Origin: Ostreococcus lucimarinus | Lineage: Eukaryota | Strand: one strand, 5' to 3' | Length of the DNA stretch: 64,000 bases | NCBI GenBank assembly: GCA_000092065.1 | Contig: CP000597.1 | In this document: in pieces, positions 1-64,000 of the stretch | How the letters are laid out: each line of letters begins with the position of its first letter | Numbering within the stretch: position 1 is the stretch's first letter | Position numbers and translations under genes: made by a program | The notes under the pieces: generated by a model | What the model saw: the letters and a program-made list of their open reading frames with translations, nothing else | What the model was told of the DNA's origin: nothing | The model's database searches: none

Positions 1-673
1 CGCGCGCGCGCGCCGTCGTCGTCGCGCGCGCCGCGGCGAATCGATCGAGCGCGTTCCGGACGCTTCTCGCGCTTCCCGCGCGCGCGACGACCGCGCACGC
101 GCCGAGCGCGCGCCTCGGCGTCGCGCACGCCGCCGGCGCGCGCGCGTCGACGCGCGCGCGCGCGCGCGCCGTCGCCGCGACGCGCATCGCCGCCAGCGCG
201 CTCCGGCGCATGCGACCGCGGCGCGCTCGGGTCGACGCCGCCGGCGCGCGTCGCGCGCGTGTGCGGCGCCGAGGCGCGCGCGCGCGCGCGGCGCGCGGCC
301 GCGCGGCGATGTCGCGTATGCGCATACAGCGCGCGGTTGGTTTTCACGGTCGCGTCGCCCCCGATGCGGTTTACGTGCGCTTTGAAGGGTGCTCGATGTC
401 CGATGAAAGTGCGCGGTGTGACGATATATGCGATGTTCGGACAAACGGCGCGCGCGCGCCGCGATTCGACGATTCGACGATTGGACGACGGGACGCGCGC
501 GACGCGATCGTGATGATAAGTACGCGTTCGTCGTCGGTTACAACGCGAATAAAACGCGACGCCTCGAGGCGTCGCGCGTCGACGCGGGCGCGCGACGACG
601 ACGGCGGCGCGACGAGCGCGCGCGAGCGGCGCGACGAGCGCGCCGGTCGCGATGGACGGCGAGGCGGCGCTTA

Positions 674-994
674 CATGCCGGCAGCCTTGCGCTCTTCCTC
701 CATCTTCTTCGCGGCGGCGGCGCGACGGGCTTGGATTTCCTTCTCCTCGGCCGCGTTCTTCGCGCGAAGCTCCTCGGGAGAGAGCGTCTTCTCGTCGGAG
801 CCTTCGTAGGCGTTCCAGTTGGACTTGCCGGCGACGGAATCCTTGAATCCGGCGCTGCGAGCGGACGACGCGACGACGACGGCGCGCGCTTCGTCAGTCT
901 TCCGCGGTTCGAATTTTTTCGCGTCGTCGCGACGTCGTCGAACCCTCGCGCCCGTCCTCGCGCGATTTCGACGACGCCGTCCTCGTCATCCTCG
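674..994 (-). CDS. Probable terminal coding exon of a spliced gene (acidic/lysine-rich tail, possibly PP28/PDAP1-like); no start codon in the segment
   Basis: The minus-strand frame is open from the TGA at 995..997 to the TAA at 671..673. It translates to ...DDAKKFEPRKTDEARAVVVASSARSAGFKDSVAGKSNWNAYEGSDEKTLSPEELRAKNAAEEKEIQARRAAAAKKMEEERKAAGM*. The K/E-rich composition and the GC3 codon bias differ from the surrounding R/A-rich low-complexity reading frames. There is no Met in the segment, so it is absent from the ORF track. Its tail resembles the C-terminus of the PP28 phosphoprotein family (…REEAARKKEEERKAK…), recalled from memory only. Confidence 0.3.
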
Positions 995-1496
995 TCATCC
1001 TCGTCAGCATCGTCGACGTCGCCGCGGCGTCGTCGCCGCGACGTCGACGACGAGAAAATTTCCCTCGCGACGCCCCTCGACCCGCCCTCGCGCGCGTCGC
1101 GCCGCCGTATTTCTCCCGTGCCGACGCGCGTCGCGTCGCGTTCGCCCGCGCGTCGCGCGCGCGCCCGCGCGCGCGCGCGCGCGTAACGCATAGGGGGGCC
1201 CATCGCGCGAAATCGCGCGTCGCGTCGTCGCGGCGTCCCGCGTCGCGCGACCTCGCGTCGCGTCGCGCGTCGCTCGAGACGCACCGCGCGGAGACGTTGC
1301 GCTTGAATTGCGCCGGCGCGTTCGCGCGAACGGCCGCGGAGGAGGTGACGAGGGCAAACATCGTGTCGGAGCGCGTGCGTGTGTGTCGCGCGGGGTCGAC
1401 GCGCGCGCGCTGGATAAGGATAAACCCTTGTATTTTTTCGCGAAAATCGGGTATGTTCGTCGCGTTTTCGGGTGACGGGCGTCGGTTACGCGTAAT

Positions 1497-1680
1497 TAGC
1501 CATTTCGGCGCTAATATACGTGTCGTTTCCATGTGATTAGGCGTTTCGGCGGTCGTATACGTGCCGGTCGCGTGCATCCCGCGTGATGCGCCGTTTCGGC
1601 GCTCGTATGCGTGTGAATTCCATGTGATTAGGCGTTTCGGGGCTCGTGTACGCGTCAGCGCCGCGCGCGGGTGCGATTCG
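1497..1680. repeat. Tandemly repeated promoter/intergenic motif: two ~91-bp units, each holding two ~45-bp sub-repeats (CGTTTCGGCGNTCGTATACGTG…CCATGTGATTAGG)
   Basis: CCATGTGATTAGGCGTTTCGG occurs at 1529 and 1620, a period of 91 bp. TTCGGCGCT(A/C)(A/G)TAT(A/G)CGTG occurs at about 1503, 1542, 1592 and 1632. The block lies between the minus-strand gene that ends near 672 and the plus-strand coiled-coil gene that starts at 1769. Confidence 0.7.
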
Positions 1681-1768
1681 GCCGTTGCGCGGTCGCGCGC
1701 GGTCGCGCGCGCACATCGCGACGCCGCGACGCCGCGCGAAACGCGTCGCGCGCGACGCGAGCGTCGCC

Positions 1769-4198
1769 ATGCGCGCGGACGATCCCGACGCCGACGCGTG
1801 CCTGTCCGACGGCGCGCGCGCGCGCGTGGACGCGCGACGCGCGCTCGCGGACGCCGAGAGGGGAACCGACGCGCGACGCGCGACGCGACGGCCGCGGACG
1901 CTCGCGCGCGTCGATCGCGACGACGGGCGAGGCGCGAGGGCGAGCGAGACGATCGCGGACGTCGACGGCCGACGACGGGCGATCGAAGCGAGCGTCAGGC
2001 GGGAGTACGAGCGAGCGCTGCGACGACGCGCGGCGCGGTGCGAGACGCTCGAGCGCGAGGGCGAGGCGCGCGAGCGAGCGACGCGCGAGCTCGAGGCGCG
2101 ACGCGCGGCGGAGGCGGAGAGGTTGAGGACGGAGTTGGAGGCGCGGACGGAGGAGCTGGCGCGCGCGAGAGGAGAGGGCGAGGAGATGGCGAAGGTGAAG
2201 GCGCGGGCGGAGGCGGAGGCGGAGACGCGCGCGCGCGCCGAGGCGGAGAACGAGACGCTGCGACGGCGGTGTGAGGAGGCGTGCGCGAGCGAAAAGAGCG
2301 CGAGGGAAAGCTTGGAAGAGCGCACGCGCGAGCTCGAGCGTTTGGCGAGCGCGATGGAGGCGGTGAAGGCGGATGCGACGCGAGCGAGGACGGCGAGCGA
2401 AAAGGCGAGCGAGCGGTGCGCCGAGCAAGAGGCGCGCGTATTTCGAGCGGTGCGTGCGGCGGAGAGAATGAAGCAGCGCGTCGAGGAAGCGGAACAACGC
2501 GCCAGTCGTGCGCAACGCGCTATGGCGTCGAGCGATGAGTCCAACGCGGCGCACAGTTGCGAGCTCGTCGAGCGTGCGAAGAGAGAAATCACCGACGCGC
2601 GTCGGCGAAACGAAGATTTGGAAACTCGTCTGACGCAGACGACGAGCGAGTTGGAGGCGTTGAGAGAAAAACTCGGTCCGGACATGGAGCGTGCGCGGTT
2701 AGAGGGTGCGCAATCCTATCGCGTTCGCATCGAGGCTCTGACGACCGCGCGAGACGACCTTCAACGCGAAGTCGAGGCGAGGCAGAGCAAAATCGACGAG
2801 CTCGAACGCGCCGACGCCAAAGCGCGCGCGCGGTACGACGAACTCAGGCGTGGAGCGGAGTTTAAGATTCAGACTCTCGAGCAACGCTGCGCGAACGCCG
2901 AGCGGCGCGTGTTGGAGAAGGAGGCGAGCGTGCGCGTGGCTGCGACGGCGCGCGACGCGGCTGAGCGACGGTGCGAAGAGCACGAAAAGATTCTCGAGAA
3001 GTCGTCGTCGCAAGACGTCGTCATCACTTCTTTGCTCGCTAAGCTCGAGCAACGCGTGTGCGAGCTGTATGCCAAAGCCGACAGCGCGGCAAAGCTCATG
3101 CAAACGCAGCGTAAAGGAGACGCGACAAAAATGGCAAAGTTGCAGGCTCGCGTTCGCGCGGCGAGACGCGCGCGAGACGCCGCGAAGACGCGAGCGTCGC
3201 GACTCGTTCGAGAAAATGAAGAGTCCTTGATGCGCATTGGAATCATGGAAGTTCAATTGAAAGATGCCGAGCGTATGATCGAGAACGCCAACCGCGAGTG
3301 GTTGGCGGAATGTAGACGTCGCGAAACCGCGGAGAGCGTCTCGTCCCGCGCCGAGGACGAACTCGGGGAGATCAGAGCGAAGATGAACGCGCTCGAGAGC
3401 GACAGAGCGGTGGTGCAGCGCGAAAACCAAAAGTCATACGCCATGGCGCTCGAGCAAAACGTTCACGCCGAGGAGCGCATCGCTGAATTGACGAGTCAAC
3501 TGGAGGCTTTGAAGTCGGACCTTGCCGCCGCTTCGGAAGCGTTGGCGGCGGCTCAAGTGGACGTGAATGCGGCGACAACCCGCGAGCAGTCGCTTCGCTG
3601 GAAATCTCAGGAGTTGGAGTCGTCGAACGCCAACCTTCAGCGCGCGATCGACGAGCAGCGCGCCGCAATCGACGAACGCGACGGCGTCGAAGCCACCTTG
3701 GCCAAGCGAGAGGAAGAGCTCGCCAACGCCGAGGCGCGCTCAGCTCGACTCGACTGTGAGCTCACGGATGCGAAGATCGACGCGCGACGCGCGAAAGAGG
3801 CGATGGCAAAAATGCAAAGCGAGTTGGACGCGCTGCGAGCCCAGAGACCGGCGTCATCGCTCTCGAGCGAGCTCGCCGTCGTCGAGGCGATTCGCCGCGA
3901 CCTTGCCACCCCCGAACCCGCGAAGACAGTTCCAGGCGCGCTCGCACTGAGCCCCGACCAAGTTCAGCCATCATCCACGACGGCGACGACGACGACGACG
4001 ATCATCGTCGACGCACCGCCGGAACAGAAGGAACAGACTCGGTCGACGCAACCGTCGCCCGCGCGTCGCGCGCGACGCCGCGCCAATCCGTTCGCCGACA
4101 AGGAGAACCCCGACGCCTCTCCCAAGCTCACCGCCGTCCCTCGCCGACAACACACCAACGCCCCTCTGTCCCCGTTATCACTCCTAGGCGTGCGATAA
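1769..4198 (+). CDS. Long coiled-coil protein (E/R/A/L heptad-rich, myosin-tail/SMC-like filament-forming region); function unknown
   Basis: A 2.4-kb uninterrupted ORF. The track starts it at a GTG at 1646; the first ATG is at 1769. It contains long runs such as ELEARRAAEAERLRTELEARTEELARARGEGEEMAKVKARAEAEAE and LEALKSDLAAASEALAAAQVDVNAATTREQSLRWKSQELESSNANLQRAIDEQRAAIDERD. The C-terminus is S/T/P-rich. Confidence 0.6.
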   Translation: MRADDPDADACLSDGARARVDARRALADAERGTDARRATRRPRTLARVDRDDGRGARASETIADVDGRRRAIEASVRREYERALRRRAARCETLEREGEARERATRELEARRAAEAERLRTELEARTEELARARGEGEEMAKVKARAEAEAETRARAEAENETLRRRCEEACASEKSARESLEERTRELERLASAMEAVKADATRARTASEKASERCAEQEARVFRAVRAAERMKQRVEEAEQRASRAQRAMASSDESNAAHSCELVERAKREITDARRRNEDLETRLTQTTSELEALREKLGPDMERARLEGAQSYRVRIEALTTARDDLQREVEARQSKIDELERADAKARARYDELRRGAEFKIQTLEQRCANAERRVLEKEASVRVAATARDAAERRCEEHEKILEKSSSQDVVITSLLAKLEQRVCELYAKADSAAKLMQTQRKGDATKMAKLQARVRAARRARDAAKTRASRLVRENEESLMRIGIMEVQLKDAERMIENANREWLAECRRRETAESVSSRAEDELGEIRAKMNALESDRAVVQRENQKSYAMALEQNVHAEERIAELTSQLEALKSDLAAASEALAAAQVDVNAATTREQSLRWKSQELESSNANLQRAIDEQRAAIDERDGVEATLAKREEELANAEARSARLDCELTDAKIDARRAKEAMAKMQSELDALRAQRPASSLSSELAVVEAIRRDLATPEPAKTVPGALALSPDQVQPSSTTATTTTTIIVDAPPEQKEQTRSTQPSPARRARRRANPFADKENPDASPKLTAVPRRQHTNAPLSPLSLLGVR

Positions 4199-4265
4199 AC
4201 ATCAAATTCGTCTCTTCGCGCGTCGCCGCCGCCGCGCCCCGTCGCCTCACAACGAGTCGCTCGCC

Positions 4266-5360
4266 ATGCGCACCGACGGAGGCGTCGACGCCTCCGTCGG
4301 CGCCCTCGATCCGATGCGCGATGAGGTCACGCTTCGAACGCGCGTCGTCGCCAGCGCTTGCGCCGCGAGCGTCGCCGCCGTCGTCACCAATCCACTCGAC
4401 GTCATCAAGACACAAATCCAAGCCAACCACGCCGCGCTGGCGCGAATCAACCGCCTGAACCTCGCGCCGTACAGCGCAAAGTCGTGCCCGACGACGTGCC
4501 CGACGACCGGCAGCGCGACGTACATGTGCGCGCCCGAGTGCGCGCTGCCGACGAAGACGCTGGACGCGGCGCGAACGCTGGCGAGACGCGAGGGCGCGCG
4601 AGGGTTCTGGCGAGGCACCGGTGGGGCGCTGTTCGTCGCGCTGCCGGCGGTTGGCATATATTTGCCGTGCTACGACTACGCCCTGCGATGGTTGATCGAG
4701 AGTGGGGGCGTGGGAGAGAACGCGGCGCCGGCGCTCGCGGGGGCGGCGAGTCGAACGTTGGCGGTGTCGGCGTGCGCGCCGTTAGAGTTGGCCCGCACGC
4801 GCGTGTTAGCGACGCGTCGCGGGAGTCCGGGGGTGTATGGACAGAGCGGGGGACGGGCGTTCGTGGGAGCGCTCAGAGAGAGCGCGGGGGGAAGAGGAGG
4901 CGGGATGTTGGCGGGCGCTCGAAACGCGTGGACGGGCGTCGGGCCGACGCTGGCGAGAGACGTGCCGTACAGTGCGATGTATTGGTACGCCGTCGAGCAG
5001 TTCCGGTCGATACTCGGAGGCGACGTCGCGGGACATCGTCGAGAACGAACGACGCGAGAGTTGGCGGGGATCAATTTCGTGAGCGGGTGCGCGGCGGGCG
5101 CCGCGGTGGCGGCGCTCACGACGCCTCTGGACGTCGTGAAGACTCGCGTGCAAATACGCGATATCGCGCCAGTAGACTTTGCTTCTTCCACTGAGACCGT
5201 TCCGGGTGTATCTCGTCGTGGGATCGTGGGTGAACTCGCACACATCGCGCGCACCGGGGGAGTCGACGCGTTGTTCGCGGGGTGGGGCCCCAGAGCCGCT
5301 CGAGCGGCGCCTACGGGTGCGATCGTCCTGGTTGCGTACGAGGTCGTGAAGACGATGTGA
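4266..5360 (+). CDS. Mitochondrial carrier family protein, SLC25A39/SLC25A40 (yeast MTM1)-like
   Basis: It has three carrier signature motifs: NPLDVIKTQIQ, PLELARTRV and TPLDVVKTRVQ. A cysteine-rich insert, SCPTTCPTTGSATYMCAPECALP, sits between helices 1 and 2 and is diagnostic of the SLC25A39/40 subfamily. The start is an ATG at 4266. Confidence 0.8.
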   Translation: MRTDGGVDASVGALDPMRDEVTLRTRVVASACAASVAAVVTNPLDVIKTQIQANHAALARINRLNLAPYSAKSCPTTCPTTGSATYMCAPECALPTKTLDAARTLARREGARGFWRGTGGALFVALPAVGIYLPCYDYALRWLIESGGVGENAAPALAGAASRTLAVSACAPLELARTRVLATRRGSPGVYGQSGGRAFVGALRESAGGRGGGMLAGARNAWTGVGPTLARDVPYSAMYWYAVEQFRSILGGDVAGHRRERTTRELAGINFVSGCAAGAAVAALTTPLDVVKTRVQIRDIAPVDFASSTETVPGVSRRGIVGELAHIARTGGVDALFAGWGPRAARAAPTGAIVLVAYEVVKTM

Positions 5361-5456
5361 AAGATAGATTTAGATAGCGCGTTAACGATGAGCGACTTAG
5401 CACTAGCTAGCATTACAGAATATTATTTAGTCGATTGTTTTGACGAGAACAGCGCA

Positions 5457-6866
5457 TTAGAACCACGAAGCCTCGGCACGGGTATTTTGCCTCGTCCCGG
5501 CGAGTGTCGATCGGCAAATCACGCATTGCCCGGTCTCGAACGCCGCTTTTGTCGAATGAAGCGCCCCGCACGCTTTGCATTCGATCCCGTTCGCACTTTT
5601 CGGGATAGATTCCAGAGTCGCCGCGCACATCTTCTTAGGATCTTCGGTTTCCGGAACGTCGTCGGTCCTTTGGCCTCGCATCTCACACTGCGCCAGCATG
5701 GCTTCCAAATTTCCCCAATTTGACGATGATGTTATCGACATTAGCTCTTTGATCATCTCCCCCGCCACCCCGGCGTTGCCTACCTTGAAATTTTTCGCGC
5801 TGGCGAACCGAAGCGACGCCCGGCGGTGTCGATCCTCGACTCTAGGCAGTGCTACGAGGTGCCGCGTCAACCGAGCGCACTCGCTGACGTTACCTGCCAG
5901 AAACGTCGAGCAGTCGCGCAATATTTTGCACGTTGTCGCGTACGCCGCGCATCTAAGCGCGATAGGATCTCCACTGTGCACCGCATTCACGGCTCCCGCG
6001 ACAAACGCGAACAGCGCCTCGCTAAGCTTGTTGGCGTCGAACAGCTCGACTCCGCGATTGAACTCGCGTTGCGGGTTGATGGTATCGGTATCGGGTAGCG
6101 AAATTTGCGCTAGTTCTTCATAGAATGCCGATGATTCCGCTCCGAACGATCCTCTTGAGACGCCCCCGCGCGGGCTCACTACTCCGGACGTCGACCCTCC
6201 GCCTATCGATCGATTCGATGTTCGTCCTTCGTGCTCGCGACCACCTCCTCTTCCATTCAGGGCGTTTAATTCACGATTTTGTAGACTGGATCGACTCGGT
6301 GGAGACGATGTATGATGTCTGTCAACCGTGACGCTATCTATTCCCGACGAATCGGCCGTCGGTGTGCCGACGATGGCGTCGAGCATATCGTAAGGATCGA
6401 CCGCAAGTGGCTTCGGCCTCGGCGTCGAGCGGGTAGGCGCCGCGACCGATTTCGACGCCGTCATCGTCGTGAAAGCCTCTAAATCACGCGTTAGCTGCGA
6501 CAGACCTCCACGTTTCGTCGTTTGCGCCTCGTCTGATCCATCTTTCGCTACATCAACCGCCGCAGACGTCCCCGGCGCTTCATTTTCCGGTCGATCCGTC
6601 GTCGACGTCGCGTTTGAGTCAGCGTTCACACCCTCGACGGCGTCCACGCGCGCCGACATCCTCGCCCGCGGCGGCGGTGCGAAAGAAAACGCATCTAACG
6701 GCTTCTCGTTCGTTTTCGCGTTCGTCATCGCGGATAACGGCTTGATTTCAATCATAATCTTCCCCGGCGCACCGCGTCCAGACGCGCCCGGCCCTTCGGT
6801 TTCGTCGTCCGAAGAATCCACCGCACCACCCTTCTTCGCGTAAAACGACGACGCATCGAGCGACAT
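5457..6866 (-). CDS. Hypothetical protein with a C-terminal CxxC…CxxC zinc-ribbon-like motif (…ECKACGALHSTKAAFETGQCVICRS)
   Basis: A 477-aa ORF in a locally lower-GC segment. The track start at 6890 is TTG; the first ATG is at 6866. It is convergent with the carrier gene, and AT-rich 3' UTRs lie between them (5361..5456). I recognise no family with confidence. Confidence 0.5.
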   Translation of the reverse strand: MSLDASSFYAKKGGAVDSSDDETEGPGASGRGAPGKIMIEIKPLSAMTNAKTNEKPLDAFSFAPPPRARMSARVDAVEGVNADSNATSTTDRPENEAPGTSAAVDVAKDGSDEAQTTKRGGLSQLTRDLEAFTTMTASKSVAAPTRSTPRPKPLAVDPYDMLDAIVGTPTADSSGIDSVTVDRHHTSSPPSRSSLQNRELNALNGRGGGREHEGRTSNRSIGGGSTSGVVSPRGGVSRGSFGAESSAFYEELAQISLPDTDTINPQREFNRGVELFDANKLSEALFAFVAGAVNAVHSGDPIALRCAAYATTCKILRDCSTFLAGNVSECARLTRHLVALPRVEDRHRRASLRFASAKNFKVGNAGVAGEMIKELMSITSSSNWGNLEAMLAQCEMRGQRTDDVPETEDPKKMCAATLESIPKSANGIECKACGALHSTKAAFETGQCVICRSTLAGTRQNTRAEASWF

Positions 6867-7475
6867 CTCCTTATCGTCGACCGCCTCCAACGCCCTCGTG
6901 CCCGGACGCCGCGCGGCCTCGAGCGCTACACCGCGTCAAACACGCGCGAGTGCGTTCCGATTGCGTTTTACACCGTCCACGAAATCAACCGCGCGCGTCG
7001 CCCTCGACGCGTCGATCGTCCGTCGCGCGTCGCCGCGCGCCCGCGCGGGATCCGTGCGCCCGCGCGCCCGCGCCTCGGGCTCGCGACGCGCCGGACGATC
7101 GCGACCCGGCGCGCGCGGAATGCCGCGGGTGCGTCCCCCCATCCTCACCTCCGTGGACCCGAGCGCGGTCGGTCGGTGTCGATCGCCATCGACCATCACC
7201 CAACCCCGTTTCGGGTTCACGACGTAAAAAACGAAACACGCGCGGGTTCGCGAAACGCAACGTGGTTCGATGACCGCGGATCGAACGTCATCGCGCGCAT
7301 CGGAGATCGCGAAATCCAGTCGATCGCGAACGACCGAATCGAACCGCGCGCGTCGTCGATCGATGCGTTCGACGCGATCGATGGGACGAGGTTCGATGTG
7401 ATCGCGCCGATCGATCGATCGATCGATCGACGCGGCGCCGCGCGCGCGCGAATCGTCGGCACATCGCGCCGACGG

Positions 7476-8975
7476 ATGGTGCGCGCGATGGACGTCGACG
7501 TCGTCGACCGGGCGTCGCGCGAGGGCGATGAGATCGCGAAACGCGCCTCGCTGGACGTCGAGACGGGTCGGGACGCGAAGATGGGCGACGCGGGGGCGAG
7601 TTCGCGGTCGAATTCGTCCGCCGCCACGGAGACTATGCGAAATGTCGATCGCGAATGCGGGACGACGGCGGAGCGACGAGGGAAGTACAGGTCGAGCGAG
7701 ACGCACGAGGAGCACGTGAATAAGAAGATACACGCGGCGAAGCGGCGGACGAGGAGCGAGCTGTCGGTGCGACAGGGAGGGTGGGCGAAGCACGGGTACG
7801 CGTACGAGGACGCGGACGCGACGTCGCGGTCGTTGAAACATTTACACGCGATCGAGCGGATATCGGTGAAGACGACGACAAAGGAAGAGTTTATCGAAAG
7901 GTTCGAGAGGACACGGACGCCGTGCGTGATCACGGACGCGATGGAGGATTGGGGGTGTTATAAAAACGACGGCGGGCGGTTTTGGAGCGTAGACACGCTC
8001 GCGGAGCGGTTTCGAGAGGTCAAGTTCAAGGTGGGGACGGACGACGATGGGTACCCGGTGCGGTTGAAGATGAAGCACATTCAGCATTACGTGAACGATC
8101 CGGTGCACATGCGAGACGATAGTCCGATGTATGCGTTCGACGGGAGCGTCTTTGACAAGCCGGAGACAAAGTCGTTATTGGAGGACTTCAAGATTCCAGA
8201 TTGGTTCGAGGAGGATTTGTTCAAGCACGTCGGGGCGAAGCGTCGACCGCCTTATCGATGGATCGTTTTTGGGCCGCCTCGGAGCGGTTCGTCCGTGCAC
8301 GTTGACCCGTTGGCGACGAGCGCTTGGAATGCGTTGATTTCGGGACGCAAGCGTTGGGCGCTTTATCCGCCGCGCTCGGTGGACAAGGCGACGATCAAGC
8401 CGCGAGGAATTGGTCTGGATGGTGAATCGGTGACCTGGTTCAACAAAATGTACCCTCGAACGACGACAGAGGAGTGGAAGCGCCAAGGATTGCCCCCACC
8501 CATTGATGTCATCCAACATCCTGGGGAAATCATGTTCGTTCCAGACGGTTGGTGGCACGCAGTGCTGAATCTCGACCACACCATGGCGGTGACGCAAAAC
8601 TTTTCGACTTCCGCCCGATTCGACGCGGTGTGGCGCATCACGCGTCGAGCGCGACCGAAAATGTCTGCTAGATGGCTGGAAAAGTTGCGACGGGTTCGTC
8701 CAGATTTAGCCGAGGTGGCGGATGCGCAGCCTCGTCGAAGCGAAGTCAGCGCAGGTGAACAAACGAGTTCGACGAGCAGTTCATCCTCTGGTTCAAGCGA
8801 TACCGAAGCCGAAGCCGAGGACGAGGTCATGACGAAAGAACGCGAGACCTTTGAGCGAGCCGCGGGGGGCGGCGGCGACGCCTCGACCAAACGCACGAGA
8901 ACTGGAGACGGTTTGATCGCCGACCTGGCCGCGGAAAAGATGCGCGCGGCGTCGAAATCGATGGACATCAACTAA
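7476..8975 (+). CDS. JmjC-domain 2-oxoglutarate/Fe(II) oxygenase, JMJD6-like (lysyl hydroxylase/arginine demethylase family)
   Basis: YRWIVFGPPRSGSSVHVDPLATSAWNALISGRKRWALYPP and GEIMFVPDGWWHAVLNLDHTMAVTQNF align to the JMJD6 core, which reads [27 protein letters not shown]…[27 protein letters not shown]. The track ORF starts at a GTG at 7176 and has a low-complexity N-terminal extension; the first ATG is at 7476. Confidence 0.8.
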   Translation: MVRAMDVDVVDRASREGDEIAKRASLDVETGRDAKMGDAGASSRSNSSAATETMRNVDRECGTTAERRGKYRSSETHEEHVNKKIHAAKRRTRSELSVRQGGWAKHGYAYEDADATSRSLKHLHAIERISVKTTTKEEFIERFERTRTPCVITDAMEDWGCYKNDGGRFWSVDTLAERFREVKFKVGTDDDGYPVRLKMKHIQHYVNDPVHMRDDSPMYAFDGSVFDKPETKSLLEDFKIPDWFEEDLFKHVGAKRRPPYRWIVFGPPRSGSSVHVDPLATSAWNALISGRKRWALYPPRSVDKATIKPRGIGLDGESVTWFNKMYPRTTTEEWKRQGLPPPIDVIQHPGEIMFVPDGWWHAVLNLDHTMAVTQNFSTSARFDAVWRITRRARPKMSARWLEKLRRVRPDLAEVADAQPRRSEVSAGEQTSSTSSSSSGSSDTEAEAEDEVMTKERETFERAAGGGGDASTKRTRTGDGLIADLAAEKMRAASKSMDIN

Positions 8976-9039
8976 AAATTACGATATCAGAGGCACTCAT
9001 CATTAATTCATTGTACAATTGTTGTGAAACACATATAAT

Positions 9040-10149
9040 CTACACATTCAATGTCCACGCCATATCAATCTCTGTCTCGGTCAGGCGCTCCGAGTACGAG
9101 CTCCTGACGCCACTTTCGTCTAAGAACGCCGTCAAACAAAATCCTAAATATTCCGTCGAGGGCGATCCGAGTCCTCGCGAGACAAGCTCGCGAGCGCCCC
9201 ACAGCGTGGCCGGTCCGTTGACGCGAACGCGAACGCGTCGCTCGCGCTCAGCCGAGGACGCCATCTCGGCATCCGACTGCGCGGCACCCCTCAAATCGTA
9301 ATCCACGCTGATCCTCAACGCGTACCCGCTCCTCACGAACACCTCCGCGATATCTCGCATACCCTCCACCGCGAGATCGAGCCGCTCCTTCCCTCCCCTC
9401 GCCGATACCGGTGCCGGCGTGCCCTTGAAGTACGCCACGTCGAAATCCTCCCCGCGATCGAACCCTCTCCGCAAGCGTTCATAAATCTTTTTCCCACACC
9501 TCTCCGCGATCGCCTCGGGCAAGTTCGCGTTATCCATCAACGCGGGATCCCTCCGCACGACCGTCACGAGACCCTCCGCTCCCGTACGTTCCTCAAAAAC
9601 CTTCGCCGCCTTTGGAATCGCTCGCGACGCGCACGCCATCTGCACGAACGTCACAAAGTCGAAATACAGCGGATCCGTGATTTTCCCTTGCTCGATCCGC
9701 AGCGGTTCGTACAAATACTTGTACGGCTCCCACTCCGACGCTCGAAACTTCCACGACGTCGCCTGGAACTCGTCCATCGGGAGCATGTCCACGTCGTCGA
9801 TCGCCTCGTACGCCGACCGCAGCAGCAGCACCGCGAACGCGCCCTCGAGCGGCTTTCGCGGGAACTTCACCGGCACCGGCGCGCTCGGCGGCGGCGCGAA
9901 CGCGAAATTTCCCGCGTTTTCGCGCGTCGGCGCGTACGCGTTCGCGCGCGCGTCCCTCGCCGCGCGCCGTCGGCCGTCGTCGTCGTCGTCGTCACCGTCC
10001 CTCGTCGCGCTCTCCGCGCGCCTCGTCGTCGCGATCAGGGGCGCCAACGCCGCGTACGCGGACATGACGTCGCGACGCGTCATCGCGCGCGCCGTCACGC
10101 GCCGACGCGGCGCCACCGACGCGCGCGGCGCGACGCGCGCGCGGCACAT
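9040..10149 (-). CDS. Hypothetical protein, probably organelle-targeted (R/A-rich N-terminus)
   Basis: A 369-aa ORF with coding-like composition after about residue 80 (…PLRIEQGKITDPLYFDFVTFVQMACASRAIPKAAKVFEERTG…). It is convergent with the JmjC gene. No family assigned. Confidence 0.5.
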   Translation of the reverse strand: MCRARVAPRASVAPRRRVTARAMTRRDVMSAYAALAPLIATTRRAESATRDGDDDDDDGRRRAARDARANAYAPTRENAGNFAFAPPPSAPVPVKFPRKPLEGAFAVLLLRSAYEAIDDVDMLPMDEFQATSWKFRASEWEPYKYLYEPLRIEQGKITDPLYFDFVTFVQMACASRAIPKAAKVFEERTGAEGLVTVVRRDPALMDNANLPEAIAERCGKKIYERLRRGFDRGEDFDVAYFKGTPAPVSARGGKERLDLAVEGMRDIAEVFVRSGYALRISVDYDLRGAAQSDAEMASSAERERRVRVRVNGPATLWGARELVSRGLGSPSTEYLGFCLTAFLDESGVRSSYSERLTETEIDMAWTLNV

Positions 10150-10160
10150 CGCGGCTCGAA

Positions 10161-12110
10161 ATGATGCGAGTCGTCGTCGCGCGCGCGCTCCGCGCGCACG
10201 CGCTCGAGCGCGCGCGCGGCGATCGCTCGACGAAGACCGTCGTCGTCGCGCGCGCGCTTCGTCGGCGGTCGAGCGCGATCGAGGCGACGCCGAGCGCGAG
10301 CGGTGGCGGCGGCGGCGGCGGTTGGGCGAGCGGATTGCGACGCGCCGCGGGCGACGAGCGCGACGACGACGACCGCGACGCGTACGAAGACGACGGTCGA
10401 GCTTCGCGCTCGCGCGCGAGCGCGCGCGAGGGGCGAACGAGCGCGGGAGGGTTCGGGGAAGGACGAGAGGAGTGGCGCGGACGCGGCGACGGGGACGACG
10501 GCGCGCGGCGACGACGGTCGCGACCGACGGGCGATCGAGCGCGCTCGCGCGGGAGACACGATCAGAGGCACGGCGCGCAGTCGTACGGACGAGGCGGACG
10601 AAGAGACGACGCGAGGGAGGGCGCGAGAGGGCGAGATCGGGAGGCGGCGCGGGAGGACGAGGGGCCGAAGCCGGTTCGAGCGGGACATCGGAGGTTTTAC
10701 GCGACGTGTCATCCGGGTTTGGAGGACGTCGTGGCGCGAGAGTTGGCGTCGCCGATGATAAATGCGAGTGATATCGTGATCGGGAAGTCTGGGGTGTCGT
10801 TTACGGGGACGCAAAGAGTTGGGTACGACGCGAACGTGTGGCTGCGGAGCGCGGTTCGCGTGCTCGTGGAGCTCAAGCGAGGATATTTGGATCCATACGT
10901 GAGCGGGACGCAGAGTGTGTACGAGTTCGTGAAGCACGCCGTGCCTTGGGAAGAGGTCATACCGGGAGGCGAGCGCGGAGATGGGCTGAAGTTCGGCGTG
11001 GAGACGCGCCTGTGGGACTGCTCGCAGATTACTTCGTCGCACGCCGCGAAGATTCGCGTCAAGGACGCCGTGTGCGACGCCCTCGTGGACGCCACGGGAA
11101 CGAGGCCTTCGCCGCCGGATAATTACGCCGCCGCGGATGTGCCTCTTTACGTCACCCTGTATCGCGACGAGATCATCATGTACCGCGATATGAGCGGAGA
11201 ATCGCTGCACAGACGGGGATACCGCAACGCCATGCATCGCGCGTCGCTGAGCGAAAGCGCGGCGGCGGGGATGTTAAGTTTGGCGGGATGGCCCGATATG
11301 CTCGAAGAGTGGCAACGCGACCCCGCTGGATCGCCGCCACCCGTACTCATCGATCCCATGTGCGGAAGCGGGACGTTCCTCATCGAGGGCGCGCTCATGG
11401 CGGCCAACGTCGCCCCCGGTTTGATTCGCAGCGAAACCATCGGGTACGCGTTTGAGCGATGGCCCGATCACAATCCGAGAACTTTTGAGGAGTGCTTAGA
11501 AAATGCCAGAAGAATAGGAGCAGAAACGCGCACGGCGGTACCGACGCCGCCCGTGATCATCGGGAACGATATACATCCAGGGGCGGTGACGTTGGCGGGT
11601 CAAGGATCAGAGACGGCGCGCGTGGCGGGCATGATCGACGTCTTCAGAAACGATTGCGAGATGTTCAACATCACCGCATCGAGCGCTGGGGCGAAAATCG
11701 CCCCGAACGCACCCAAACTCGTCGTGACGAACCCACCGTGGGGTAAACGAATCGGCGCGGGCGAACCCGCCGGTAGACGACGCGTGGGCCCTGGGGATTA
11801 CGACGACGAATACGGCGACGAAGACTCGTTCGATCGCGACACGACGGTTGGTTCGAACGACATCAGCGCAGAAGAAGCGCTCGAGCAGGTGTGGAATTCA
11901 TTAGGCGTATTCTTAAAGCGCGAGTGTCCCGACTCTTCGGCTTTCGTGCTCAGTGGAAACCCAGAGGTATCTCGCGCGATTCGCATGCGAGCGTCTCGTA
12001 AACACGTCGTCGGCATCGGCGGCGTCGATTGCCGGCTGCTCCGGTACGATATTTTGCCCCCCAAACCACCCGGCTACGCCCCAAGGCAGCGATTAGAGGA
12101 GCGCGATTGA
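10161..12110 (+). CDS. THUMP-domain RNA (guanine-N2) methyltransferase, UPF0020/RlmL/Trm14-like
   Basis: THUMP-like region: FYATCHPGLEDVVARELAS…GVSFTG…WLRSAVRVL. Rossmann methylase motifs follow: LIDPMCGSGTFLIEGALMA and the catalytic VVTNPPWGKRIG, an NPPW variant of NPPY. The first ~170 residues are R/G low complexity, so the true start may lie downstream near 10670. Confidence 0.7.
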   Translation: MMRVVVARALRAHALERARGDRSTKTVVVARALRRRSSAIEATPSASGGGGGGGWASGLRRAAGDERDDDDRDAYEDDGRASRSRASAREGRTSAGGFGEGREEWRGRGDGDDGARRRRSRPTGDRARSRGRHDQRHGAQSYGRGGRRDDAREGARGRDREAAREDEGPKPVRAGHRRFYATCHPGLEDVVARELASPMINASDIVIGKSGVSFTGTQRVGYDANVWLRSAVRVLVELKRGYLDPYVSGTQSVYEFVKHAVPWEEVIPGGERGDGLKFGVETRLWDCSQITSSHAAKIRVKDAVCDALVDATGTRPSPPDNYAAADVPLYVTLYRDEIIMYRDMSGESLHRRGYRNAMHRASLSESAAAGMLSLAGWPDMLEEWQRDPAGSPPPVLIDPMCGSGTFLIEGALMAANVAPGLIRSETIGYAFERWPDHNPRTFEECLENARRIGAETRTAVPTPPVIIGNDIHPGAVTLAGQGSETARVAGMIDVFRNDCEMFNITASSAGAKIAPNAPKLVVTNPPWGKRIGAGEPAGRRRVGPGDYDDEYGDEDSFDRDTTVGSNDISAEEALEQVWNSLGVFLKRECPDSSAFVLSGNPEVSRAIRMRASRKHVVGIGGVDCRLLRYDILPPKPPGYAPRQRLEERD

Positions 12111-12167
12111 ACGACGAGGCGCGAACGGTCGCAAGAATGTGTGATGTTGTAATATTTCAGCGAGCTT

Positions 12168-13007
12168 TTACTTCAAGAACGTGCACGTGATCCACATCGC
12201 GACAAAGCTGAACAACGCGAGTATCAGCTCCGGGGCCACACCCTGCGGGAACAGTGGGATGTACACCGGCACGATCGACCCCACGAGCCACGCGAGCAAA
12301 AGCGCGATGAGAGAGTCCCTAAAAGCCTTTCCGAGCGTTCCCTGACCCCCGCGCTTTTCGTTCAAAAAGTACACGCACGTCCCGAACGCGCACGCCATCT
12401 GAAACGCCGGTCCACTCGTCGCCGGCGCCGCGATCGCCCATCCAGATATGATCACATACAGCATCGTCCGTCTGATCAGCGTCTGTTGATCCGGTTTCGC
12501 GAACATCGCCTTCACCCGCTGCACCAACGGCGCGTCGTAATCGACCCCATCCTTATTCTTCTCCTTCTTCATCTTCCTAAGTCCCTTCTGCATCTTCCGC
12601 GTCGACAGTCTCTCGGATATCACCTTATCGTACGCCGCCTCGATCGCCTCCACCCCTCGTTCGTCTCCCGCGTGCTCGCGAATCAAGTAATTAAACGCGC
12701 TCGACACCTCCTCGCTCGTCGCGTCCGCGTCGATCCCTAACCTCTTGTACGGGTCCTTCTCCTTCGTCCGCGCGAACGCGTTCGTCGGCCGCTTCGCCGC
12801 CGCGCCTCGAGCGTCGCTCTCGGCGTCGCCGCGCGCGTCGAACCCGCCGTCGTCGGCGCTCGCGCCGTCCATCGCGGCGTCGGCGCGTCGGACGAGCGAA
12901 TCGCGGCGTCGCGCGCCGCCTCGCGCCTCGGCGCCTCGGCGCGCGCTCGAGAGGCGCGCGCGCGCGCGAACGGCGACGCGCGGGCGCGCGACGACGACGC
13001 GCGACAT
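12168..13007 (-). CDS. J-like-domain membrane protein, DUF3353 (CPP1/CDF1-like, chaperone-like protein of POR), chloroplast-targeted
   Basis: A J-domain-like segment, DPYKRLGIDADATSEEVSSAFNYLIREHAGDE, is followed by C-terminal transmembrane helices (…MLYVIISGWAIAAP…LLLAWLVGSIVPVYIPLF…). The N-terminal presequence is R/A-rich. Confidence 0.55.
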   Translation of the reverse strand: MSRVVVARPRVAVRARARLSSARRGAEARGGARRRDSLVRRADAAMDGASADDGGFDARGDAESDARGAAAKRPTNAFARTKEKDPYKRLGIDADATSEEVSSAFNYLIREHAGDERGVEAIEAAYDKVISERLSTRKMQKGLRKMKKEKNKDGVDYDAPLVQRVKAMFAKPDQQTLIRRTMLYVIISGWAIAAPATSGPAFQMACAFGTCVYFLNEKRGGQGTLGKAFRDSLIALLLAWLVGSIVPVYIPLFPQGVAPELILALFSFVAMWITCTFLK

Positions 13008-13393
13008 CGCGGCGCGCGCGCGTGGGAGTGCGCGCGCGCGAGCCCGGCGCGCGGCGCGAGGGCGCGCAAAGCCCTCGGAGTCCGTCCGTCGAGTCGTGAA
13101 CGGTCAATCAGTCGATCGAGGGAAATCAGAGGAGGACCGAGACGACCGAGCGACGAAGAGAGACGAAGGAGAGATGAAGAAAGAAAGATTGTTATTCGCG
13201 AGAACGTCAGAGATGGCGTCGAAACGACCGATGGCGATGGCGCGATGGCGCGACGACGATCGTCGACGCGAATCGCCGGCGGTTCCTCGCGGAACGGCGC
13301 GCGGAGGCGACGACGACGATCGTCGACGCGGAATCGACGACGATGAATGAGATGTCTTGGTACAGCGACGGTGAGGCGAGAGGGCGTCGCCGT

Positions 13394-14221
13394 TTACGCG
13401 GTGATCGCCGTGGGCATGACGCGCTTACCGATGGCGACGGCGTACTTGCCGCCGGCGACGGCGTACGGCGCGGCGACGTCGATGGCTTTGCTCACGACGG
13501 GCTGCGCCAACACGCGCTCGGCGACCGGGGTCGCCTTTTCGACGACCGCCACGACGCGCGGATTGGTGATGACCTGCTCCCACAACGACTTGACGCGAGC
13601 GAAGAGCTTATCGGAATCGAGAGCCGCGCGCGCTTGCGCGATGGCCATCTTCAACGCCGTCATCGCCTCCTCCGGGAGCTTCACCGCGCGCGTCTTCAAT
13701 TCCTCGATCGCGTGCTCAACCTTGGACAAGTACTCCGATCTCGCTTGTTTCAGCGCATCTAAGTTATCCGGATACTGTTCCTTCGCCTTGATCGCGTACG
13801 CGTACGCCGCGTTCGCCGTCTTCACCGGCGCCGAATTCTTCACGCGCGTCTCGTACGCCTCGTTCAGCACCTTCACCGCCCGGTCCACGTTCGCGTCCGC
13901 CTTCATCAGCGCCACCGGATACGTCTCACACACCTTCTTCGCCACCGGTTGTCCGTAATGCGCGATCAAGCTTTCAATCTTGGTCAACGACCCTCGCAGC
14001 GCGGTCGCGTCTCGCGCCTTTTCGTACGCCGCCGTCGCCCGCTTCGTCAACGCGTGCGTCTTCACGTACTCCAGCGACGTCTCCGTCGCGTTCACCACGA
14101 ACGCCAACTGCTTCAATTCGTTCGTCGCGGTCGTCGTTTCGCCCTTTTCGACCACCGGGGCGACCGTTTTCGGCTTGGGCATCTTTTTAATCTTTTCCAC
14201 GGACGGTTGCTCGAGGCTCAT
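13394..14221 (-). CDS. Hypothetical alanine/lysine-rich amphipathic-helix protein (possibly a lipid-droplet/plastoglobule-associated protein)
   Basis: A 275-aa ORF with markedly lower GC than its neighbours. It has repeated amphipathic segments (…AAYEKARDATALRGSLTKIESLIAHYGQPVAKKV…). No signature motif recognised. Confidence 0.5.
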   Translation of the reverse strand: MSLEQPSVEKIKKMPKPKTVAPVVEKGETTTATNELKQLAFVVNATETSLEYVKTHALTKRATAAYEKARDATALRGSLTKIESLIAHYGQPVAKKVCETYPVALMKADANVDRAVKVLNEAYETRVKNSAPVKTANAAYAYAIKAKEQYPDNLDALKQARSEYLSKVEHAIEELKTRAVKLPEEAMTALKMAIAQARAALDSDKLFARVKSLWEQVITNPRVVAVVEKATPVAERVLAQPVVSKAIDVAAPYAVAGGKYAVAIGKRVMPTAITA

Positions 14222-14447
14222 CTTTTCGTGCGCGTCGTAAAACGTCTCCTCGGGCGCGTCGTCGCGGGCGTCGATCGTCGATCGTTTGATCGTTTTCGTC
14301 TGTGCGCGCGCGTCGCGCGATTCACGGAACGGAATCGTGACGGTGCGTCGCGATGTGATGCATCAGCGGCGCGCGCGGTGCCCTCTGCCAGCGCTGGCGC
14401 CGACGCGCGCGACGGAAGGCGAAAGCGGGACGTCGATTACAACAAGA

Positions 14448-15635
14448 TCAAGACGAGAAAGAGTCGAGGTAGCCGTGTAAAGAGGTGGCGCCGCCGGTGT
14501 GCAAGAAACAGACTCGATCGCCCGGTTTGAAGACGCCGCGCGCGCAATAGTCAATCAAACCGGCGCCGGCTTTGCCGCTGTAGACGGGATCGAGGAGGAC
14601 GCCCTCCGTCGACGCGAAGAGCCTGATGGCGTCGATGGTTTGCGAGGTCGGGATGCCGTAGCCGTCGCCGACGTAATTGGTGTCGGCGACGATCTTGGAA
14701 CGCTCGATCGGACGGATGCCGAGCTCGGCGCACGTCGCGAGGGCGAGCGCGTGCACGTTGGCTTCTTGCGTCGGTTGCGGCGCGCGGACGCCGAACCCGA
14801 GCAAGGGAAGGGAAGAATCGACGGAGTGTAAGCCGACGGCGAGTCCCGCCTGCGTACCCGCGCTACCGGTGGCGTGCACGAGATGATCGAACTCGATATC
14901 CATCTCGCGCGCTTGATCCAAGAGCTCGTGCGCCGCGCGCACGTATCCCAAAGCGCCTCGCGGGCACGACCCGCCGCCTACGATGGTGTACACTTTCTCG
15001 CCTTTCGCGCGAAACTCGTCCGCCACGCGCTCAAGCTCTTCGTTCATGTTTAACCCCTGGTCACCCGGACGGTATTCTCGCGTCGCACCGAACAAATCAT
15101 CCAACAAAACGTTCCCGTTTCGCGTGTAGTTTTCGTCCTCGCGTCCCGTCCGATCCTCGAGCAAGACGTGACACTTCAATCCCAATTTCGCACACGCCGC
15201 CGCGGTTTGCCGCGCGTGATTCGATTGCGTCGCCCCTTGCGTCATCACCATCGTCGCCCCCACGGCGAGGGCTTCGGCCATGAGATACTCCAGCTTTCGC
15301 GTCTTATTCCCTCCCGTCAGCACGCCGTACGCGTCGTCCCGCTTCGCGTACACTCGCACGCCGTTCAACTTCTCGCTCAATCGCGGCAAGTACTCCAACG
15401 GCGTCGGTCCGTGCGCGAACGATTCAACTCTCGGAAACGCTTTCAACGCCTCGCGCGCGTTCACCGCCGACGTCGCGTCCAGCGCCGCGTCGTTCGCGAT
15501 CGCGCGTCGTCGCGACGCTTCGGATCCTCGCGATGTCGACCGCATCGTCTTCGACGCCGCGCTTCGGCGTCCTCCTCGCGTCGTCGCCCCGAGCGCGGGC
15601 GCGCGCGTCTTCATCGTCTTCATCGTCGTCTTCAT
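14448..15635 (-). CDS. PLP-dependent 1-aminocyclopropane-1-carboxylate deaminase/D-cysteine desulfhydrase family enzyme, with organellar presequence
   Basis: [13 protein letters not shown]…[53 protein letters not shown] carries the PLP lysine of the GGNKTRK motif. The C-terminal core matches the ACC deaminase/D-cysteine desulfhydrase fold. Confidence 0.85.
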
Positions 15636-15899
15636 TCGTCTCGCGCGTCGGTCGCGTCGCGCGCGCGCGCGTGTGCGCGGTCGGCACCCGCGCGTCGGCG
15701 TCGACGCCCAACCGTCGGCGACCGACCGATTTTATCCGATCCCGACGCGAACGACAGCGCATATACGAGACGACGCGACGCTTATGTGCGAAAAGCATAC
15801 ACGCGCCGCACACGGTACGGGATTTCATACCGCGCGCGCCCGCGCGCGCGGCGCCGCGACGCGCGCGCGGCGCGACGCGACGCCTCGACGCCGACGGCG

Positions 15900-16442
15900 A
15901 TGGCGGCGACGGCGGCGACGACGACGACGTCGATGAACGCGACGTCGGCGCGCTCGAGCGCGCGCGCGACGCGCGCGCGACGCGCGGATAAAACGACCGC
16001 GCGCGCGCGCCGACGCGCCGACGACGGCGACGACGACGGACGCGCGGCGACGACGACGACGCGCGCGGCGTGCGCGGCGATCGCGGCGATGGCGATGGCG
16101 TGCTCGAGCGCGCGGGCTTACGTCCCGGGATTCTTCGCGGCGAGCGCGGAGGCGAGCGAGACGACGACGACGACCTTCGCGGGGCGGTACGCCGACCCGA
16201 AACACCCGGGGTGCCTGCGAGAGATCTCGGCCGACGGCACGGTGCGAGGCGAAGACGGCGATCCGGGGTGCGGGAAGACGACGCGGACGCGGCCGTGGAC
16301 CCTGAGCGGGGTGATCGACGTGAACGACGACTCGATATTCATCGACTTTAGCCCGAAGGGCGGACCGGCGAACTTGCTCGGCGAACGCGTCGAGGGGGGG
16401 GTGAAATTTCCCGACGGTAACGTCTGGCGCAAGCTCGAGTGA
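15900..16442 (+). CDS. Hypothetical small protein with cleavable hydrophobic N-terminal region
   Basis: It lies inside the long track ORF 15168..16442; the 5' part of that ORF is antisense to the deaminase gene and is discounted. From the ATG at 15900 it reads MAATAATTTT…AAIAAMAMACSSARAYVPGFF…PKHPGCLREISADGTVRGEDGDPGCGKTTRTRPWTLSGVIDVNDDSIFIDFSPKGG…. Confidence 0.4.
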   Translation: MAATAATTTTSMNATSARSSARATRARRADKTTARARRRADDGDDDGRAATTTTRAACAAIAAMAMACSSARAYVPGFFAASAEASETTTTTFAGRYADPKHPGCLREISADGTVRGEDGDPGCGKTTRTRPWTLSGVIDVNDDSIFIDFSPKGGPANLLGERVEGGVKFPDGNVWRKLE

Positions 16443-16642
16443 GGGCTCGGACGATCGGATTGGGACTCGGAACGACGCGCGCGCGCGTCGTTTTCGCGTC
16501 GTTCGCGCGTTCGTTGTCGCACATTTTTCTCGCTCGCGCGTCGTTCTTGTAATGCGCCGACGCGACGCCTCGCCGCGTAACGCGACGCTCGAACGACGCG
16601 CGTCGATACGCGAGTCGCGCGCCCGGACGCGCGATCGCGAGT

Positions 16643-17032
16643 ATGGTCTTCTCCACCGTCGCGTCCGTCGCGAGGCGCGCGATGACGTCCGCGCTCGCCG
16701 GGACGTCGAAAACGGCGCCGAGTGCGATCGCCGCCCCGTTCGCGCTCGCGAGCGCGAGCGCGCTCGCGAACGCGCGTCAGCCGTCGATCGCGACGCGGCC
16801 GATGATCACCATCCCAGTCGAGCGTGGGGACGCCGAACGGGCGTATAAACGACTGCGGAGGATCATGATGAGCGAAGGGATTTATAAAGATTTGCGCGCG
16901 AGCACCGAGGGGCATCGAAAGCCGTCGCAGTTGCGCGTGTTGGCGCGGAAAGAGCGCGAACGGCGGACGAAGCGGAGCAAGTTGAACTCTAAGCTCGGAT
17001 GGATCATGCGTCAGAAGGAGCGTGGGTTTTAG
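16643..17032 (+). CDS. Organellar ribosomal protein bS21 (S21) with N-terminal transit peptide
   Basis: The C-terminal half, ERAYKRLRRIMMSEGIYKDLRASTEGHRKPSQLRVLARKERERRTKRSKL, matches the bS21 pattern (…ALRRFKR…G…E.RRR.YEKPS..RKR….A.KR..K…). The overlapping minus ORF 16118..17155 is antisense noise. Confidence 0.7.
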   Translation: MVFSTVASVARRAMTSALAGTSKTAPSAIAAPFALASASALANARQPSIATRPMITIPVERGDAERAYKRLRRIMMSEGIYKDLRASTEGHRKPSQLRVLARKERERRTKRSKLNSKLGWIMRQKERGF

Positions 17033-17193
17033 GAGGTTGGTCATCGTCGACGAAGCGGCGGCGGCGGCTTTGCGAGGTTTTACTTTAGCGTTAGAGTTGT
17101 TTTGTGACGACGGATGGTTCAGGATTGTGAATGAAAATAAGCGTCTGGGCAACAATTACACCACCAACTACACACGGTAAAGCTACATCGAAT

Positions 17194-17598
17194 CTAATCC
17201 TCGCACGCCGGGTCTTTCGCCATCTCGCTGCCCGGCGCGAAGAGCACCGCGCTCTTGTCCACGATGCCGACCAACAATCCCTCGAATCCACTCGTCTCTT
17301 TCTTCGTCGTGAACACGCTGGCGGATGAATTCTCGCTGATATCGTCCCCATCCGCGGCCATGGCGTCGCACTCATCGCTACAAGCGTCCGCACAGTACCC
17401 GTCGCTGCCGGGCGCGATGCGCAGGCACTCCTTCACGCACTTGCTCTGACAAAACTGCGTGTCCGCCGCGGCCACGCTCGCGCCGACGTTCGTCGCCGAG
17501 ACGGCGGCGAACACCATCGCCGACACGGCGAACGCAAATCGTCGCTCGCGCGCGGTATCGGTCGAGGCGGACGACCGGGACACGGCGGAGGGAGTCAT
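17194..17598 (-). CDS. Hypothetical small cysteine-rich protein with signal-peptide-like N-terminus
   Basis: MTPSAVSRSS…FAFAVSAMVFAAVSATNVGASVAAADTQFCQSKCVKECLRIAPGSDGYCADACSDECDAMAADGDD…. Short and low-complexity. Confidence 0.35.
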   Translation of the reverse strand: MTPSAVSRSSASTDTARERRFAFAVSAMVFAAVSATNVGASVAAADTQFCQSKCVKECLRIAPGSDGYCADACSDECDAMAADGDDISENSSASVFTTKKETSGFEGLLVGIVDKSAVLFAPGSEMAKDPACED

Positions 17599-17894
17599 CC
17601 TATCCACTCGAGAAGCGCGACTTTGGCGTTCGTTCGCTCGGCGCGGCGTCGCCGGGAGCGTCGGTCGGCGGGTGGTGTGGGCGAGCGTCATTACACACGC
17701 CGTGCTCGCGCGTTCAAGGGCGACGAAGGCGTCGGGAAGTGAGGTAAACAAAATTTTGTTGTTGGAAGTTTACATGAGGTGTCCGAAGTATTAATTTCTA
17801 GAACTGTCGAGAGAGACGGACGCTCTCGGCGGTGGGGTTTCTATTCGAGCGATCATCGATTGGTTATCCTGAACGCGTCACGTCACTTAACATC

Positions 17895-19607
17895 CTATTT
17901 CCTGCCGTGCTCGAAGGTGAAGCGCTCGCCGACGCCGCCCGAGACCTCTCGCGCGTTCATCGCGTCCACGCTGCTCATATCCGGGATGCTCGATAGACGT
18001 TTTGCTTTTGGCTCTTGGAGGGACTTCCGATGGTTTTCCGCAGCGACTGACTTCGTGGACAAAGGGAAGAAAAACGGATGCGCCAATGCCTGCTCCGGGG
18101 TGATGCGCTTACTGGCGTCGAGGGTGACCATTCGAGAAATCAGCGCAAGTAAGACTTCGTGCTCTTCATCGAATCTACCGTCTTCTCTCGACATCCCCGC
18201 CGCGGCGTGCATCTTTTCCCTATGCTCTACGGATTCCATAGGATCATCGACATCGTCCATCGCGGCTTGTGCTTGCGCCGACACCGAACCGCGCTTGGCG
18301 AGTTCGTCATACAAAACCTTGGCCAGCGGTCGCGAACCGGGCGCGGGGACAGAGGAGTCGGATTTCTGCGCCGCGCGCAGCGCCTCTGGTGAAGGTTCTA
18401 TACCACCATCCTCGTCAAAATATCTCGCCCGGTACTCGGTAGGAATCCTGTCGAACATCGATCGCGGTACTCGCCCTAAAGTCGCCTCGATTCGACACAA
18501 TTGATCGTGCTCGCTCCAACCCGTAAAGAGCGGCTTGCCGGTGCGAAGTTCGTACATCATGCACCCGGCGCTCCACATATCGATCGCAGGACCGTACTGC
18601 ATTCCTAGCATAACTTCTGGTGCGCGATAAAATCTTGACTGCACGTATGAAAACTGTTGCTTGCCACACTTGCACGCGCTACCGAAATCGATGAGCTTCA
18701 CCGCGCTTCGCTCTGGGTGACAGAGCAACACGTTTTCAGGCTTGATGTCGCAGTGAATGATGCCGAGCGATTTCGTGTACTCTAGCGCGCGCATGATTTG
18801 AATCGCAAACTTTCGCACGAGCTTGATCGAAACTCCGCTGAGGTTGGTGACGCGAAGCAAGTCGTACAGGGAGTGTGACATGATTTCAAACACCAAGCAC
18901 TGGTAGCCCCCGCCGAGTTTTTCCGTCTGGTGCATAAAGACGTCCAGCAAGCGCACACACGCGTCTTTTCCCGGCAAATTCATCGCGTGAACGTCTTCGA
19001 GTGACATTTCCAGCTTTTCGTCCACTGATTCTCCGCCAGTCTCTCGCAAAAACGCAATCTCCTGAGCCACCGCGGCGTCGGCGCGCTGCGAACGTTCGAT
19101 CACCTTGATGGCTACGTGTTTGTCCTCCGCCAAATCGTACGCCAAGACGACTTTCCCGAACGACCCGCGTCCTAAAACTTTATCTAATAAGTACCTATCG
19201 TGCACCACCTCTCTCGAATTCCCCGCCGGTCGCTTCGTCGGCGACACCCACGGCTCGGTGGCTGAAGTCTCGCTCACGCGCACGCCCTCGCGCGACGGAC
19301 TCGACGGCGGCGATACCTCGTGACTCAACCGTCTTCGCGCCTCTAACGCATCGTAGTAGTTGCTATTGATCGACATATAAGTCGTCGTGAGCCCAACCGT
19401 GAGCGCTCGCGCTGGATTCACGTTTTGCGTAAACGTCTCTCCCGAAAGCAATCGCGCCTCGCCGCCCCCCTTCCCCTCGTCCCGTCGCGTCGTCGTCTCC
19501 CGCGCCGTCGTCGACCGCTCGCCCGTCGCAAAACTCACGCTCGCCCTTCCCTCGAGATCCATCGCCTCCGCCGCGCGCTCGACGCTCGCATCGGTGAACC
19601 GCGTCAT
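17895..19607 (-). CDS. DYRK-family dual-specificity protein kinase
   Basis: VLGRGSFGKVV, AIKVI, HCDIKPENVLL, DFGSA and the DYRK activation loop YVQSRFYRAPEV are all present. The track start at 19850 is GTG; the first ATG is at 19607. Confidence 0.85.
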   Translation of the reverse strand: MTRFTDASVERAAEAMDLEGRASVSFATGERSTTARETTTRRDEGKGGGEARLLSGETFTQNVNPARALTVGLTTTYMSINSNYYDALEARRRLSHEVSPPSSPSREGVRVSETSATEPWVSPTKRPAGNSREVVHDRYLLDKVLGRGSFGKVVLAYDLAEDKHVAIKVIERSQRADAAVAQEIAFLRETGGESVDEKLEMSLEDVHAMNLPGKDACVRLLDVFMHQTEKLGGGYQCLVFEIMSHSLYDLLRVTNLSGVSIKLVRKFAIQIMRALEYTKSLGIIHCDIKPENVLLCHPERSAVKLIDFGSACKCGKQQFSYVQSRFYRAPEVMLGMQYGPAIDMWSAGCMMYELRTGKPLFTGWSEHDQLCRIEATLGRVPRSMFDRIPTEYRARYFDEDGGIEPSPEALRAAQKSDSSVPAPGSRPLAKVLYDELAKRGSVSAQAQAAMDDVDDPMESVEHREKMHAAAGMSREDGRFDEEHEVLLALISRMVTLDASKRITPEQALAHPFFFPLSTKSVAAENHRKSLQEPKAKRLSSIPDMSSVDAMNAREVSGGVGERFTFEHGRK

Positions 19608-20073
19608 GCGGAACGTCTCGACAATCAACGACTGAATGCTCGCGAATGTGCGCTCGAATGCCCCCTCGTCGTTCGCGTCGTCGCGACTCCCGCCGCGTTT
19701 TCGCGCGCGCGCGCCTCCTCGCGCCGTCGCTCGCGCGCTCCCGCGCGCCGATCCGACGACGCGCGTCGACGCGCGCGGCGCGCTCTCGCGTCCGCGCGAC
19801 GCGGGACGCCGACGTGGCGTGCGACCGACCGCGCGCGCGATGAAGATCACGTAGAAAGCGTGCGGTTTTGTTAGAAATCTGAAGAGTAAAGTATGAAGTA
19901 TAGCTTCCCCTAGTTAACCTACAGGGACTCATTGACGAGTTAACACTCATGAATCAACTAATCAATCATACTAGCTCGCAGGTTTCGCCGATGTGAAGTT
20001 TTATGATTCACGAAAAAGTCGGACAAAAGATTCGTTCCCGCGCATTTTCGCGACTCGAGGGGTGACTAAGGCT

Positions 20074-20124
20074 GGCTATCGGCTATCGGCTATCGGCTAT
20101 CGGCTATCGGCTATTGGCTGTGGC
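20074..20124. repeat. Heptanucleotide microsatellite (GGCTATC)x7
   Basis: The repeat reads gctggctatcggctatcggctatcggctatcggctatcggctattggctg. It lies between the DYRK promoter and the 3' end of the next gene. Confidence 0.8.
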
Positions 20125-21721
20125 TACGGGCCGCGGCCCACATCGTGAACACCTCGCTCGGTTCGCCGAAATCTTTGGAGACGAACCCGGAGACGGCGGT
20201 CGGGGAGACGGAACCGCAAAACAGCAGGCGACCGCCGGGCCAGGGGTTGCCGGCGTACCGGCCGCGTAAGACCACGCGGGGAGGGCAGACGGGGACGGAA
20301 CCGTCGCGCGCGTCGGAATCGTCGATGACGTAGACGATGCCCTTGAGTTCAGCCTTGCCCAAGCCGTCTTCGAGGTGCGCGGTGATGGTTCGCGAAGAAC
20401 GCGCGTCGACGTCGTCGTCGTCGGACGCGCGCGCGACGGCGTGCCAACCGCCCCGGTGAGCGCGGTCTCGAGTCGACACGAGGGGCTGGTAGTCGGGAGG
20501 AATCAAGAGCTTGAGCTTGAAGACGACGGCGTCCTTCGGGTCGTACCTCGGGTCGGTTGGGTGAAGCGTGTTCGCGTAGAGACGTGGAACGTCGAACGCG
20601 TATCGAAATCCCCGGTAATTCCCATCCATCGCGTTCGCCGTCGTCGGCGCGTCTGAAACGAGCGCGCGACGCTCGAGATCGCCCGTCGGACGGCCGCCGT
20701 GCGGATACGGACCGCCGCCGATGCGAGTGGGAGGGCATAAGTGGAACCCGTCGCTCGTAAACATCGCCGATAAAAGCGGGATCACGTGACACAGCTCGTG
20801 CGCCATTCCATAACTGTTCGATGCCCACATCGCCGTGCGCGCGAGAGTCCAGTCCTGCGATGGACTTCCACTGCCGATCTTCATTAAATTTCCCACGACC
20901 TTCTCATTCTTCTTCCTCTTCAGTGATATTTGAGCCTCCATAGCGCGCGTAGAGTACGCCGACAGAACTTCGCACATCGCCGGAACGAGCCCTTTAAACC
21001 GAGCTTCAATCGCACTCAACATGTCTTCGCGCGTTCCGTTTTTCCATAACCGACGCAGGCCAGGGTCTTTCACCAACAGTTCTCGAATCAATAGCGGAAT
21101 TATCGGCTTCGCTCGGTCGTCGAAAACCGCGTCGTAGTCGTCCGACGGCCTCGTTCCGCGGGCTCCGGATTCCGAATCGCCGTCGGGATCGTCATAATCG
21201 CAGTGCGTCGGCGCCCAAGGCAGCGGTGGTACGGTCAACGCCTCGACCAAGCCCGCAAAGTTTTCGCGCTCGCTTTCGCGCGCCCGATCGAAATCGACCC
21301 CCCTCTCCCGCTCCGCCCGCTCGCTCTCGCGCTCCGGCTCGCGCGTTCTCGTCAGACACGCGACTTTCAACGCGTACTCGTACGCGCGCGCGTCGTCCCC
21401 GAGCTCTCGAAACGACGCTCCGACGTCGTCGGCTCGCGCCGTCGCCGCCGCCGTCGTCGCGCACGTCTTCAGGAACACCCCTCGCATCGTCCGTCGCGTC
21501 GACGTCGTCCCGTCCGCGCGTCCCGGATGCCTCGCCAGCGCGCCTCGGCACGCGCGCGCCATCCTTCGCTCGTAGTGCGCGTCGTCGTCCGTCGCCGCGT
21601 CCGCGTACGCGCCGCATCGCGAGAACGCCGCGATCGTTCGCGCGTCCATCCACGGCAGGACGCAGTCCGCGAACACGCGCGTCGGGACGACGTCCTCGAG
21701 CGTCGTCGCGTCGCCCGTCAT
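20111..21721 (-). CDS. Hypothetical protein with a zincin-like HExxH motif (…SNSYGMAHELCHVIPLL…)
   Basis: A 536-aa ORF with coding-like composition across its length. The HELCH motif could indicate a metalloprotease-like fold. No family recognised. Confidence 0.5.
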   Translation of the reverse strand: MTGDATTLEDVVPTRVFADCVLPWMDARTIAAFSRCGAYADAATDDDAHYERRMARACRGALARHPGRADGTTSTRRTMRGVFLKTCATTAAATARADDVGASFRELGDDARAYEYALKVACLTRTREPERESERAERERGVDFDRARESERENFAGLVEALTVPPLPWAPTHCDYDDPDGDSESGARGTRPSDDYDAVFDDRAKPIIPLLIRELLVKDPGLRRLWKNGTREDMLSAIEARFKGLVPAMCEVLSAYSTRAMEAQISLKRKKNEKVVGNLMKIGSGSPSQDWTLARTAMWASNSYGMAHELCHVIPLLSAMFTSDGFHLCPPTRIGGGPYPHGGRPTGDLERRALVSDAPTTANAMDGNYRGFRYAFDVPRLYANTLHPTDPRYDPKDAVVFKLKLLIPPDYQPLVSTRDRAHRGGWHAVARASDDDDVDARSSRTITAHLEDGLGKAELKGIVYVIDDSDARDGSVPVCPPRVVLRGRYAGNPWPGGRLLFCGSVSPTAVSGFVSKDFGEPSEVFTMWAAARSHSQ

Positions 21722-21779
21722 CGCGCGTCATCGAGTGGCGCCGCATCGCGAGGCGTCTGCGCGCGGCATCGCGCGACGC

Positions 21780-23027
21780 ATGGCGCCGCGCGCCGCGAGC
21801 GACGCGCCGGCGCTGCCGTGCGCCGCGCGCGACGCGCGGTCGTCGCGAAGGCGGACGATGTCGCGAAAGTGGGACCGATTCGCGTCGCGCGGCGACCCGA
21901 CGCCGCTGTGGGTGGCGGACATGGATTTCAGCGCCCCGCGCGCGGTCGTCGACGCGGTGACGGCGATCGCGCGCGCGGGGCACTACGGGTACGCCGATCC
22001 GGACGATGCGGTGACGGAGGCGGCGACGGCGCGGTTTCGGGAGCGGCACGGCGTCGCGGACGCGAACGCGAACGCCCTGCGATGGCTTCCGGGACTGAAT
22101 CCGGGACTCAATCACGCCGTGCGCGCGGCGCGTCGCGCGCGGGGGGGACGAGCGGTCGTCACGGCGGTGTGCACGCCGATTTATCCACCGTTTTTGCACG
22201 CGTCGAGGAACGACGAAAGCGCGAGAGTCGAGGTGGCGCTGAGGCGAGCGATCGAAGACGGACGCGCGCGGTACTCGATCGATTGGGAAGCGCTCGAAAC
22301 CGCGCTGGCGAGAGAAGACGTCGGGTTGCTGCTGTGGTGCAATCCGCACAACCCGGTGGGACGGGTGTGGACGAGGGACGAGATGGTTCGCGTCGCGAGG
22401 CTGTGCGTAAAGCACGACGTCGTTTTGTGCTCGGATGAAGTGTGGCGGGAGTTGATTTTGGACGAAAAGGCGACGCCATTTTGCGGCGCGGGCTCGATTT
22501 TGGACGAAGTCGACGGTTTGCGCGAGCGATTGATCATCATGACGTCGCCTTCGAAGACGTACAACGTCGCGGGGTGCGACGTCGCGATGGCGTACATCGC
22601 CGATAAAGCTCTGCGGCTGCACTTCGCGCGCGCTGGCTCGGATAAAGCCGAAATCACGCCTTTTGGCTACGCCGCGACGCTGGCGGCTTACACAGATCCC
22701 TCGTGCGAAGAGTGGCGGCAGCGCCTTTTGACGTACTTGCGAGCGAATCGCGACCACATCGACGCCGCGCTCTCAGACGACGCCAACGCGCGTGAGCTCA
22801 TGACTTGGACAGTACCTGACGCGTCGTATTTGATGTGGCTCAACTGTGAAAAACTCGTCGATCGCGTCGAGCGATCGCCGTTCGAGCATTTCATCGAACA
22901 CGGCGTGGCGTTGAGCGACGGCGCTCCGTTCTCGGCGCCGCTCAGCGCGCGCATCAACTTCGCCACGAGGCGCGATATCTTAGATCAAGGTCTCGACAGC
23001 ATCGTGACCGCACTCGAGCGGGCGTAA
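21780..23027 (+). CDS. PLP-dependent class I/II aminotransferase, C-S lyase (MalY/PatB cystathionine beta-lyase-like)
   Basis: KWDRFASRGDPTPLWVADMDF resembles the MalY N-terminus. The PLP-lysine motif IIMTSPSKTYNVAGC is present. The track start at 21735 is GTG; ATGs lie at 21780 and 21858. Confidence 0.8.
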   Translation: MAPRAASDAPALPCAARDARSSRRRTMSRKWDRFASRGDPTPLWVADMDFSAPRAVVDAVTAIARAGHYGYADPDDAVTEAATARFRERHGVADANANALRWLPGLNPGLNHAVRAARRARGGRAVVTAVCTPIYPPFLHASRNDESARVEVALRRAIEDGRARYSIDWEALETALAREDVGLLLWCNPHNPVGRVWTRDEMVRVARLCVKHDVVLCSDEVWRELILDEKATPFCGAGSILDEVDGLRERLIIMTSPSKTYNVAGCDVAMAYIADKALRLHFARAGSDKAEITPFGYAATLAAYTDPSCEEWRQRLLTYLRANRDHIDAALSDDANARELMTWTVPDASYLMWLNCEKLVDRVERSPFEHFIEHGVALSDGAPFSAPLSARINFATRRDILDQGLDSIVTALERA

Positions 23028-23088
23028 TATCGAACTGAATCGAATTGAATTGTAACTTACATGCATTGATACCTTCCTATACAGGCGA

Positions 23089-23835
23089 CTACGACTTTTG
23101 CGGTTCTCGCAAAGTATTCGGTTGCGCCCTGGGCGCGATTCGTCCCTTACTCGCCTTCTTCGACGCCTCCGCGCGTATGCGCTCTAATTTCTGCCTCGGT
23201 GTCTCCGGTGCCTTGGTCAAAGGCGACGATTTTGGATTTTCTTTCGTGTACCGCACCACACGCTCGTCCTCCTTTCCGCCGAGCGTGATAATTTTTTCCT
23301 TTTCATACGTCAATTTCTTCTTCCCATACCTCTCCCTTTGCATCTTATCCGCGTACGGTCTCGGCAACCCGCTCCTCGTCATCCACTTATAATTCTTCCC
23401 GAGCGCCTCCATCCGTCGTTTCGCCGCCGCCGTCTGATGAAACGTATTCCACGCGTAAAACGCCAAGCCCGCCGCGCCGACGAGCAACAGCACCACCAGC
23501 AGCACCCTTCGCAATCGATCGCGTTTCATCTTCGCCCTGCGGCTTCGAAACCACGCGTTCACCGCTTGTTCCGTCGTACCGATCTGTTTCGCCAGCCTCC
23601 GTCGCGTCGCCGCGTCGGGTCGTCGTTCGAGTTCGAAGACGCCGCGCAGAATCTCCGCGCCGGCGTCGCTCACCCCCGTTTGCCGCGCCTTCGCCTCATC
23701 CAGCGCGCGCGCCATCGTTCGTCGCCGAAGCGTCGACGCGCTCGAGGACGACACCGTCGACGCGCCGGTCTCGCTCGACGTCGCGCTCGAGCGAGCGACG
23801 CGCGCGTCGTCACCGAAACTCTCCCGTCGCGACAT
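23089..23835 (-). CDS. Hypothetical protein with a homeodomain-helix-3-like segment (TEQAVNAWFRSRRAKMKR) followed by a transmembrane helix
   Basis: WFxxRRxKxKR mimics the homeodomain recognition helix. It is followed by VLLVVLLLVGAAGLAFYAW and a lysine-rich tail. The long R/S-rich extension upstream, out to 24624, is probably not coding. Confidence 0.35.
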   Translation of the reverse strand: MSRRESFGDDARVARSSATSSETGASTVSSSSASTLRRRTMARALDEAKARQTGVSDAGAEILRGVFELERRPDAATRRRLAKQIGTTEQAVNAWFRSRRAKMKRDRLRRVLLVVLLLVGAAGLAFYAWNTFHQTAAAKRRMEALGKNYKWMTRSGLPRPYADKMQRERYGKKKLTYEKEKIITLGGKEDERVVRYTKENPKSSPLTKAPETPRQKLERIRAEASKKASKGRIAPRAQPNTLREPQKS

Positions 23836-24143
23836 CGCGGTCGCGCGCGCGATCGCTCGCTCGCTCGCGCGCGCGCGCGAGTCGCTCGAACGACGCGTCG
23901 CGCGTCTCCGTCGCTCGTCGCGCGCCGATCGCGATCGCGCGCGTCCCGGGCGACGACGTGTGGCGTCGCGTCGCGCGCGGCCGCGCGTCCATCTTCGCCG
24001 CCCGCCGCACTGCGCGTCGCGCGAAAGCGCTCGATCGCGACGCGCGCGCGCGGAATCGCGAGACGAACGCCTCGCGCGCCCGCTCGACGCCGCGATCGAT
24101 CGCGTCGACCGTCGCGACGCGCGAGAGCGACGGAATCGTGACG

Positions 24144-24986
24144 ATGCGCGCCGACGCCTCGATCGCGGCGTCGCGACGATTCTTCGTCGTCGCGTTCGCG
24201 CTCGCGTGCGCGCTCGCGGGCGTCGCGCGCGCGCGCGCGTACGGCTACGATCCGTGCGCGTCGTCCGGCGAGCGCGGGATCGAGATCGCGGGCGCGGTGA
24301 CGATCGGGTTGGCGTTTTGGCCCGGCGGCGCGCTCGAGCGCTGGGACGGGTATCACCCGTGCGCGCAGAGGGCGCAGCTCGCGGCGCTGGGCGTCGGAAC
24401 GACGTCGTTCGTGATAAACAGCGCGGAGCTGACGGCGCTGCGAGGCACGCGGGCGGACGAGGATGGGCTGTACGCGACGAACGCGAGCGCGACGATGATG
24501 TCCGTCGTCGCGTACACGGCGACGCGGGTGAGCGCGCCGAGAGCGGTGCGGTTGGAGGCGGCGGAGCCGACGAACGCGAACGGACGAAGCGGTCGGGTGA
24601 ACGCGCTGACGCTGTTAGTGACATTAGACGGTGGGGACGTGAAGTATTTGCGTTGGCACGACGGCGGGTGCGGAGCGTGCGGCGGCGTCGGGGACGCGCG
24701 GTGCTTGTCCGTGGGCGACGGCGACGTCGCGTGCTCGGCGTCGTTGGCGGGATGCGATGGCACGTGCTCGGGCTCGGCGTGCGACGTGGATTTAGCCACC
24801 GCAGATGCGTTGCGGTGTCAGCTCACGGTGACGGTGGCGACGAGCGGGACGGATAAAAACGACGAAGTCTTCGTCTTGGGTAGCCAGCTCGAGCGGCTTT
24901 CAATGTACGCGAGCTCGGGGGCGTACGCGAGCGCCTCGGCGCAGTCCACGGCGGCGGTGACGGGAGTGACGGGATTCCTCGGTTGA
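24144..24986 (+). CDS. Hypothetical secreted Cys/Gly-rich protein
   Basis: From the ATG at 24144: MRADASIAASRRFFVVAFALACALAGVARARA, a signal-peptide-like start, then …WHDGGCGACGGVGDARCLSVGDGDVACSASLAGCDGTCSGSACDVD…. It overlaps an opposite-strand low-complexity ORF. Confidence 0.4.
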   Translation: MRADASIAASRRFFVVAFALACALAGVARARAYGYDPCASSGERGIEIAGAVTIGLAFWPGGALERWDGYHPCAQRAQLAALGVGTTSFVINSAELTALRGTRADEDGLYATNASATMMSVVAYTATRVSAPRAVRLEAAEPTNANGRSGRVNALTLLVTLDGGDVKYLRWHDGGCGACGGVGDARCLSVGDGDVACSASLAGCDGTCSGSACDVDLATADALRCQLTVTVATSGTDKNDEVFVLGSQLERLSMYASSGAYASASAQSTAAVTGVTGFLG

Positions 24987-25047
24987 GCGTTTTGAGCGTT
25001 TGTTCGCGAAAATCTAACGCGTCTTGTTACACGGTTTGTTCTTTCTT

Positions 25048-25756
25048 CTATAACGACAGGTCGCCGGCGAGAATGTCGGCCAGTTTTTCCAAACGCTCCT
25101 CCTCCTTTAACGCCAACGCGTCGTCGTACAACGCGGCTATGCGCGCCTGCACCACGCCCTCGCCCATCGCGCTCGGCGACTCGGCCGCGTCGTCGCCGAG
25201 CAGCCCGTTTGCCACCGCCAGCGCCTCGACGTCCTCGCGCGTCCTCGTCGTCGTCGTCGCCCGCATCTCTCTCCCCAAATCACTCTCTTCCCCTAAACTC
25301 TTCAGTTCCAACACGTCCCACATCGTCGCTTCCAACGCCGCTATCGTCCTTCGAACGCCGTGCGCGTCCTCGTCCTTCGCCGCGTCCCTCGTCAGCGCCT
25401 CGTCCGCCGCCGCGTCGTCCAACCGCACCTCCACCACCTCAAACATCCGATCCAGCGCCCACGCCCGCACGTCTTCGGGCACGCCCGTCTCGCGCGCCTC
25501 GCTCACGTCGTACGCCACGATCCGCGCGTCGACGCCCTCGAACGCTTCCGTCGCGTCCTCGTCGTCTCGCGCGTCCCGCTCGAGCGCGTCCCGCCCGCGC
25601 GCGAACTCCTCCGCGCTCCCGCACGCCAGCACCACCGCGCGCGCGCGTCCACGACGCGCGCGCGACGCACTCTCGCGTTTCTCGCCCGCCGTCGCGTCGT
25701 CGACGACGCGCGCGCGCACGTCGGCGACGTAATACTTCGTGTCCAGCGTCCAGCGT

Positions 25757-25790
<34 letters not shown>

Positions 25791-25923
25791 GCGCGCCGAG
25801 CGTCGCGCGCACGGCGTCGACGTACGCCATCGCGCGCGCGCCGTACACGTCGCACGCGTTGGCGCGCATGCTCGCGCGCGACGCGTCGGCGCGCGTCGCT
25901 GTGCCGCACTGCGGGACGCGCAT
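25048..25923 (-). CDS. Alpha- and gamma-adaptin-binding protein p34 (AAGAB)-like
   Basis: GRWTLDTKYYVADVRARVV aligns to human AAGAB PWTIDNKYYSADINLCVV. Further matches are VVLACGS/VVYFDST, ARIVAYDVSEA/VMILVCDRVSE and WALDRMFEVVEV/WCIKHGFELVEL. The acidic C-terminal tail also matches. Confidence 0.7.
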
Positions 25924-26065
25924 GTTCGAGCGCGGCGCGCTCGCGCGGCTCGGACGACGCGCGGTCGAGCGCGCGCGCGCGCCGGCGCTCCGTCCAGAGC
26001 GCGGCGCGGCCGGCGCGGCGCACGCGCGGCGACGACGCGCGCGCGCGACGACGACGACGACGACG

Positions 26066-27931
26066 ATGACGTCGAAACCTTTGGACCTGCACGACTCGTT
26101 CGAGGACGCGGCGCGACGCGCGGGCGCGCAGACGTGGATCGAAAGCCTGGACGAGGACCCGGAATCGAGCGCGCGCGCGCCGAACCGAACGTCGCGAGAG
26201 GTGAGATCGGGGCACTACGTGGAGGTCGAGCCCGAGGCGCTGGCGAACCCTCGCGCGCGGTTGGCGTCGACGACGTGCGCGGAGGCGATCGGGTTTAAAA
26301 TCGCGCGAGAGTGCGAAAACTTGGAGGATGGGTTCGTGAAATATTTCAGCGGTGACGTCGGGGGGGCGCGGGAGACGACGATGCGGACGTGGGCGACGCC
26401 GTACGCGCTGAGCATCATGGGACAGCGGATGACGAGCAACTGTCCGTTCGGAAACGGGAACGGGTACGGCGATGGACGCGCGATTTCGGTGGGAGAGATG
26501 GTGAATCCGGTGACTGGACAGAGGTATGAGCTCCAGTTGAAGGGGGGGGGGCGGACGCCGTTTTGTCGCGGCGCGGATGGACGCGCGGTGTTGAGGAGTT
26601 CGATTCGAGAATTTTTGGCGAGCGAGGCGATGCACGCGTTGGGGGTGGATACGACGCGGGCGTTGTGTTTGATCGAAAGCGTTCGCGGGACGACGGCGCG
26701 AAGGCCCTGGTACAGCCCGACGAGCGACGAGGAACACGCCAAGCGCGTGCCCACGGTGGATGACCCGAGACTGAAGGATTACCCGCCCGAGCAACGCGTG
26801 GAAATCGTGGAAATGTTAAAGCAACAGAAACGCGATCCGGACATCATGATACAAGAGCCGTGCGCGATCACGACGCGCGTTGCGCCGAGTTTCATGCGCA
26901 TCGGGCACATTGATCTGTTTTCGCGACGCGCGACGGCGCCTCGAGCGACGGCGCTTCAGAAGGAACAGCTCAAGAAAATCATTCGCCACGCGGCGTTTCG
27001 AGAGTTCCCAGAGACTATCGAAGAGCACGGAGAAGACATGGCGAAAGTCACTCGATCGATGCTCGAAAAATCTGGCAAGAAAATAGCGAAAATGGTCGCG
27101 GGATGGATCCGCGTCGGGTTTTGTCAAGGAAATTTTAACGCCGACAACTGTCTCGTCGGCGGACGAACGATGGATTACGGCCCCTTTGGTTTCATGGACA
27201 AGTACGACCCCTCGTTCGCCAAGTGGACGGGGAGCGGTGATCACTTTGCGTTCATGGCGCAACCCAAAGCTGGGCTCACGAATTTCGCCGTGCTGGCGGT
27301 TTCGTGCGCGCCTTTACTCGCGGGCGGCTCGGACGAGGCGACGGAGCTCGTGCGCGAGATGGAGGCGACGTTTGAGAACGAACTCAACGACGTCTTCCGC
27401 GCCAAGCTCGGGTTTGCGCCGAACGAAGACTCAGTGCGCGTCGCGCGCGACTTGTTCCGCTCAGAAAATGGTCTCGAAGGTTTGATGTACGAGAGCCAGG
27501 CGGATTGGACGGTGACTTGGAGACGGCTCGCGGAGTGCGCCGAAGTCGCCGACGAGAGCGACGACGAGGCGCTTCTCGCCCCGTTGCTGGAGACGTGCTT
27601 TTACGGTAATTCGATGAATGATGAGCGCAAAGCGAGCTGGTGCGCCTTCATACGTCGATGGAGAGACGCACTGAAGGCGTCTGGGACGTCGCTCGCCGAC
27701 GCAGCGAAGCGCATGCGCTCGGAGAATCCAAAGTACGTCTTGCGCGAGCACTTGCTCGTCGATGCGTACACCAAAGCCTCCGACGGCGACTTTTCGCTCG
27801 CTGAAGAGTTGTTTGAGCTCACGCAGCACCCGTACGGGGGTGAAGGCGACGATGCGAAGTACGACGCAAAGTATTTTGTCAAGGCGCCCGAGGAGGCGCT
27901 GACGTCTGGCGGCGTCGCGTTCATGTCTTGA
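26066..27931 (+). CDS. SelO/YdiU-family protein adenylyltransferase (selenoprotein O-like, UPF0061)
   Basis: [46 protein letters not shown] matches the SelO core [31 protein letters not shown].LG. It runs full length from the ATG at 26066. The track ORF extends upstream to 25739 through low complexity. Confidence 0.85.
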   Translation: [621 protein letters not shown]

Positions 27932-28135
27932 TCCTCGTAAGCGAGTCCACTGTTCTTTGAACGGGCTCGCGCGGTCGCAAACGATTGAATTGATTAGTAC
28001 GCTCGGTGTCGTTCACATCTCCACCCACTACGGTGGAAGACGTGACGCGACGACTCGAAACGCGTTTTTAACGCGCGAGCCGTCGCCGATTTTTTGGAAC
28101 GACCCAAATTCGTTTTGTAACGCTAAATTACATTG

Positions 28136-29455
28136 CTAAAGCGATCCCAACTCCGTGGCTTGAATTCGAGTGTACTGCACCACGGGACGACCCGATCCGA
28201 ACATGATGCCGTCTCGCCACCATAAGTACGCGGTGACGGCGATAATGGACGAGAGAAGAACGATGAAGCACGCCAACCAAAGCGAGCCTCCGACCGCCGT
28301 CCCGTGTCGTCTCAACGCCTCCTTGCGATGTTCGACTTGATCGGGATCTACAGGTGGAGGCGGCGGTGGTGGCGACGGATCCGCCGTCGGACTCGCTTGC
28401 CCGAGCGGTGTCCGCAGCGCGCTCGCGCAAAACGCCAAAGTCGCCGAGACGTCGATGTCTCTTCGAGTCTTTTCCTCGTTCACGGCCGCCACGCACACCG
28501 TCTTGATGCGATCGTTCGCGCTCAAATCGCACCCTTCACGACTTTTCACGTCGTCGTATTCGTATTTTGACATCAACGCCGCGCCGAGCGCTCGAGCGCA
28601 CGCCTCGGTCTCGCGCTCGCCCTCCCCCGCGCCGACTAAATCGCTCGACTCGCACGCCCTCGTCGCGTCTTCCACCCCTCGCGCTAAACCAGCGTCGACG
28701 TGCGCCTCGACGACGCCGAATCGGCACGAACGCACGCCATCCACACCATTCGCCCTACCGCACGCCTCCCACGCGTCTCGCGTCGCCCTCTCGACCGCCT
28801 TCGTCGCCCTTCGCGTCGCCCGACCGACGGCGCGCGCGCACGTCCCGTACTTCCCCCCCCCAACCTCATCGCACGTCCTCAGCGCTCGCTCCACCACCGC
28901 CTCGACGTCCCCATTCGTCATCTCTCCCACGATGCGCTCCACCACGCGCTCGAGCACGCCCTCGACGCACCCTCCCTCGCACGTCGCGTCCGCGTCGTCG
29001 CCGCACGCGCTCGCCCCCCCGTCCCCCCTCGCCTCGTCGTACGCCCGCTCCCGCCCGATCGCCCGCCCGACGCCCGCGCACGTCCCCAACAGCGCCTTTC
29101 GCGCCCCCGTCTCGCCCTCGTTCGGCGTCTCCATCGCGCGCGTCGTCGTCGCTCTCGCCGCGCACGTCGCCGCCGCCGCGTCCCGCGCGCCGTCGCGACA
29201 TCGCGTCAGCAGCGCCTCCGTCGCGCACGCCTCGCGGTCGGCGCTCGACGCGCACGTCGCCGCGATCTCGTCCGCGACCTCGCTCCACGTCGTCGGCGCC
29301 CGCGCGTCGTCGAGACGAGACGCGCGAAGATTCGGATTCGTCGCGCGCGGCGCGATCGCGCGCGCGCTCGCTCGCGTCGCCGTCGCGCCCCGCGCGAGCG
29401 CGGCGACGCAGACGACGCAGACGGCGATCGCGCGTCGACGCGCGCCGTCGCGCAT
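28136..29455 (-). CDS. Hypothetical type-I membrane protein: signal peptide, Cys-rich ectodomain, poly-Pro stalk, one TM helix, short cytoplasmic tail
   Basis: MRDGARRRAIAVCVVCVAALARG…, then many spaced Cys residues, …PTADPSPPPPPPPVDP…, and SLWLACFIVLLSSIIAVTAYLWW. The opposite-strand R/P/S-rich ORFs 28455..29801 and 28567..30639 are rejected. Confidence 0.55.
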   Translation of the reverse strand: MRDGARRRAIAVCVVCVAALARGATATRASARAIAPRATNPNLRASRLDDARAPTTWSEVADEIAATCASSADREACATEALLTRCRDGARDAAAATCAARATTTRAMETPNEGETGARKALLGTCAGVGRAIGRERAYDEARGDGGASACGDDADATCEGGCVEGVLERVVERIVGEMTNGDVEAVVERALRTCDEVGGGKYGTCARAVGRATRRATKAVERATRDAWEACGRANGVDGVRSCRFGVVEAHVDAGLARGVEDATRACESSDLVGAGEGERETEACARALGAALMSKYEYDDVKSREGCDLSANDRIKTVCVAAVNEEKTRRDIDVSATLAFCASALRTPLGQASPTADPSPPPPPPPVDPDQVEHRKEALRRHGTAVGGSLWLACFIVLLSSIIAVTAYLWWRDGIMFGSGRPVVQYTRIQATELGSL

Positions 29456-29509
29456 CTCGTCTCGACGTCGCGACGTCGCGATGTGCCGTCGCGGTGATTT
29501 CGCGACGCG

Positions 29510-30796
29510 ATGGCGAACGGCGACGCGCGGCGACGGCGCGCGCGCGTCGACGTCGGCGACGCGACGCGCGACGAATCGCGCGACGCGATCGCCGTCGCGC
29601 TCGACGGCGACGCGTTCGGACGCGACGCGACGCGACGCGCGACGAACGCGCTGGCGACGCTGCGAGATTACGACGACGGGGGAGACGACGACGACGACGA
29701 GATCGCGCGCGACGACGGGACGAACGAGGCGTTACCGCTCGGGTGGAAACGCGCGATCGACGCCGCGAGCGGGCGAGGGTACTACTACAACAAGTCCCTG
29801 AACGCGTCGTCGTGGACGCGGCCGACGACGACGACGACGACGAGGGAACGAGGGACGACGAAGGGACGCGAAGGCGACGATGGGGGAGACGGCGAAGACG
29901 ACGAAACGAACGACGCGACGTTAAACGCGCGGGCGCGCGCGAGAGGGTTGATGGAGGCGTACGAGGCGAGGTGCGCGGACGTGGGCGCGCGGGCGGCGGC
30001 GACGCCGAGCGCGGCGCTGCGATACGCCGAGTTGATGGAGGTCGTGAACGGACGACGCGACGACGTGGGGGCGGAGAGATTGCGAGCGATCGAGCGAGGG
30101 ATGGATGCGGACGTCGAGGCGTACGAGGCGTGGACGAGGGAGGCGGAGGAAGAGACGGCGCGCGAGGAGGCGGCGGCGACGACGAGGGAGGGCGAGGCGG
30201 ACGCGGCGGAAGCGGCGGAAGCGGTCGTCGTCGACGCGCGCGCGAAGGGGACGATACGTCGACCTCCGGCGCCGCCGTTACCGACGCACGAAGCGTTCGT
30301 CGCGCCGCCGGCGCCGCCGGCGAAGAAACCAAAGCGCTCCGCGGCGGCGGCGCTGAGCCACGCCAAGAGACTCGGGGGCGACGTTCAGAAGTGGGCCAAG
30401 CTGCGCGACGTGGAAGCGGAAGACGCGAGGCCCGCGAAGGCGAGCGAACGCATGGAGGCCGAACGCGCGCGCGAGCTCGAGGAATGGCGAAAGGATCGCA
30501 TTCGAGACGGCGTCGATGGGTCGAAGAATCCAAACTTTTTACCCGTCGGCGACTGGCGCGCGCGCGTCAAAGCGGCGGCGGCGAAGACCAAACTCGAGGA
30601 GTTTCGCGCGCGCCGAGAGGATCAAGCGCGAGTGAATAAAACGGCGACGATAGAACGGTCGAACGCAGACGACGCGAGCGCAGAGCTCGAAGCGCCGCTT
30701 CCACCCGGCTGGCGCGCCTTCGTCGACGACGAATCGGGCCGCGTCTACTTCGGCAACTTTGACACGAAGCGAACGACGTGGGAACGACCGCGGTAG
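29510..30796 (+). CDS. Protein with two WW domains flanking a charged helical region
   Basis: The N-terminal WW domain is LPLGWKRAIDAASGRGYYYNKSLNASSWTRP. The C-terminal WW domain is LPPGWRAFVDDESGRVYFGNFDTKRTTWERP. The start is an ATG at 29510. Confidence 0.7.
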   Translation: MANGDARRRRARVDVGDATRDESRDAIAVALDGDAFGRDATRRATNALATLRDYDDGGDDDDDEIARDDGTNEALPLGWKRAIDAASGRGYYYNKSLNASSWTRPTTTTTTRERGTTKGREGDDGGDGEDDETNDATLNARARARGLMEAYEARCADVGARAAATPSAALRYAELMEVVNGRRDDVGAERLRAIERGMDADVEAYEAWTREAEEETAREEAAATTREGEADAAEAAEAVVVDARAKGTIRRPPAPPLPTHEAFVAPPAPPAKKPKRSAAAALSHAKRLGGDVQKWAKLRDVEAEDARPAKASERMEAERARELEEWRKDRIRDGVDGSKNPNFLPVGDWRARVKAAAAKTKLEEFRARREDQARVNKTATIERSNADDASAELEAPLPPGWRAFVDDESGRVYFGNFDTKRTTWERPR

Positions 30797-30883
30797 CGAA
30801 ATCTTAGAAAACATAGACCTAGCGATGCGTAAAATAGAAAATCTAGCAAAAACTACTCATACCCGCGAGAACTACCCGCGCGT

Positions 30884-31819
30884 CTAATCCGCGGCTTCGG
30901 CGGGCTTTTCTTCGTCGTTTTTCTTCGTTCCCGGCGCCGGCGCGTTACCGTTCGCCGTCGCCTTTGCGTGCTCCCGGTCCTCTTTCGTCATCGCCACCAT
31001 GCGCAGATTATACTTGCACAACTTTTCGTAGTCTTGCACCACGGAAAGACACGCGACGCCCTTGACGATCTCCACCATGATGGTCAAGTCTGGGTCTCCC
31101 AGGTTCACCTTGTTCGGCGGCTGTTCAATCATCCCCGCGATGGCTTCGATCACCTCCGTTCTGTGCAGCGTGTTATTCGACCGACGTTCGAACGCGATCG
31201 CGAACGTCTGCTCTCTCCCACTCTTGAAATGTTTCTCGATCAGCGGTTTACACGCCTCCTTGATCTCATCCACCCCCGCGAAGCACGTCGTCTCCACCGG
31301 CACGACGCGCATGGCGTGTCGCGAAAACGTCACATTCGTATCCCTCGCTCGCTCCAAGTCCGCCTTCACCAGCGCCGCGACGTCCGCGACGTCCACGACC
31401 TCCTTCGACGCTCGCACGAACGTGCACGCGCGCATGTCGAGCGATATTTCCTTAAACAGAGGATTCTTTCCCGCCTCGCGCAGTTCCTCCAGCTCCGCCG
31501 CGAGCGCGTCGCCCGCGTCGCCCGCGTCCTCAGCTTTCGTCTCCGCCGTCGCCGCGCCCGTCGCCGCGTCGCTCGCGCCATCCGCGCCCTCGCTCTCTTC
31601 CCTCGCGCGCTTCCGCGCGCGCTCGTGCTGCTCGCCGAGGTTCCTCGCGACGTCTCGCGCCGCGCTTCGCTCCTTCCCGCCGTCGCACGTCACGATGACG
31701 CCGCGCGCGCCGTACGGAATCGTCCCGCCGCTCGCGTGCGAGCTCTTGAACCACTTCGCCTTCTTTTGGCGCCCGCGCTGGGCGCCATCGCGCGCGCGCT
31801 CGCGCTTGCCGTCGCGCAT
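30884..31819 (-). CDS. THUMP domain-containing protein 1 (THUMPD1/Tan1-like)
   Basis: The N-terminus KKAKWFKSS…GARGVIVTCDGGKERSAARDVARNL matches THUMPD1 (KRKGKAQYVLAKR…GILITCNMNERKCVEEAYSLL). A THUMP-like core follows (…FVRASKEVVDVADVAALVKADL…RVVPVETTCFA…). The start is an ATG at 31819. Confidence 0.75.
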   Translation of the reverse strand: MRDGKRERARDGAQRGRQKKAKWFKSSHASGGTIPYGARGVIVTCDGGKERSAARDVARNLGEQHERARKRAREESEGADGASDAATGAATAETKAEDAGDAGDALAAELEELREAGKNPLFKEISLDMRACTFVRASKEVVDVADVAALVKADLERARDTNVTFSRHAMRVVPVETTCFAGVDEIKEACKPLIEKHFKSGREQTFAIAFERRSNNTLHRTEVIEAIAGMIEQPPNKVNLGDPDLTIMVEIVKGVACLSVVQDYEKLCKYNLRMVAMTKEDREHAKATANGNAPAPGTKKNDEEKPAEAAD

Positions 31820-31881
31820 CGTCGCGTCGCGGTGTGGCGGCGCGCGATCGATGTCGCACTTCTCGACGCGCGCGCGCGCGC

Positions 31882-32484
31882 ATGGCGTCGCGAGGCGCCC
31901 ACGTCCCGGGCACCGACGGCAGCGACCACGCGTTTCGTCAGCGCGTCGTCGACAGGTACCAAAACTACGCCACGGCGCGCCGAAGGGCGAAAGTTTTGTT
32001 GCGCGCGCACGCGCTCGTCGCGATGGCGTTCGCGATGTGCACCGCGCTCGGCGCGTTCGCGACGCGCGGGATGCGCCTGGGGGCGACGTTTGACTCGAGA
32101 ACGACGGCGACGCTGATGGCGGGGGTGATGGCGTGCGCGCTCGCGGCGCACGGCGCGCGAGCGGTGGACGATAAGCGCGGGACGGGGGGGACGAGGACGT
32201 GCGCGCTCGCGCTCGGCGCGCTCGGCGCGGCGCACGGAGCGTTCGGGACGTACGCGCGGTGGGTCGGGATCGACGAGATCGGGTCGCCGGCGTGGATGTG
32301 GGCGGAACTGACGTCGATGGCGATCGGGAAAGCGCTCGGCGCGACGTGGGTGTCGCCGGGGATGTGCTATCCCGCGTGCGTCAACGCGGAGACGCTCGCG
32401 GAGATGTTCATGATCGGGACGCCGCTGGGGGTGTACGCGATGTGCGTCGGGATCGATAGTCATCACGGGCGGAAGAATAAGTGA
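31882..32484 (+). CDS. Hypothetical small multi-pass membrane protein
   Basis: It carries about 4 hydrophobic helices (…LVAMAFAMCTALGAFA…LMAGVMACALAAHGA…CALALGALGAAHGAFG…MFMIGTPLGVYAMCVGI…). It is divergent from THUMPD1. Confidence 0.35.
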   Translation: MASRGAHVPGTDGSDHAFRQRVVDRYQNYATARRRAKVLLRAHALVAMAFAMCTALGAFATRGMRLGATFDSRTTATLMAGVMACALAAHGARAVDDKRGTGGTRTCALALGALGAAHGAFGTYARWVGIDEIGSPAWMWAELTSMAIGKALGATWVSPGMCYPACVNAETLAEMFMIGTPLGVYAMCVGIDSHHGRKNK

Positions 32485-32526
32485 GCGCGCTTTATTATTC
32501 ACGAGGGTGACGGACGTTTCGCGAGT

Positions 32527-33723
32527 CTACGCGCGCGCGGGCGTCGACGACGCCCACGCGCGAGGCGAACGCAAGGCGTCGACGAGTCTACTCTCGGGCG
32601 AACCCGGTTCGGGCTTGACGTCGTAATCCCACCGCACGCGCGGTGGTGCGCTCACCATGATGGCTTCGATGCGTCCGCCGTCCAGGCCGAAGCGCACGCC
32701 GCGATCGTACAAGAGATTGAACTCGATGTAACGTCCGCGACGCTGGTGGTGCCATCGCTCCTGCGCCTCGCCGTACGGTTCGTCTCGTCGACGATGGACG
32801 ATGGGGAGGTAGGAATTCAACCATTCGTCCGCGATCGCGCGCGTGAACGCCTCGGCGTCGGTGACGCCGCGCACGCGCGCGCCCTGATCCGATGTCTCGC
32901 CGGTTTCCAAGTCGTCGAAGAAGACGCCGCCGACGCCGCGATGTTCCCTTCGCGCGGGAATGTAAAAGTATTCATCGCACCACTCCTTGCACGCCTCGTA
33001 CACCCCGTGTTCGCTCGGCGCGCTGTCGTACGCATCGCACACCGCCTCGTACTTGTCGTGAAACTCGCTCGCGTCGTCCTCGAACAAATAATATGGCGTC
33101 AAATCCGCGCCGCCGCCGTACCACGCCTTACCGCCGACTCGAAACCTGCGCACGTCCGCGCGAAACGTCGGCACCATGGGCGACCGCGGATGAAACACTA
33201 ACGACAGCGCGCACGCTTCGTACGCTTGTCCGCCGCTCGGATCGATCTCTTGCCGTCCTCGGCTCGACATCGCCTTCGCGCGTTCCGCCGTGAGCGTCCC
33301 GCGAATGATGGACACGTTCGCCGCCGCCTTCTCGAACACTCGTCCGCCCTCGAGCACGCGCGTGAGCCCGTACCCGTCGGCTTTCGTGCCTCGCTCCCAG
33401 TAGTCCTCGCAAAACCCGATCCCGTCGCCCTCGACCGCCGCGAGCGCTTCGCAAAGTTCGCGCTGCTTATCCAAAAGAAAATCTTCAAAAGAATCCAAAT
33501 CGACGCCGCTCGCGACGTCGCGCGCGCTCGACGCGACGCGGCGTCGCGACGACGTCGCCGTCGTGCTCGCACCGCGCTCGCGCCGTCGTCGCTCGCTCGC
33601 GCGCGCGATCGCGGTGCCGGAGACCGTCGCGCGGGACATGGCGGCGCCGACGAGTGCGGCGTCCGCGGCGTCGACCGACGCGATCGGACGCGCCGCGATC
33701 GTTCGCTCGCGCGCGCGTTTCAT
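32527..33723 (-). CDS. CPOX: Oxygen-dependent coproporphyrinogen III oxidase (HemF/CPOX), chloroplast-targeted
   Basis: GRYIEFNLLYDRGVRFGLDGGRIEAIMVSAPP, WYGGGADLTPYY and WCDEYFYIPARREHRGVGGVFFDD are classic HemF motifs. The N-terminal presequence is R-rich. The probable start is the ATG at 33723. Confidence 0.9.
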   Translation of the reverse strand: MKRARERTIAARPIASVDAADAALVGAAMSRATVSGTAIARASERRRRERGASTTATSSRRRVASSARDVASGVDLDSFEDFLLDKQRELCEALAAVEGDGIGFCEDYWERGTKADGYGLTRVLEGGRVFEKAAANVSIIRGTLTAERAKAMSSRGRQEIDPSGGQAYEACALSLVFHPRSPMVPTFRADVRRFRVGGKAWYGGGADLTPYYLFEDDASEFHDKYEAVCDAYDSAPSEHGVYEACKEWCDEYFYIPARREHRGVGGVFFDDLETGETSDQGARVRGVTDAEAFTRAIADEWLNSYLPIVHRRRDEPYGEAQERWHHQRRGRYIEFNLLYDRGVRFGLDGGRIEAIMVSAPPRVRWDYDVKPEPGSPESRLVDALRSPRAWASSTPARA

Positions 33724-33761
33724 TCTATTACTAGCTAAGCTACATCGCTCTCGCGATCCGT

Positions 33762-34478
33762 CTAACGCGACGCCCCGAAGCCGCCGCGCGCCGCGTCGTC
33801 GGCGTCGTCCGCCGTCAACTGTCCCGGCAGCCGCGCGCACCCCGGATTAAATATCGAGTACGCGCTCGCCTCGCCCGGTCGTCGCCGCCCTAAATTCCCG
33901 CACACGAGCGCGAATCCCGTGAGCAGCACGAACGGCGGTCCCGCGTCGATCGCCGCCGCGCACCGCGCGCACGCCGCCCAGCACGCGACGCGAAGCGCCG
34001 GAAATCGCGCGACGACGTTCGCCGTCCACCGCGCCGTCCCGAGCCTCTCCCGCATGAACGTCTCCGCGCGCTTTCGCGTCCCCGTCAACGGTACTACTAA
34101 ATCGTCGTCCTCGTCCTCGCGCTCGTCCTCGCGCTCGCGCGTCGTTCGTCGTCGCGCTTCCTCGCTCGCGCCGTCGTCCCGCCTTCGCGTCGTCGTCGCC
34201 GTCACCGTCGCCCCGTCCTCGATCCCGATCGCCTCGACCGTCGCGTTCGACGTCGCGCTCAGCGCGCGTCCCTCGTGCTCGAACGCGACGTCCGCCGTCG
34301 TCGCGCCCGGCGCGCACCGCGCGAGCATCGCGTCGACGAGTTCGCGCTCGCGCGCGTCCGAACGCGTCTCCACGCGCGTCGCGACGACGTCGTCGACGAG
34401 CGTCCCGCGCGACGTCGCGCGCACCGTCACGCGCACGCGTCGACGCGAATGTTCGTCTCCCGCGATCGCGCGCGCCAT
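33762..34478 (-). CDS. TMUB-like protein: ubiquitin-like domain, TM segment and SAYSvFN domain
   Basis: The UBL-like N-terminus is VRVTVRATSRGTLVDDVVATRVETRSDARERELVDAMLARCAPGATTADVAFEHEGRALSATSNATVEAIGIEDGATVTA. The C-terminus carries SAYSIFNPGCARLPGQLTADD, the SAYSvFN signature. The start is an ATG at 34478. Confidence 0.65.
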   Translation of the reverse strand: MARAIAGDEHSRRRVRVTVRATSRGTLVDDVVATRVETRSDARERELVDAMLARCAPGATTADVAFEHEGRALSATSNATVEAIGIEDGATVTATTTRRRDDGASEEARRRTTREREDEREDEDDDLVVPLTGTRKRAETFMRERLGTARWTANVVARFPALRVACWAACARCAAAIDAGPPFVLLTGFALVCGNLGRRRPGEASAYSIFNPGCARLPGQLTADDADDAARGGFGASR

Positions 34479-34674
34479 CGCGTCGTCGACGAGTGCCGCG
34501 GCGTCGTCGGCGGACGCGCGCGCGGATTCGATGTCGCCGCACTCGTCGCCGCGCGATCTCGACGATCGCGGGCGTCGTCGGACGACGCGCGCGCCGCACG
34601 CGCCGCGCGCGCCGCGCTCTTCGCGCGCGCGTCGCGTCGAACGATCGGTCGAGCGGGGACGAGACGCGCGACGC

Positions 34675-34706
34675 GAATCTGAATTCTGAATTCTGAATTC
34701 TGAATC
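34675..34706. repeat. Short microsatellite (TGAATTC)x4
   Basis: The repeat reads aatctgaattctgaattctgaattctgaatcc and ends just before the PrpD ATG at 34723. Confidence 0.6.
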
Positions 34707-34722
34707 CGCGGCGATTCGGACG

Positions 34723-36342
34723 ATGCGCGAGCGACGGCTGGGGACGAGCGATGGGACGACGACGCGCGAGGACTTTGGGGCGGATCGATTGCTGATCGAC
34801 GTGGCGAATTACGTCGTCGGGTACGAGATCAAGTCGAGGGACGCGGTGAAGACGGCGAGGCACGCGATAATGGATTTCGTCGCGTGCGCGCTGCGGGGAG
34901 GAAGCGATCCGGGGTGCGCGAAATTACTCGGACCGTGCGTGCCGGGAATCGAGTGCAAGCACGGAGCGCACGTGCCGGGGACGGAGTATTATCTCGATCC
35001 CGTGACGGCGACGTTTAACGCGACGACGTGCGCGCGGTGGTTGGATTACAACGATTCGTTTTACGGCGCGGAGTGGGCGCATCCGAGCGACACGATTGGG
35101 GCGATTTTGAGCGTCAGCGAGTACGTCAGTCGATTGAGGAACGATCGCGGGCTGAGCGTGCTGAGCATGCGAGACGTCATCGTGGCGACGATCAAGGCGT
35201 ACGAAATCGTCGGCGTGCTCGCGCTCGAGAACTCGTTCAATCAGATTGGCGTCGATCACGGACTGTTGACTCGCGTCGCCGTGGCCGCAGTGACGACGTC
35301 CATGCTCGGTGGTGGGCGATTAGAGGTGATGTACGCCACTTCGCAGGCTTTCATCGACGGCAGCGGTTTGCGATGCTTCCGACATTACCCGTGCGCGGGG
35401 ACGCGAAAGGGTTGGGCGGCGGGAGATAACGCCGCCCGAGGCGTCACTTTAGCGTTGATGACGATGAGAGGCGAAATAGGATATCTTGGTGCGCTGTCAG
35501 CGCCGGTTTGGGGATTCAACGACGTGTTTTACCGGCGTCAAGACATCGTGCTCAAGCGAGACTTTGGGGAATTCGTCATGGAAAACGTCGTCTTCAAGCC
35601 GTCGTTTCCGAGCGAGATTCACGCTCAAACCGCCATCGAGGCCGCGTTTCGATTGCATCCGCAAGTCGTCCACCGCGTGGACGAGGTTCACAGCGTCGCG
35701 GTTCACACCACACGTAGCGCTGTACGATGCATCGATAAGACCGGGCCGCTGAACGGGCCCGCGGATCGCGATCACTGCTTGCAGTACGCCGTCGCCGTCG
35801 CGCTCCTGTACGGGAATATGACATCAGATCATTACGAAGACTCCGTGGCGAGCGACCCGCGAGTGGATGAAATGAGACGCAAAATTCTCATCGCAGAAAA
35901 TCCACAATACAGCGCCGATTACGTTGATCCAGATCGCCGTTCTTGTTCGAATTCGATTCAAGTGCACTTTAAGGATCGCACGAGCACGAACAAGTTTGAG
36001 GTCGAGTACCCAGTTGGACATCGTCGCAGAAGAATGGAGGGGTTTCCAGCGTTAGAAAAGAAGTTCATATCGTCTTTACACACAAAGTTTCCACCGGAGC
36101 GTGCGGGATTCATCTTTGAACGAGTCACCGACGCGCAAATTTTCGACGCCTTGACACCGATGGACTTCATGGAATTGTTCAACGCCACGCCGCATCCCGT
36201 GCTCTTACCGCCGATGCGCGCGGCACCTGGAGTTTTTGATTACACTCCGATAGATAGTCGAGCGTCGACCCTAGTTCCTCGTCTCACGGATGGTACCGCA
36301 GAGACTCGAGCGGTGGGAGACGGCGCAGACGCGCGCGGTTAG
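34723..36342 (+). CDS. prpD: MmgE/PrpD family 2-methylcitrate dehydratase
   Basis: A 539-aa family member with IMDFVACAL near the N-terminus. It also has the conserved GHRRRRMEGFPALEKKF motif (PrpD GHPxRRxxxxxLxxKF). The start is an ATG at 34723. Confidence 0.85.
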   Translation: MRERRLGTSDGTTTREDFGADRLLIDVANYVVGYEIKSRDAVKTARHAIMDFVACALRGGSDPGCAKLLGPCVPGIECKHGAHVPGTEYYLDPVTATFNATTCARWLDYNDSFYGAEWAHPSDTIGAILSVSEYVSRLRNDRGLSVLSMRDVIVATIKAYEIVGVLALENSFNQIGVDHGLLTRVAVAAVTTSMLGGGRLEVMYATSQAFIDGSGLRCFRHYPCAGTRKGWAAGDNAARGVTLALMTMRGEIGYLGALSAPVWGFNDVFYRRQDIVLKRDFGEFVMENVVFKPSFPSEIHAQTAIEAAFRLHPQVVHRVDEVHSVAVHTTRSAVRCIDKTGPLNGPADRDHCLQYAVAVALLYGNMTSDHYEDSVASDPRVDEMRRKILIAENPQYSADYVDPDRRSCSNSIQVHFKDRTSTNKFEVEYPVGHRRRRMEGFPALEKKFISSLHTKFPPERAGFIFERVTDAQIFDALTPMDFMELFNATPHPVLLPPMRAAPGVFDYTPIDSRASTLVPRLTDGTAETRAVGDGADARG

Positions 36343-36615
36343 CAACGCTTCGGCGACACCCCTTGTTGTAATGGTAGCATGAAACACGAACGCGAGCCGT
36401 CAGCGATTGAGTTTGCGCCAAGCAATCGAAACGACGCGATTTAGTGATGCGATTCAGTGATGCGATTCAGTGATGCGATGGCTAAAAAACGATGAAGTAA
36501 TGATCACTTCCGTGACAAGTCAGATAACAACTCTGAAGCTCCTCGCTTTTTTCAGCGAGAGCGTAACTACCCTCCGCTAACGGCTAATAGTAATATCGTT
36601 CCTTAGGGTAAATAT

Positions 36616-37478
36616 TTACCCTTGGACTTGGCGCTGGTCAACGGCGCACGCAGCTTCGGACGCCGGGCGGTGAGCCAAGAACGCGGAGCATTGCACTTGC
36701 TTGATGTTGTCGAAGCCAGCGACGCGGACGTAGCATTCCGGGAAGCACTTGATGCAGGTGTTGATTTCCGCAATGACTTCATCCGGGTTTTGGCAGCCGT
36801 ACATGGGGAGCTTCCACATAACCCAGTAACGGTTGTCGTAGTAACCGGCGTTGATGGAGGTGTCCATGTTCGCCCAGCCGTGGCCGTCGGTGTACGCGTG
36901 CGCGGAGTCTTCGAACTCGATGCACGGGGTCCAGCCGTTGTTCAACAAGTATTGCACTTGCTTGGAGATTTCGGCGTCGGAGAGCGGCGGCAAGAAGGAG
37001 AAGGTCTCGAACATCCTGCGTGACGACGTAAAAACGAAGCGAAATCGGTCAGTACAGCGCTCGCGCGCGTCGTTCGGACCCTCGTCGGTGACCGAGTTAA
37101 AACCCTAAAACCCAATAACCCAGCGCGCGTTCCTGACCGCACGATCGCCGCCGAACGAGCCCTCGCGCGCACCCCCCACGCCGACCCCTCGCACCGCGAT
37201 CGCGGGCGTTAAAACGTCGAAGAAGAACTTTCTTCAACGAAATATCGCCCTCGCGGCGTCGTCGAGGCGCGCGCGCGCGCGCAGAGGTCGCGCAACGTTC
37301 GCGCGATGCGGCGCTATCCTCTCGCGAAAGATACGCGAAGGTTCGATCGATCGCGCGCGTTCACGTACTTGTTGCCGTGCGGGCGCCAGATCATCATGGA
37401 CTTGGCGTTGGCGACCTTGCCGGTGGTGACGGCGACGGTCTTCGCGACTTGCGCGGAAGCTTGGGTGATGGCGGACAT
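36616..37478 (-). CDS. RBCS: Rubisco small subunit precursor, copy 1. Two exons: complement(join(36616..37015,37369..37478)). Intron 37016..37368 (GT…AG).
   Basis: Exon 2 encodes MFETFSFLPPLSDAEISKQVQYLLNNGWTPCIEFEDSAHAYTDGHGWANMDTSINAGYYDNRYWVMWKLPMYGCQNPDEVIAEINTCIKCFPECYVRVAGFDNIKQVQCSAFLAHRPASEAACAVDQRQVQG*. Exon 1 encodes the transit peptide MSAITQASAQVAKTVAVTTGKVANAKSMMIWRPHGN plus the first two bases (AA) of a codon. The AA|G junction restores …GNK-MFETF, exactly as in Chlamydomonas RbcS (…VNNKMFETFSYLPPL). Confidence 0.9.
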
Positions 37479-37741
37479 GATTGCGTGCGTGTGGATTAGT
37501 GCGGCGCGCGCGCCGCGCGCGCGCGTCGGGGCGGCGCGAGGTGCCGAATGTCCGAATCACGATCGCCCGCCCCTTAAAACGTATTCCAATCGTCTCTACA
37601 ACTATATGATTTCGATTTTGACGGGATAATCTCGACGAGATAAATTCGAGCGCGCGTTTTCGCGCGAATCGTGTGGATTTGCTGACTCGGTGCCGATCAC
37701 GCGAGGGCGTCGGCACTTTCCAGCACGCTTATCTCGAAATC
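37479..37741. promoter_or_regulatory. Shared bidirectional promoter between divergent RBCS copies 1 and 2
   Basis: 263 bp separate the two ATGs (37478 on minus, 37742 on plus). The GC-rich left half contains CCGAATGTCCGAAT at 37544..37557. The AT-rich right half (37568..37650) has TATA-like CTATATGA and GATAA elements. Confidence 0.6.
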
Positions 37742-38633
37742 ATGTCCGCCATCACCCAAGCCTCCGCGCAAGTCGCGAAGACCGTCGCCGTCACCACCGG
37801 CAAGGTCGCCAACGCCAAGTCCATGATGATCTGGCGCCCGCACGGCAACAAGTACGTGAACGCGCGCGCGCGACGGGACGCGAACGTAATCCGAAAAAGC
37901 GACGCGCGCGGATTGCTCGGCCGGTCGTGAAGAAGGGGTCTTCGAGGGGCGCGCGAGGGCGTCGTGACGCGCGCGATGAATGAAAAAGATGCCTGAAGTT
38001 TTTATGCATCGGATCGTCAGCGCGCGGTGGGCGTCGCGCGTCGACGCGAGCGTCGGCACGGGGTTCGAGTGAGCCCCCCCAGGGGGGAGGCCTCCGAGAT
38101 CCATCGTAACCGCCTTCGGAGATTTCTTCTTTAATTTTCCTCGCGACGCGTGGTTGCGCGTTGAAATCGACGGAAAACGATGCACAGAATAATTACTGAC
38201 CCGATTTCGCTTCGTTTTTACGTCGTCACGCAGGATGTTCGAGACCTTCTCCTTCTTGCCGCCGCTCTCCGACGCTGAAATCTCCAAGCAAGTGCAATAC
38301 TTGTTGAACAACGGCTGGACCCCGTGCATCGAGTTCGAAGACTCCGCGCACGCGTACACCGACGGCCACGGCTGGGCGAACATGGACACCTCCATCAACG
38401 CCGGTTACTACGACAACCGTTACTGGGTTATGTGGAAGCTCCCCATGTACGGCTGCCAAAACCCGGATGAAGTCATTGCGGAAATCAACACCTGCATCAA
38501 GTGCTTCCCGGATTGCTACGTCCGCGTCGCTGGCTTCGACAACATCAAGCAAGTGCAATGCTCCGCGTTCTTGGCTCACCGCCCGGCGTCCGAAGCTGCG
38601 TGCGCCGTTGACCAGCGCCAAGTCCAAGGGTAA
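37742..38633 (+). CDS. RBCS: Rubisco small subunit precursor, copy 2. Two exons: join(37742..37851,38234..38633). Intron 37852..38233 (GTACGT…CAG).
   Basis: Same exon structure as copy 1. The mature protein is identical to copy 3 and differs from copy 1 at one residue (CFPDCY versus CFPECY). The last ~45 nt of the intron (…cgatttcgcttcgtttttacgtcgtcacgcag) are conserved in all three copies. Confidence 0.9.
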
Positions 38634-39244
38634 ACGTCTCGACGTTTCCTGCGAACGCCCGCGCGCGTCTGTAGACGCGCGCTGCCGCGGACTCACGCTC
38701 GTGTAGAGATGTAGTCCTATTGAATTACATACGAAGACTTCACGTCACTTCACGCGTTAACGCTTCGCCCTCGCCCTCGCGCGTCGCGCATCTCCGGACG
38801 CTCTCTCTCCCTCTCGCGCGGACCGACCGCCGCGCAGCACACCCGGTCGTAACCGTTCCATTTGACCGTTCCAATCCCTTCTCGAACGCGCGCGAAGATT
38901 TTCCGAGATCGAGGACTCGCCGCGGTTCGCGACTCAAGAAATCTAGATCACGCCGTGAGATCTTCGCCCGCCGTCGTTTCCGCCACACGTTTCCGCGCCG
39001 CCGGGCGAAAATGAGGCTTTAGGGTTTACGCGCGTCGTATGGGCAAACAGTTCGCGAGCACTCTGCGTAGGCCCCCTGAAGGGGGCTTTTTCCTCTATTT
39101 TCTTACATACAGCTTACATAATTTATAATACAGAGAAGATCCCATATAAAGTACATCACGAATACGAATACGAACGCCCTCACAACCCCCTGACGCGCGC
39201 GCCGCCGCGGCCGAGCGACATAATCGCACGCGTATCTCGAGATC

Positions 39245-40364
39245 ATGTCTGCCATCACCCAAGCCTCCGCGCAAGTCGCGAAGACCGTCGCCGTCACCAC
39301 CGGCAAGGTCGCCAACGCCAAGTCCATGATGATCTGGCGCCCGCACGGCAACAAGTACGTATAGTTTACGACGTGTTTCGACGCGATCGCGCGCCGCGTC
39401 CGATCGCGCCGCATCCGACGCCCCGAGGGACGATCGTCGTCGTGTTCGCGCGCGTCCGCGCGCGCGTCGCCGACGCGATCGCGGTCGATCTCTTCGATGA
39501 TTTTCATCGCATCGATCGCGACGCGCGAAAGCGGCGCGCGCGCAACGTGGACGCGTGCGAACCGTCGATCACGGCGCGGTCGCGGGGTGATCGGATAAGC
39601 GCGAAAACCCAAACGCGAAAACCCAAACGGGAACCCGAGCGGGAATTTTCGGGTGTTTGCGTCGAACGGCGCGGCGTTCGACGATTTAGCGTGCGCGATG
39701 ATTTGTGCATCGTCGAGTCGGGCGTCGAGACGTCGAGACGTCGTCGCCGCGCGCGCGGCGGGGTCGGTCGGCGCGCGGATCATCCGTAGATTATCATCGA
39801 CCGGACGATCGGCCGTCGACCGACCTTTGAATGCTCGGCGCGGGAGGGTGTTTCGTACTCGGGTCGGACGCGGTCCACGAGCGACGTCACGGTTGGGCGA
39901 GCGTAGAAGACTCGCGCGAGCGCTGTACTGACCGATTTCGCTTCGTTTTTACGTCGTCACGCAGGATGTTCGAGACCTTCTCCTTCTTGCCGCCGCTCTC
40001 CGACGCCGAAATCTCCAAGCAAGTGCAATACTTGTTGAACAACGGCTGGACCCCGTGCATCGAGTTCGAAGACTCCGCGCACGCGTACACCGACGGCCAC
40101 GGCTGGGCGAACATGGACACCTCCATCAACGCCGGTTACTACGACAACCGTTACTGGGTTATGTGGAAGCTCCCCATGTACGGCTGCCAAAACCCGGATG
40201 AAGTCATTGCGGAAATCAACACCTGCATCAAGTGCTTCCCGGATTGCTACGTCCGCGTCGCTGGCTTCGACAACATCAAGCAAGTGCAATGCTCCGCGTT
40301 CTTGGCTCACCGCCCGGCGTCCGAAGCTGCGTGCGCCGTTGACCAGCGCCAAGTCCAAGGGTAA
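39245..40364 (+). CDS. RBCS: Rubisco small subunit precursor, copy 3. Two exons: join(39245..39354,39965..40364). Intron 39355..39964 (610 nt).
   Basis: Exon 1 is 110 nt and encodes the same transit peptide (atgtctgccatcacccaagcctcc…aacaa|gtacgt). Exon 2 is nucleotide-near-identical to copy 2. Its promoter has TATA-like elements (tttataatacag and ccatataaagtac) at 39120..39150. Confidence 0.9.
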
Positions 40365-40522
40365 ACGTCTCGACGTTTCCTGCGAACGCCCGCGCAAGTC
40401 GACTCAACTCAGTATTATGAAGATTTTTTCCATTTGATTTACGTAGGAAATTGCTTTGTCTGTCATAATGAGATGCATACTTACATATTAAAATGTCCCC
40501 GAATTTCTCGACGCGACTCGGA

Positions 40523-41824
40523 TCAGCGAAGCTCGCCGAGCGCCGCACGCGAGAAGACTGCCCGTGTGCTCTCGTCGCCCGCGCATACCTCTGACGAACT
40601 CGAGTCGTCGGAATTTTTGCTGAAGTCTAATGGTAATGTCAGTTCTAAGTGTCTCTTCGCGCCTGAGTATTTGAATTTGAAATCAAACGTGCGTCGAGAA
40701 CGTTCACGAAGCTCGCGCTTGCCCACGACGGCGGCGCTCGGCGGCGTCCCGGTGGTTACGACCCAACTCCGCGCTCGCTCGACGTCTCGGAGCTGCATCG
40801 TCGCCAACTCGTCCTGGCTTAAAGGCTGAGCTGTGATGGGTTTATGATTCAACCAAACGTTCACGAGGAACGTCACGCGCTTAGACGACTGCGGCGTACC
40901 GCGCGCGAACTCACTCGGGGCGCCGTGCAAGAACCGTCCGTCAAATGTGATTTGCTTCCCCCACTTTGGCCACGAAACGACGCACTCGGTGATATCACCG
41001 CACACCCCGACGTCGCCGTTTTCGTAATCACAATTCACCTTCGTCGGACGGTTCACGACCACCGTCGGCGTCCCTCCGTCGCAAAAGTACGTCACCGTGC
41101 CGAGTTGCGGATGCGCGTTGACGCCCGCGCCCTCGAGGGCGTAGTCTTTGTCCCAGTGCCACCCGATCTCATCACCCTCATCGATGACTTGCGTCCACCA
41201 CTCGGCGCCCGATTTCGAGGGATCATACCTCGCTCTCTCGTCTTCGTCGCGCGCGCCGGCGTCTCGTTCCGCGCGCGCCGCGGCTTCGCGCGTCGCCCTT
41301 CGAAACGTCTCTCGCGCTAAATACTCGAGCGCGCACCTCGGTTCGCTCTCGGCGTTCACCCAAAACGTCCTCCCACTCGACGTCCCGCTCGTCCTTCTCT
41401 TCCCTCTCGCATTTTTCGCCGTGTGCGCCGCCTCGCAATCCTTCGTCAACCGCCTCGCGTCGTCGTCGTCGAGCGCGTCTCGCCCCGCGAACGTCGTCGC
41501 GCTCGTCGTCTCGTACGTCAGGTATCGGTTCACTTCGCACGCGATTCGTCCGAGTTCATCCACCGCGAGTTCGAGCTCGGACGTCGCGCTCGCGTCGTCG
41601 TCGCTCTCGTCGCTCTCGTCGCTCTCGCTCTCGCTCTCGCTCTCGCTCGTCGTCGCCTCGCGCGCGTCGTTCGCGCGCCTCGTCCGTCGCGTCGTCATCC
41701 GCGCCTCGTCGTCGCGTCGTCGACGTCGCGCGTTCGCCGCCCCGCGTCGCGCGCGCCGGTCGCCCGACGCGCGACGGGCGTCGCGCGTTCGCCGCGTCGA
41801 CGGCCGCCGGGCTCGAGCGCGCAA
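40523..41824 (-). CDS. Hypothetical protein with a 2OG-Fe(II)-oxygenase/cupin-like HxD…H arrangement
   Basis: …IGWHWDKDYALEGAGVNAHPQLGTVTYFCDGGTPTVVVNRPTKVN…ITFDGRFLHGAP…RVTFLVNVWLNHKP…. The N-terminus has an acidic SESESESDESDESDDD tract. The first ATG after the low-complexity region is near 41698. Confidence 0.45.
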   Translation of the reverse strand: MRARARRPSTRRTRDARRASGDRRARRGAANARRRRRDDEARMTTRRTRRANDAREATTSESESESESDESDESDDDASATSELELAVDELGRIACEVNRYLTYETTSATTFAGRDALDDDDARRLTKDCEAAHTAKNARGKRRTSGTSSGRTFWVNAESEPRCALEYLARETFRRATREAAARAERDAGARDEDERARYDPSKSGAEWWTQVIDEGDEIGWHWDKDYALEGAGVNAHPQLGTVTYFCDGGTPTVVVNRPTKVNCDYENGDVGVCGDITECVVSWPKWGKQITFDGRFLHGAPSEFARGTPQSSKRVTFLVNVWLNHKPITAQPLSQDELATMQLRDVERARSWVVTTGTPPSAAVVGKRELRERSRRTFDFKFKYSGAKRHLELTLPLDFSKNSDDSSSSEVCAGDESTRAVFSRAALGELR

Positions 41825-41890
41825 GCGGACCCGAATACCACTAAAGCGTAGCGCTGTATACTCATACCCGAATGTCCGAACATCCGCGTG
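41821..41890 (+). promoter_or_regulatory. Conserved 70-bp TATA-containing promoter module, copy A, upstream of the phosphate transporter gene
   Basis: gcaagcggacccgaataccactaaagcgtagcgctgtatactcatacccgaatgtccgaacatccgcgtg. It is about 90% identical to copy B at 44206..44274. It contains TGTATACTCATA and the CCGAATGTCCGAA motif, and ends 240 bp upstream of the PiT ATG. Confidence 0.5.
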
Positions 41891-42129
41891 AAAGTGCTAC
41901 ACTTTGTCAGGAAAATGTCGATTCACAGTCGATTCACAGTTGATGAACATTGCAACAAGTTGCAAAAATCGAGTTCGATTGGAACCAATCGCGTCTTCTT
42001 TCGAGGTTCACGAACCGTGAATTCGTTCCGCGAGGAATATTCTCGGAATCTCGCCTTTTCAAATTCCCGCGTGGGAATATGCGCAGTCGCCGCAAGAACA
42101 CGTCGCGCGCCGTCTCGTCACGCACAACG

Positions 42130-43879
42130 ATGAGCTCTTCGGATGCGCTCGCTCAAGCGTCCCGCCACCTTTTGGCCGGCGCTACTGAAACCAAGAGATT
42201 CGAATGGATCGTCGTTTGCGGCGGTTTCCTCGCCTTCTTCGCCGCCTTTGGCATCGGTACGCACACGATGCGCGCACTTTTTACCTTTCGCGTTCATAGG
42301 CTTTAATGACACGGCTTGGTCGCACACGTGCGATTGGAGTGTATTAGAAGCATCACTGACGTCGTGCGATCAATCGTATTTACCTACAGGTGCCAACGAC
42401 GTCGCGAATGCGTTCGCCACCTCTGTCGGGTCCGGCGCGTTGACCATTAAAAACGCTGTAGTCCTCGCCGCGATCTTTGAATTCTGTGGTGCCATGTTCA
42501 TGGGCGGTCACGTCGTCAACACAATTCGCAAGGGCATTGCTAACCAGAAATGCTTCGCCGGTACCGGTGGTGCCAACGATCCCGGCCTCTTGATGTACGG
42601 CTGCCTATGCGTCATTTTTGCCGTCGCCATCTGGCTCGTCGTCGCATCTGCCTTCGAAATGGCCGTCTCCACGACGCACTCGTGCGTTGGTGGTATGATT
42701 GGAATGACTTTGGTCGCGCGTGGTAGCGAGTGTGTCATTTGGACCAAGAAAGCGGACGAATTCCCGTACGTCAAAGGCGTCGTCGCCGTCATCATCTCCT
42801 GGCTCTTGTCCCCGGTCATCTCTGGCGCCTTTGCGTTCGTCTTCTTCGTGACCCTGCGTACTCTCGTCATGCGTTCCGAACATTCTTATTCTCGTACTGC
42901 CGTCGCGTTCCCAGTGTTGCTTGCGTGCACTCTCATCATCAACATCTTCTTCATCGTGTACAAGGGCGCCAAGTTCCTTGAGCTCGACGACACACCGGTC
43001 GGTACGGCGTGCGCCATCGCGTTCGGCATCGGCGGAGGATGTGGCATTGTTGCGTACTTCTTCGTTACCCCTTACATCCTCAAGACGACCGATGAGCTCT
43101 TCGAGAAGCAACAGCTCGAAAAGGCGGAGCGTGGTTCGGGCAAGAAGGCCGAAGAGAAGGTCGTCCGTCAACCGCGCGAGTATCCTGTCGGGGTCTTTGG
43201 CGCGCCGCGTCGCATGTGGTACGCTCTGCAAGATCATCTTGAATCTTCACTCACCCACAAGGCTGAAGACATTCTTGACGAAGACATGGCTGTATTGGCG
43301 ATCCACGAAAACGCCGAAAAGTTTGACGAAAAGACTGAACTTTGCATGCGATACTTGCAAATCCTCACCGCGTGCTGCGACTCGTTCGCGCACGGCGCCA
43401 ACGATGTGGCCAACTCTATCGGTCCCTTCGCCTCTATGGTAGTCGTCTTCAAGAGCGGTAAAGTTTCGAAGGAAGCTGAAATGGGCGACGATTCATATTG
43501 GATTCTCGGTCTTGGCGCTGCCGGCATCGTCTGTGGCCTCGCCTTGTACGGCTACAAGATTCTTCACGCTCTCGGTACCAAGATTGCCAAGCTCACCCCG
43601 AGTCGCGGTATCTGCATCGAGCTTGGTGCGGCTTGCGTCATCATCATGGGATCCCGTCTCGGCTGGCCGCTGTCTACCACTCACTGCCAAGTTGGTGCCA
43701 CCGTCGGCGTCGCCCTACTCGAAGGCCGCAAGGGCATCAACTGGTTCATCATCGGTAAAACTGTGTTCGGCTGGATCATCACCCTCGTCATCGTCGGCTT
43801 CTCCACGGCGGCGTTCTTCGCACAAGGTGCCTACGCTCCGATGAAGAGCTACCCGTGCTACATCACAGGTAGTTGCTAA
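42130..43879 (+). CDS. PiT/PHO4-family Na+/H+-coupled inorganic phosphate transporter. Two exons: join(42130..42256,42390..43879). Intron 42257..42389.
   Basis: Exon 1 encodes MSSSDALAQASRHLLAGATETKRFEWIVVCGGFLAFFAAFGIG and ends …ATCG|gtacgc. Exon 2 begins after …tacctacag|GTGCCAACGAC and restores the PiT signature GANDVANAFATSVGSGALT (phase-1 intron). A second PiT repeat GANDVANSIGPFAS lies near the C-terminal half. The track splits the gene into ORFs 41950..42306 and 42143..43879. Confidence 0.9.
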
Positions 43880-44205
43880 ATGGGCCCTCCTAGCTTACCC
43901 CCTCCCTAGGTTACCCCCGACGGAGTTATTCTTTGAATACTCTCGGTGTTTTTCCCGCTATTGATAGCGATGAGATTCTCGACAAATTCGCGTTCAGTGG
44001 GGTCTGAAAATTTGCCGTCGCCCACGAGAGCGTCGAATTGCTCCGCCAACGTCCGTCGAATTGCTCCGCCAACGTCAGCGATGGCGCGCCTGTGCGAGAG
44101 AATTCAGACTCAACAATACTTCGCGCGCGCGCTGTTTTGGTTCCAACCGGAGCCGCACGGATCAATTGCACACCGCGTAATCGCCCTGAGTGGTATCGAT
44201 ACCAC

Positions 44206-44274
44206 GCAAGCGGACCCAAATACCACTAAAGCATAGTACTATATACTCATATCCGAATGTCCGAACATCCGCGC
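44206..44274 (+). promoter_or_regulatory. Conserved 70-bp TATA-containing promoter module, copy B, upstream of the PNPOx-like gene
   Basis: gcaagcggacccaaataccactaaagcatagtactatatactcatatccgaatgtccgaacatccgcgcg. It contains CTATATACTCATA, a TATA box, and CCGAATGTCCGAA. It ends about 95 bp upstream of the ATG at 44369. Confidence 0.5.
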
Positions 44275-44368
44275 GATTCCCGCCGCGATTCGCCGCGATT
44301 CGCCGCGACTCCGCGACGCGCGCGACGACGGACGGCGAACGACGCCTCGAGACGACGGCGCGCGCGCG

Positions 44369-45607
44369 ATGGCGACGACGACGACCCCGCGCGTCGCGAC
44401 GACGGGCGCGCGGGCGGCGCGAGGCCGACGCGCGAGGACGGAGGCGACGCGCGCGAACGCGACGGCGACGCGCGCGACGGGACGACGCGCGAACGGGACG
44501 GCCGCGAGGGACGCGCGAGCGAAAAGCGCGGGAAAGGACGACGGCGCGAGCGATCAGGGAGGGTCGAGCGGCGTGGAAAGGGAGACGCGCGCGCGACGGA
44601 CGCCGAGCGCGCGAGAGAGCGCGATGGAGGCGGCGGCGGCGCGCGAGGCGGAAAACGCGGGGATGAAGCCGTCGTCGAGCGGGGAGACGGCGACGCGGAC
44701 GGTGAAGGACGAGGCGCTGGAGATACCGTTTCAGAGCACGAGTCCGAGGAAACGGGTCGGGCGAACGCGGTTGTTGCGGACGCCCATGGCGGGGGGGGTG
44801 GTGAGCCGAGACACCAAGGATAGCAACTTGCCCTCGATGGCGACGGCGGCGAGAAACTTGATGGAACTCGCGGATTACGGCGATTTGAGCACGACGATGA
44901 GCGACATGCATCATCGTCGCGCTGGGTACCCGTTCGGAAGCACGGTGGACTTCGCGACGGACGCCACGGGGCATCCAATCTTTTGCCTGGCGCCGCTCGC
45001 GATTCACACGCGCAACATCGCCGCCGACGGCAAGTGCTCGTTGACGGTGAAGATGAGCGGTTGGGGCGGGTTGGCGAACGCCAGGGTGACGATATTCGGC
45101 GACGTTCAGCGCTTGCCCAACGGAGAGTATCAAACGGCGGCGAACGAAATCTTCAAGTCCAAGTATCACGCGCGCAAGGAAGCCATCGACATGGAGGATC
45201 GCTGGGGCGACTACACGTATTATCGCATGAATCGCATCGTCGACGTGTACTTCGTCGGTGGGTTCGGAACGTTGAACTGGATCAAGCTCGACGAGTACTG
45301 CTCGACGTCCCCCGACACGATCGTCACCGCCGCGCACGGTAAGAGCGTCATCGAAACCTTGGGCGAGCTCAACACGCGCTTCTCCCAGCGTCTCGCCGCG
45401 CACATGGGCAATCTCTTGGACCTCGTCGTGGACGATTTATGGATCATCTCCATCGATCGTCGCGGTATGGACGTTCGCGTGCGCACCGACGGCAGCTCGT
45501 TGATTCGCAGAATCTCTTTCGACACCGACGTCGAGTGTTTCGACGACGCCAAGCGCGCCGTCGAGTGCGCGTTGACCAACGACGACCTCTGTCGCGGCGA
45601 GTTCTGA
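44369..45607 (+). CDS. Pyridoxamine 5'-phosphate oxidase-like FMN-binding split-barrel protein (plant At3g03890/GluTR-binding-protein-like), plastid-targeted
   Basis: The T/A/R-rich transit peptide is followed by …AARNLMELADYGDLSTTMSDMHHRRAGYPFGSTVDFATDATGHPIFCLAPLAIHTRNIAADGKCSLTV…, which matches the PNPOx-like fold. The start is an ATG at 44369. Confidence 0.6.
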   Translation: MATTTTPRVATTGARAARGRRARTEATRANATATRATGRRANGTAARDARAKSAGKDDGASDQGGSSGVERETRARRTPSARESAMEAAAAREAENAGMKPSSSGETATRTVKDEALEIPFQSTSPRKRVGRTRLLRTPMAGGVVSRDTKDSNLPSMATAARNLMELADYGDLSTTMSDMHHRRAGYPFGSTVDFATDATGHPIFCLAPLAIHTRNIAADGKCSLTVKMSGWGGLANARVTIFGDVQRLPNGEYQTAANEIFKSKYHARKEAIDMEDRWGDYTYYRMNRIVDVYFVGGFGTLNWIKLDEYCSTSPDTIVTAAHGKSVIETLGELNTRFSQRLAAHMGNLLDLVVDDLWIISIDRRGMDVRVRTDGSSLIRRISFDTDVECFDDAKRAVECALTNDDLCRGEF

Positions 45608-45745
45608 TCCGCCCGCCCGCTCGCGCTTTCGACGCGTTGTAACCGATATCTTTCGTAATCTTTCGAGATTCGCGCGATCGATTTCGGATTTTCGCGCGCC
45701 GCCTCGTCGTCCTCTCCCGCGCGCGCGCCTCGCGTTCGTCCGACG

Positions 45746-47011
45746 ATGACGTCACCGCCCCGCCCGACGATCCAACCGCCGACGTCACGCCGCGCCGCAC
45801 TCGCGCGCGCGAACGAACGCCGACGCGACGAACGACGTGAGCGAACGACGCGAGCGATGGAAGAGTTCACGTCCGCGTTAATCTACGCCCCCGCCAAGGC
45901 GTTCGGCGACGGCGACGCCGCGCGCGACGTGCGCGCGCGCGTGCGATGCGCGCGCGCGATGCACGCGACGTCATCGTCCGCGGTGACGATCGCGGACGGC
46001 GTCGCGAACGGCGCGGCGATGAGCGCCGGAACGACGCCGCGGACGAAGGCGAAAGTGAACGCGCGCGACGCGCGACGCGTCGTGCGATGCGCGGCGGTCG
46101 GGGACTGGATCGTCGCGGCGAGCGGGACGGACGCGCGCGCCGTCGGGACGACGCTGGCGGAGGCGCGCGCGAGCGCGGAGGGCGGCGCGGCGCGCGTGGA
46201 GGCGATTCGAGACGCGCTTCGACGGGTGACGACGAAGGAAACGACGACGCCGTTTGCGGTGATCGCGTTCGACGGCGCGACGAAGCGCGGATTCGCGGTG
46301 AGACACAAGGACGGGCTTCGGACGAGGTACGGGCACGACGAGCGAGGCGCGCTCGTGCTCGCGCTCGGGGACGACTTTGAGAACGGCGATGCGTTGGAAG
46401 AGCTGTGCGCGGGGAGATTCATCTTCGGACACGGCTACGTCAAGCCGATGGAGTACGGGGCGTTCTGGAAGAGCGCCAAGAGCACTCGCGCGGGGTCGCC
46501 CGCCAAGGCGGCGCACGGCGAGGCGAGATCCGTCCCGCGCTCGCCTCTGGGCGTCGTCAAGACGAACGCGCCGCGCGCGGAAGCGAGCGCGCGCGCCTCT
46601 TCGCCGAACGCGTACGTGCCGCCGGCGCGTCGCGCGGCTTTGGCTGAAGAAAAGAGACGAGAGGAGGAAGCGCGCAGAAAGAGCGAAGCCGTCGATCGGG
46701 CGCTCGCGGAAACCCTGCAAAACCAAGAGCGCGTGGCGTCGGCGCTCGGCGGTGCGCTCGCGAGCGCGCTCATGAAGGCGGTGTCTCGCGCGAGCTTCTC
46801 CAAGGACGAGAGCATGAACGAAGTCTCTCGATTCCACGCCGCTCGATTGAGCCGCCAAAACATCGAGGCGGCGTCGAGCTTCTACGCTCCCGCCGCGCCG
46901 GCGTCGACCGCGCCGCGAGTCGCCTCGCGAGCGTCCATCGACTCCTGCGCTCGTCTCTCCATCGAAAGCCATCGCGAATCGATGGAATTCCTCCGTCGCG
47001 CCGCGTGCTGA
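45746..47011 (+). CDS. Hypothetical protein
   Basis: A 421-aa ORF from the ATG at 45746, with a coding-like central region (…RFIFGHGYVKPMEYGAFWKSAKS…). No family recognised. Opposite-strand ORFs here are low-complexity. Confidence 0.4.
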   Translation: MTSPPRPTIQPPTSRRAALARANERRRDERRERTTRAMEEFTSALIYAPAKAFGDGDAARDVRARVRCARAMHATSSSAVTIADGVANGAAMSAGTTPRTKAKVNARDARRVVRCAAVGDWIVAASGTDARAVGTTLAEARASAEGGAARVEAIRDALRRVTTKETTTPFAVIAFDGATKRGFAVRHKDGLRTRYGHDERGALVLALGDDFENGDALEELCAGRFIFGHGYVKPMEYGAFWKSAKSTRAGSPAKAAHGEARSVPRSPLGVVKTNAPRAEASARASSPNAYVPPARRAALAEEKRREEEARRKSEAVDRALAETLQNQERVASALGGALASALMKAVSRASFSKDESMNEVSRFHAARLSRQNIEAASSFYAPAAPASTAPRVASRASIDSCARLSIESHRESMEFLRRAAC

Positions 47012-47089
47012 GACGCGTCGCCGCTACGATTTAAACGCCGCCGCCGCTTTGTAACAACACGATTCTGCATTTACTATTACTACGCTCTA

Positions 47090-48598
47090 CTACTGCCCCA
47101 AGTGCACGCGCGTCGGGGCGACGTCGCCCTCGATTCGAAACGTCGTGTACTGCCGGAGTTGACGCAAGAAGTCCTCGCTCGCCTCGGGCGACGGCGAAGG
47201 CACGCGCGCGCGATCGCGAGCTCTCACCTCGCCGATGTAAAACTCTTTCAGGTACAAGAACGACTCGCGGCTGGAGTGATACATCTCGAAATGTCGCGCG
47301 GCGTCCATGTCGAGCGATTGTTTTGGGATGATGGTGTCCCCACCCGGGTGCTCGTTCAACCATCGCTTGACGTCCAAGACCATTCCGTCGATGACGAGCC
47401 AGACGCCTCCCGCGGCGTTGTGCGCGACGACTTCGTCCCAATCGTACTCGCGTATCCTCGAACCGTACGCCCCGAGCTTTTCGGCGCAGTATTCTTCGAG
47501 CGAACGGCATTCTAAAACCTCGGCCGCGCGCGCGAGCGCTTCGGTGACGCGAATGTCGAACGCGGGCGGAGGTTGCCCGGTGGCCGCTCGCTCGAGGAAA
47601 ATCAACGCTCGATCGAAGACGTCGGTGTCGATGTCGACATCCGCGCTCACGAATTCATCGGCGTCGTCCTCGCCGAGCTCTCCCGCGCGTCGAACCGCGG
47701 ACGTCAACGCTATGCACTGCCGAAGCAGACGCCTATTCACCGGAAACGTCTCGCCGTCTTTGGTGCGCACCTCGATCACTTCGCGCCGAGCCAATCGCAC
47801 CGAGCGCGCTTTGCCTTCATTATTCGCGATTCTCAACGAATTTTCGTCGCTCGAGCGCACGTAGAACGTCGTCTCAGCGTTTACGCGCGCGCGAAAGCAG
47901 TGATAGCCCAACGTCGCCGCTTCCTCTTCGCACGTCTTTGAGTTGACGTCGGCGACGCGCGCTCGATACGTCGACCCGTCGATGTCGAGCACGAACACCT
48001 CGGACGTCGTCAACACGCGACCGAGCTCTCCGAAGTGCGCCCTCATCGCGCGTCTCGCGACCTCGCTCTCGATTTCTCGCTCGTCGTCGTCGTCGTCGTC
48101 GTCGTCTCGAACGCGCGAGAGCTCCATCGCGACGTCCACCGCGTCGTCCACCTCGCTCGCCTCCACCGCCTCGAATTCCGCGTCGTTATCCAGCGCCAGT
48201 CGCATGTTGTGCCGCATCGCTCGTGTCATCGCCACGCATCCCACCGGGACGTCTCGCGACGGTTCGAATCGCACCGTCGACCCGCCCAACGCGGCGCCTC
48301 GTCTCGCGAACCGCCGAAGCGCGTCGTCTCGCGTCGCCGTCTCGCGCAGCCCTTCGTGCACGCGCGCCGCGCTCGACGTCGACGTCGCGTCGTCCGCGTC
48401 GTCATCGCTCGCGATCACTCGCAATCGCGCGCCTCGTCGCGCGTCGTCCGCGCGCGCGCCGGTCGCGTCGTCGTACCGCACGCGGTCGCCGAAACTCACG
48501 AATCGATCGCTCGCGGTCGGTTTTTCGTCATCCAGGGCGCGTCGGGAGACGCCCGCGGTCAGCGTGTTCGGCCCGCGCGGGAGTTTGAAGTTTACCAT
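47090..48598 (-). CDS. Cytochrome b5 heme-binding-domain protein with a long N-terminal region
   Basis: The C-terminal domain is YDWDEVVAHNAAGGVWLVIDGMVLDVKRWLNEHPGGDTIIPKQSLDMDAARHFEMYHSSRESFLYLKEFYIGEV. It shows the HPGG signature with H-P-G-G and a downstream His. The start is an ATG at 48598. Confidence 0.65.
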   Translation of the reverse strand: MVNFKLPRGPNTLTAGVSRRALDDEKPTASDRFVSFGDRVRYDDATGARADDARRGARLRVIASDDDADDATSTSSAARVHEGLRETATRDDALRRFARRGAALGGSTVRFEPSRDVPVGCVAMTRAMRHNMRLALDNDAEFEAVEASEVDDAVDVAMELSRVRDDDDDDDDEREIESEVARRAMRAHFGELGRVLTTSEVFVLDIDGSTYRARVADVNSKTCEEEAATLGYHCFRARVNAETTFYVRSSDENSLRIANNEGKARSVRLARREVIEVRTKDGETFPVNRRLLRQCIALTSAVRRAGELGEDDADEFVSADVDIDTDVFDRALIFLERAATGQPPPAFDIRVTEALARAAEVLECRSLEEYCAEKLGAYGSRIREYDWDEVVAHNAAGGVWLVIDGMVLDVKRWLNEHPGGDTIIPKQSLDMDAARHFEMYHSSRESFLYLKEFYIGEVRARDRARVPSPSPEASEDFLRQLRQYTTFRIEGDVAPTRVHLGQ

Positions 48599-49397
48599 CG
48601 CCGGAAACCGACGACGGCGACGAGACGACGCGATGCGGAGTGACGATTACAATCGCGTCGCGGCGAGCGCTCGCGGCGCGTCAACCGACGCCGAGGCGCG
48701 TCACGGAATCAATCCGCGTCGATCGTGCAGACCGACCATCGCGGCGCACGATTTCGCGTAAACGTCGTCGAACGACGCCGCGATGTCCGCGTTCAAGGTC
48801 TCGGCGCGTCTGACGCGCCTCGACGGCGCGGCGCCGCCGCCGCCCGCGCGTCGAGCGCGGCGGCGCGCGGCGTCCAGATACCCGACGGACACGCGCGCGT
48901 GCGCCGCCTCCGCGCTCGCGGGATCGGCGTGCGCGCGCCGGAAAAACGTCGTCGCCATCGCGCACCTGGCCGTGAACTCGCGAACCTCCCTTTCGTCGTC
49001 GCCTTCGCCTCGGCCGTCGCCTCGGTCGTCCCGCTCGACCGCGCTCGACCGCGCGAGCTCGACGACGCGATCGAGCAGCACCGCGCGCGCGCGCGCGGTG
49101 ATGGGCGCGATCGACGACGCCGCGTCCGCCGTCGCCGTCGTCGTCGTCGTCGCCGTCTCGTCCGCCGTCTCGTCCGCCGTCGCCGGTCGTCCCATCACCG
49201 CGCGCAGGACGGCGCGATACGACGCGCGCGCGAGCGCGACGGACGCGCGCGACGCCCTCGGCGCGCGCGCGAGCGGCATCGACGCGTCGGCGTCGATCTA
49301 CGACGGCATCGAGCCCGCGATCCGCGATCGATCGTCGACGACGCGCGCGCGTGTGCGGCGAATCGGCGCGGCGCGGCGTCACTCGACGTCGCGCGCG

Positions 49398-50183
49398 ATG
49401 GCGCGCGACGACGACGACGACGGCGACGTCGACGCGACGCGCGCGAACGCGCCGAACGTCGACGCCGACGCGCGCGCCGGCGACGGGGCGACGGAGGCGG
49501 ACGCGGCGCGCGAGCGCGAGGAAAGACGGCGCGCGTCGACGAGACGTTGGTTGGATTTCGTGCACTCGAAGGCGTTCAGAGATGAAGTGAGCGACGTGTT
49601 CGCGCGCGCGAGTGCGGTGCACAGAGACGACGGCGTGATGGATTGCACGGAATTGCAGTTCGCGATCGATTTGCTGCACGAACGATTGCGCGAGAAAGGG
49701 GCGAACGGGCACGCGATGCCGAGGGGACCGCGAGCGGGACGGCGCGAGGCGCGCGAGCTCTTGCGCGACTTTGATTTGGACAGAGACGGCGCGCTGGACG
49801 AGCGAGAGTTTCACTTGTTGTGTCAAAGGTATTTCAGTAGATTAGAGTGGCCGATGTGGCGCGTGTTCACGCGAGGGGCGACGATCGGGTTGGCGCTGTA
49901 CGCCGCGCACGAGCTGTGGATTTCGCCGTTGGCCCAAAACGTGTACTGGAATCACTTTTACCCGAAAATCGTGCAAAGGCTCAAGAAGAGGTATCAGAAG
50001 CGGTACGCGGGGCGCGTGAACACGTTTTTGAAGAAATTCCGCCGACCGCCCAAGAAGGAAGAGCTGCTGGAGCTCGAGCGAATCGCGCAGGAGGAGTTGA
50101 AGAAGAAACGGATTCGAAGAATCAAAGCCGCCGCGAGCGCCAGCGTCATCGGCGGAACGACCTCGGCGTTGGGGATACTTTAG
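49398..50183 (+). CDS. Hypothetical EF-hand-like motif membrane protein
   Basis: DFDLDRDGALDEREFHLLCQRYF is an EF-hand-like loop. It is followed by the TM segment GATIGLALYAAHELWISPLAQNVYW and a basic tail. The first ATG of the ORF (track start 48783) is at 49398. Confidence 0.45.
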   Translation: MARDDDDDGDVDATRANAPNVDADARAGDGATEADAAREREERRRASTRRWLDFVHSKAFRDEVSDVFARASAVHRDDGVMDCTELQFAIDLLHERLREKGANGHAMPRGPRAGRREARELLRDFDLDRDGALDEREFHLLCQRYFSRLEWPMWRVFTRGATIGLALYAAHELWISPLAQNVYWNHFYPKIVQRLKKRYQKRYAGRVNTFLKKFRRPPKKEELLELERIAQEELKKKRIRRIKAAASASVIGGTTSALGIL

Positions 50184-50341
50184 CGCTCGACGTGTCGACG
50201 CTTTTAGGAGCGACGCGTTTTATTTCATGTATTGAAGATATTTCATGTATTGCAGTGAAGGGTGATGAAAGACTGGTCGCGCCCGCCGAAGCGAGACGCG
50301 ACTTCTGGTTTTGAGCGTCGCGCGCGCGAAGCAATCCTATG

Positions 50342-52915
50342 TTAAACGTTGTGCACCACGTACGAGCTCTTGAACGCGGTGGTACCGCTCTTCCGAGACT
50401 TGTGCAACGCGATGGAGCCAACGATGACGCCAGCGAGGGCGACGATGAAGCTAATCGCCGCGAGCGCCTCCGCGGCGCGAATTTCCTTTGTGGACACGCC
50501 TCCCGAGCTGAGACCGTGCACGTGCGCCACCAAATCGGCGTAGCTCGTGCTGGAGAATTCCGTCTTGATGTCGCAGTGGACGTGATACGCTTTGTGGTAT
50601 TGGCCGAGTTCGGAGTCGGTGAAACCAAACACGCCCTTCAAGTTGGCGATGGCGGTGCAATAGTTGTCGTAGGCCCACGTACCGCGCGCGGGCGCGGTGC
50701 GCACGTCGAATAGCGCGTCGAAGAATTGGTACGCATCCGAGAACGTCGACGTACCCTTGGCCTTGACGTCGCCCGCGATGACGCGGTACAACGCCTGGCC
50801 CTCGGCTTGGTCGTCCCCGTACGCCGCGACGGCGCCGCTCTTGAGCGCCGTGTCAATCTTGAACGCGTACTTGATGACGCACTGAGAGTACACGATGCGC
50901 AGTTGCCTTTCGATGCCCTCGTAAATGTTGTGGAGGTCGGTGCAGTCCTTCTGTTCTTGCCCCGAGCGCAACAGCTTCAGGATGGTCTCGTACGGCTTCG
51001 CCGTGTGCGCCGTGCCCATGGTGCCGAACTCGACGCCGCGCTTTTGCGCGCGACCCATGACGGAGTGGTAGCCGTCGCCGATGAGCAGCGCCGCGGCGAC
51101 GTCCCACGCAGCCTCTTGATCCGCAGACTTTTGATTGTTCACGCACACCGTGGAGCTTTGAGCATAACTCAAGTGATTGAGCGCGGCGTGGAAGCCGACG
51201 GCGTCCAACATCGTCTTTTCAATCATTTCTTTGGCCGCTTCGTGATAATTTTTACCGCTCTTCGCGAGCGTCACGGCCTCGGCGATGTAACCTGAAAGCG
51301 GCGTACCCGTAGCCGCATGTTTGCCCGACGACCCCACGGCAACCTTGGTGAATTCGTACTGCGTCATACGCGGGTTCCATTCGTTCGACGTGTACGGCGC
51401 GGTTTCGGTCCACGCCTTGTACGCTTCCACGAAATCAGACGACATGTCATCCCAAGAGGCGCTGACGTCTTCGTTGCGAATGAACGTGTCCATCTCGGCG
51501 ACGATGTGCGCCACGTTCTTGCTCAAGCCCAACGCCTTTGCGTACTGCGTCTTCGCGCTCACGGTGGCTTGCGCGGTGCTGCTGTGCGTGAGTTCTGACG
51601 TGAAGTACGAGCCGGCGAGAGACTTGAGCTCTCTGGCCGGATCCTCGTTCGTTTCCAACGCGCAGTTCACGTAAGCGGCGTCGGAGTACGTGCCGAGCGA
51701 CGCCTCCTTGACGCCGTGAGAAGACATCGTGTTGATGAAGTCGACGACGTGCGTCCTGGCGGTGCAATAATTGCCGTAATCCCAGGTGCCTCTCTGCTTT
51801 GAGATTTCGATGTCAAAGAAGGTATTGAAGAACCCAACGGCACCACTGCAAGCGGTCGCGCACTTACGAAGCATGTCACCGGCGATGACGCGGTACATCG
51901 CCTGACCTTCCGCGACGATGTCGTCGTAGGCGTTGACGGATGCCCCGGACGCGAGCTTCTTGTCAATCTTGTATGCATACTTCAAGATGGATTGCGCGTA
52001 CACCACCCGCATCTGCGCTTCGATGTCTTCGTAGATGTTGTGCAAATCAGCGCACATGTCGTTCGTGCCCTCGATTTCTTGACCGTCTCGTAAGAGTTTG
52101 ACGATGGTTTCGTACGGCTTGGAGATGCCCGCCGCGCCCATGGTGCCGAACTCGAGCCCACGCTTTTGCGCGCGCCCCAAGACGGAGTGATATCCATCAC
52201 CGATGAGTAACGCGGCGGCGACGTCCCAATGCGCCTTCATAGCGTCGGTTTGAGAGCTACCCGTGCACAAGCTGCCGGCACCCACGTCTTCTTGCGCCGC
52301 CGCCAACGCCAACAGCGAGCCTTGATAGCCGACGGCGTCCCAGACGGTCTTTTCGATGATTTCGCGCATCGCCTCGAGCCTGGTTCCGGCCGTATCCGCT
52401 TTCGCGATAACCACCGCCTCGGCGATGTACGCCTCCAACGGATTAGCGACAGCAGTCACGCCATTGATGCCGCGCAAGACCTTCGGAGTGGAAATCCAAG
52501 TCCACTCGTTGGACGTCGTTGCATAGTTGGCGACGGCGTCCTCGACCCAAGTCTTCGACATCGAGTCGTAATTCGTATCCATTTTGTCCCAATTATCAGA
52601 GCTGTTCGTGAACGTGCGAAGCTCGGCGATGATGTGCGCGACGCTGTTCCCGTAGTCGAGCGCGTTTTCAATACTCGTGTGCGCGTTGCCGCCGTTCACT
52701 GATTCCGTCGTCGTACTCAACGTATTGAGCTTGTAGCTCCCCGCCAGCGTCGAGATGTGCGTCAGTGCGTTCGCACCGACGCCGCACGCGCTCATCACCC
52801 CCATCGCCGCGATCGTCGCCCGCTTCGTCGCGCGTCGCCCTCGCGCGCATCGCCCCCGCCTCGCGTCCCCGTCGTCGTTCTTCTTCCCCGTCGCGTCTCC
52901 CGCGCGTCGCGCCAT
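50342..52915 (-). CDS. FEA1/ISIP2a (phytotransferrin)-like iron-assimilation protein with an internally duplicated ~330-aa domain, signal peptide and C-terminal TM anchor
   Basis: There are two homologous halves. The motif HWDVAAALLIGDGYHSVLGRAQKRGLEFGTMG in the first half and WDVAAALLIGDGYHSVMGRAQKRGVEFGTMG in the second are near-identical. A C-terminal TM, AISFIVALAGVIVGSIALH, follows. The architecture fits algal Fea1/ISIP2a-type ferric uptake proteins; the family assignment is from memory. Confidence 0.55.
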   Translation of the reverse strand: MARRAGDATGKKNDDGDARRGRCARGRRATKRATIAAMGVMSACGVGANALTHISTLAGSYKLNTLSTTTESVNGGNAHTSIENALDYGNSVAHIIAELRTFTNSSDNWDKMDTNYDSMSKTWVEDAVANYATTSNEWTWISTPKVLRGINGVTAVANPLEAYIAEAVVIAKADTAGTRLEAMREIIEKTVWDAVGYQGSLLALAAAQEDVGAGSLCTGSSQTDAMKAHWDVAAALLIGDGYHSVLGRAQKRGLEFGTMGAAGISKPYETIVKLLRDGQEIEGTNDMCADLHNIYEDIEAQMRVVYAQSILKYAYKIDKKLASGASVNAYDDIVAEGQAMYRVIAGDMLRKCATACSGAVGFFNTFFDIEISKQRGTWDYGNYCTARTHVVDFINTMSSHGVKEASLGTYSDAAYVNCALETNEDPARELKSLAGSYFTSELTHSSTAQATVSAKTQYAKALGLSKNVAHIVAEMDTFIRNEDVSASWDDMSSDFVEAYKAWTETAPYTSNEWNPRMTQYEFTKVAVGSSGKHAATGTPLSGYIAEAVTLAKSGKNYHEAAKEMIEKTMLDAVGFHAALNHLSYAQSSTVCVNNQKSADQEAAWDVAAALLIGDGYHSVMGRAQKRGVEFGTMGTAHTAKPYETILKLLRSGQEQKDCTDLHNIYEGIERQLRIVYSQCVIKYAFKIDTALKSGAVAAYGDDQAEGQALYRVIAGDVKAKGTSTFSDAYQFFDALFDVRTAPARGTWAYDNYCTAIANLKGVFGFTDSELGQYHKAYHVHCDIKTEFSSTSYADLVAHVHGLSSGGVSTKEIRAAEALAAISFIVALAGVIVGSIALHKSRKSGTTAFKSSYVVHNV

Positions 52916-53030
52916 CGTTCTCTCGTTTCGCGCGCGCGTTCGCGTCGCGTCGCTCGCCGTTCGTTCGCTCGCGCGCTCGTCCGTCGCGGTGTGTCGCCGC
53001 GCCGCCGCGCCGTCGCCGTCGCCGCGATAT

Positions 53031-53070
53031 CGGGTTTATCGCGAGATGGCGCGCCATCTCGCGATAAACC
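53031..53070. promoter_or_regulatory. Perfect 40-bp palindrome (20+20) in the bidirectional promoter between the FEA1-like gene and the DUF4281 gene
   Basis: ggtttatcgcgagatggcgc|gccatctcgcgataaacc. The two arms are exact reverse complements, and the centre is a GGCGCGCC (AscI-like) site. It lies 116 bp upstream of the FEA1-like ATG at 52915. Confidence 0.7.
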
Positions 53071-53296
53071 AATCATTCGGACATTCGTCATTGGGTTCAC
53101 GCGCGTCACAATGCGTCCCGTCGATCTCGCGTTTCGATTGGTTCGCGCGAGATCGAGCTCGTCGCTTTCGTTCGACGTCGGACGACATCGGACATTCGGA
53201 CACGCGATCCTGACGCGCGATTCTGACACACGGATCGCATCGCGCGCGTCGCGTCGCGTCGAGGCGCGTTCGTCGAGGCGCGAGTGCGCGGCGTCG

Positions 53297-54049
53297 ATGC
53301 GAGGGACGACGTCGGCGTCGCGCGCGACGTCGAGCGCGAACGCGCGCGCGATGCGCGCCGCGAGCGCGACGTCTCGAGGGGTCGTTCGCGCGAACGCGCG
53401 CGCTCGGACGACGGCGTCGACGCGACCGAGGCGCGGCGACGGCGTCGAGGCGCGGCGCGCGCGTCGAGGACGGACGACGACGGGACGACGAAGGCGCGCG
53501 CGCGCGGACGCGGGCGCGGATGAAATCGCGTGGTGCTGCGCGACGGCGTACACCGTCGGCGCGGTGGTGATGTGCGCGCGAGCGGCGCGGGCGAGGCGAG
53601 AGGACGAAGACGTCGACGCGCGCGACTTCGCGGCGTCGCTCGCGAAGATGTTCGCCGCGCCGTGCGCGCTGTACGGAATCTTGCTCGCGCGGTCGTGGAC
53701 GCCGGAAACGCTGTCGCTGATGATGCCGGGAAGCCTGGAGCGAGGACTGGCGACGGGGGAGGTGCAATTCGTGCCGACGCTGCGCTCGATCATGACGCTC
53801 CTGAGCGCGCGCGCGACGGCGACGAGCGCGTGGGCGCACTTGCTGTGCGTCAACCTCTTCGTCGCTCGACACGTGGCGTTGAAAACGCGCGAACGAAACG
53901 TGCGCGACGGGCACGCGCCGCCGATCGCGCACACGCTCGTGTTGTCCACGCTCGTCGGGCCGCTCGCGCTGCTCTCGCACGTCGTCACCGACGCGGCGTA
54001 CTACGCCGTCGTTCGCGCGCGCGACGAACGACGACGGGCGACGGCGTGA
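53297..54049 (+). CDS. DUF4281 (ABA4/neoxanthin-synthase-associated-like) small membrane protein with R-rich presequence
   Basis: …FAASLAKMFAAPCALYGILLARSWTPETLSLMMPGS…ATSAWAHLLCVNLFVARHVAL…HTLVLSTLVGPLALLSHVV resembles the DUF4281 pattern (…AWVHYLAFDLFVGRW…). The ATG at 53297 lies within the longer track ORF. Confidence 0.5.
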   Translation: MRGTTSASRATSSANARAMRAASATSRGVVRANARARTTASTRPRRGDGVEARRARRGRTTTGRRRRARADAGADEIAWCCATAYTVGAVVMCARAARARREDEDVDARDFAASLAKMFAAPCALYGILLARSWTPETLSLMMPGSLERGLATGEVQFVPTLRSIMTLLSARATATSAWAHLLCVNLFVARHVALKTRERNVRDGHAPPIAHTLVLSTLVGPLALLSHVVTDAAYYAVVRARDERRRATA

Positions 54050-54261
54050 GACGACGGGCGACGGCGTCAGACGTCGACGACTTTGAAATGTGTAATATAC
54101 GAACGTAACGCGCGCGTCGACCTCGCGCGCGCGGTTTCCGCCGTCGGCGTCCGAGACGCGCGCGCGCGCCTGGGGTTTAGAGAGGCTGCGGCGTCGCGCG
54201 CGCGTCAATTCCCGACGCGCCTCGCGCGCGGCGCGATCGCCGCCGCGAGCGAATCCTCGCG

Positions 54262-55530
54262 ATGTGGACGAGCGATGAGGATGAAAAGCTGTTGGCGCTC
54301 ATCGAAAAGCACGGCGCGCGGCGATGGAACTCGCTCGCGAGCGCGATGGAGACGAAAACCGCCAAGCAGTGTCGAAGGCGTTGGAGCGGCCACTTGACGA
54401 CGGAAATCAAAGAGCACGAGTGGACGGAGGCGGAAGATCTCGCCCTGCTCGACGCGCACGAAAAGCTCGGTAACAAGTGGACGGCGATCGCCAAGTTAGT
54501 GGGCGGGAGAACCGATAACGGGGCGAAGAATAGATTCAAGGCGCTCGTGGACAAGCAGACGAAGAGCAAGCGAAGACGCTACGACGCAAAGGGAACGGCG
54601 CGGCGCGCGATGGTGGCGAGCGAAAGATCGACTCCGGCGAAGCGAGGCCGGAAAAAGCCCGCGCCGCGCTCACCGACGAATCAAGAGGGGATCGGCCGCG
54701 ATGTCAAGCGATCGAAAGTCGAGTCGTCGTTGGAGGAACTCGCGGCGACGCGAACGGGCGTCGGCAAGAACGGCATATCGCCGTCGCTTTTCGTGAGTTC
54801 GCCCACGAACTCGGCGAGCGCGGATCGACAGAATAAGATGTGGCGTCCGAGTTTGTCGATAAAAGTCAACAGCCGCGAGCAGAGCGCGGCGGGCGCGAGC
54901 GGGATGGACGGCTTCAAGACTGGCGCGTCGCTGAGCAACTTCCTTCCAACCAACTATTCGGTAGGGAAGACCCTGAGCTTGTCGTGCGCCGAGCTCGATT
55001 TGTTGCGAGAAGTGCAAGAGATGGTTTCACCGCGCGTCATGGCGAATTCGCACGGTGGCGGAAGCAACGCGAATAGCGCGTTCAATCGTTACGGCGGCGG
55101 CGAGAAATCAAACGCGACGAACGACATGCAGAGCGTGATGAATTGGTTACTCAGCGCGAGACCCGCGGGTGGTGGAGACGGTGCAGATAATAGATACAAA
55201 GCCAACGGAATCGTCTCGAATGGTGACGCGGTGACCGTGTCATTAGCCCCGAACGAAGACGGCACGGCGAACATCCAGCGAGGAACGACGTTGAAGCACT
55301 TCCTGAGCATCAAAGCTGACGCACCGACGCCCAAAGGCGGTAAAGGCGCGGATTCGAAACCGATTTCAATTCCGTCGTTCACGTCGAGCGAGTTGAATTT
55401 GCTCTTGAACGCCCTCGGTACGACACCTTCCGTCGCGAGCAGCCCCGTCGCCGCGAGCGAGTCCGTAGTTGCGAAACCGCGAGCGCGACCGACGCGAACG
55501 CCTCAAAGGCGCGCGTCGCGAAGGTCGTGA
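54262..55530 (+). CDS. R2R3-type MYB transcription factor
   Basis: It has two SANT/Myb repeats at the N-terminus: WTSDEDEKLLALIEKHGARRWNSLASAMETKTAKQCRRRWSGHL and WTEAEDLALLDAHEKLGNKWTAIAKLVGGRTDNGAKNRFKAL. The C-terminal region is low-complexity. Confidence 0.85.
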   Translation: MWTSDEDEKLLALIEKHGARRWNSLASAMETKTAKQCRRRWSGHLTTEIKEHEWTEAEDLALLDAHEKLGNKWTAIAKLVGGRTDNGAKNRFKALVDKQTKSKRRRYDAKGTARRAMVASERSTPAKRGRKKPAPRSPTNQEGIGRDVKRSKVESSLEELAATRTGVGKNGISPSLFVSSPTNSASADRQNKMWRPSLSIKVNSREQSAAGASGMDGFKTGASLSNFLPTNYSVGKTLSLSCAELDLLREVQEMVSPRVMANSHGGGSNANSAFNRYGGGEKSNATNDMQSVMNWLLSARPAGGGDGADNRYKANGIVSNGDAVTVSLAPNEDGTANIQRGTTLKHFLSIKADAPTPKGGKGADSKPISIPSFTSSELNLLLNALGTTPSVASSPVAASESVVAKPRARPTRTPQRRASRRS

Positions 55531-55668
55531 GCGCTCCGACGCATAGTTTTAGCGTGATTGTTGTACTACCACCGTGTGAAATTTCCTCCGAAGACTCGTC
55601 GGTCCGCGTCGCTGGCGCCGCGTCGCGCTCGCCGCACACGCTGACTGTGCGCGGCGTCCCGGGTCACC

Positions 55669-56616
55669 ATGCGCGCGTGGTTTCGCGCGCGCGCGGAGCC
55701 GGTGCGCGCGTCCCCGGGCCCGAGAACAAAAGCACTCGAACTCGCTGCGCGTTCACGTCGTTCGTGCGGTGACGCGCGGCGACGCCACGTCGTTTCGAAC
55801 GCCATCAAGGATCCGAGGCCAACGGAAGGTGAAAACGAAACGAATGACGCGCCGTCGACGAGTAAGAAGTCGCTTAAAGAGCAGCGACAGGCGACAAAAG
55901 TATCGGTCGACGTTCAACGCGCGTTGGCGAGACGAATTTTAGACGCCCAACGCGGATGGGTGAGCCCGAAACGGGCGAGGGAGACGAGCGAGCTCATAGA
56001 CACGGCGCCGAGCGGGGAAGTCGTCGACATCGACGCTGAGGTCGTAGGCGTCATACCCGAAGCGTACACTCGTGTGCGGTGGTTACTCGGGTTGCTCATA
56101 TTACAAAGCACGTCGAGCTTGGTGCTGGCGCGATACGAGGATCTCATCAAGGAGAATATCATCGTCACGTTGTTTTTGACCATGCTCGTCGGCGCCGGCG
56201 GAAACGCGGGAAACCAAAGCGCTATCCACGTCATTCGAGGACTGGCCACTGGAGAGATGGAGAACACCGAAGAGTGCATGCGTAAAACGCTCGCCGAGCA
56301 GTTTCAAGTCGGTTTATTGCTCGCCACCGCGTTGTCGTCCGCGGGTTTCGTGCGCGTGTTGCTCACGTCGCCGCAAGGCTCGGACGATTTGGTCGGACCG
56401 TTCGCTATCGCCACTGCTTTATTTGCGATAGTCACCACGTCCACATGCGTTGGTACGATTCTCCCGTTCGCACTGGTGAAATTAGGGCAAGACCCCGCCA
56501 ACGCCGGGACGAGCGTGCAGGTGATAATGGACGTAAGCGGCGTCATCATCACGTGCACGGTGGCGAGTTTCATTTTCGCAAACGCAGATAAAATTCCAGG
56601 CTTGGTAGCATTCTAA
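55669..56616 (+). CDS. MgtE/SLC41-like divalent-cation (Mg2+) transporter membrane domain protein
   Basis: LFLTMLVGAGGNAGNQSAIHVIRGLATGE matches the MgtE TM signature GAGGNAG.QS. It has 5 TM helices. The ATG at 55669 gives a 315-aa product, and further upstream exons are possible. Confidence 0.6.
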   Translation: MRAWFRARAEPVRASPGPRTKALELAARSRRSCGDARRRHVVSNAIKDPRPTEGENETNDAPSTSKKSLKEQRQATKVSVDVQRALARRILDAQRGWVSPKRARETSELIDTAPSGEVVDIDAEVVGVIPEAYTRVRWLLGLLILQSTSSLVLARYEDLIKENIIVTLFLTMLVGAGGNAGNQSAIHVIRGLATGEMENTEECMRKTLAEQFQVGLLLATALSSAGFVRVLLTSPQGSDDLVGPFAIATALFAIVTTSTCVGTILPFALVKLGQDPANAGTSVQVIMDVSGVIITCTVASFIFANADKIPGLVAF

Positions 56617-56683
56617 AAGATTCATTTCAAAGCTTTAAAAGACGCGCGAGACCACTTGTAAAACAAAACTGTAGCACGCAAAC

Positions 56684-57436
56684 TCACGCGACGTCGACTG
56701 GAATTCGTTTCACGGTCTGCGCCGCCGCCGATGCCTTCGGAACGACAATCTTGAGCACACCATTTTTCACGTTTGCGCTGATTTCTTCGACGATAGCGTG
56801 CGGTGGTAAAGTGAATTTGTTCATGAAGCTTCCGAAGTGGCGCTCTCTCTTGTGCTTGTGCACGTCCGATCCCACGTCCGATCCCGCGTCCTCGACGCGT
56901 TCGCCTCGAATCGTTAGCACATTCGTCGGCACGTTGACTTCGATGCTGAGATTCTTCTCGACATCGATTCCCGGAACATCGGCGGTAAAAGTGATCGAGG
57001 ACGCAGTTTCTTCGACGTCCATGGCAGATCTCCCGATCAACGTCGAAAAGATCTGTGCCAAGGGTGATTTGTGCCGCGCGCTCTCGTCCTCGACGTCGGC
57101 GCTCAAGACGGAAAAGATCTGTGCCAAGGGTGATTTGTGCCGCGCGCTCTCGTCCTCGACGTCGGCGCTCAAGACGGCGCCGCCGCCCGAGCCGCTCGCT
57201 GCTGGAGCACACACGTCGAAGCTACGAACGAGCTGTTGGACCGTGTCAAGTGCGCGCGTGAGTTCGTTCATCGGCGTCGATGAAGCCACGCCACCGCTTT
57301 CGGGCGTACTCGTTGAAGAAGCTTTTTCTCTCTTGGGGAAAAGCTGGAACGCGCGCGCGGGTGCAAAGCTTTGCACGACGACCGCAATGGAGAGCAGTAG
57401 TGCGGGAGCGAAGGAAAATTTCCGACGCGAATGCAT
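56684..57436 (-). CDS. Small heat-shock protein (HSP20/alpha-crystallin domain) with signal-peptide-like N-terminus and an internal 22-aa tandem duplication
   Basis: The alpha-crystallin domain is MDVEETASSITFTADVPGIDVEKNLSIEVNVPTNVLTIRGERVE…HFGSFMNKFTLPPHAIVEEISANVKNGVLKIVVPK. The N-terminus MHSRRKFSFAPALLLSIAVVVQSFAPARA is hydrophobic. Confidence 0.8.
   Translation of the reverse strand: MHSRRKFSFAPALLLSIAVVVQSFAPARAFQLFPKREKASSTSTPESGGVASSTPMNELTRALDTVQQLVRSFDVCAPAASGSGGGAVLSADVEDESARHKSPLAQIFSVLSADVEDESARHKSPLAQIFSTLIGRSAMDVEETASSITFTADVPGIDVEKNLSIEVNVPTNVLTIRGERVEDAGSDVGSDVHKHKRERHFGSFMNKFTLPPHAIVEEISANVKNGVLKIVVPKASAAAQTVKRIPVDVA
57045..57176. repeat. Perfect 66-bp in-frame tandem duplication inside the sHSP gene
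   Basis: gaaaagatctgtgccaagggtgatttgtgccgcgcgctctcgtcctcgacgtcggcgctcaagacg occurs twice, giving LSADVEDESARHKSPLAQIFS(V/T) twice in the protein. Confidence 0.8.
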
Positions 57437-57547
57437 GCTCGTTGGTATTGGTTTGATGAGCGAGAAACGTCGCGAGATCGAGCGCGCGGATTTATGAGGA
57501 GTGCTTACAGAATATAGATACATGAGATATTCATCGTCGGCGTGGCG

Positions 57548-60022
57548 CTAAATTTCATCGTCATCGTTCTCCGCGACTGCCCGTGCGACTTTCGTTTGAT
57601 CGACATCTCGATAGGTGGCACTGTTTGGCAAGTATCCCGTGCCTTGACGATACTTTTTTTTGTGCTTTTGGTTCAGACGCGCGACCGCTTGCAGCACCGT
57701 ATCGGCTTGATCGACGTCTAGACGAGACTTTTTCACTTCCTCTTCATTTTCGATTGGTCCAGGCACCGTCTCAAGCCTTGACTCATCGACTAATAATTTG
57801 TTCAGAATGTCGCCAACGTCGAAGATCGCGCTCTTCTTCGACGGATCGCGCGCTTCATCTTCAGCCTTGCGTTGAGCGCGCGCCTTGAGAACGTATTCCC
57901 TGCGAATCTTTTCGTAGTTCTCGTCCCCTGGTTCGAGAACGGATGCATCGACCGAACATGACTGGAGGAACTCAGAAAACCTCTCCGATGTTCTCACCGA
58001 GACGCTCGTCGCGGGTTCGCTCGGGTCCGTTCTGACCTGCATTTCTTCCAAATTATTTTCCATACTTGTACCGAAACGTCCCTCTGATCCTAACACTTCT
58101 TGCTTAACGCGCATCCTACGCACCTTTTGTCGTTCGGCAGGGTCCAGATCTTTCAACGCTTCTCGAAAAGCGGACATGTCCACGATGGATGAAATTTGTA
58201 CCAAGTCCTTTTCCGCGAGTTCGCTCGGAAGCAAGCTCGAAAGTTCCGAGCCGCTGTCGTCGCCGTCGCCGTCGCCATCGCCGGCTACGACGTCCGCGCT
58301 CGCAAACGACGACAAATTGCCGCTCGTCACCGTTCGATCGCGCAATGAAGGCTTTGACGCGGTCTTCTCATATTCCCAAAGCTTTTTCGACGTCTGTTCT
58401 CGACTTCGACGCTTTTGCCGCCTCAGAGCGCACGCCGTGGCGTTGTAGCACGGCACCGCGACTCGCACGAACGTGTGCAGCACGATGTACTCATATTTGG
58501 CAATATTTTCCTCTTGCGAATAATCGGGCTGATCAATAATCCAAAGCTGAAAACTCAGCAAGCTCTGCACCGCCAAGAGCATGGCGAGAAGCTCGACGTT
58601 GCTCGCCGGCAGTCTAAGCCGGCGCGCGCCGGCCACTAACAATGGATTGTAAAAGTACACAGTCGTCGTCGATGTCTTCGACTCTAAACGACGCTTCATA
58701 ACGCGGTTCGTTTGTATCCACTCGTAATAATGCCACAAGTACAACGGTCCGAGCATGAGAAACAAGGCGGCGGGCGCCGAGCCGAAGAGGCGGTCGATGT
58801 CTTCTAGCGGATCTGGGATGTTGCCAATCTCGGCAGCCAGGGCTGCTTCGGCGTCCACGCGTTCGTCCTTGGCCAATCGCTTCGCCTCGAGCGCTCGCTC
58901 TTTTCCGAACTCAGCAATTCTCCGACGACGCTTTTTAATATCCATTTTTACCCCGTCGCGAGTGAAGAGCATTCTTTTCAACGTAATTTCAATTTCTCTG
59001 ATTCGGTTTTGAAGCTCGAGCGCTCGTGGATCCGTCTTCAGCATCTCCACTGTAAAGTTTCCGCGAACGGAGTGCACGAGCCGTTTCATGTCCAAGAAGA
59101 GTTGTCCACAATTGAGCTCCAGCGTAGCCAACTTCACTTCCAAGTCGACGAGCGTCTTTCGCTCTGATTCGTAGTCGAACACCGCCTGCAGCTGCGTCTC
59201 TTCTTCTACGCTCTCCGATTCACTCGAAGCCGAGACGGTTTTCTTATCTCTTCCGGCACCGAAACACGCGAAGCAACCGGTCGGCGGTTCTTCCAACGCC
59301 GCCTCGGGTGCCTCCGGCGGCGGCGACGCTTCTGTGGTTTCCTCTTCCTCCTCCGTCGCCGCCGTTGACTCTTCCTCGGTGTCGGGCTCCTCCACGAAAC
59401 CATCCCTCTTGACGAACTCTTCGGCAAATATCCAATTCGCTACGCGTATGGGCGTCGCGTTCACGCTCCCGTCTGGGAACCGCGTCTGCGGCGCCACACG
59501 TTTTTCATAATAGCTCAAATTGATGTACTTCGACGTCACTTCCTCGTAAGTATGGACGTCAAACGCCGCCGGATCGGCGTCGTCCGCGTACACCACGCGT
59601 CTATCGCGTCCGTCGTCGTCGCTCTCGTCCGCCGACTCTCCGCTCGGTTCGGCCACGGGCGTCTGTAATCGTGTACGCCACGCTCGCTCTTGCGCCATCG
59701 CCGCGAAGCGTCTCGCCGCGCGCGTGAGCGATTCCTCCACCTCCCCCGCGCGCGTGCTCCCCGGTATCATCACCCCGAACGTGGCGTCGATGAGTTCGTC
59801 TTCGCGCACGCCCACGATCGCTTTACCGCCGTTCGTCGTCGCCAGCGCCTGGACGTAGCGCGCCTCGTCGTCGTCGTCGTCGTCGTCCGCTCGAACACCA
59901 TTCGTGTGGTCGGCGCCGAACACGTACGGTGCGTCGCCGTCGCGTCTCGTTCGACGCTCGCGCGCGACGTCGTACCCGACGATTTCGACCACGTCCGCCT
60001 TCGCGTCGTCGTCGTCCGCCAT
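57548..60022 (-). CDS. Hypothetical large protein with acidic N-terminal region, central coiled coil and C-terminal transmembrane segments
   Basis: A 902-aa track ORF (GTG start at 60256; first ATG at 60022, MADDDDAKADVVEIVGYDV…). Its coiled coil is QLQAVFDYESERKTLVDLEVKLATLELNCGQLFLDMKRLVH…. Hydrophobic helices follow (GPLYLWHYYEWIQ and LLAMLLAVQSLLSFQLWII). Confidence 0.5.
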   Translation of the reverse strand: MADDDDAKADVVEIVGYDVARERRTRRDGDAPYVFGADHTNGVRADDDDDDDEARYVQALATTNGGKAIVGVREDELIDATFGVMIPGSTRAGEVEESLTRAARRFAAMAQERAWRTRLQTPVAEPSGESADESDDDGRDRRVVYADDADPAAFDVHTYEEVTSKYINLSYYEKRVAPQTRFPDGSVNATPIRVANWIFAEEFVKRDGFVEEPDTEEESTAATEEEEETTEASPPPEAPEAALEEPPTGCFACFGAGRDKKTVSASSESESVEEETQLQAVFDYESERKTLVDLEVKLATLELNCGQLFLDMKRLVHSVRGNFTVEMLKTDPRALELQNRIREIEITLKRMLFTRDGVKMDIKKRRRRIAEFGKERALEAKRLAKDERVDAEAALAAEIGNIPDPLEDIDRLFGSAPAALFLMLGPLYLWHYYEWIQTNRVMKRRLESKTSTTTVYFYNPLLVAGARRLRLPASNVELLAMLLAVQSLLSFQLWIIDQPDYSQEENIAKYEYIVLHTFVRVAVPCYNATACALRRQKRRSREQTSKKLWEYEKTASKPSLRDRTVTSGNLSSFASADVVAGDGDGDGDDSGSELSSLLPSELAEKDLVQISSIVDMSAFREALKDLDPAERQKVRRMRVKQEVLGSEGRFGTSMENNLEEMQVRTDPSEPATSVSVRTSERFSEFLQSCSVDASVLEPGDENYEKIRREYVLKARAQRKAEDEARDPSKKSAIFDVGDILNKLLVDESRLETVPGPIENEEEVKKSRLDVDQADTVLQAVARLNQKHKKKYRQGTGYLPNSATYRDVDQTKVARAVAENDDDEI

Positions 60023-60157
60023 GGCGTGACGGCGCGTCGGCGTCTGACGCGCGGAACGACGCGCGCGTCGACGCGCGCATTCATCCGCTCGGTCGTCACA
60101 TCGCGGACGCGCGGATCGAGCGCGGGCGCGAACGTCCACGGCGCGTCGAACGTCGCG

Positions 60158-61516
60158 ATGGATCAAGAGTACGACGCCATCATCTTGGGCACCGGCCTGA
60201 AGGAGTGCCTCGTCGCCGGCTTGCTCGCGAGCGTCGAAGGCTACAAGATCCTGCACGTGGACCGAAACGATTACTACGGTGGGGAAAGCGCGAGTTTAAA
60301 TTTGACGCAGCTGCACGAGAAGTTCGCACCCGAGAAGGCGCAAGACAAAGCGGCGCTGACGGCCAAGTACGGACGATGGCAAGACTACAACATCGATTTG
60401 GTCCCCAAATTCATGATGGGAAACGGATTGCTCGTGCGCGTGCTCGTCCGCACCGGCGTGCACAACTACTTGCAATTTCGCGCCGCCGAAGGGTCGTACG
60501 TGCAAGGAAAGGGTGGAAAGATTCATAAAGTGCCGTCGAACGATAAGGAAGCGCTGCGGAGCTCGCTGATGGGAATGTTTGAAAAGTTGCGAGCGCGCAG
60601 CTTTTTCATCTTTGTGCAAAATTTCGTCGAGACGGACCCGAGCACGCACGGCGGATACAACTTACAGCGCATGCCGGCGAGAGATTTGTACGAAAAGTTT
60701 GGTTTAGCCGCGGAAACGGTGGAGTTCATCGGTCACGCGTTGGCGTTGAAGACGAACGAACGCTATTTGGACGAGCCCGCCGTCGACCTCGTCAAGGCGG
60801 TGAGACTTTACTCCGATTCTATGGCGCGATTCGACACCGGTTCGCCGTACATTTATCCGCTTTACGGCCTAGGAGAACTCCCGCAAGGATTTGCACGTCT
60901 CAGTGCGGTGCACGGGGGGACGTACATGCTGGCGAAATCCGACGTCGAGGTCGTGTACGACGAGGAAACCGGTCGCGCGTGCGGCGCGAAATCCGAGGGC
61001 GAAACCGCCAAAGCAAAGTTCGTCGTCGGTGACGCGAGCTACTTTCCAGGGAAGACTCAAAAGGTCGGTCAAGTCGTTCGAGCGTTGTGCTTGCTGAGCC
61101 ATCCGATTCCGAATGTGAACGACGCGGAGAGCGTACAAATTATCATTCCAGCGGCGCAGTGCGGCCGCCGCCACGACGTCTACGTGCTCGGCACGAGCTC
61201 GGCGCACAACGTTTGCGCAAAGGGACGCTACTTCGCGTCGGTGAGTACGACTGTTGAAACGAACGATCCTCATCGCGAACTCGAGGCTGGTCTTCGCATG
61301 CTCGGTCCGATCGACGAGCTCTTTTACAACGTCACCGACGTGCACGCGCCTCTCGCGGATGGAACTGCCGACGGCGCGTTCATCTCCACGGGTTACGATG
61401 CCACGACGCACTTCGAGACGACGGTTCGGGATGTCGTCGATATTTATCGACGAATCACGGGCAAAGAATTAGACTTGTCCAAGGACGACGCGGCCGCGGC
61501 GAACACTTCGGGCTGA
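60158..61516 (+). CDS. GDI: Rab GDP-dissociation inhibitor (Rab-GDI)
   Basis: MDQEYDAIILGTGLKECLVAGLLASVEGYKILHVDRNDYYGGESASLNL… shows full-length Rab-GDI/REP family conservation through to …GYDATTHFETTVRDVVDIYRRITGKELDL. The start is an ATG at 60158. Confidence 0.9.
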   Translation: MDQEYDAIILGTGLKECLVAGLLASVEGYKILHVDRNDYYGGESASLNLTQLHEKFAPEKAQDKAALTAKYGRWQDYNIDLVPKFMMGNGLLVRVLVRTGVHNYLQFRAAEGSYVQGKGGKIHKVPSNDKEALRSSLMGMFEKLRARSFFIFVQNFVETDPSTHGGYNLQRMPARDLYEKFGLAAETVEFIGHALALKTNERYLDEPAVDLVKAVRLYSDSMARFDTGSPYIYPLYGLGELPQGFARLSAVHGGTYMLAKSDVEVVYDEETGRACGAKSEGETAKAKFVVGDASYFPGKTQKVGQVVRALCLLSHPIPNVNDAESVQIIIPAAQCGRRHDVYVLGTSSAHNVCAKGRYFASVSTTVETNDPHRELEAGLRMLGPIDELFYNVTDVHAPLADGTADGAFISTGYDATTHFETTVRDVVDIYRRITGKELDLSKDDAAAANTSG

Positions 61517-61633
61517 TGATGTTATGAAACGAAACGAAACCAAACGACTCACCCACGCTGATCTCGACGACGAACTCGCGCAATCGAGATTCAGGATGAA
61601 AGAATACTAATTTTACAAACTTTTTAAATTTTT

Positions 61634-62767
61634 CTACATTTTTTGGCCCCATTCCTCAAAGTCTGGAAATCGTTCAATGAACTTGGCCGCCGACGTATTC
61701 ACGGCGACTATCGCGCTCGTCGTATCGTGCGGGTGCCTCTCGTGGAGAAACGCCAAACGCGATATCACGCGTTCGCTCGATGTGAGCATGCGCGCTAAAG
61801 ATGCCGGCTTCAGTGCGTACTGTTGAATCGCGCCCGGTTTCGTGCGCGCGAGCTGTGCGCACCTATCAGCGAAGGTGTTTGGGTTGGTCGTCAGTAATCG
61901 CGGCGAATACATGATCATCGCCTCGACCGTTGACTCGCTCACGCCTTCAGACGCCAGCGTTTGACGCATGGCGCGAAGATTCGAACTGACGCTCGATGAA
62001 ATATTCATCGAAAGCAACTTGGGATGAGAATCAATCAAGGCGAAGACATCGGTGTACGGCAACAGCTTTGACAACTCGCGCAGCTTTGCCGGTATCGTCA
62101 TGGTGAAATCCATGCCGAGCACCTGCGGGTTCCGTTCGATCAACCGCTTCAAGTCCACGGTCGGTAAAAGTTCGCGTAAAAGTTCCAACTTTTCCGCCGT
62201 CCAGTCTAAATCGCAGTAAATCACGCGTGGACATCGTCCGACGATGACGCCCAAATCGACGCCGCTCAGCGACGCGCCCAACCACAGCGCGTCTTCGAGC
62301 TGCGCCAATCGCTCGAGTAGACGAACAGGGTCTCGATAGAGTCCGGCTTTACACGCCATATCAATCAAACGCTCGCGATGCGCCTTCTTGCGCACTCCGA
62401 CGCCAATCCAGAACGCTTCCATGATTTTAACTTGCTCGCGCGTGAGCGACACGCTTCCAGCCTCTTTCACTTGCGTCGAGGCGTCCACCTCCATGAGCGC
62501 GCTGATCAAATCCTCCCGGAGCAACATCTCCCCGTGACCGTGGTAATACAACCGCTTCCCGTGCCGCTCTTTCACGCGGCGCGGGTCGGGAACGACGTAC
62601 GACGACGAGGCTCCTCCATCAGCACCCCCGGCGTCGTTCGACGAGCGTCCTCGCGCTGCGCGCGACGCCGTCGCACCGCGCGACGGGTGACGCGGACATC
62701 GAGCGACGCGTGGTACCGCGCACCACGTTCCGCCACGACCGGATGATTCCGCCGTCACCGCGCGCAT
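61634..62767 (-). CDS. mTERF-family (mitochondrial transcription termination factor-like) protein
   Basis: It has repeated mTERF-type helical motifs (…LRELLPTVDLKRLIERNPQVLGMDFTMTIPAKLRELSKLLPYTDVFALIDSHPKLLSMNISSSVSSNLRAM…). It sits in a lower-GC segment. The track start at 62854 is GTG; the first ATG is at 62767. Confidence 0.6.
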   Translation of the reverse strand: MRAVTAESSGRGGTWCAVPRVARCPRHPSRGATASRAARGRSSNDAGGADGGASSSYVVPDPRRVKERHGKRLYYHGHGEMLLREDLISALMEVDASTQVKEAGSVSLTREQVKIMEAFWIGVGVRKKAHRERLIDMACKAGLYRDPVRLLERLAQLEDALWLGASLSGVDLGVIVGRCPRVIYCDLDWTAEKLELLRELLPTVDLKRLIERNPQVLGMDFTMTIPAKLRELSKLLPYTDVFALIDSHPKLLSMNISSSVSSNLRAMRQTLASEGVSESTVEAMIMYSPRLLTTNPNTFADRCAQLARTKPGAIQQYALKPASLARMLTSSERVISRLAFLHERHPHDTTSAIVAVNTSAAKFIERFPDFEEWGQKM

Positions 62768-62926
62768 GACGCCGCTCGCGTCGCCGCACTGTGAGGAATT
62801 CAACAGATTTGGCGGTTGACGTTCGATCGACGCGATCGCGTCGCATTTCGGCACACTCTCGCGGGACGCGTGGGATCTACTTCATTCTTACATAGCGTTA
62901 CGCATTTTTGATGATTTCTTGGAGCG

Positions 62927-63505
62927 CTAAGCCAAGCCGTTTTCTCGCGCCCACTTCGGCGAGTACGTCGCCGCGCACTCCGCATCTATTTTGGCAGCGA
63001 GGATGAAGTCAAACCGCGAGAGTCCCCCGATAGCGTGTGTGGCGATCACCACTTCCACGTCGCGATAATTTTTAATGGCGACGTCCGGGTGGTGTCCTTC
63101 GCGCTCGGCGACGACGCTCACGGCGTTTAGAAACTCCATCGCCGCGGACCAGTTCTTTGAAGTGAACGCGCGTGAGATCGCGCGCCCATCCGCGGTGCGC
63201 CGCCACAACGGTCGCTGACGGAGTCCTTCTTCGATGGAACTTTCGCTCAATCGTGGGGTGTCCCTCGAACACGCGCCCTCGCACGAACTCTTTTCATCCA
63301 TCGCCGCGGTTTCACGAACGCCGCTCGTGACGCGCGAACTGAAACGACGTCCGACGGCGACGCGCGCGAACGAACGCGATGCGAACCTGTCGCACAACGC
63401 TCGTCCGGCCACGCGCGCTATGTATGCCGTCGTCGTCGCGCTCGTCGAACGACGTCTCCGTGGCGTCGCGCTGTGACGGTTACGCGTCACGGTCCCGCGC
63501 CACAT
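62927..63505 (-). CDS. PCBD: Pterin-4a-carbinolamine dehydratase (PCD/DCoH) with organellar presequence
   Basis: EGLRQRPLWRRTADGRAISRAFTSKNWSAAMEFLNAVSVVAEREGHHPDVAIKNYRDVEVVIATHAIGGLSRFDFILAAKID carries the [ED]-x-H-H-P-x5-Y-x2-V-x-V-x3-TH signature. Start candidates are ATGs at 63505 (with presequence) and 63301. Confidence 0.8.
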   Translation of the reverse strand: MWRGTVTRNRHSATPRRRRSTSATTTAYIARVAGRALCDRFASRSFARVAVGRRFSSRVTSGVRETAAMDEKSSCEGACSRDTPRLSESSIEEGLRQRPLWRRTADGRAISRAFTSKNWSAAMEFLNAVSVVAEREGHHPDVAIKNYRDVEVVIATHAIGGLSRFDFILAAKIDAECAATYSPKWARENGLA

Positions 63506-63575
63506 CGCGGCGCCGTGATGCCGAGCGAGCGCGGGGGCGGGTTTTGTCGAAGGAGGCAAGAAACATCGACCAGAC

Positions 63576-63851
63576 ATGGTCATCGACAACGCTTTCGACG
63601 ACAACGTCAAGATTGTGTTCGACCTCACCAACCAGGCGCCACTCACTCGCCATGGCACAAACATTCTGGCAGTTGACAACCACCTTGAGAGCGCGGAAGA
63701 GAAGAAGAGAAACTCGCCCGCATGGGCGAACTTTGTTCCCTTGGACGGCTTGACGAGCGAATTCGTGCCTTTTGCAATCGGTTGGTACGGTGAGATAGGT
63801 GGAGAAGCGTTGAGTTTCATTCGAAGAATCGTTGGCTTTTTTAGGGTTTAG
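63576..63851 (+). CDS. Terminal ORF (91 aa) abutting the telomere; its stop codon is provided by the first TTTAGGG repeats. Possibly a truncated gene fragment.
   Basis: MVIDNAFDDNVKIVFDLTNQAPLTRHGTNILAVDNHLESAEEKKRNSPAWANFVPLDGLTSEFVPFAIGWYGEIGGEALSFIRRIVGFFRV*. The last codons are …ggc ttt ttt agg gtt tag, with the final three lying inside the telomere repeat. The segment has lower GC and a non-low-complexity composition. No family recognised. Confidence 0.3.
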   Translation: MVIDNAFDDNVKIVFDLTNQAPLTRHGTNILAVDNHLESAEEKKRNSPAWANFVPLDGLTSEFVPFAIGWYGEIGGEALSFIRRIVGFFRV

Positions 63852-64000
63852 GGTTTAGGGTTTAGGGTTTAGGGTTTAGGGTTTAGGGTTTAGGGTTTAG
63901 GGTTTAGGGTTTAGGGTTTAGGGTTTAGGGTTTAGGGTTTAGGGTTTAGGGTTTAGGGTTTAGGGTTTAGGGTTTAGGGTTTAGGGTTTAGGGTTTAGGG
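63843..64000 (+). repeat. Telomere: about 22 tandem TTTAGGG repeats (plant/green-algal type), G-strand 5'→3' toward the window end
   Basis: A perfect tttagggtttaggg… array runs from 63843 to the end of the window. There is no subtelomeric satellite between it and unique sequence. Confidence 0.95.

What the first reader, a model, noticed from the sequence alone, without database searches (positions are those of the whole stretch)
36616..40364. Triplicated RBCS locus: an inverted head-to-head pair plus a direct third copy, with homogenised exons and divergent introns
The three RbcS genes lie at 36616..37478 on minus, 37742..38633 on plus and 39245..40364 on plus. Their mature proteins differ at only one residue (E/D, copy 1 versus copies 2 and 3), and their exon nucleotide sequences are near-identical. 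Their single introns differ in length (353, 382 and 610 nt) and in sequence, apart from the first ~17 nt and the last ~45 nt. That pattern points to concerted evolution or gene conversion acting on exons, or a recent inverted duplication followed by intron turnover. Each gene is spliced at the transit-peptide/mature-protein junction (phase-2 AA|G). The six-frame track cannot represent this and shows the exons as unrelated ORFs plus antisense ORFs.
Basis: partly seen in the sequence, partly recalled or inferred. Interest (0 to 1): 0.6.

Follow-up and report, generated by a model that had tools for sequence, protein, structure and literature searches.

The report
Three Rubisco small-subunit genes kept identical
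The tiny marine alga Ostreococcus lucimarinus carries three neighbouring Rubisco small-subunit genes whose coding parts are kept almost identical by repeated copying between them while their introns drift apart, which is a clean example of a long-known process rather than a new kind of system.

Summary
The window is Ostreococcus lucimarinus CCE9901. It carries three expressed RBCS genes: c1 on minus, c2 and c3 on plus. Each has exons of 110 and 400 nt and one phase-2 GT..AG intron of 353, 382 or 610 nt. The coding sequences differ at 2-3 of 510 nt and one residue (E/D). Intron interiors are no more alike than shuffled sequence.

Polyadenylated, intron-free environmental contigs break exactly at the predicted junctions and carry the copy-specific 3'UTR of each copy.

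The array beside the PrpD gene is old. The same layout occurs in O. tauri and another Ostreococcus lineage. Micromonas pusilla also has three copies beside PrpD, with the middle one flipped. Yet the copies group by species: paralogue dS is 0-0.02 against 0.34-0.39 between species, with 68 species-fixed sites. So this is concerted evolution by short, DNA-templated gene conversion anchored on the exons, not a recent duplication.

One detail is wrong. The intron lies 10 codons inside the mature protein, at the position of Chlamydomonas RBCS2 intron 1, not at the transit-peptide junction.

The genes are already annotated and the phenomenon is classical for RBCS. It is a new member of a known kind, of modest interest.

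The parts
34723..36342 (+). Neighbouring 2-methylcitrate dehydratase (PrpD/MmgE) gene, tail-to-tail with c1. It serves as the conserved synteny anchor of the RBCS array.
   Evidence: Exact match to XP_001422164.1 of O. lucimarinus CCE9901. PrpD also flanks the RBCS array in O. tauri, in environmental strains and in M. pusilla.
36494..36615 (-). c1 3'UTR (minimum extent), specific to this copy
   Evidence: Environmental transcripts L002 and L005 extend to 36507 and 36494 at 99.8-100% identity. It diverges from c2 and c3 one nt after the stop codon.
36616..37015 (-). c1 exon 2 (400 nt, including the stop); carries the E variant
   Evidence: 1-2 differences from c2 and c3.
37016..37368 (-). c1 intron, 353 nt, GT..AG, phase 2. 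The branch-point-like TACTGAC sits 34-40 nt upstream of the 3' splice site.
   Evidence: The junction is confirmed by the intron-free contig L004, which matches at 100%.
37369..37478 (-). c1 exon 1 (110 nt): a 27-aa transit peptide plus the first 9 2/3 codons of the mature protein
37479..37741 (.). 263-bp head-to-head spacer between the c1 and c2 start codons. It is the presumed shared bidirectional promoter and has an AT-rich core near 37570-37650.
   Evidence: Sequence. Transcript 5' ends lie at or beyond 37500 for c1 and 37723 for c2. The promoter role is inferred.
37742..37851 (+). c2 exon 1
37852..38233 (+). c2 intron, 382 nt. It contains a C7/G6 palindrome at 38074-38087.
38234..38633 (+). 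c2 exon 2 (D variant)
38634..38737 (+). c2 3'UTR, up to the poly(A) site
   Evidence: Contig L006 aligns to 38737 and then continues as an A-run.
38738..39244 (.). c2-c3 spacer and c3 promoter region. It holds a C5/G5 hairpin followed by a T-run at 39072-39092 and an AT-rich patch at 39100-39150.
   Evidence: c3 transcript 5' ends reach at least 39217.
39245..39354 (+). c3 exon 1
39355..39964 (+). c3 intron, 610 nt
   Evidence: It is 97.6-99.5% identical to the c3 intron of other strains.
39965..40364 (+). c3 exon 2 (D variant here; E in strains L014 and L020)
40365..40493 (+). c3 3'UTR, up to the poly(A) site
   Evidence: Contig L007 aligns to 40493 and then continues as an A-run.

Best explanation
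This is the nuclear RBCS (Rubisco small subunit) gene array of Ostreococcus lucimarinus, and all three paralogues are transcribed and spliced.

The triplication is old. It predates at least the split of the Ostreococcus species, and probably the split of Bathycoccaceae from Mamiellaceae.

The copies stay nearly identical because of recurrent, short-tract interlocus gene conversion. This is homologous-recombination repair that uses a paralogue's genomic DNA as template. It acts between inverted as well as direct copies. It works separately on two homology blocks: exon 1 with a few flanking nucleotides (about 120-140 nt), and exon 2 with the intron tail from the branch point to the acceptor (about 435-470 nt).

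Intron interiors, spacers and most of the UTRs long ago diverged beyond what heteroduplex formation tolerates. They bound the conversion tracts and evolve independently, each stable at its own position.

Purifying selection on a very highly expressed, stoichiometric subunit, together with strong codon bias (GC3 = 0.85), probably helps converted, uniform alleles persist.

Crossovers between inverted copies occasionally flip the segment between them. This would explain the flipped middle copy in Micromonas and the apparent inversion between two O. tauri assemblies.

Shown here: gene structure, expression, splicing, synteny, the within- versus between-species pattern, the tract boundaries, and paralogue variants that move between copies. 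Inferred: the recombination mechanism itself, the contribution of selection, and the bidirectional promoter.
For: 1. Identity and expression.
- Pfam RuBisCO_small, E = 3e-39.
- The protein aligns to solved RbcS chains over the whole mature length.
- Eleven intron-free environmental contigs from 11 samples break exactly at the junctions. Two carry poly(A) tails. Between them they carry the copy-specific 3'UTRs of c1, c2 and c3.

2. Ancient array.
- PrpD | RBCS(-) | RBCS(+) | RBCS(+) occurs in O. tauri.
- The same three-gene arrangement occurs in a third Ostreococcus lineage, L024, whose contig ends before the PrpD side.
- PrpD plus three RBCS genes occurs in M. pusilla, with the middle copy flipped.
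- Intron lengths are conserved by position: 353/382/610 against 358/384/583.

3. Concerted pattern.
- Paralogue dS is 0-0.019 within O. lucimarinus and O. tauri. Between the species dS is 0.34-0.39 and dN 0.105.
- 68 sites are fixed in all three copies of each species yet differ between the species.
- M. pusilla shows the same picture: exon 1 identical and 2-5 differences in 390 nt of exon 2.

4. Tracts use DNA as template. The 31-41 nt from the ACTGAC branch-point motif to the acceptor are shared by the paralogues but differ between lineages, in four lineages.

5. Introns are not fast-evolving. Orthologous introns are 92-99.7% identical between strains, while paralogous interiors sit at the shuffle baseline.

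6. Conversion is ongoing and limited to one block at a time.
- CDS site 6 in c2 switches between the c1 state and the c3 state among strains.
- The E/D site in c3 takes the c1 state in L014 and L020.
- In L016, exon 2 of c2 escaped homogenisation (16/400 differences, 5 matching O. tauri) while its exon 1 is standard.
Against: - No conversion event was observed directly.
- The evidence for variants moving between copies rests on two sites, in metagenome contigs whose sequencing technology I could not verify. L014 and L020 may be the same strain.
- Non-coding DNA is saturated between species, so positional orthology rests on synteny, orientation and intron length, not on alignable sequence.
- Bathycoccus, in the same family, has only direct copies and no adjacent PrpD, so rearrangement or independent duplication in some lineages is possible.
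- In four lineages the homogenised intron tail begins at the branch-point motif. A purely homology-limited model does not predict that coincidence. Selection on splicing signals, or another template, may contribute.
- Yamada et al. 2019 (PMC6859733) found no gene-conversion signal in angiosperm rbcS and favoured birth-and-death evolution.
Confidence: 0.85

Rival explanations
1. Recent triplication, including an inverted duplication, within the O. lucimarinus lineage. The exons are identical simply because the copies are young, and the introns were remodelled quickly by indels and replacement.
For: Exon identity of 99.4-99.6% is what young duplicates would show. The intron ends are still shared.
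Against: - The same array and orientation occur in O. tauri and in the L024 lineage, and a three-copy array beside PrpD occurs in Micromonas.
- Intron lengths are conserved by position across species.
- Each intron is 92-99.7% conserved between strains whose flanks differ by 1-3%. Introns therefore do not turn over fast enough to become unalignable while synonymous sites differ by under 2%.
Confidence: 0.02
2. Purifying selection alone, without sequence exchange. Extreme constraint on the protein and on codon usage in a top-expressed gene keeps three independently evolving old copies the same.
For: - RbcS is highly constrained, and GC3 is 0.85, which indicates strong codon bias.
- The exons of strain L016 are identical to the window although its flanks differ by 2.9%.
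- Pichersky and Cashmore 1986 argued for selection in tomato rbcS (cited in PMC6859733).
Against: - 68 substitutions, about 30 synonymous and about 40 non-synonymous, are fixed in parallel in all three copies of each species. Independent evolution would not do this.
- The lineage-specific but paralogue-shared intron tails have no coding constraint.
- Paralogue variants swap between copies among strains.
Confidence: 0.04
3. RNA- or cDNA-templated homogenisation. Repair uses reverse-transcribed RBCS mRNA, which is very abundant, or splicing intermediates. Only transcribed and spliced sequence is copied, and introns are occasionally erased.
For: - Homogeneity is essentially confined to the exons.
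- The middle copy in the O. tauri RCC4221 assembly has lost its intron precisely, the classical signature of recombination with cDNA.
- The intron-tail tract starts at the branch point. That is where reverse transcription of a lariat-exon 2 intermediate would stop. This last point is my own inference.
Against: - Spliced mRNA cannot homogenise the 31-41 nt intron tails or the 13-17 nt intron heads shared by some pairs.
- The UTRs are part of the mRNA but are not homogenised for c1.
- For c1/c3 the identity runs about 12-20 nt beyond the branch-point motif: 52 nt exact, 60 nt at 97%.
- Introns are retained in 14 of the 15 gene copies examined.
- The intron-less copy could be an assembly artefact, because RCC1115 has all three introns.
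Confidence: 0.06
4. Assembly or polishing artefact. Near-identical exons result from collapsed or consensus-corrected paralogues in the reference assembly.
For: Repeats of 400 nt at over 99% identity are a known hazard for assemblers. Some short transcript contigs are clearly chimeric between copies, for example L001 and L002.
Against: Six independent long contigs from six samples reproduce the three copies, their order, their introns and the copy-specific variants. The O. tauri and M. pusilla reference genomes show the same pattern.
Confidence: 0.01

Closest known systems
Chlamydomonas reinhardtii RBCS1/RBCS2 tandem pair
   Same: - They are nuclear RBCS paralogues a few kb apart.
- Between-copy similarity is confined to exon-centred blocks of 90-439 nt at 95-99%, with unalignable introns in between.
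- Intron 1 (145 nt) interrupts the same Lys codon, in the same phase (AA|G), just before MFETF. The Mamiellales intron is therefore its positional homologue.
   Different: - Chlamydomonas has two direct copies with three introns each. Ostreococcus has three copies, including an inverted pair, with one intron each.
- The Chlamydomonas copies are less tightly homogenised: 95-99% per block against 99.4-100% here.
- Chlamydomonas intron 1 has been shown experimentally to enhance expression (PMC7419008). Nothing of that kind has been tested for Ostreococcus.
Concerted evolution of rbcS multigene families in land plants (tomato, petunia, Arabidopsis RBCS1B-3B and others)
   Same: Paralogues within a species are more alike than orthologues between species. 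The arrays are tandem. Gene conversion was proposed long ago (Sugita 1987 and Pichersky and Cashmore 1986, as cited in PMC6859733).
   Different: - In angiosperms the cause is disputed. Yamada et al. 2019 found no significant conversion signal and favoured birth-and-death evolution.
- Here positional synteny across genera, position-specific introns and sharp tract edges separate conversion from recent duplication much more cleanly.
- The Ostreococcus family is minimal, at three genes in a 13-Mb genome (genome size from my own knowledge).
Exon-limited gene conversion between old duplicates in general, such as the human gamma-globin genes HBG1/HBG2 (from my own knowledge, not tested here)
   Same: Conversion tracts are bounded by diverged non-coding DNA, variants are shared between paralogues, and occasional escapes occur.
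   Different: This is a different gene family and organism. Here conversion also works across an inverted pair, which additionally permits inversion of the intervening DNA.

Membership tests
RuBisCO small subunit (RbcS, form I, green-type, nuclear-encoded) | RuBisCO_small domain (Pfam PF00101) above the curated cut-off | tested here: met
   133.4 bits against a cut-off of 27, E = 3e-39, covering profile positions 1-97 of 97.
RuBisCO small subunit (RbcS, form I, green-type, nuclear-encoded) | Full-length alignment to experimentally solved RbcS chains, with an N-terminal extension that serves as the transit peptide | tested here: met
   Residue 1 of the mature Chlamydomonas chains 1gk8_I and 1ir2_I and of spinach 1aa1_S aligns to query residue 28, E down to 1e-48. 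Residues 1-27 form the presequence. Cleavage itself was not tested.
RuBisCO small subunit (RbcS, form I, green-type, nuclear-encoded) | The gene is expressed and correctly spliced | tested here: met
   Intron-free, partly polyadenylated environmental contigs match each copy's UTRs and break exactly at the junctions. That these samples are metatranscriptomes is inferred from the poly(A) tails and the mRNA-sized contigs.
Concerted evolution by interlocus gene conversion | Paralogues within a species are more similar than orthologues between species | tested here: met
   dS is 0-0.019 within species and 0.34-0.39 between species, with 68 species-fixed sites.
Concerted evolution by interlocus gene conversion | The duplication predates the speciation events being compared | tested here: met
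   The array keeps its neighbours, orientation and position-specific intron lengths in O. tauri and O. lucimarinus, and its gene arrangement in L024. M. pusilla also has three copies beside PrpD. This rests on synteny, because the non-coding sequence is saturated.
Concerted evolution by interlocus gene conversion | Sharp identity tracts that end in unrelated flanking or intron sequence | tested here: met
   Tracts of 119-139 nt around exon 1 and 434-470 nt around exon 2. Intron interiors are at the shuffle baseline.
Concerted evolution by interlocus gene conversion | Paralogous sequence variants are exchanged between copies within populations | tested here: met
   CDS sites 6 and 390 change copy affiliation among strains, and exon 2 of L016 c2 is unconverted. 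Only a few sites are involved, from metagenome assemblies.
Concerted evolution by interlocus gene conversion | Direct observation of a conversion event and of its template | not testable with these tools
   This needs mutation-accumulation lines or pedigree long-read sequencing.
cDNA (reverse-transcript) mediated homogenisation | The homogenised sequence coincides with the mature mRNA: UTRs included, intron sequence excluded | tested here: not met
   Intron tails of 31-41 nt are homogenised in a lineage-specific way, while the c1 UTRs are not.
cDNA (reverse-transcript) mediated homogenisation | Precise intron loss in some copies | tested here: inconclusive
   One copy in the O. tauri RCC4221 v2 assembly lacks its intron. 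Strain RCC1115 has it. An assembly artefact is not excluded.
Birth-and-death / recent segmental duplication | Introns and spacers are about as similar as synonymous sites | tested here: not met
   Synonymous identity is at least 98%, while intron interiors are at the random baseline.
Positional homologue of Chlamydomonas RBCS2 intron 1 (expression-enhancing intron) | Same codon and same phase | tested here: met
   AA|GT...AG|G ATG TTC GAG in both. The 145-nt length matches RBCS2i1 as described in PMC7419008.
Positional homologue of Chlamydomonas RBCS2 intron 1 (expression-enhancing intron) | The intron enhances expression | not testable with these tools
   This requires intron deletion or reporter assays in Ostreococcus.

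The most novel reading that the evidence does not exclude
The inverted RBCS copies act as a recombination switch, and RNA takes part in the homogenisation.

- Crossovers between inverted exons flip the head-to-head core. This is seen as an apparent inversion between the O. tauri RCC4221 and RCC1115 assemblies, and as the flipped middle copy in Micromonas.
- Reverse-transcribed splicing products occasionally serve as repair templates. That would explain the precise intron loss in one O. tauri copy. It would also explain why, in four lineages, the homogenised intron tail starts at the branch point, which is where reverse transcription of a lariat-exon 2 intermediate would stop.
Probability: 0.06. 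Interest if true: 0.65.

Novelty: new member of a known kind. Interest (0 to 1): 0.3.

Why it matters
Ostreococcus has one of the smallest and least redundant genomes of any free-living eukaryote. RBCS is therefore a rare gene kept in several copies, presumably for dosage.

The locus is an unusually clean natural test of a disputed question: do rbcS paralogues look alike because of gene conversion, recent duplication or selection? Three things separate the alternatives here:
- positional synteny across genera;
- position-specific introns of conserved length;
- sharp, lineage-specific tract edges.

For angiosperms, a recent large survey could not detect conversion (PMC6859733).

There are practical uses too. 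O. tauri is transformable by homologous recombination (my own knowledge), so the copy-specific UTRs and introns defined here give handles for copy-specific editing and expression assays. The intron's positional homology with Chlamydomonas RBCS2 intron 1 suggests a candidate expression-enhancing intron for Mamiellales transgenes.

None of this changes how RBCS families are understood.

Tried and rejected
- Rfam scan of 36300-40700 for intron-borne snoRNAs or other RNAs: only three chance-level hits, all far below the gathering scores.
- Sequence homology between O. lucimarinus and O. tauri introns and spacers, to prove positional orthology: local alignment scores were uniformly low and not specific to orthologous pairs. 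Only intron length and synteny could be used.
- Literature search for a published description of the Ostreococcus or Mamiellales RBCS array, and of Chlamydomonas RBCS1/2 gene conversion: nothing specific in the held library. Pichersky and Cashmore 1986 (PMC323628) is not held. I therefore tested the Chlamydomonas comparison directly on its locus.
- Bathycoccus protein P0003 had no recorded locus. P0002 and P0058 were used instead.
- The long antisense ORFs over the exons (for example 36622-37023 on plus, and 38226-38696 on minus) were treated as by-products of 63% GC and were not pursued.
- The assembly-artefact and recent-duplication explanations were considered and rejected on the evidence given under the rival explanations.
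Full report
**Where the window comes from**

Two long ORFs of the window (34723-36339 and 20114-21721) are exact matches to the Ostreococcus lucimarinus CCE9901 proteins XP_001422164.1 (2-methylcitrate dehydratase) and XP_001422265.1, on a 366,173-bp record. The window is 63% GC. The organism is a mamiellophycean green picoalga.

**Check of the observation**

- c1: 36616-37478 on minus.
- c2: 37742-38633 on plus.
- c3: 39245-40364 on plus.
- Each has a 110-nt exon 1, a GT..AG intron of 353, 382 or 610 nt in phase 2 (AA|G), and a 400-nt exon 2.

The spliced products are 169-aa proteins with a complete RuBisCO_small domain (PF00101, E = 3e-39). The coding sequences differ at 3, 3 and 2 of 510 positions. 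There is a single replacement, E in c1 against D in c2 and c3.

The introns share very little.
- c1 and c2 share the first 17 nt. c3 shares only the first 6 nt with them.
- All three share the last 33 nt exactly. c1 and c3 share 52 nt exactly.
- The interiors align no better than shuffled sequence: 0.41-0.55 identity against shuffle means of 0.40-0.51.

Repeat detection shows the homology blocks directly: 119-139 nt around exon 1 and 434-470 nt around exon 2. There is no fourth copy in the window.

**Expression and splicing**

The exact c1 protein (P0001) and the exact c2/c3 protein (P0122, which is the annotated XP_001422165.1) are encoded without interruption on eleven short contigs (537-941 nt) from eleven environmental samples.

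Aligned to the window, each contig splits into two pieces that meet exactly at the predicted junctions. For example, L004 matches 37500-37368 and then 37015-36615 at 100%.

Several contigs continue into copy-specific 3'UTRs.
- c1: to 36494.
- c2: to 38737.
- c3: to 40493.
- L006 and L007 end in A-runs that are absent from the genome.

They are therefore polyadenylated mRNAs, and all three copies are transcribed. Some contigs combine the 5' end of one copy with the 3' end of another (L001, L002). This is what an assembler is expected to do with near-identical exons. That the samples are metatranscriptomes is my inference from these properties.

**Where the intron sits**

Residue 1 of the mature small-subunit chains in solved structures aligns to residue 28 of the precursor. 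These chains are Chlamydomonas 1gk8 and 1ir2 and spinach 1aa1. The mature protein therefore starts at MMIWRPHGNK|MFETF, and the intron interrupts codon 37, ten residues inside it.

Chlamydomonas RBCS2 is split in the same Lys codon and the same phase...AACAA|GTGAGT...TTGCAG|GATGTTCGAG. That intron is 145 nt long. It is the well-known RBCS2 intron 1, which enhances expression (PMC7419008). The single Mamiellales intron is thus the positional homologue of an ancient green-algal intron.

**Age of the array**

O. tauri:
- RCC4221 carries PrpD tail-to-tail with one RBCS gene. That gene is head-to-head with a second, which is followed by a third in direct orientation.
- O. tauri RCC1115 has the same layout, with introns of 358, 384 and 583 nt in positional order. 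O. lucimarinus has 353, 382 and 610.

Other Ostreococcus:
- A third Ostreococcus lineage, environmental contig L024, has about 84% amino-acid identity and the same head-to-head-plus-direct arrangement.
- Six long environmental contigs of O. lucimarinus-like strains are 97.1-99.2% identical over the locus and all show the identical array.

Other genera:
- Micromonas pusilla CCMP1545 belongs to a different family. It also has three RBCS genes next to PrpD, with the same intron position, but the middle copy points the other way.
- One crossover between the two outer copies, which are inverted relative to each other, converts one arrangement into the other. This is an inference.
- Bathycoccus has two or three direct copies and no adjacent PrpD.

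**Concerted evolution**

The coding sequences group by species, not by position.
- Paralogue dS is 0.019 in O. lucimarinus and 0-0.01 in O. tauri.
- Between the two species dS is 0.34-0.39 and dN is about 0.105.
- 68 sites are fixed in all three copies of each species yet differ between the species.

M. pusilla repeats the pattern. Exon 1 is identical in all three copies, the first 390 nt of exon 2 differ at 2-5 sites, and intron interiors are close to the shuffle baseline.

Each O. lucimarinus intron is 92-99.7% identical to its positional counterpart in other strains. Introns are therefore not evolving fast. The paralogous introns are simply old. This rules out recent duplication with intron turnover.

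**Nature of the exchange**

In O. lucimarinus, O. tauri, L024 and M. pusilla, the 31-41 nt from the branch-point-like ACTGAC motif to the acceptor AG are shared by the paralogues of a genome. The sequence differs between lineages. Some examples:
- O. lucimarinus: CCGATTTCGCTTCGTTTTTACGTCGTCACGCAG.
- O. tauri: GGCTTATTTTCTTTTCCTTCTCTCTCAG.

Spliced mRNA cannot carry this segment, so the template is genomic DNA. Selection on splicing signals alone would not give lineage-specific identical strings.

Elsewhere the tracts barely leave the exons.
- They extend 6-19 nt into the intron 5' end.
- They extend 0-19 nt upstream of the ATG.
- They extend 0-5 nt past the stop, except about 31 nt for c2/c3 of O. 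lucimarinus.

**Ongoing and block-wise conversion**

Among strains, three things vary.
- Synonymous site 6 of c2 carries either the c1 state or the c3 state.
- The E/D site of c3 carries the c1 state in L014 and L020.
- In L016, exon 2 of c2 and its intron tail differ from the other copies of the same genome at 16 of 400 nt. Five of these states match O. tauri. Exon 1 of that gene is standard.

The two exon blocks therefore convert independently, and homogenisation is frequent but not absolute. These inferences rest on few sites in metagenome assemblies.

**Rival explanations**

- Selection alone cannot explain 68 parallel fixations or the concerted intron tails.
- cDNA-templated repair fits the exon-limited pattern and the precisely intron-less middle copy in the O. 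tauri RCC4221 assembly. It fails on the intron tails and on the unhomogenised c1 UTRs. It may be an occasional contributor.
- An assembly artefact is excluded by independent assemblies.

One point is not predicted by a simple homology-limited model: in four lineages the tract begins at the branch point. The boundary may have been inherited from the common ancestor, anchored by the selected branch-point motif. A speculative alternative, which I rate as unlikely, is templating by reverse-transcribed lariat intermediates.

**Comparison with what is known**

The genes are already annotated. Concerted evolution of RBCS families has been discussed since the 1980s for tomato and other plants (references in PMC6859733).

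The Chlamydomonas RBCS1/RBCS2 pair shows the same block-wise similarity when tested directly: four blocks of 90-439 nt at 95-99%, separated by unalignable introns.

I found no description of the Mamiellales array in the held literature. The case is a new member of a known kind. Its merit is clarity. It separates conversion from birth-and-death, which a large angiosperm survey could not do.

**Verdict**

- The recent-duplication alternative and the transit-peptide-junction detail are rejected.
- Interest is modest, at 0.3.

Noticed in passing
L012 5498-8891 (O. tauri RCC4221, CAID01000018.2) versus L023 4994-8745 (O. tauri RCC1115, KZ155791.1): The two O. tauri assemblies differ in the head-to-head RBCS core. 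L012 7505-8902 equals the reverse complement of L023 6590-7988 at 99.1% identity, so the core is inverted. The middle copy of RCC4221 (7612-7109) lacks its intron precisely, while RCC1115 has all three introns. This is either a real inversion plus intron-loss polymorphism or an assembly artefact.
   Followed up: partly
L016 (ENA ERZ10646569 contig_27864), middle RBCS copy, exon 2; coordinates 8628-9027 in the reverse-complemented locus: In one environmental O. lucimarinus-like strain, exon 2 of copy 2 and its intron tail differ from the strain's own copies 1 and 3 at 16 of 400 nt (8 amino acids). Five of these states match O. tauri. Exon 1 of the same gene is standard. This looks like an allele that escaped homogenisation.
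   Followed up: partly
L021 4608-9142 (Micromonas pusilla CCMP1545, GG663751.1): There are three RBCS genes next to PrpD, with the middle copy in the opposite orientation to Ostreococcus. The three proteins have Gly/Pro-rich C-terminal tails of different length (183, 186 and 204 aa) beyond an otherwise identical body.
   Followed up: partly
window 38074-38087 and 39072-39085: The only two C5-7...G5-6 palindromes in the 64-kb window both lie in the RBCS cluster, against 0.07 expected by chance. One is in the c2 intron. The other is in the c2-c3 spacer and is followed by a T-run. Both are conserved in all O. lucimarinus-like strains and absent from the O. tauri, L024, Micromonas and Bathycoccus loci. 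Their function is unknown.
   Followed up: partly
window 36436-36479: A 13-nt tandem repeat (GCGATTCAGTGAT, 3.4 copies) lies between the PrpD stop and the c1 3' end, just beyond the mapped c1 3'UTR. Shorter tandem repeats lie inside the c1 intron (AAAACCCA x3, 37099-37122) and the c3 intron (CGCGAAAACCCAAA x2.4, 39600-39633).
   Followed up: no
L022 9001-11612 (Bathycoccus prasinos OZ117022.1) and L025 7246-12898 (environmental Bathycoccus contig): Bathycoccus has direct tandem RBCS copies: two in the reference and three in an environmental contig. In the latter a 554-aa ORF lies on the opposite strand between copies 1 and 2. The 213-aa Bathycoccus models P0002 and P0003 contain the exon-1 peptide twice. 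The 325-aa O. tauri model P0128 is about twice the length of one RbcS protein and spans the range of two RBCS copies. These look like annotation errors caused by the tandem copies.
   Followed up: no
L005 1-300 (JGI 3300026420, Ga0247581_1023434): The first 300 nt of this otherwise RBCS-transcript-like contig do not match the window. It is probably a chimeric assembly or an unrelated 5' extension.
   Followed up: no

What the first reader, a model, noticed from the sequence alone, without database searches (positions are those of the whole stretch)
37479..37741. A 263-bp shared bidirectional promoter drives two divergent RBCS copies
Only 263 bp separate the start codons of two of the most highly expressed genes in a photosynthetic cell. 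The interval has a GC-rich half carrying the CCGAATGTCCGAAT motif. Its AT-rich half (37568..37650) has TATA-like and GATA-like elements that could serve either orientation. It is a compact natural bidirectional promoter, of potential use as a strong two-way expression cassette.
Basis: seen in the sequence. Interest (0 to 1): 0.55.

Follow-up and report, generated by a model that had tools for sequence, protein, structure and literature searches.

The report
Back-to-back RBCS promoters in Ostreococcus
Two almost identical Rubisco small-subunit genes of a tiny marine green alga (Ostreococcus) point away from each other and start transcription only about 214 bp apart: a real divergent promoter region, but an ordinary one for this very compact genome.

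Summary
Two divergent two-exon RBCS genes (A, minus strand; B, plus strand) have start codons exactly 263 bp apart, at 37479..37741. A third copy, C, lies in tandem 1.5 kb downstream. The B/C protein is identical to Ostreococcus lucimarinus XP_001422165.1.

Spliced metatranscriptome contigs end in 3-5 untemplated, G-rich bases followed by ACTAATCC (A type) or ATAATCGC (C type). This puts the start sites at a conserved initiator-like CA: 37500 for A, about 37715 for B (inferred) and 39220 for C. Both start sites of the pair therefore lie inside the interval, 214 bp apart, with 5' UTRs of 22-27 nt.

No TATA box sits at -30. The TATA-like hexamer is over 100 bp from either start site and is not conserved in the nearest relative.

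The flagged motif CCGAATGTCCGAA is real: 3 exact copies in the window against 0.025 expected. It lies -44..-57 from A's start site, and B and C carry their own CGAAT elements at a similar distance.

The A(-)/B(+) layout is conserved in Ostreococcus and Micromonas, but the spacers range from 263 to 1277 bp. Divergent gaps of 11-609 bp are the norm in this window.

Best reading: two separate initiator-type promoters back to back, sharing only the central AT-rich block. This is a new member of a known kind, of modest interest.

The parts
36616..37478 (-). RBCS copy A: exon 1 37369..37478, intron 37016..37368 (353 nt), exon 2 36616..37015
   Evidence: tblastn and splice-site reading. The A-specific 3' UTR is present in spliced cDNA contigs L009, L091 and L094.
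37479..37500 (-). 5' UTR of A (22 nt). The start site is the A at 37500 on the minus strand, within GCCGCA+1CTAATCC, which matches the initiator consensus BBCA+1BW.
   Evidence: cDNA contig L093 begins GGCG + ACTAATCCACACGCACGCAATC-ATG; its first 4 nt do not match the genome. The motif is conserved in 54 distinct RBCS upstream sequences. The consensus is from PMC5287114.
37501..37543 (.). GC-rich (CG)n stretch immediately upstream of A's start site; no TATA box
   Evidence: Sequence. Homologous to the stretch upstream of C's start site (CCCCGACGCGCGCGC).
37544..37557 (+). CCGAATGTCCGAAT tandem motif, -44..-57 from A's start site and -158..-171 from B's
   Evidence: 3 exact 13-mer copies in the window against 0.025 expected. 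Conserved next to copy A in L019, L027, L028 and L089; the orientation is flipped in L028.
37568..37650 (.). AT-rich centre (40% GC), -68..-150 from A's start site and -65..-147 from B's. Contains CCAATC 37586..37591 and TATATG 37603..37608.
   Evidence: The 37588..37610 part is not conserved in L019. An AT trough is present in the RBCS spacers of most Ostreococcus and Micromonas lineages (60-nt minimum 0.27-0.48), and lies next to A in the Ostreococcus ones.
37624..37643 (+). GGATAATC and a second GATAA, embracing the palindrome ATCTCGACGAGAT (37629..37641); I-box-like
   Evidence: Identical in L019 although the neighbouring sequence has diverged. GGATAATC is unique in the 64-kb window and recurs in the L002 spacer; GGATAAT recurs in the Micromonas spacers L062 and L087.
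37665..37688 (+). B-proximal elements: CGAATC (37665..37670, -45..-50 from B's start site), CGTGTGGATT (37670..37679, a direct repeat of 37488..37497) and GCTGACTC (37681..37688)
   Evidence: The block is conserved in L019, L002 and L027 at varying distances from B.
37715..37741 (+). 5' UTR of B (27 nt). The inferred start site is the A at 37715, within TCGGCA+1CTTTCC, which matches BBCA+1BW.
   Evidence: Transcript-derived proteins P0026 and P0169 begin M-GTFQHAYLEI-MSAIT, that is, one codon upstream of ACT at 37715. No longer B-type extension appeared among the listed hits. The site is homologous to the mapped A and C initiators.
37742..38633 (+). RBCS copy B: exon 1 37742..37851, intron 37852..38233 (382 nt), exon 2 38234..38633
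   Evidence: The B-specific 3' UTR is present in cDNA contigs L090, L095 and L097.
39094..39244 (+). Promoter of copy C, with no divergent partner: AT-rich block (25% GC minimum at 39094), CGAATACGAATACGAAC at 39159..39175, GC-rich stretch, start site at 39220 (minor site at 39218), 25-nt 5' UTR
   Evidence: Nine cDNA contigs (L090-L092, L095-L100). Six begin with G-rich untemplated bases + ATAATCGC; L092 and L098 read ATAATAATCGC; L090 begins CGG + ACATAATCGC. Composition; motif.
39245..40364 (+). RBCS copy C: exon 1 39245..39354, intron 39355..39964 (610 nt), exon 2 39965..40364

Best explanation
The 263-bp interval holds two separate, TATA-less, initiator-type RNA polymerase II promoters placed back to back, one for each of two RBCS paralogs kept nearly identical by gene conversion. 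Each gene starts at the A of a conserved BBCA+1BW-like initiator, 22 nt (A) or 27 nt (B) upstream of its ATG. Each has its own CGAAT-type upstream element about 45-65 nt before the start site; the flagged CCGAATGTCCGAAT belongs to A. In this species the spacer has shrunk so far that the AT-rich block, with its GGATAATC/GATAA pair, lies about 65-150 nt upstream of both start sites. In relatives that block lies next to A only. It is the one part that could be shared in function. Shown here: the gene structures; the start site of A (one contig) and of C (nine contigs); that all three copies are transcribed; the recurrence of the motifs; and the conservation of the layout. Inferred: the exact start site of B; that the motifs bind factors; and whether any element acts on both genes.
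For: Start sites: spliced cDNA contigs L090-L100 begin with 3-5 untemplated, G-rich bases and then ACTAATCC (A type) or ATAATCGC (C type). Proteins P0026, P0169 and P0023 begin one codon upstream of the same CA, and the G in P0023 fits untemplated GGG rather than the genomic GAC. The initiator-like motif is conserved in all 54 distinct RBCS upstream sequences from Ostreococcus, Bathycoccus and Micromonas. CGAAT/ATTCG hits cluster between -41 and -80 from the predicted start site: 16 of 24 hits, in 10 of 18 non-redundant upstream sequences, against a window background of 2.4 per kb. Copy C shows the same order of elements (AT block, CGAAT repeats, GC-rich stretch, initiator) without a divergent partner. 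The proximal regions of A and C are homologous to each other, while B's differs. In other Ostreococcus lineages the AT trough lies 72-107 bp from A's ATG but 295-415 bp from B's, and spacers range from 263 to 1277 bp. A 119-bp promoter is sufficient in O. tauri (PMC3236181). Footprinting in Ostreococcus suggested that bidirectional regulatory elements are less frequent than in yeast (Piganeau 2009, as cited in PMC2850359).
Against: No functional data exist. In this species the two start sites are only 214 bp apart and the AT-rich block is equidistant from both, so sharing by geometry cannot be excluded. B's start site rests on two translated transcripts, not on nucleotide sequence. A's start site rests on a single contig (L093). 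The upstream sequences used for the motif statistics are related by descent, so the counts are not independent. Contig L089, which is spliced yet runs 297 nt upstream of the ATG, could reflect rare upstream initiation.
Confidence: 0.6

Rival explanations
1. This is a truly integrated bidirectional promoter. The central AT-rich block with the GATAA pair, and possibly the CCGAAT motif, acts as one common upstream activating or nucleosome-free region that drives and co-regulates A and B together.
For: The start sites are 214 bp apart, and the AT block is -68..-150 from A and -65..-147 from B. AT troughs are rare in divergent regions of this genome, 2 of 11. GGATAATC is conserved across lineages. 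The CCGAAT motif occurs in either orientation in relatives, so it could act regardless of orientation. The head-to-head layout has been kept since before Ostreococcus and Micromonas split.
Against: Spacer length is not conserved, ranging from 263 to 1277 bp. In relatives the AT block and the motif lie next to A only. B and C have their own proximal elements, and C works without a partner. The spacer is no more conserved than the intron.
Confidence: 0.25
2. These are TATA-driven promoters. The TATA-like sequences in the AT-rich centre (TATATG at 37603, ATAAAT at 37640, TTTTAA on the minus strand at 37574..37579) position RNA polymerase II, one for each direction.
For: A/T hexamers lie at a similar distance, about -70 to -79, from all three start sites. 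C has a canonical TATAAA at 39145..39150.
Against: The distance of 70-110 nt is far from the canonical 25-35 nt. The 40 nt upstream of each start site are GC-rich. TATATG is not conserved in L019, and the distance from ATAA(A/T)T to the start site changes by 11 nt there. In L002 the AT block is about 270-335 nt from B's start site.
Confidence: 0.07
3. The head-to-head layout is only the scar of an ancient inverted duplication, preserved because gene conversion and selection act on the coding parts. The spacer has no regulatory organisation beyond two minimal initiators.
For: Paralogs evolve in concert: exon 2 is 99-100% identical within a species against 85-90% between species. Identity tracts stop 7-19 nt upstream of the ATG. 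Most of the spacer cannot be aligned between lineages.
Against: Short motifs recur across lineages that are otherwise unalignable, and in other promoters of the window: CCGAATGTCCGAA, GGATAAT and GCTGA(C/G)TC. The AT trough is a conserved compositional feature.
Confidence: 0.08

Closest known systems
Bidirectional promoters of head-to-head gene pairs (operational definition: divergent start sites less than 1 kb apart), which are very common in Ostreococcus
   Same: The genes are on opposite strands, the start sites are 214 bp apart, and both genes are expressed. PMC4035068 counts 2288 bidirectional transcript pairs (3884 transcripts) in O. tauri. PMC2850359 and PMC3236181 give mean intergenic regions below 200 bp.
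   Different: Here the two partners are paralogs that encode the same protein and are homogenised by gene conversion. No shared element has been demonstrated.
Light-responsive RBCS promoters of land plants (I-box GATAAG, G-box CACGTG, TATA box at -30); recalled from the plant literature, not tested here beyond motif searches
   Same: It is an RBCS promoter with a conserved GGATAA-type element upstream.
   Different: The core reads GATAAT or GATAAA rather than GATAAG. There is no G-box in the interval and no TATA at -30. The 5' UTR is very short (22-27 nt) and initiation is at an initiator.
Initiator-dependent, TATA-less core promoters (human initiator consensus BBCA+1BW, PMC5287114)
   Same: The mapped 5' ends fall on the A of GCA+1CT (A, B) or ACA+1TA (C). 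A and B match BBCA+1BW at 6 of 6 positions and C at 5 of 6.
   Different: Binding by TFIID or any other factor is untested in this alga. The motif extends into a conserved downstream CAC(G)C that is not part of the metazoan consensus.
The 119-bp HAPT promoter of O. tauri and other short algal promoters used for expression (PMC3236181, PMC7200600)
   Same: It is a compact native promoter of a highly expressed gene in Mamiellales and could serve as an expression tool.
   Different: The HAPT promoter is unidirectional, regulated by phosphate and carries a P1BS element. The RBCS spacer has never been tested.

Membership tests
Bidirectional promoter (head-to-head pair) | Two genes on opposite strands, transcribed away from each other | tested here: met
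   Copy A is on the minus strand and copy B on the plus strand. Gene models come from tblastn and splice sites.
Bidirectional promoter (head-to-head pair) | Start sites less than 1 kb apart and not overlapping | tested here: met
   Start site of A at 37500 (L093). Start site of B at about 37715 (P0026, P0169 and homology). They are 214 bp apart. B's site is inferred, not read from nucleotide sequence.
Bidirectional promoter (head-to-head pair) | Both genes are actually expressed | tested here: met
   A-type and B-type UTRs are both present in spliced metatranscriptome contigs and proteins.
Bidirectional promoter (head-to-head pair) | Shared cis-elements, or one fragment that drives reporters in both orientations | not testable with these tools
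   This needs reporter and deletion assays. Comparative data lean towards separate proximal promoters.
Plant-type RBCS light-responsive promoter | I-box core GATAAG | tested here: not met
   The interval has GATAAT (37625) and GATAAA (37639), with no GATAAG. The related GGATAAT is nevertheless conserved across lineages.
Plant-type RBCS light-responsive promoter | G-box CACGTG | tested here: not met
   Absent from 37479..37741. It is present in some relatives, for example L002 and L062.
TATA-box promoter | TATA element 25-35 nt upstream of the start site | tested here: not met
   The 40 nt upstream of all three start sites are GC-rich. The nearest A/T hexamers are 70 nt or more away.
Initiator-type core promoter | Start site on the A of BBCA+1BW | tested here: met
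   A and B match 6 of 6 positions and C matches 5 of 6. The 5' ends of the cDNA contigs fall on that A (consensus from PMC5287114).
RBCS (Rubisco small subunit, PF00101) | Sequence membership of the flanking genes | tested here: met
   All hits carry PF00101. The B/C protein is identical to XP_001422165.1 of O. lucimarinus CCE9901.

The most novel reading that the evidence does not exclude
CCGAATGTCCGAA (with GGATAAT and the BBCA+1BW-CAC initiator) may be part of an undescribed cis-regulatory code of Mamiellales. It would tie RBCS to other chloroplast-related or highly regulated genes: in this window, the promoter next to a PHO4 transporter cassette, a CREG/DUF2470 gene and an ABA4-like gene. 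The O. lucimarinus spacer would then be a natural minimal two-way module built from these elements.
Probability: 0.3. Interest if true: 0.45.

Novelty: new member of a known kind. Interest (0 to 1): 0.27.

Why it matters
Genetic tools for Ostreococcus and its relatives rely on very few promoters: HAPT, histone H4, RPS9 and H3 (PMC7200600). A mapped 214-bp region that fires two strongly expressed genes in opposite directions is a reasonable candidate for a compact two-gene expression cassette. The start sites and the conserved initiator give precise fusion points. In biological terms the locus shows paralogs whose coding parts are homogenised by gene conversion while their promoters diverge. 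It also offers a few short, testable motifs for regulation of RBCS in the smallest free-living eukaryotes. None of this overturns current knowledge.

Tried and rejected
(1) TATA boxes. No TATA lies at -30 of any start site. The central TATATG is not conserved in L019.

(2) Footprinting with exact 8-mers against ten lineages gave coverage above shuffles (941 against 530). It was dominated by (GC)n low complexity and was not informative about position.

(3) Whole-spacer constraint. The spacer is 87% identical to L019, against 92% for the intron and 89% for the B-C intergenic region, so there is no excess conservation.

(4) I considered that Bathycoccus differs by inversion of a PrpD-A block. This is rejected: the gene between its RBCS copies is the homolog of window gene 40523..41698, not PrpD.

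(5) cDNA contigs L009 and L094 are chimeras, with only 7-9 nt of RBCS 5' UTR fused to foreign sequence.

(6) L089 is spliced yet contiguous with the spacer and PrpD, so it is ambiguous. It may be a mixed assembly of DNA and RNA reads, or rare upstream initiation.

(7) Reading CGAATC as a LUX-type GATTCG site, or the motif as a heat-shock element. Both rest on memory only and neither fits: other copies read CCGAAC, and the GAA spacing is wrong.

(8) An Rfam scan of the window found no RNA family.

SRR1179203 was not found in the literature. A second protein search gave no named organism.

(10) The bacterial promoter/terminator scanner was not used because this is a eukaryotic nuclear locus.

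Full report
OBSERVATION. The window has 63% GC. It carries three copies of the Rubisco small-subunit gene, each with two exons (110 + 400 nt) and one phase-2 intron (GTACGT...CAG).
- Copy A is on the minus strand: exon 1 37369..37478, exon 2 36616..37015.
- Copy B is on the plus strand: exon 1 37742..37851, exon 2 38234..38633.
- Copy C is on the plus strand: exon 1 39245..39354, exon 2 39965..40364.

The interval between the ATG codons of A and B is 37479..37741, exactly 263 bp. CCGAATGTCCGAAT is at 37544..37557. GC content is 73% for 37479..37567, 40% for 37568..37650 and 59% for 37651..37741.

ORGANISM. The B/C protein is identical to XP_001422165.1 of Ostreococcus lucimarinus CCE9901 (P0166). 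Gene density is about one gene per 1.6 kb, which also fits Ostreococcus. Metagenome contigs L013, L014, L016 and L017 carry the same spacer (264-266 bp) with a few SNPs and indels.

THE CODING PARTS ARE HOMOGENISED, THE PROMOTERS ARE NOT. The three coding sequences differ at 1-3 of 510 nt. Near-identity stops 7 nt (A/B) or 19 nt (B/C) upstream of the ATG, about 20 nt into the intron and 1 nt after the stop codon.

Exon 2 of paralogs within one species is 99-100% identical. Genes at the same syntenic position in different species are 85-90% identical. Yet the layout PrpD(+) A(-) B(+) [C(+)] is shared by Ostreococcus and Micromonas loci. This is concerted evolution by gene conversion. Three different promoters drive what is in effect one protein.

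START SITES. Public assemblies hold spliced, and therefore RNA-derived, contigs of this gene.
- Nine contigs have the C-type leader. Six begin with GGGG, CGGGG, GGGGG, or an adapter remnant plus GCCG, followed by ATAATCGCACGC. Two (L092, L098) read ATAATAATCGC after the untemplated bases. One begins CGG + ACATAATCGC.
- One contig (L093) has the A-type leader and begins GGCG + ACTAATCCACACGCACGCAATC-ATG.

The first 3-5 bases do not match the genome: GCGAC precedes ATAATC in the C gene and GCCGC precedes ACTAATC in the A gene. Untemplated G-rich bases at the 5' end are what reverse transcription adds at a capped end (established knowledge from CAGE and template-switching libraries). These ends therefore mark start sites: A at 37500 (5' UTR 22 nt) and C at 39220 (5' UTR 25 nt, with a minor site at 39218).

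For B no nucleotide contig was found. Two transcript-derived proteins (P0026, P0169) begin M-GTFQHAYLEI-MSAIT, one codon upstream of ACT at 37715. P0023 (C type) begins M-G-IIAR, where the genome would give D. That fits untemplated GGG + ATAATC. A Bathycoccus-type protein (P0010) shows the same pattern. I therefore place B's start site at 37715 (5' UTR 27 nt). This is an inference.

Both start sites of the pair lie inside the flagged interval, 214 bp apart.

INITIATOR. An alignment of the last 48 nt before the ATG from 54 distinct RBCS upstream sequences shows one conserved element, (B)(B)CA(C/T)(T/A)..., followed within a few bases by CAC(G)C. The loci were assigned to Ostreococcus lineages, Bathycoccus prasinos and Micromonas including M. 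pusilla. The mapped 5' ends fall on its A. A and B match the human initiator consensus BBCA+1BW (PMC5287114) at 6 of 6 positions, and C at 5 of 6.

The 40 nt upstream of each start site are GC-rich, so there is no TATA box at the canonical distance. The TATA-like TATATG (37603..37608) is 103-112 nt from both start sites. In the nearest other lineage (L019) it reads GATGTG.

UPSTREAM ELEMENTS. The 13-mer CCGAATGTCCGAA occurs 3 times exactly in the window against 0.025 expected, and 5 times against 0.19 with one mismatch allowed. Two of these copies lie in a 72-nt direct repeat (see below), so about three sites are independent.

In the spacer the motif lies -44..-57 from A's start site. It is kept next to A in L019, L027 (TCCGAATGTTCGAA) and L028/L089 (CCGAATGTCCGAT, in the opposite orientation). 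B has a single CGAATC at -45..-50, and C has CGAATACGAATACGAAC at about -45..-61. The B copy of lineage L002 has three CGAATCGA units at a similar distance.

Over 18 non-redundant Ostreococcus upstream sequences, 16 of 24 CGAAT/ATTCG hits fall between -41 and -80 of the predicted start site. These sequences are related by descent, so this is suggestive rather than a clean statistic.

GGATAATC (37624) is unique in the 64-kb window and is identical in L019. It recurs in the L002 spacer and, as GGATAAT, in two Micromonas spacers. GCTGA(C/G)TC (37681) recurs in L002 and L027.

IS THE PROMOTER SHARED? In favour: the AT-rich block is equidistant from the two start sites (-68..-150 and -65..-147). 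Such AT troughs are unusual in divergent intergenic regions of this genome, occurring in 2 of 11.

Against:
- The head-to-head pair is conserved, but with spacers of 263-266 bp (this species), 309, about 335, 454-461 and 547 bp (other Ostreococcus lineages) and 581-1277 bp (Micromonas).
- In the other Ostreococcus lineages the AT trough is 72-107 bp from A's ATG and 295-415 bp from B's.
- Copy C has the same order of elements without a partner.
- Bathycoccus has all copies in tandem.
- The spacer as a whole is no better conserved between this species and L019 (87%) than the intron (92%) or the B-C intergenic region (89%).
- A 119-bp promoter suffices in O. tauri (PMC3236181).
- Footprinting suggested that bidirectional regulatory elements are less frequent in Ostreococcus than in yeast (Piganeau 2009, cited in PMC2850359).

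I conclude that there are two separate initiator-type promoters back to back. In this species spacer shrinkage has made them overlap in their distal AT-rich part.

CONTEXT AND NOVELTY. ORF-based divergent gaps in this window are 11-609 bp, with a median of about 184 bp. About half of O. tauri transcripts sit in bidirectional pairs (PMC4035068). A 263-bp divergent spacer is therefore ordinary here.

I found no paper describing this RBCS pair or its promoter. Promoters used in Mamiellales are HAPT, H4, RPS9 and H3 (PMC7200600). The finding is a new member of a known kind, with modest practical interest as a compact two-way cassette.

LIMITS. There are no stranded read data, no reporter data, and no direct nucleotide evidence for B's 5' end. 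A's start site rests on one contig. The motif statistics rest on related sequences.

Noticed in passing
window 41820..44276: A PHO4-family phosphate transporter gene (42143..43879, PF01384) lies in a 2.39-kb segment bounded by a 72-nt direct repeat (41820..41891 and 44205..44276, 90% identical). Environmental contig L011, 98% identical to the window, runs straight from 41822 to 44211 without this segment. This is a presence/absence polymorphism of a gene that prasinoviruses also carry (PMC3236181).
   Followed up: partly
window 41868, 44253, 53075, 53186; L011 2502; L045 2778: The RBCS-spacer motif CCGAATGTCCGAA recurs in other promoter regions: in both copies of the 72-nt repeat, twice (imperfectly) at the start of an ABA4-like gene, and as three tandem units in L011. 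There are 3 exact copies against 0.025 expected.
   Followed up: partly
window 36616..40364 and loci L002, L028, L062, L073: The three RBCS paralogs evolve in concert: 99-100% identical within a species against 85-90% between species. The gene order PrpD(+) A(-) B(+) C(+) followed by a minus-strand gene predates the split of Ostreococcus and Micromonas. Conversion tracts end 7-19 nt upstream of the ATG.
   Followed up: yes
window 37100..37123 and 39017..39027: Telomere-type repeats are present: AAACCCTAAAACCC inside the intron of copy A, and TTTAGGGTTTA about 200 nt upstream of C's start site. They resemble plant telo-boxes.
   Followed up: no
window 39070..39092 and 38075..38088: GC hairpins are present: GGCCCCCTGAAGGGGGC followed by TTTTT between B and C, and CCCCCCCAGGGGGG in B's intron. 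CCCCTG/CAGGGG and CCCCCT/AGGGGG are over-represented in RBCS upstream regions of several lineages (6 of 17 against 0.6-0.7 expected).
   Followed up: no
window 36433..36479: A 13-nt tandem repeat (GATGCGATTCAGT, about 3.5 copies) lies in the convergent region between the 3' ends of PrpD and RBCS-A.
   Followed up: no
window 37488..37497 and 37670..37679: There is an exact 10-nt direct repeat, CGTGTGGATT. The first copy is in A's 5' UTR (read as AATCCACACG). The second is 36-45 nt upstream of B's start site, where the minus strand reads GCAAATCCACACG and resembles A's initiator region. It could be a cryptic upstream start for the A direction.
   Followed up: no
whole window, intergenic regions: AT-rich troughs mark convergent (3'-end) intergenic regions (28-55% GC). 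Divergent, promoter-only regions are GC-rich (67-78% GC), except the RBCS spacer and 41699..42142.
   Followed up: partly
loci L003, L056, L067 (Bathycoccus prasinos): In Bathycoccus the RBCS copies are all in tandem. The unit 'RBCS(+) plus the homolog of window gene 40523..41698(-)' is itself duplicated.
   Followed up: partly

What the first reader, a model, noticed from the sequence alone, without database searches (positions are those of the whole stretch)
37544..53200. Recurrent promoter motif CCGAATGTCCGAA, found five times in 64 kb and always within 100-300 bp upstream of a start codon
The core CGAATGTCCGA occurs upstream of five start codons:
- 37544..37557 (plus), 185 bp upstream of RBCS copy 2 and inside the bidirectional RBCS promoter.
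- 41868..41880 (plus), 250 bp upstream of the phosphate transporter.
- 44253..44265 (plus), 104 bp upstream of the PNPOx-like gene.
- 53076..53087 and 53188..53200 as the reverse complement, i.e. forward relative to the minus-strand FEA1-like iron-uptake gene, 160-285 bp upstream of its ATG at 52915.

An 11-mer is expected about 0.03 times by chance in 128 kb of two-strand sequence, so five occurrences, all promoter-proximal and all oriented with a downstream gene, is strongly non-random. The downstream genes (Rubisco small subunit, Pi transporter, Fe-uptake protein, plastid flavoprotein) are highly expressed and light- or nutrient-responsive. The motif may therefore be a core-promoter or TSS element, or a binding site for a nutrient- or light-responsive factor. 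I could only find occurrences by eye, so more may exist.
Basis: seen in the sequence. Interest (0 to 1): 0.7.

Follow-up and report, generated by a model that had tools for sequence, protein, structure and literature searches.

The report
Conserved promoter motif in Ostreococcus
A 13-base sequence, CCGAATGTCCGAA, really does recur in a few promoters of the tiny marine green alga Ostreococcus lucimarinus and stays letter-perfect in related species while the DNA around it changes, so it is most likely a binding site for an unidentified gene regulator rather than a general promoter signal.

Summary
CGAATGTCCGA occurs exactly five times at the stated places (0.06-0.16 expected). It is the most over-represented non-tandem 11-mer in the window, and all copies lie between genes.

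Only four copies are independent. The copy upstream of PHO4 sits in a ~70-nt duplicate of the CREG/HOZ-like promoter module. It arrived with a strain-polymorphic 2.4-kb PHO4 insertion.

The window is the end of a small chromosome of Ostreococcus lucimarinus CCE9901. In other Ostreococcus lineages the core is exactly conserved in three orthologous promoters while flanks diverge or become unalignable: RBCS<->RBCS, ORF397<->CREG and FEA1<->ABA4. Its orientation relative to CREG flips between species. Its 8-bp unit CCGAATGT varies in copy number among strains.

It is rare: 4 of about 25-30 intergenic regions here, none in other loci of relatives, absent in Bathycoccus. That argues against a general core-promoter or TSS element. 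Its ATG does not open a conserved uORF.

Best reading: a gene-specific transcription-factor site built of 8-bp-phased CCGAA/CGAAT half-sites. The factor and the signal are unknown. This is a new member of a known kind, of moderate interest.

The parts
37544..37556 (+). Motif copy CCGAATGTCCGAA (followed by a third partial unit, CCGAATCA) in the 263-nt divergent RBCS(-)/RBCS(+) promoter. It lies 66 nt from the RBCS(-) ATG (37478) and 186 nt from the RBCS(+) ATG (37742).
   Evidence: The core is exactly conserved in the divergent RBCS pair of another lineage with unrelated flanks (L183 1088-1098).
41817..41886 (+). Copy A of the ~70-nt promoter module (block GGACCCGAATACCACTAA, then TGTATAC, then the motif at 41868-41880). 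It is a recent duplicate of the CREG promoter module, lying at the left junction of the PHO4 insertion.
   Evidence: It is absent in L135/L145, which carry PHO4, and the whole stretch 41823-44210 is absent in L136, L142/143 and L146.
44207..44271 (+). Copy B, the ancestral ORF397/CREG promoter module. It consists of a conserved block GGACCCAAATACCACTAA, a TATA-like TATATAC (44240-44246) and the motif CCGAATGTCCGAA (44253-44265), 104 nt upstream of the CREG/HOZ-like ATG at 44369.
   Evidence: The motif is invariant in L136 and expanded to 2.6-3.6 units in other strains. The 19-mer CCGAATGTCCGAACATCCG is the only non-low-complexity match with the orthologous intergenic region of L152, where it is inverted. 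L197 also has it inverted.
53057..53091 (-). 35-nt block ATGACGAATGTCCGAATGATTGGTTTATCGCGAGA holding motif copy 5 (core 53077-53087) and an inverted CCAAT box. It lies 161 nt upstream of the ATG (52915) of the 857-aa FEA1-like gene.
   Evidence: It is the longest invariant stretch (apart from a one-base A indel) in an intergenic region that is only 57% identical to L136.
53187..53199 (-). Motif copy 4, CCGAATGTCCGAT, followed by degenerate units (GTCGTCCGACGTCGAACG). It lies 98 nt from the ABA4-like ATG (53297) and 272 nt from the FEA1-like ATG.
   Evidence: It is conserved in L135 but not in L136, so it is the least constrained copy.
424..484 (-). Degenerate sixth module: CCAATCGT-CGAATCGT-CGAATCGC (484->461), then 12 nt, then CCGTTTGTCCGAACATCG (448->431), then CATATAT (430->424).
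   Evidence: It resembles the CREG 19-mer with AA->TT. Its (CGAATCGN) arrays resemble those in the RBCS promoters of L173/L176/L177/L192. The gene downstream runs off the window, so this is not verified.

Best explanation
CCGAATGTCCGAA is a gene-specific cis-regulatory element, most likely the binding site of a sequence-specific transcription factor. It acts on double-stranded DNA in a small set of Ostreococcus promoters.

It is built of direct CCGAA/CGAAT half-sites phased 8 bp apart (unit CCGAATGT). A factor with two tandem DNA-binding domains, or a head-to-tail dimer, would contact two or more half-sites.

It sits 55-190 nt upstream of start codons, next to TATA-like and CCAAT elements. It works irrespective of orientation in shared (divergent) promoters: RBCS<->RBCS, ORF397<->CREG/HOZ-like and FEA1-like<->ABA4-like. 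Gain or loss of 8-bp units by replication slippage changes the number of half-sites between strains.

**Shown:**
- non-randomness;
- intergenic location;
- exact cross-species conservation against diverged flanks;
- the orientation flip;
- unit-number polymorphism;
- rarity.

**Inferred:**
- that a protein binds it;
- the half-site model;
- the class of factor (a GARP/Myb-related protein is a guess, from the CGAAT half-site);
- the physiological signal.
For: **Non-randomness**
- 5 copies against 0.06-0.16 expected; top non-tandem 11-mer in the window.
- All 4 independent sites lie in promoter-containing intergenic DNA. Intergenic DNA is about 17% of 34.7-54.3 kb (gene map), so the chance of this is about 1e-3.

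**Conservation in a closely related lineage (L136)**
- In L136 the intergenic DNA is only 57-60% identical to the window.
- The motif lies inside the longest invariant block upstream of FEA1.
- Upstream of CREG it is itself an invariant 13-mer.

**Conservation in more distant lineages**
- L152-154 (CREG 80% aa): the 19-mer CCGAATGTCCGAACATCCG is the only non-low-complexity similarity between the orthologous ORF397/CREG intergenic regions, and it is inverted.
- L197: the same element, inverted, with different flanks.
- L180/183/186/187 (RBCS exon 85.9% nt): exact core in the middle of the divergent RBCS pair, 95 nt upstream of an RBCS ATG, with unrelated flanks.
- L179 and L198: one-mismatch versions at the same distance.
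- L004 (PHO4 77% aa, GC 53%): exact TCCGAATGTCCGAA next to TTTATATAAAAA in the Coq4<->PHO4 intergenic region.
- Chance expectation in the 317 kb of RBCS loci is about 0.15.

**Half-site and phasing**
- Strains carry 1.6, 2.6 or 3.6 units. L146 reads CCGAATCG-CCGAATGT-CCGAATGT-CCGAAC.
- RBCS promoters that lack the exact motif carry (CGAATCGN)x3 at the equivalent place.

**Not an RNA or coding feature**
- Rfam and ARAGORN find nothing; folding z-scores are -0.3 to -1.3.
- The motif's ATG opens ORFs of 3-188 codons with no conserved peptide. Two of them would overlap the main ATG out of frame.
- The 8-nt indel polymorphism is not a multiple of 3.
Against: - No binding, expression or TSS data were available, so function is inferred from conservation alone.
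- All copies are exact or nearly so, and there are no degenerate variants in 64 kb. That is unusual for a typical transcription-factor site.
- The generalised half-site pattern CGAAYNNNCGAAY is not enriched (7 against 3.7 expected).
- Copy 53188 is not conserved in L136.
- The FEA1 orthologue of the 61%-identity lineage has no motif in 22 kb (L137).
- CREG promoters of L156/157 and of Bathycoccus have none either.
- All window copies lie within 16 kb of one another, so local sequence spread (duplication or gene conversion) contributed at least once, as the PHO4-side copy shows.
- The genes involved have no proven common regulation.
- No genome-wide scan could be run.
Confidence: 0.6

Rival explanations
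1. A strand-specific core-promoter element that positions initiation between a TATA-like box and the TSS.
For: An AT-rich, TATA-like hexamer lies 0-17 nt from the motif in several cases:
- TATATAC, 6 nt upstream, in the CREG module.
- TAATAT, about 10 nt upstream, in L183.
- TTTATATAAAAA, adjacent, in L004.
- TTAAAA, 17 nt away, in the RBCS promoter.

This would put a TSS at or just 3' of the motif. Every copy is 'sense' to some gene within about 300 nt.
Against: - It is present in only about 4 of 25-30 intergenic regions of the window, and in none of the roughly 30 other promoters in L137, L156, L158 and L003.
- Its orientation relative to the TATA-like element is mixed (2 against 2).
- It is inverted relative to CREG in L152 and L197.
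- The TATA-like element is lost in L146 while the motif is kept and extended.
- The motif-to-ATG distance ranges from 66 to 326 nt.
Confidence: 0.12
2. A selectively neutral, slippage-prone short repeat (an 8-bp minisatellite seed) spread locally by duplication or gene conversion among neighbouring subtelomeric promoters, with no function of its own.
For: - One copy demonstrably arose by duplication of a 70-nt module together with the PHO4 insertion.
- Unit number varies among strains.
- All window copies lie within 16 kb of one another, 11-27 kb from a telomere.
- There are no degenerate variants.
Against: - Apart from the duplicate pair, the copies share nothing beyond the 11-13-nt core.
- The core is exact in orthologous promoters of lineages whose flanks are unalignable.
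- It lies in the longest invariant blocks of intergenic regions that are 57-60% identical.
- A neutral 13-mer would not survive that divergence at three separate loci.
Confidence: 0.12
3. An RNA-level element in 5'UTRs: either a uORF start (the motif contains an ATG: CCGA-ATG-TCC-GAA) or a protein- or small-RNA-binding site that controls translation or stability.
For: - The motif contains an ATG, and all five window copies are sense to a downstream gene.
- Exact conservation of 11-13 nt resembles a base-pairing target.
Against: - The ORFs opened by the ATG are 3, 9, 23, 29, 95 and 188 codons long and share no peptide beyond MS(E/D).
- Two of them (CREG in the window, RBCS in L183) would overlap the main start codon out of frame, which would be costly for highly expressed genes.
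- The element is inverted relative to CREG in L152 and L197.
- No structure signal and no Rfam hit.
Confidence: 0.05

Closest known systems
GARP/Myb-related factor sites of the green lineage: LUX binding site GATWCG (=CGWATC), P1BS GNATATNC (PHR1/PSR1), NIGT1/HRS1 GAATC (recalled from the literature, not tested here)
   Same: - The half-site CGAAT/CCGAAT contains the GAAT core typical of GARP sites.
- Variant units CCGAATC(A/G) (window 37552; L146; arrays in L177) match CGAATC, the reverse complement of the LUX site.
- True P1BS sites (GAATATTC) occur in the PHO4 promoters of three species.
   Different: - The predominant unit CGAATG is not GATWCG.
- The half-sites are direct repeats phased 8 bp apart, not a palindrome.
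- 11-13 positions are invariant, far more than in the 6-8-bp GARP sites.
- No binding data exist.
Yeast Rap1-type site (13 bp, two direct ACACC hemisites 8 bp apart, each read by one Myb-like domain; found in promoters of the most highly expressed genes). An analogy recalled from the literature.
   Same: - The geometry is 5+3+5 = 13 bp, with two direct half-sites 8 bp apart.
- It occurs in a minority of promoters, including very highly expressed genes: RBCS, and the FEA1-like gene, whose O. tauri counterpart is among the most strongly expressed genes (PMC4855317).
- It works in either orientation.
   Different: - The sequence is unrelated.
- There is no evidence that a tandem-Myb protein binds it.
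- Rap1 sites are degenerate and numerous, whereas this motif is exact and rare.
- The resemblance is one of mechanism only, not of family membership.
Classical plant RBCS light-responsive elements (I-box GATAAG, G-box CACGTG, GT-1 box II GGTTAA) and the Ostreococcus/plant evening element AAAATATCT
   Same: It is a short conserved element in RBCS promoters of a green-lineage organism. It could be diel- or light-linked.
   Different: The motif contains none of these sequences. It is shared with non-photosynthetic-type genes (FEA1-like, ORF397).
CCAAT/NF-Y boxes of bidirectional promoters
   Same: - The motif is found in divergent promoters, in either orientation, tens of nt upstream of the TSS.
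- CCAAT/ATTGG boxes lie within about 40 nt of the motif at FEA1 copy 5 (both sides), in the window RBCS promoter, in L197 and in L198.
   Different: The motif itself is not CCAAT. It is far rarer and lineage-restricted (absent in Bathycoccus).

Membership tests
General core-promoter element (TATA/Inr-type) | Present in a large fraction of promoters of the genome | tested here: not met
   The motif occurs in 4 of roughly 25-30 intergenic regions in the window. It occurs in none of the other promoters in L137 (22 kb), L156 (14 kb), L158 (11 kb) or L003 (10.7 kb).
General core-promoter element (TATA/Inr-type) | Fixed orientation and fixed distance relative to the TSS | tested here: inconclusive
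   No TSS data were available. The orientation relative to CREG flips in L152 and L197. The distance to the nearest ATG ranges from 66 to 326 nt.
Transcription-factor binding site (cis-regulatory element) | Located in non-coding promoter DNA and conserved in orthologous promoters beyond the neutral background | tested here: met
   The core is exact in three orthologous promoters across lineages whose flanks are 57-60% identical or unalignable.
Transcription-factor binding site (cis-regulatory element) | Bound by a sequence-specific protein, with mutation changing expression | not testable with these tools
   This needs EMSA, DAP-seq or reporter assays.
P1BS (PHR1/PSR1 site GNATATNC) | Palindromic GNATATNC sequence | tested here: not met
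   The motif lacks it. Genuine GAATATTC/GAATATGC sites lie elsewhere in the PHO4 promoter (42035-42042, 42075-42082) and in L003 and L004.
LUX binding site (GATWCG) | Hexamer GATWCG / CGWATC | tested here: inconclusive
   The main unit is CGAATG, which does not match. Variant units CGAATC do match: window 37553-37558, L146, the (CGAATCGN)3 arrays in L173/176/177/192, and window 461-476.
Transposable element / MITE / dispersed repeat | Copies share an extended sequence with terminal repeats or target-site duplications | tested here: not met
   Only the pair 41817-41886 / 44207-44271 shares more than the 13-nt core. The other copies have unrelated flanks.
Structured non-coding RNA / tRNA-derived element | Match to a known RNA family or a significant conserved fold | tested here: not met
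   ARAGORN found 0 genes. Rfam found 0 matches at gathering score and only a chance hit at E=4. Folding z-scores were -0.3 to -1.3.
Upstream ORF | Conserved reading frame or peptide starting at the motif's ATG | tested here: not met
   the lengths are 3-188 codons, no peptide is conserved, and two overlap the main ATG out of frame. The 8-nt unit polymorphism shifts the frame.

The most novel reading that the evidence does not exclude
The (CCGAATGT)n array may be the docking platform of an Ostreococcus-specific transcription factor. That factor would co-drive a handful of the cell's most strongly expressed or environmentally regulated nuclear genes: the RBCS pair, the Ot-FEA1 iron-uptake orthologue, and a plastid HOZ-like heme-degrading enzyme. 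Strain-to-strain gain and loss of 8-bp units would act as a natural 'promoter microsatellite' that tunes their output.

If so, this would be the first concrete cis-element for the iron and diel transcriptional control that PMC4855317 describes as completely unknown in Ostreococcus.
Probability: 0.2. Interest if true: 0.6.

Novelty: new member of a known kind. Interest (0 to 1): 0.4.

Why it matters
Ostreococcus is a transformable model picoalga with a minimal set of transcription factors and very short promoters. Very few of its cis-elements are known.

PMC4855317 states that nothing is known about how its iron responses are regulated. It also reports Ot-FEA1 as one of its most strongly expressed and most iron-induced genes.

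A 13-bp element shared by the FEA1 orthologue, the RBCS genes and a heme-related gene, and conserved across species, is a direct bait for finding the factor by DAP-seq or one-hybrid screens. It is also a candidate building block for synthetic promoters.

The evidence covers only a few promoters, and the kind of object (a promoter motif) is ordinary. The finding is therefore useful rather than surprising.

Tried and rejected
**RNA gene or permuted tRNA**
The 70-nt repeat first looked tRNA-like. ARAGORN, Rfam (both gathering and E-value modes) and folding gave nothing.

**Collection scans**
- The 14-mer TCCGAATGTCCGAA in viral contigs returned more than 120 single chance hits. A 14-mer scan of metagenomes would have been swamped in the same way.
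- The one metagenome scan was therefore spent on RBCS relatives.

**Organism**
I first guessed Micromonas from the GC content and the CGCG-rich sequence. That was wrong. An exact protein match identifies Ostreococcus lucimarinus CCE9901.

**Generalised half-site pattern**
CGAAYNNNCGAAY is not enriched in the window.

**uORF reading**
Rejected.

**Literature**
Seven searches found no description of the motif. The supplements of PMC4855317 held no entries for the neighbouring O. tauri genes.

**Pfam for the 857-aa protein**
No hit even at E<5.

**Genome-wide enrichment test**
Not possible.
Full report
**1.

CGAATGTCCGA occurs exactly five times in the window, at the coordinates given. The 13-mer CCGAATGTCCGAA is exact at 37544, 41868 and 44253. 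It has one mismatch at 53076 and at 53187 on the minus strand.

Dinucleotide shuffles expect 0.16 copies. A 4th-order Markov model expects 0.059 (p=5.6e-9 among 51,612 11-mers). The motif is the highest-ranking over-represented 11-mer that is not a tandem or low-complexity repeat. The 9-mer GAATGTCCG occurs nowhere else in the window.

**2. Where we are**

The window is GC-rich (63%). It ends in (TTTAGGG)23 at 63840-64000. One of its ORFs (34723-36339) is letter-for-letter XP_001422164.1 of Ostreococcus lucimarinus CCE9901, on a 366-kb record. So this is the end of a small chromosome of that alga.

The gene map around the motif comes:

| Gene | Strand | Coordinates / notes |
|---|---|---|
| RBCS | - | ATG 37478 |
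| RBCS | + | ATG 37742 |
| RBCS, third copy | + | about 39250-40364 |
| ORF397 | - | 40523-41716; real gene, 51% aa identity to its counterpart in L152 |
| PHO4 | + | 42130-43879 |
| CREG/PNPOx-like | + | 44369-45607; database names: 'putative heme iron utilization protein', plant 'non-canonical heme oxygenase HOZ' |
| 857-aa gene | - | 50342-52915 |
| ABA4-like | + | ATG 53297 |

The 857-aa protein has no Pfam hit. It does have an internal duplication. It also sits in the HSP20-MgtE-Myb-ABA4 neighbourhood. Both features fit the Ot-FEA1 of O. tauri (ostta18g01980). [quoted passage not shown]

**3. Five copies, four events**

The copies at 41868 and 44253 lie in a 66-70-nt direct repeat (41817-41886 / 44207-44271). 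The two arms are about 90% identical, and all differences are transitions.

Comparison with near-identical metagenomic contigs shows that window 41823-44210, which carries PHO4, is missing in L136, L142/143 and L146. In those strains ORF397(-) and CREG(+) are direct divergent neighbours with a single module. L135/L145 has PHO4 but lacks the upstream module copy.

The 2-kb PHO4 unit (41985-43961) also occurs next to low-GC DNA (L006-L008). The copy 'upstream of the phosphate transporter' is therefore a by-product of a recent, polymorphic insertion. It is not an independent promoter element of PHO4.

PHO4 promoters in the window and in two other species share something else: GAATATTC-type (P1BS-like) sites.

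**4. The orientation argument carries no weight**

The RBCS site, the two FEA1/ABA4 sites and the ancestral ORF397/CREG site all lie in divergent intergenic regions. Any orientation is 'sense' to one neighbour.

**5. The motif is conserved far beyond its surroundings**

In L136 the intergenic DNA is only 57-60% identical to the window.
- The FEA1-proximal copy lies in the longest invariant block of its intergenic region: ATGACGAATGTCCG(A)ATGATTGGTTTATCGCGAGA.
- The CREG copy is an invariant 13-mer between diverged flanks.
- The second FEA1 copy (53188) is not conserved there.

In more distant lineages:
- **L152-154** (CREG 80% aa): the 19-mer CCGAATGTCCGAACATCCG is the only non-low-complexity similarity between the orthologous ORF397/CREG intergenic regions (E=1e-6). 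It is inverted.
- **L197**, a further lineage: the same element, inverted again, with different flanks.

A scan of JGI metagenomes for RBCS relatives gave 80 loci and 317 kb.
- In a lineage with 85.9% nucleotide identity in the RBCS exon, the exact core lies in the middle of the divergent RBCS pair. It is 95 nt upstream of one RBCS start codon, and its flanks are unrelated (L180/183/186/187).
- Two other lineages have one-mismatch versions at the same distance (L179, L198).
- A 95.6% lineage has it exactly (L171).
- About 0.15 chance hits are expected in that much sequence.

L004 (PHO4 77% aa) carries TCCGAATGTCCGAA immediately next to TTTATATAAAAA in its Coq4<->PHO4 intergenic region.

The motif is absent near CREG in L156/157 (rearranged synteny), in Bathycoccus (L159) and in all RBCS lineages at or below 82% identity. 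It is also absent from the 22-kb locus of the 61%-identity FEA1 relative (L137).

**6. Anatomy**

The 13-mer is 1.6 copies of an 8-bp unit, CCGAATGT.
- Most natural strains carry CCGAATGTCCGAATGTCCGAAC in the CREG promoter (2.6 units).
- L146 carries CCGAATCG-CCGAATGT-CCGAATGT-CCGAAC.
- The window RBCS copy continues with CCGAATCA.
- RBCS promoters of the lineage that lacks the exact motif carry three (CGAATCGN) units 63-93 nt upstream of an RBCS start.
- At the left edge of the window, a similar array precedes a degenerate copy, CCGTTTGTCCGAACATCG, and a CATATAT box.

The recurring feature is thus a CGAAT/CCGAA half-site repeated in 8-bp phase. However, the loosened pattern alone is not enriched in the window. 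TATA-like hexamers lie 0-17 nt away in several cases, and CCAAT boxes within about 40 nt in several others.

**7. What it is not**

- **Not an RNA gene or a tRNA relic**.
- **Not a transposon.** Only the duplicated pair shares flanks.
- **Not a uORF.** The ORFs opened by its ATG range from 3 to 188 codons and share no peptide. Two would overlap the main start out of frame. The 8-nt unit polymorphism is incompatible with coding.
- **Not a general core-promoter or TSS element.** It occupies about 4 of the window's 25-30 intergenic regions. It occupies none of the other promoters sampled in relatives. Its orientation relative to CREG and relative to the nearby TATA-like boxes is not fixed.

**8. 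Most likely mechanism (inference)**

The motif is most likely an orientation-independent binding site for a sequence-specific factor that reads two or more direct half-sites 8 bp apart. It would serve shared promoters of a small gene set: the RBCS pair, ORF397/HOZ-like and FEA1-like/ABA4-like.

The 5+3+5 geometry recalls Rap1-type tandem Myb recognition. The CGAAT half-site recalls GARP-family sites (LUX GATWCG, P1BS, NIGT1). Both are resemblances recalled from the literature, not tests.

RBCS and Ot-FEA1 are among the most highly expressed genes, so a role as a strong-promoter or diel element is plausible. It is untested. I give the transcription-factor-site reading a probability of about 0.6.

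**9. Novelty**

No paper in the searchable library mentions the sequence, or any promoter motif of this kind, in Ostreococcus or Micromonas. It is a new member of a familiar kind of object.

Its value is practical. It offers a bait for the unknown regulators of a model picoalga, and a natural example of unit-number variation inside a conserved promoter element.

**10. Limits**

No genome-wide scan, TSS map, expression data or binding data were available. Conservation was assessed in three promoters only. The taxonomic labels of the metagenomic relatives are inferred from sequence identity.

Noticed in passing
window 41823-44210; loci L006-L008, L135, L136, L142, L146: The PHO4 gene lies in a 2.4-kb segment that is present or absent among near-identical strains. 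Its 2-kb core (41985-43961) also occurs next to low-GC (43-49%) DNA carrying Fip1/RFC1. That is the arrangement seen in the more distant L004 (Coq4-PHO4-Fip1). This looks like a recent duplicative insertion of PHO4 from a low-GC (outlier-chromosome-like) locus into the ORF397/CREG promoter. Some metagenome contigs may be chimeric across the repeat.
   Followed up: partly
window 42035-42042 and 42075-42082; L003 about 38-150; L004 about 3545-3715: GAATATTC / GAATATGC (P1BS-like, GNATATNC) sites lie 48-95 nt upstream of the PHO4 start codon. They recur in the PHO4 promoters of two other species. They are a better candidate than the motif for phosphate-starvation control.
   Followed up: partly
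L142-L144 and L146-L150 (equivalent to window 44253-44265): The 8-bp unit CCGAATGT varies in number among natural strains (1.6, 2.6 or 3.6 units) in the CREG/HOZ-like promoter. The reference window has the shortest allele.
   Followed up: yes
window 36615-37071, 38201-38634, 39909-40365: There are three RBCS copies, one inverted. Their second exon and 3' region are 100% identical over 434-457 nt, while their upstream regions differ. This suggests ongoing gene conversion. Only the divergent pair has the motif; the third copy's upstream region (38634-39250) has none.
   Followed up: partly
window 53033-53070: A perfect 38-nt palindrome, GGTTTATCGCGAGATGGCGCGCCATCTCGCGATAAACC, lies directly next to motif copy 5. 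L135 and L136 have only its left half, so the palindrome is specific to the reference strain.
   Followed up: no
window 57045-57177: A perfect tandem duplication of a 66-nt unit. The alignments of L135 and L136 to the window break and overlap at 57111, which suggests that those strains carry a single copy.
   Followed up: no
window 63840-64000: Plant-type telomere repeat (TTTAGGG)23 at the end of the window. All motif copies lie 11-27 kb from the chromosome end.
   Followed up: no
window 50768-51106 and 51875-52228: There is an internal duplication (about 72% nt identity) in the 857-aa protein, which has no Pfam hit. This is consistent with the 'duplicated Fea1 domain' of O. tauri Ot-FEA1 (PMC4855317). 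Only 44 protein clusters in the 5.8-billion-sequence database resemble it, and all are metagenomic.
   Followed up: partly
L159 10001-12476 (Bathycoccus prasinos): In Bathycoccus the CREG/HOZ-like gene lies directly beside a canonical heme oxygenase gene (PF01126), close to coproporphyrinogen oxidase and a cytochrome-b5 gene. This supports a heme-related role for the window gene at 44369-45607.
   Followed up: no
L177 739-761; L173, L176, L192; L158 1730-1755; window 20074-20119: Other short phased repeats occur in promoters of relatives: (CGATTCGT)3 upstream of RBCS, and (CCGAA)5 upstream of CREG in L158. There is also an unrelated (GGCTATC)6.6 microsatellite in the window.
   Followed up: partly
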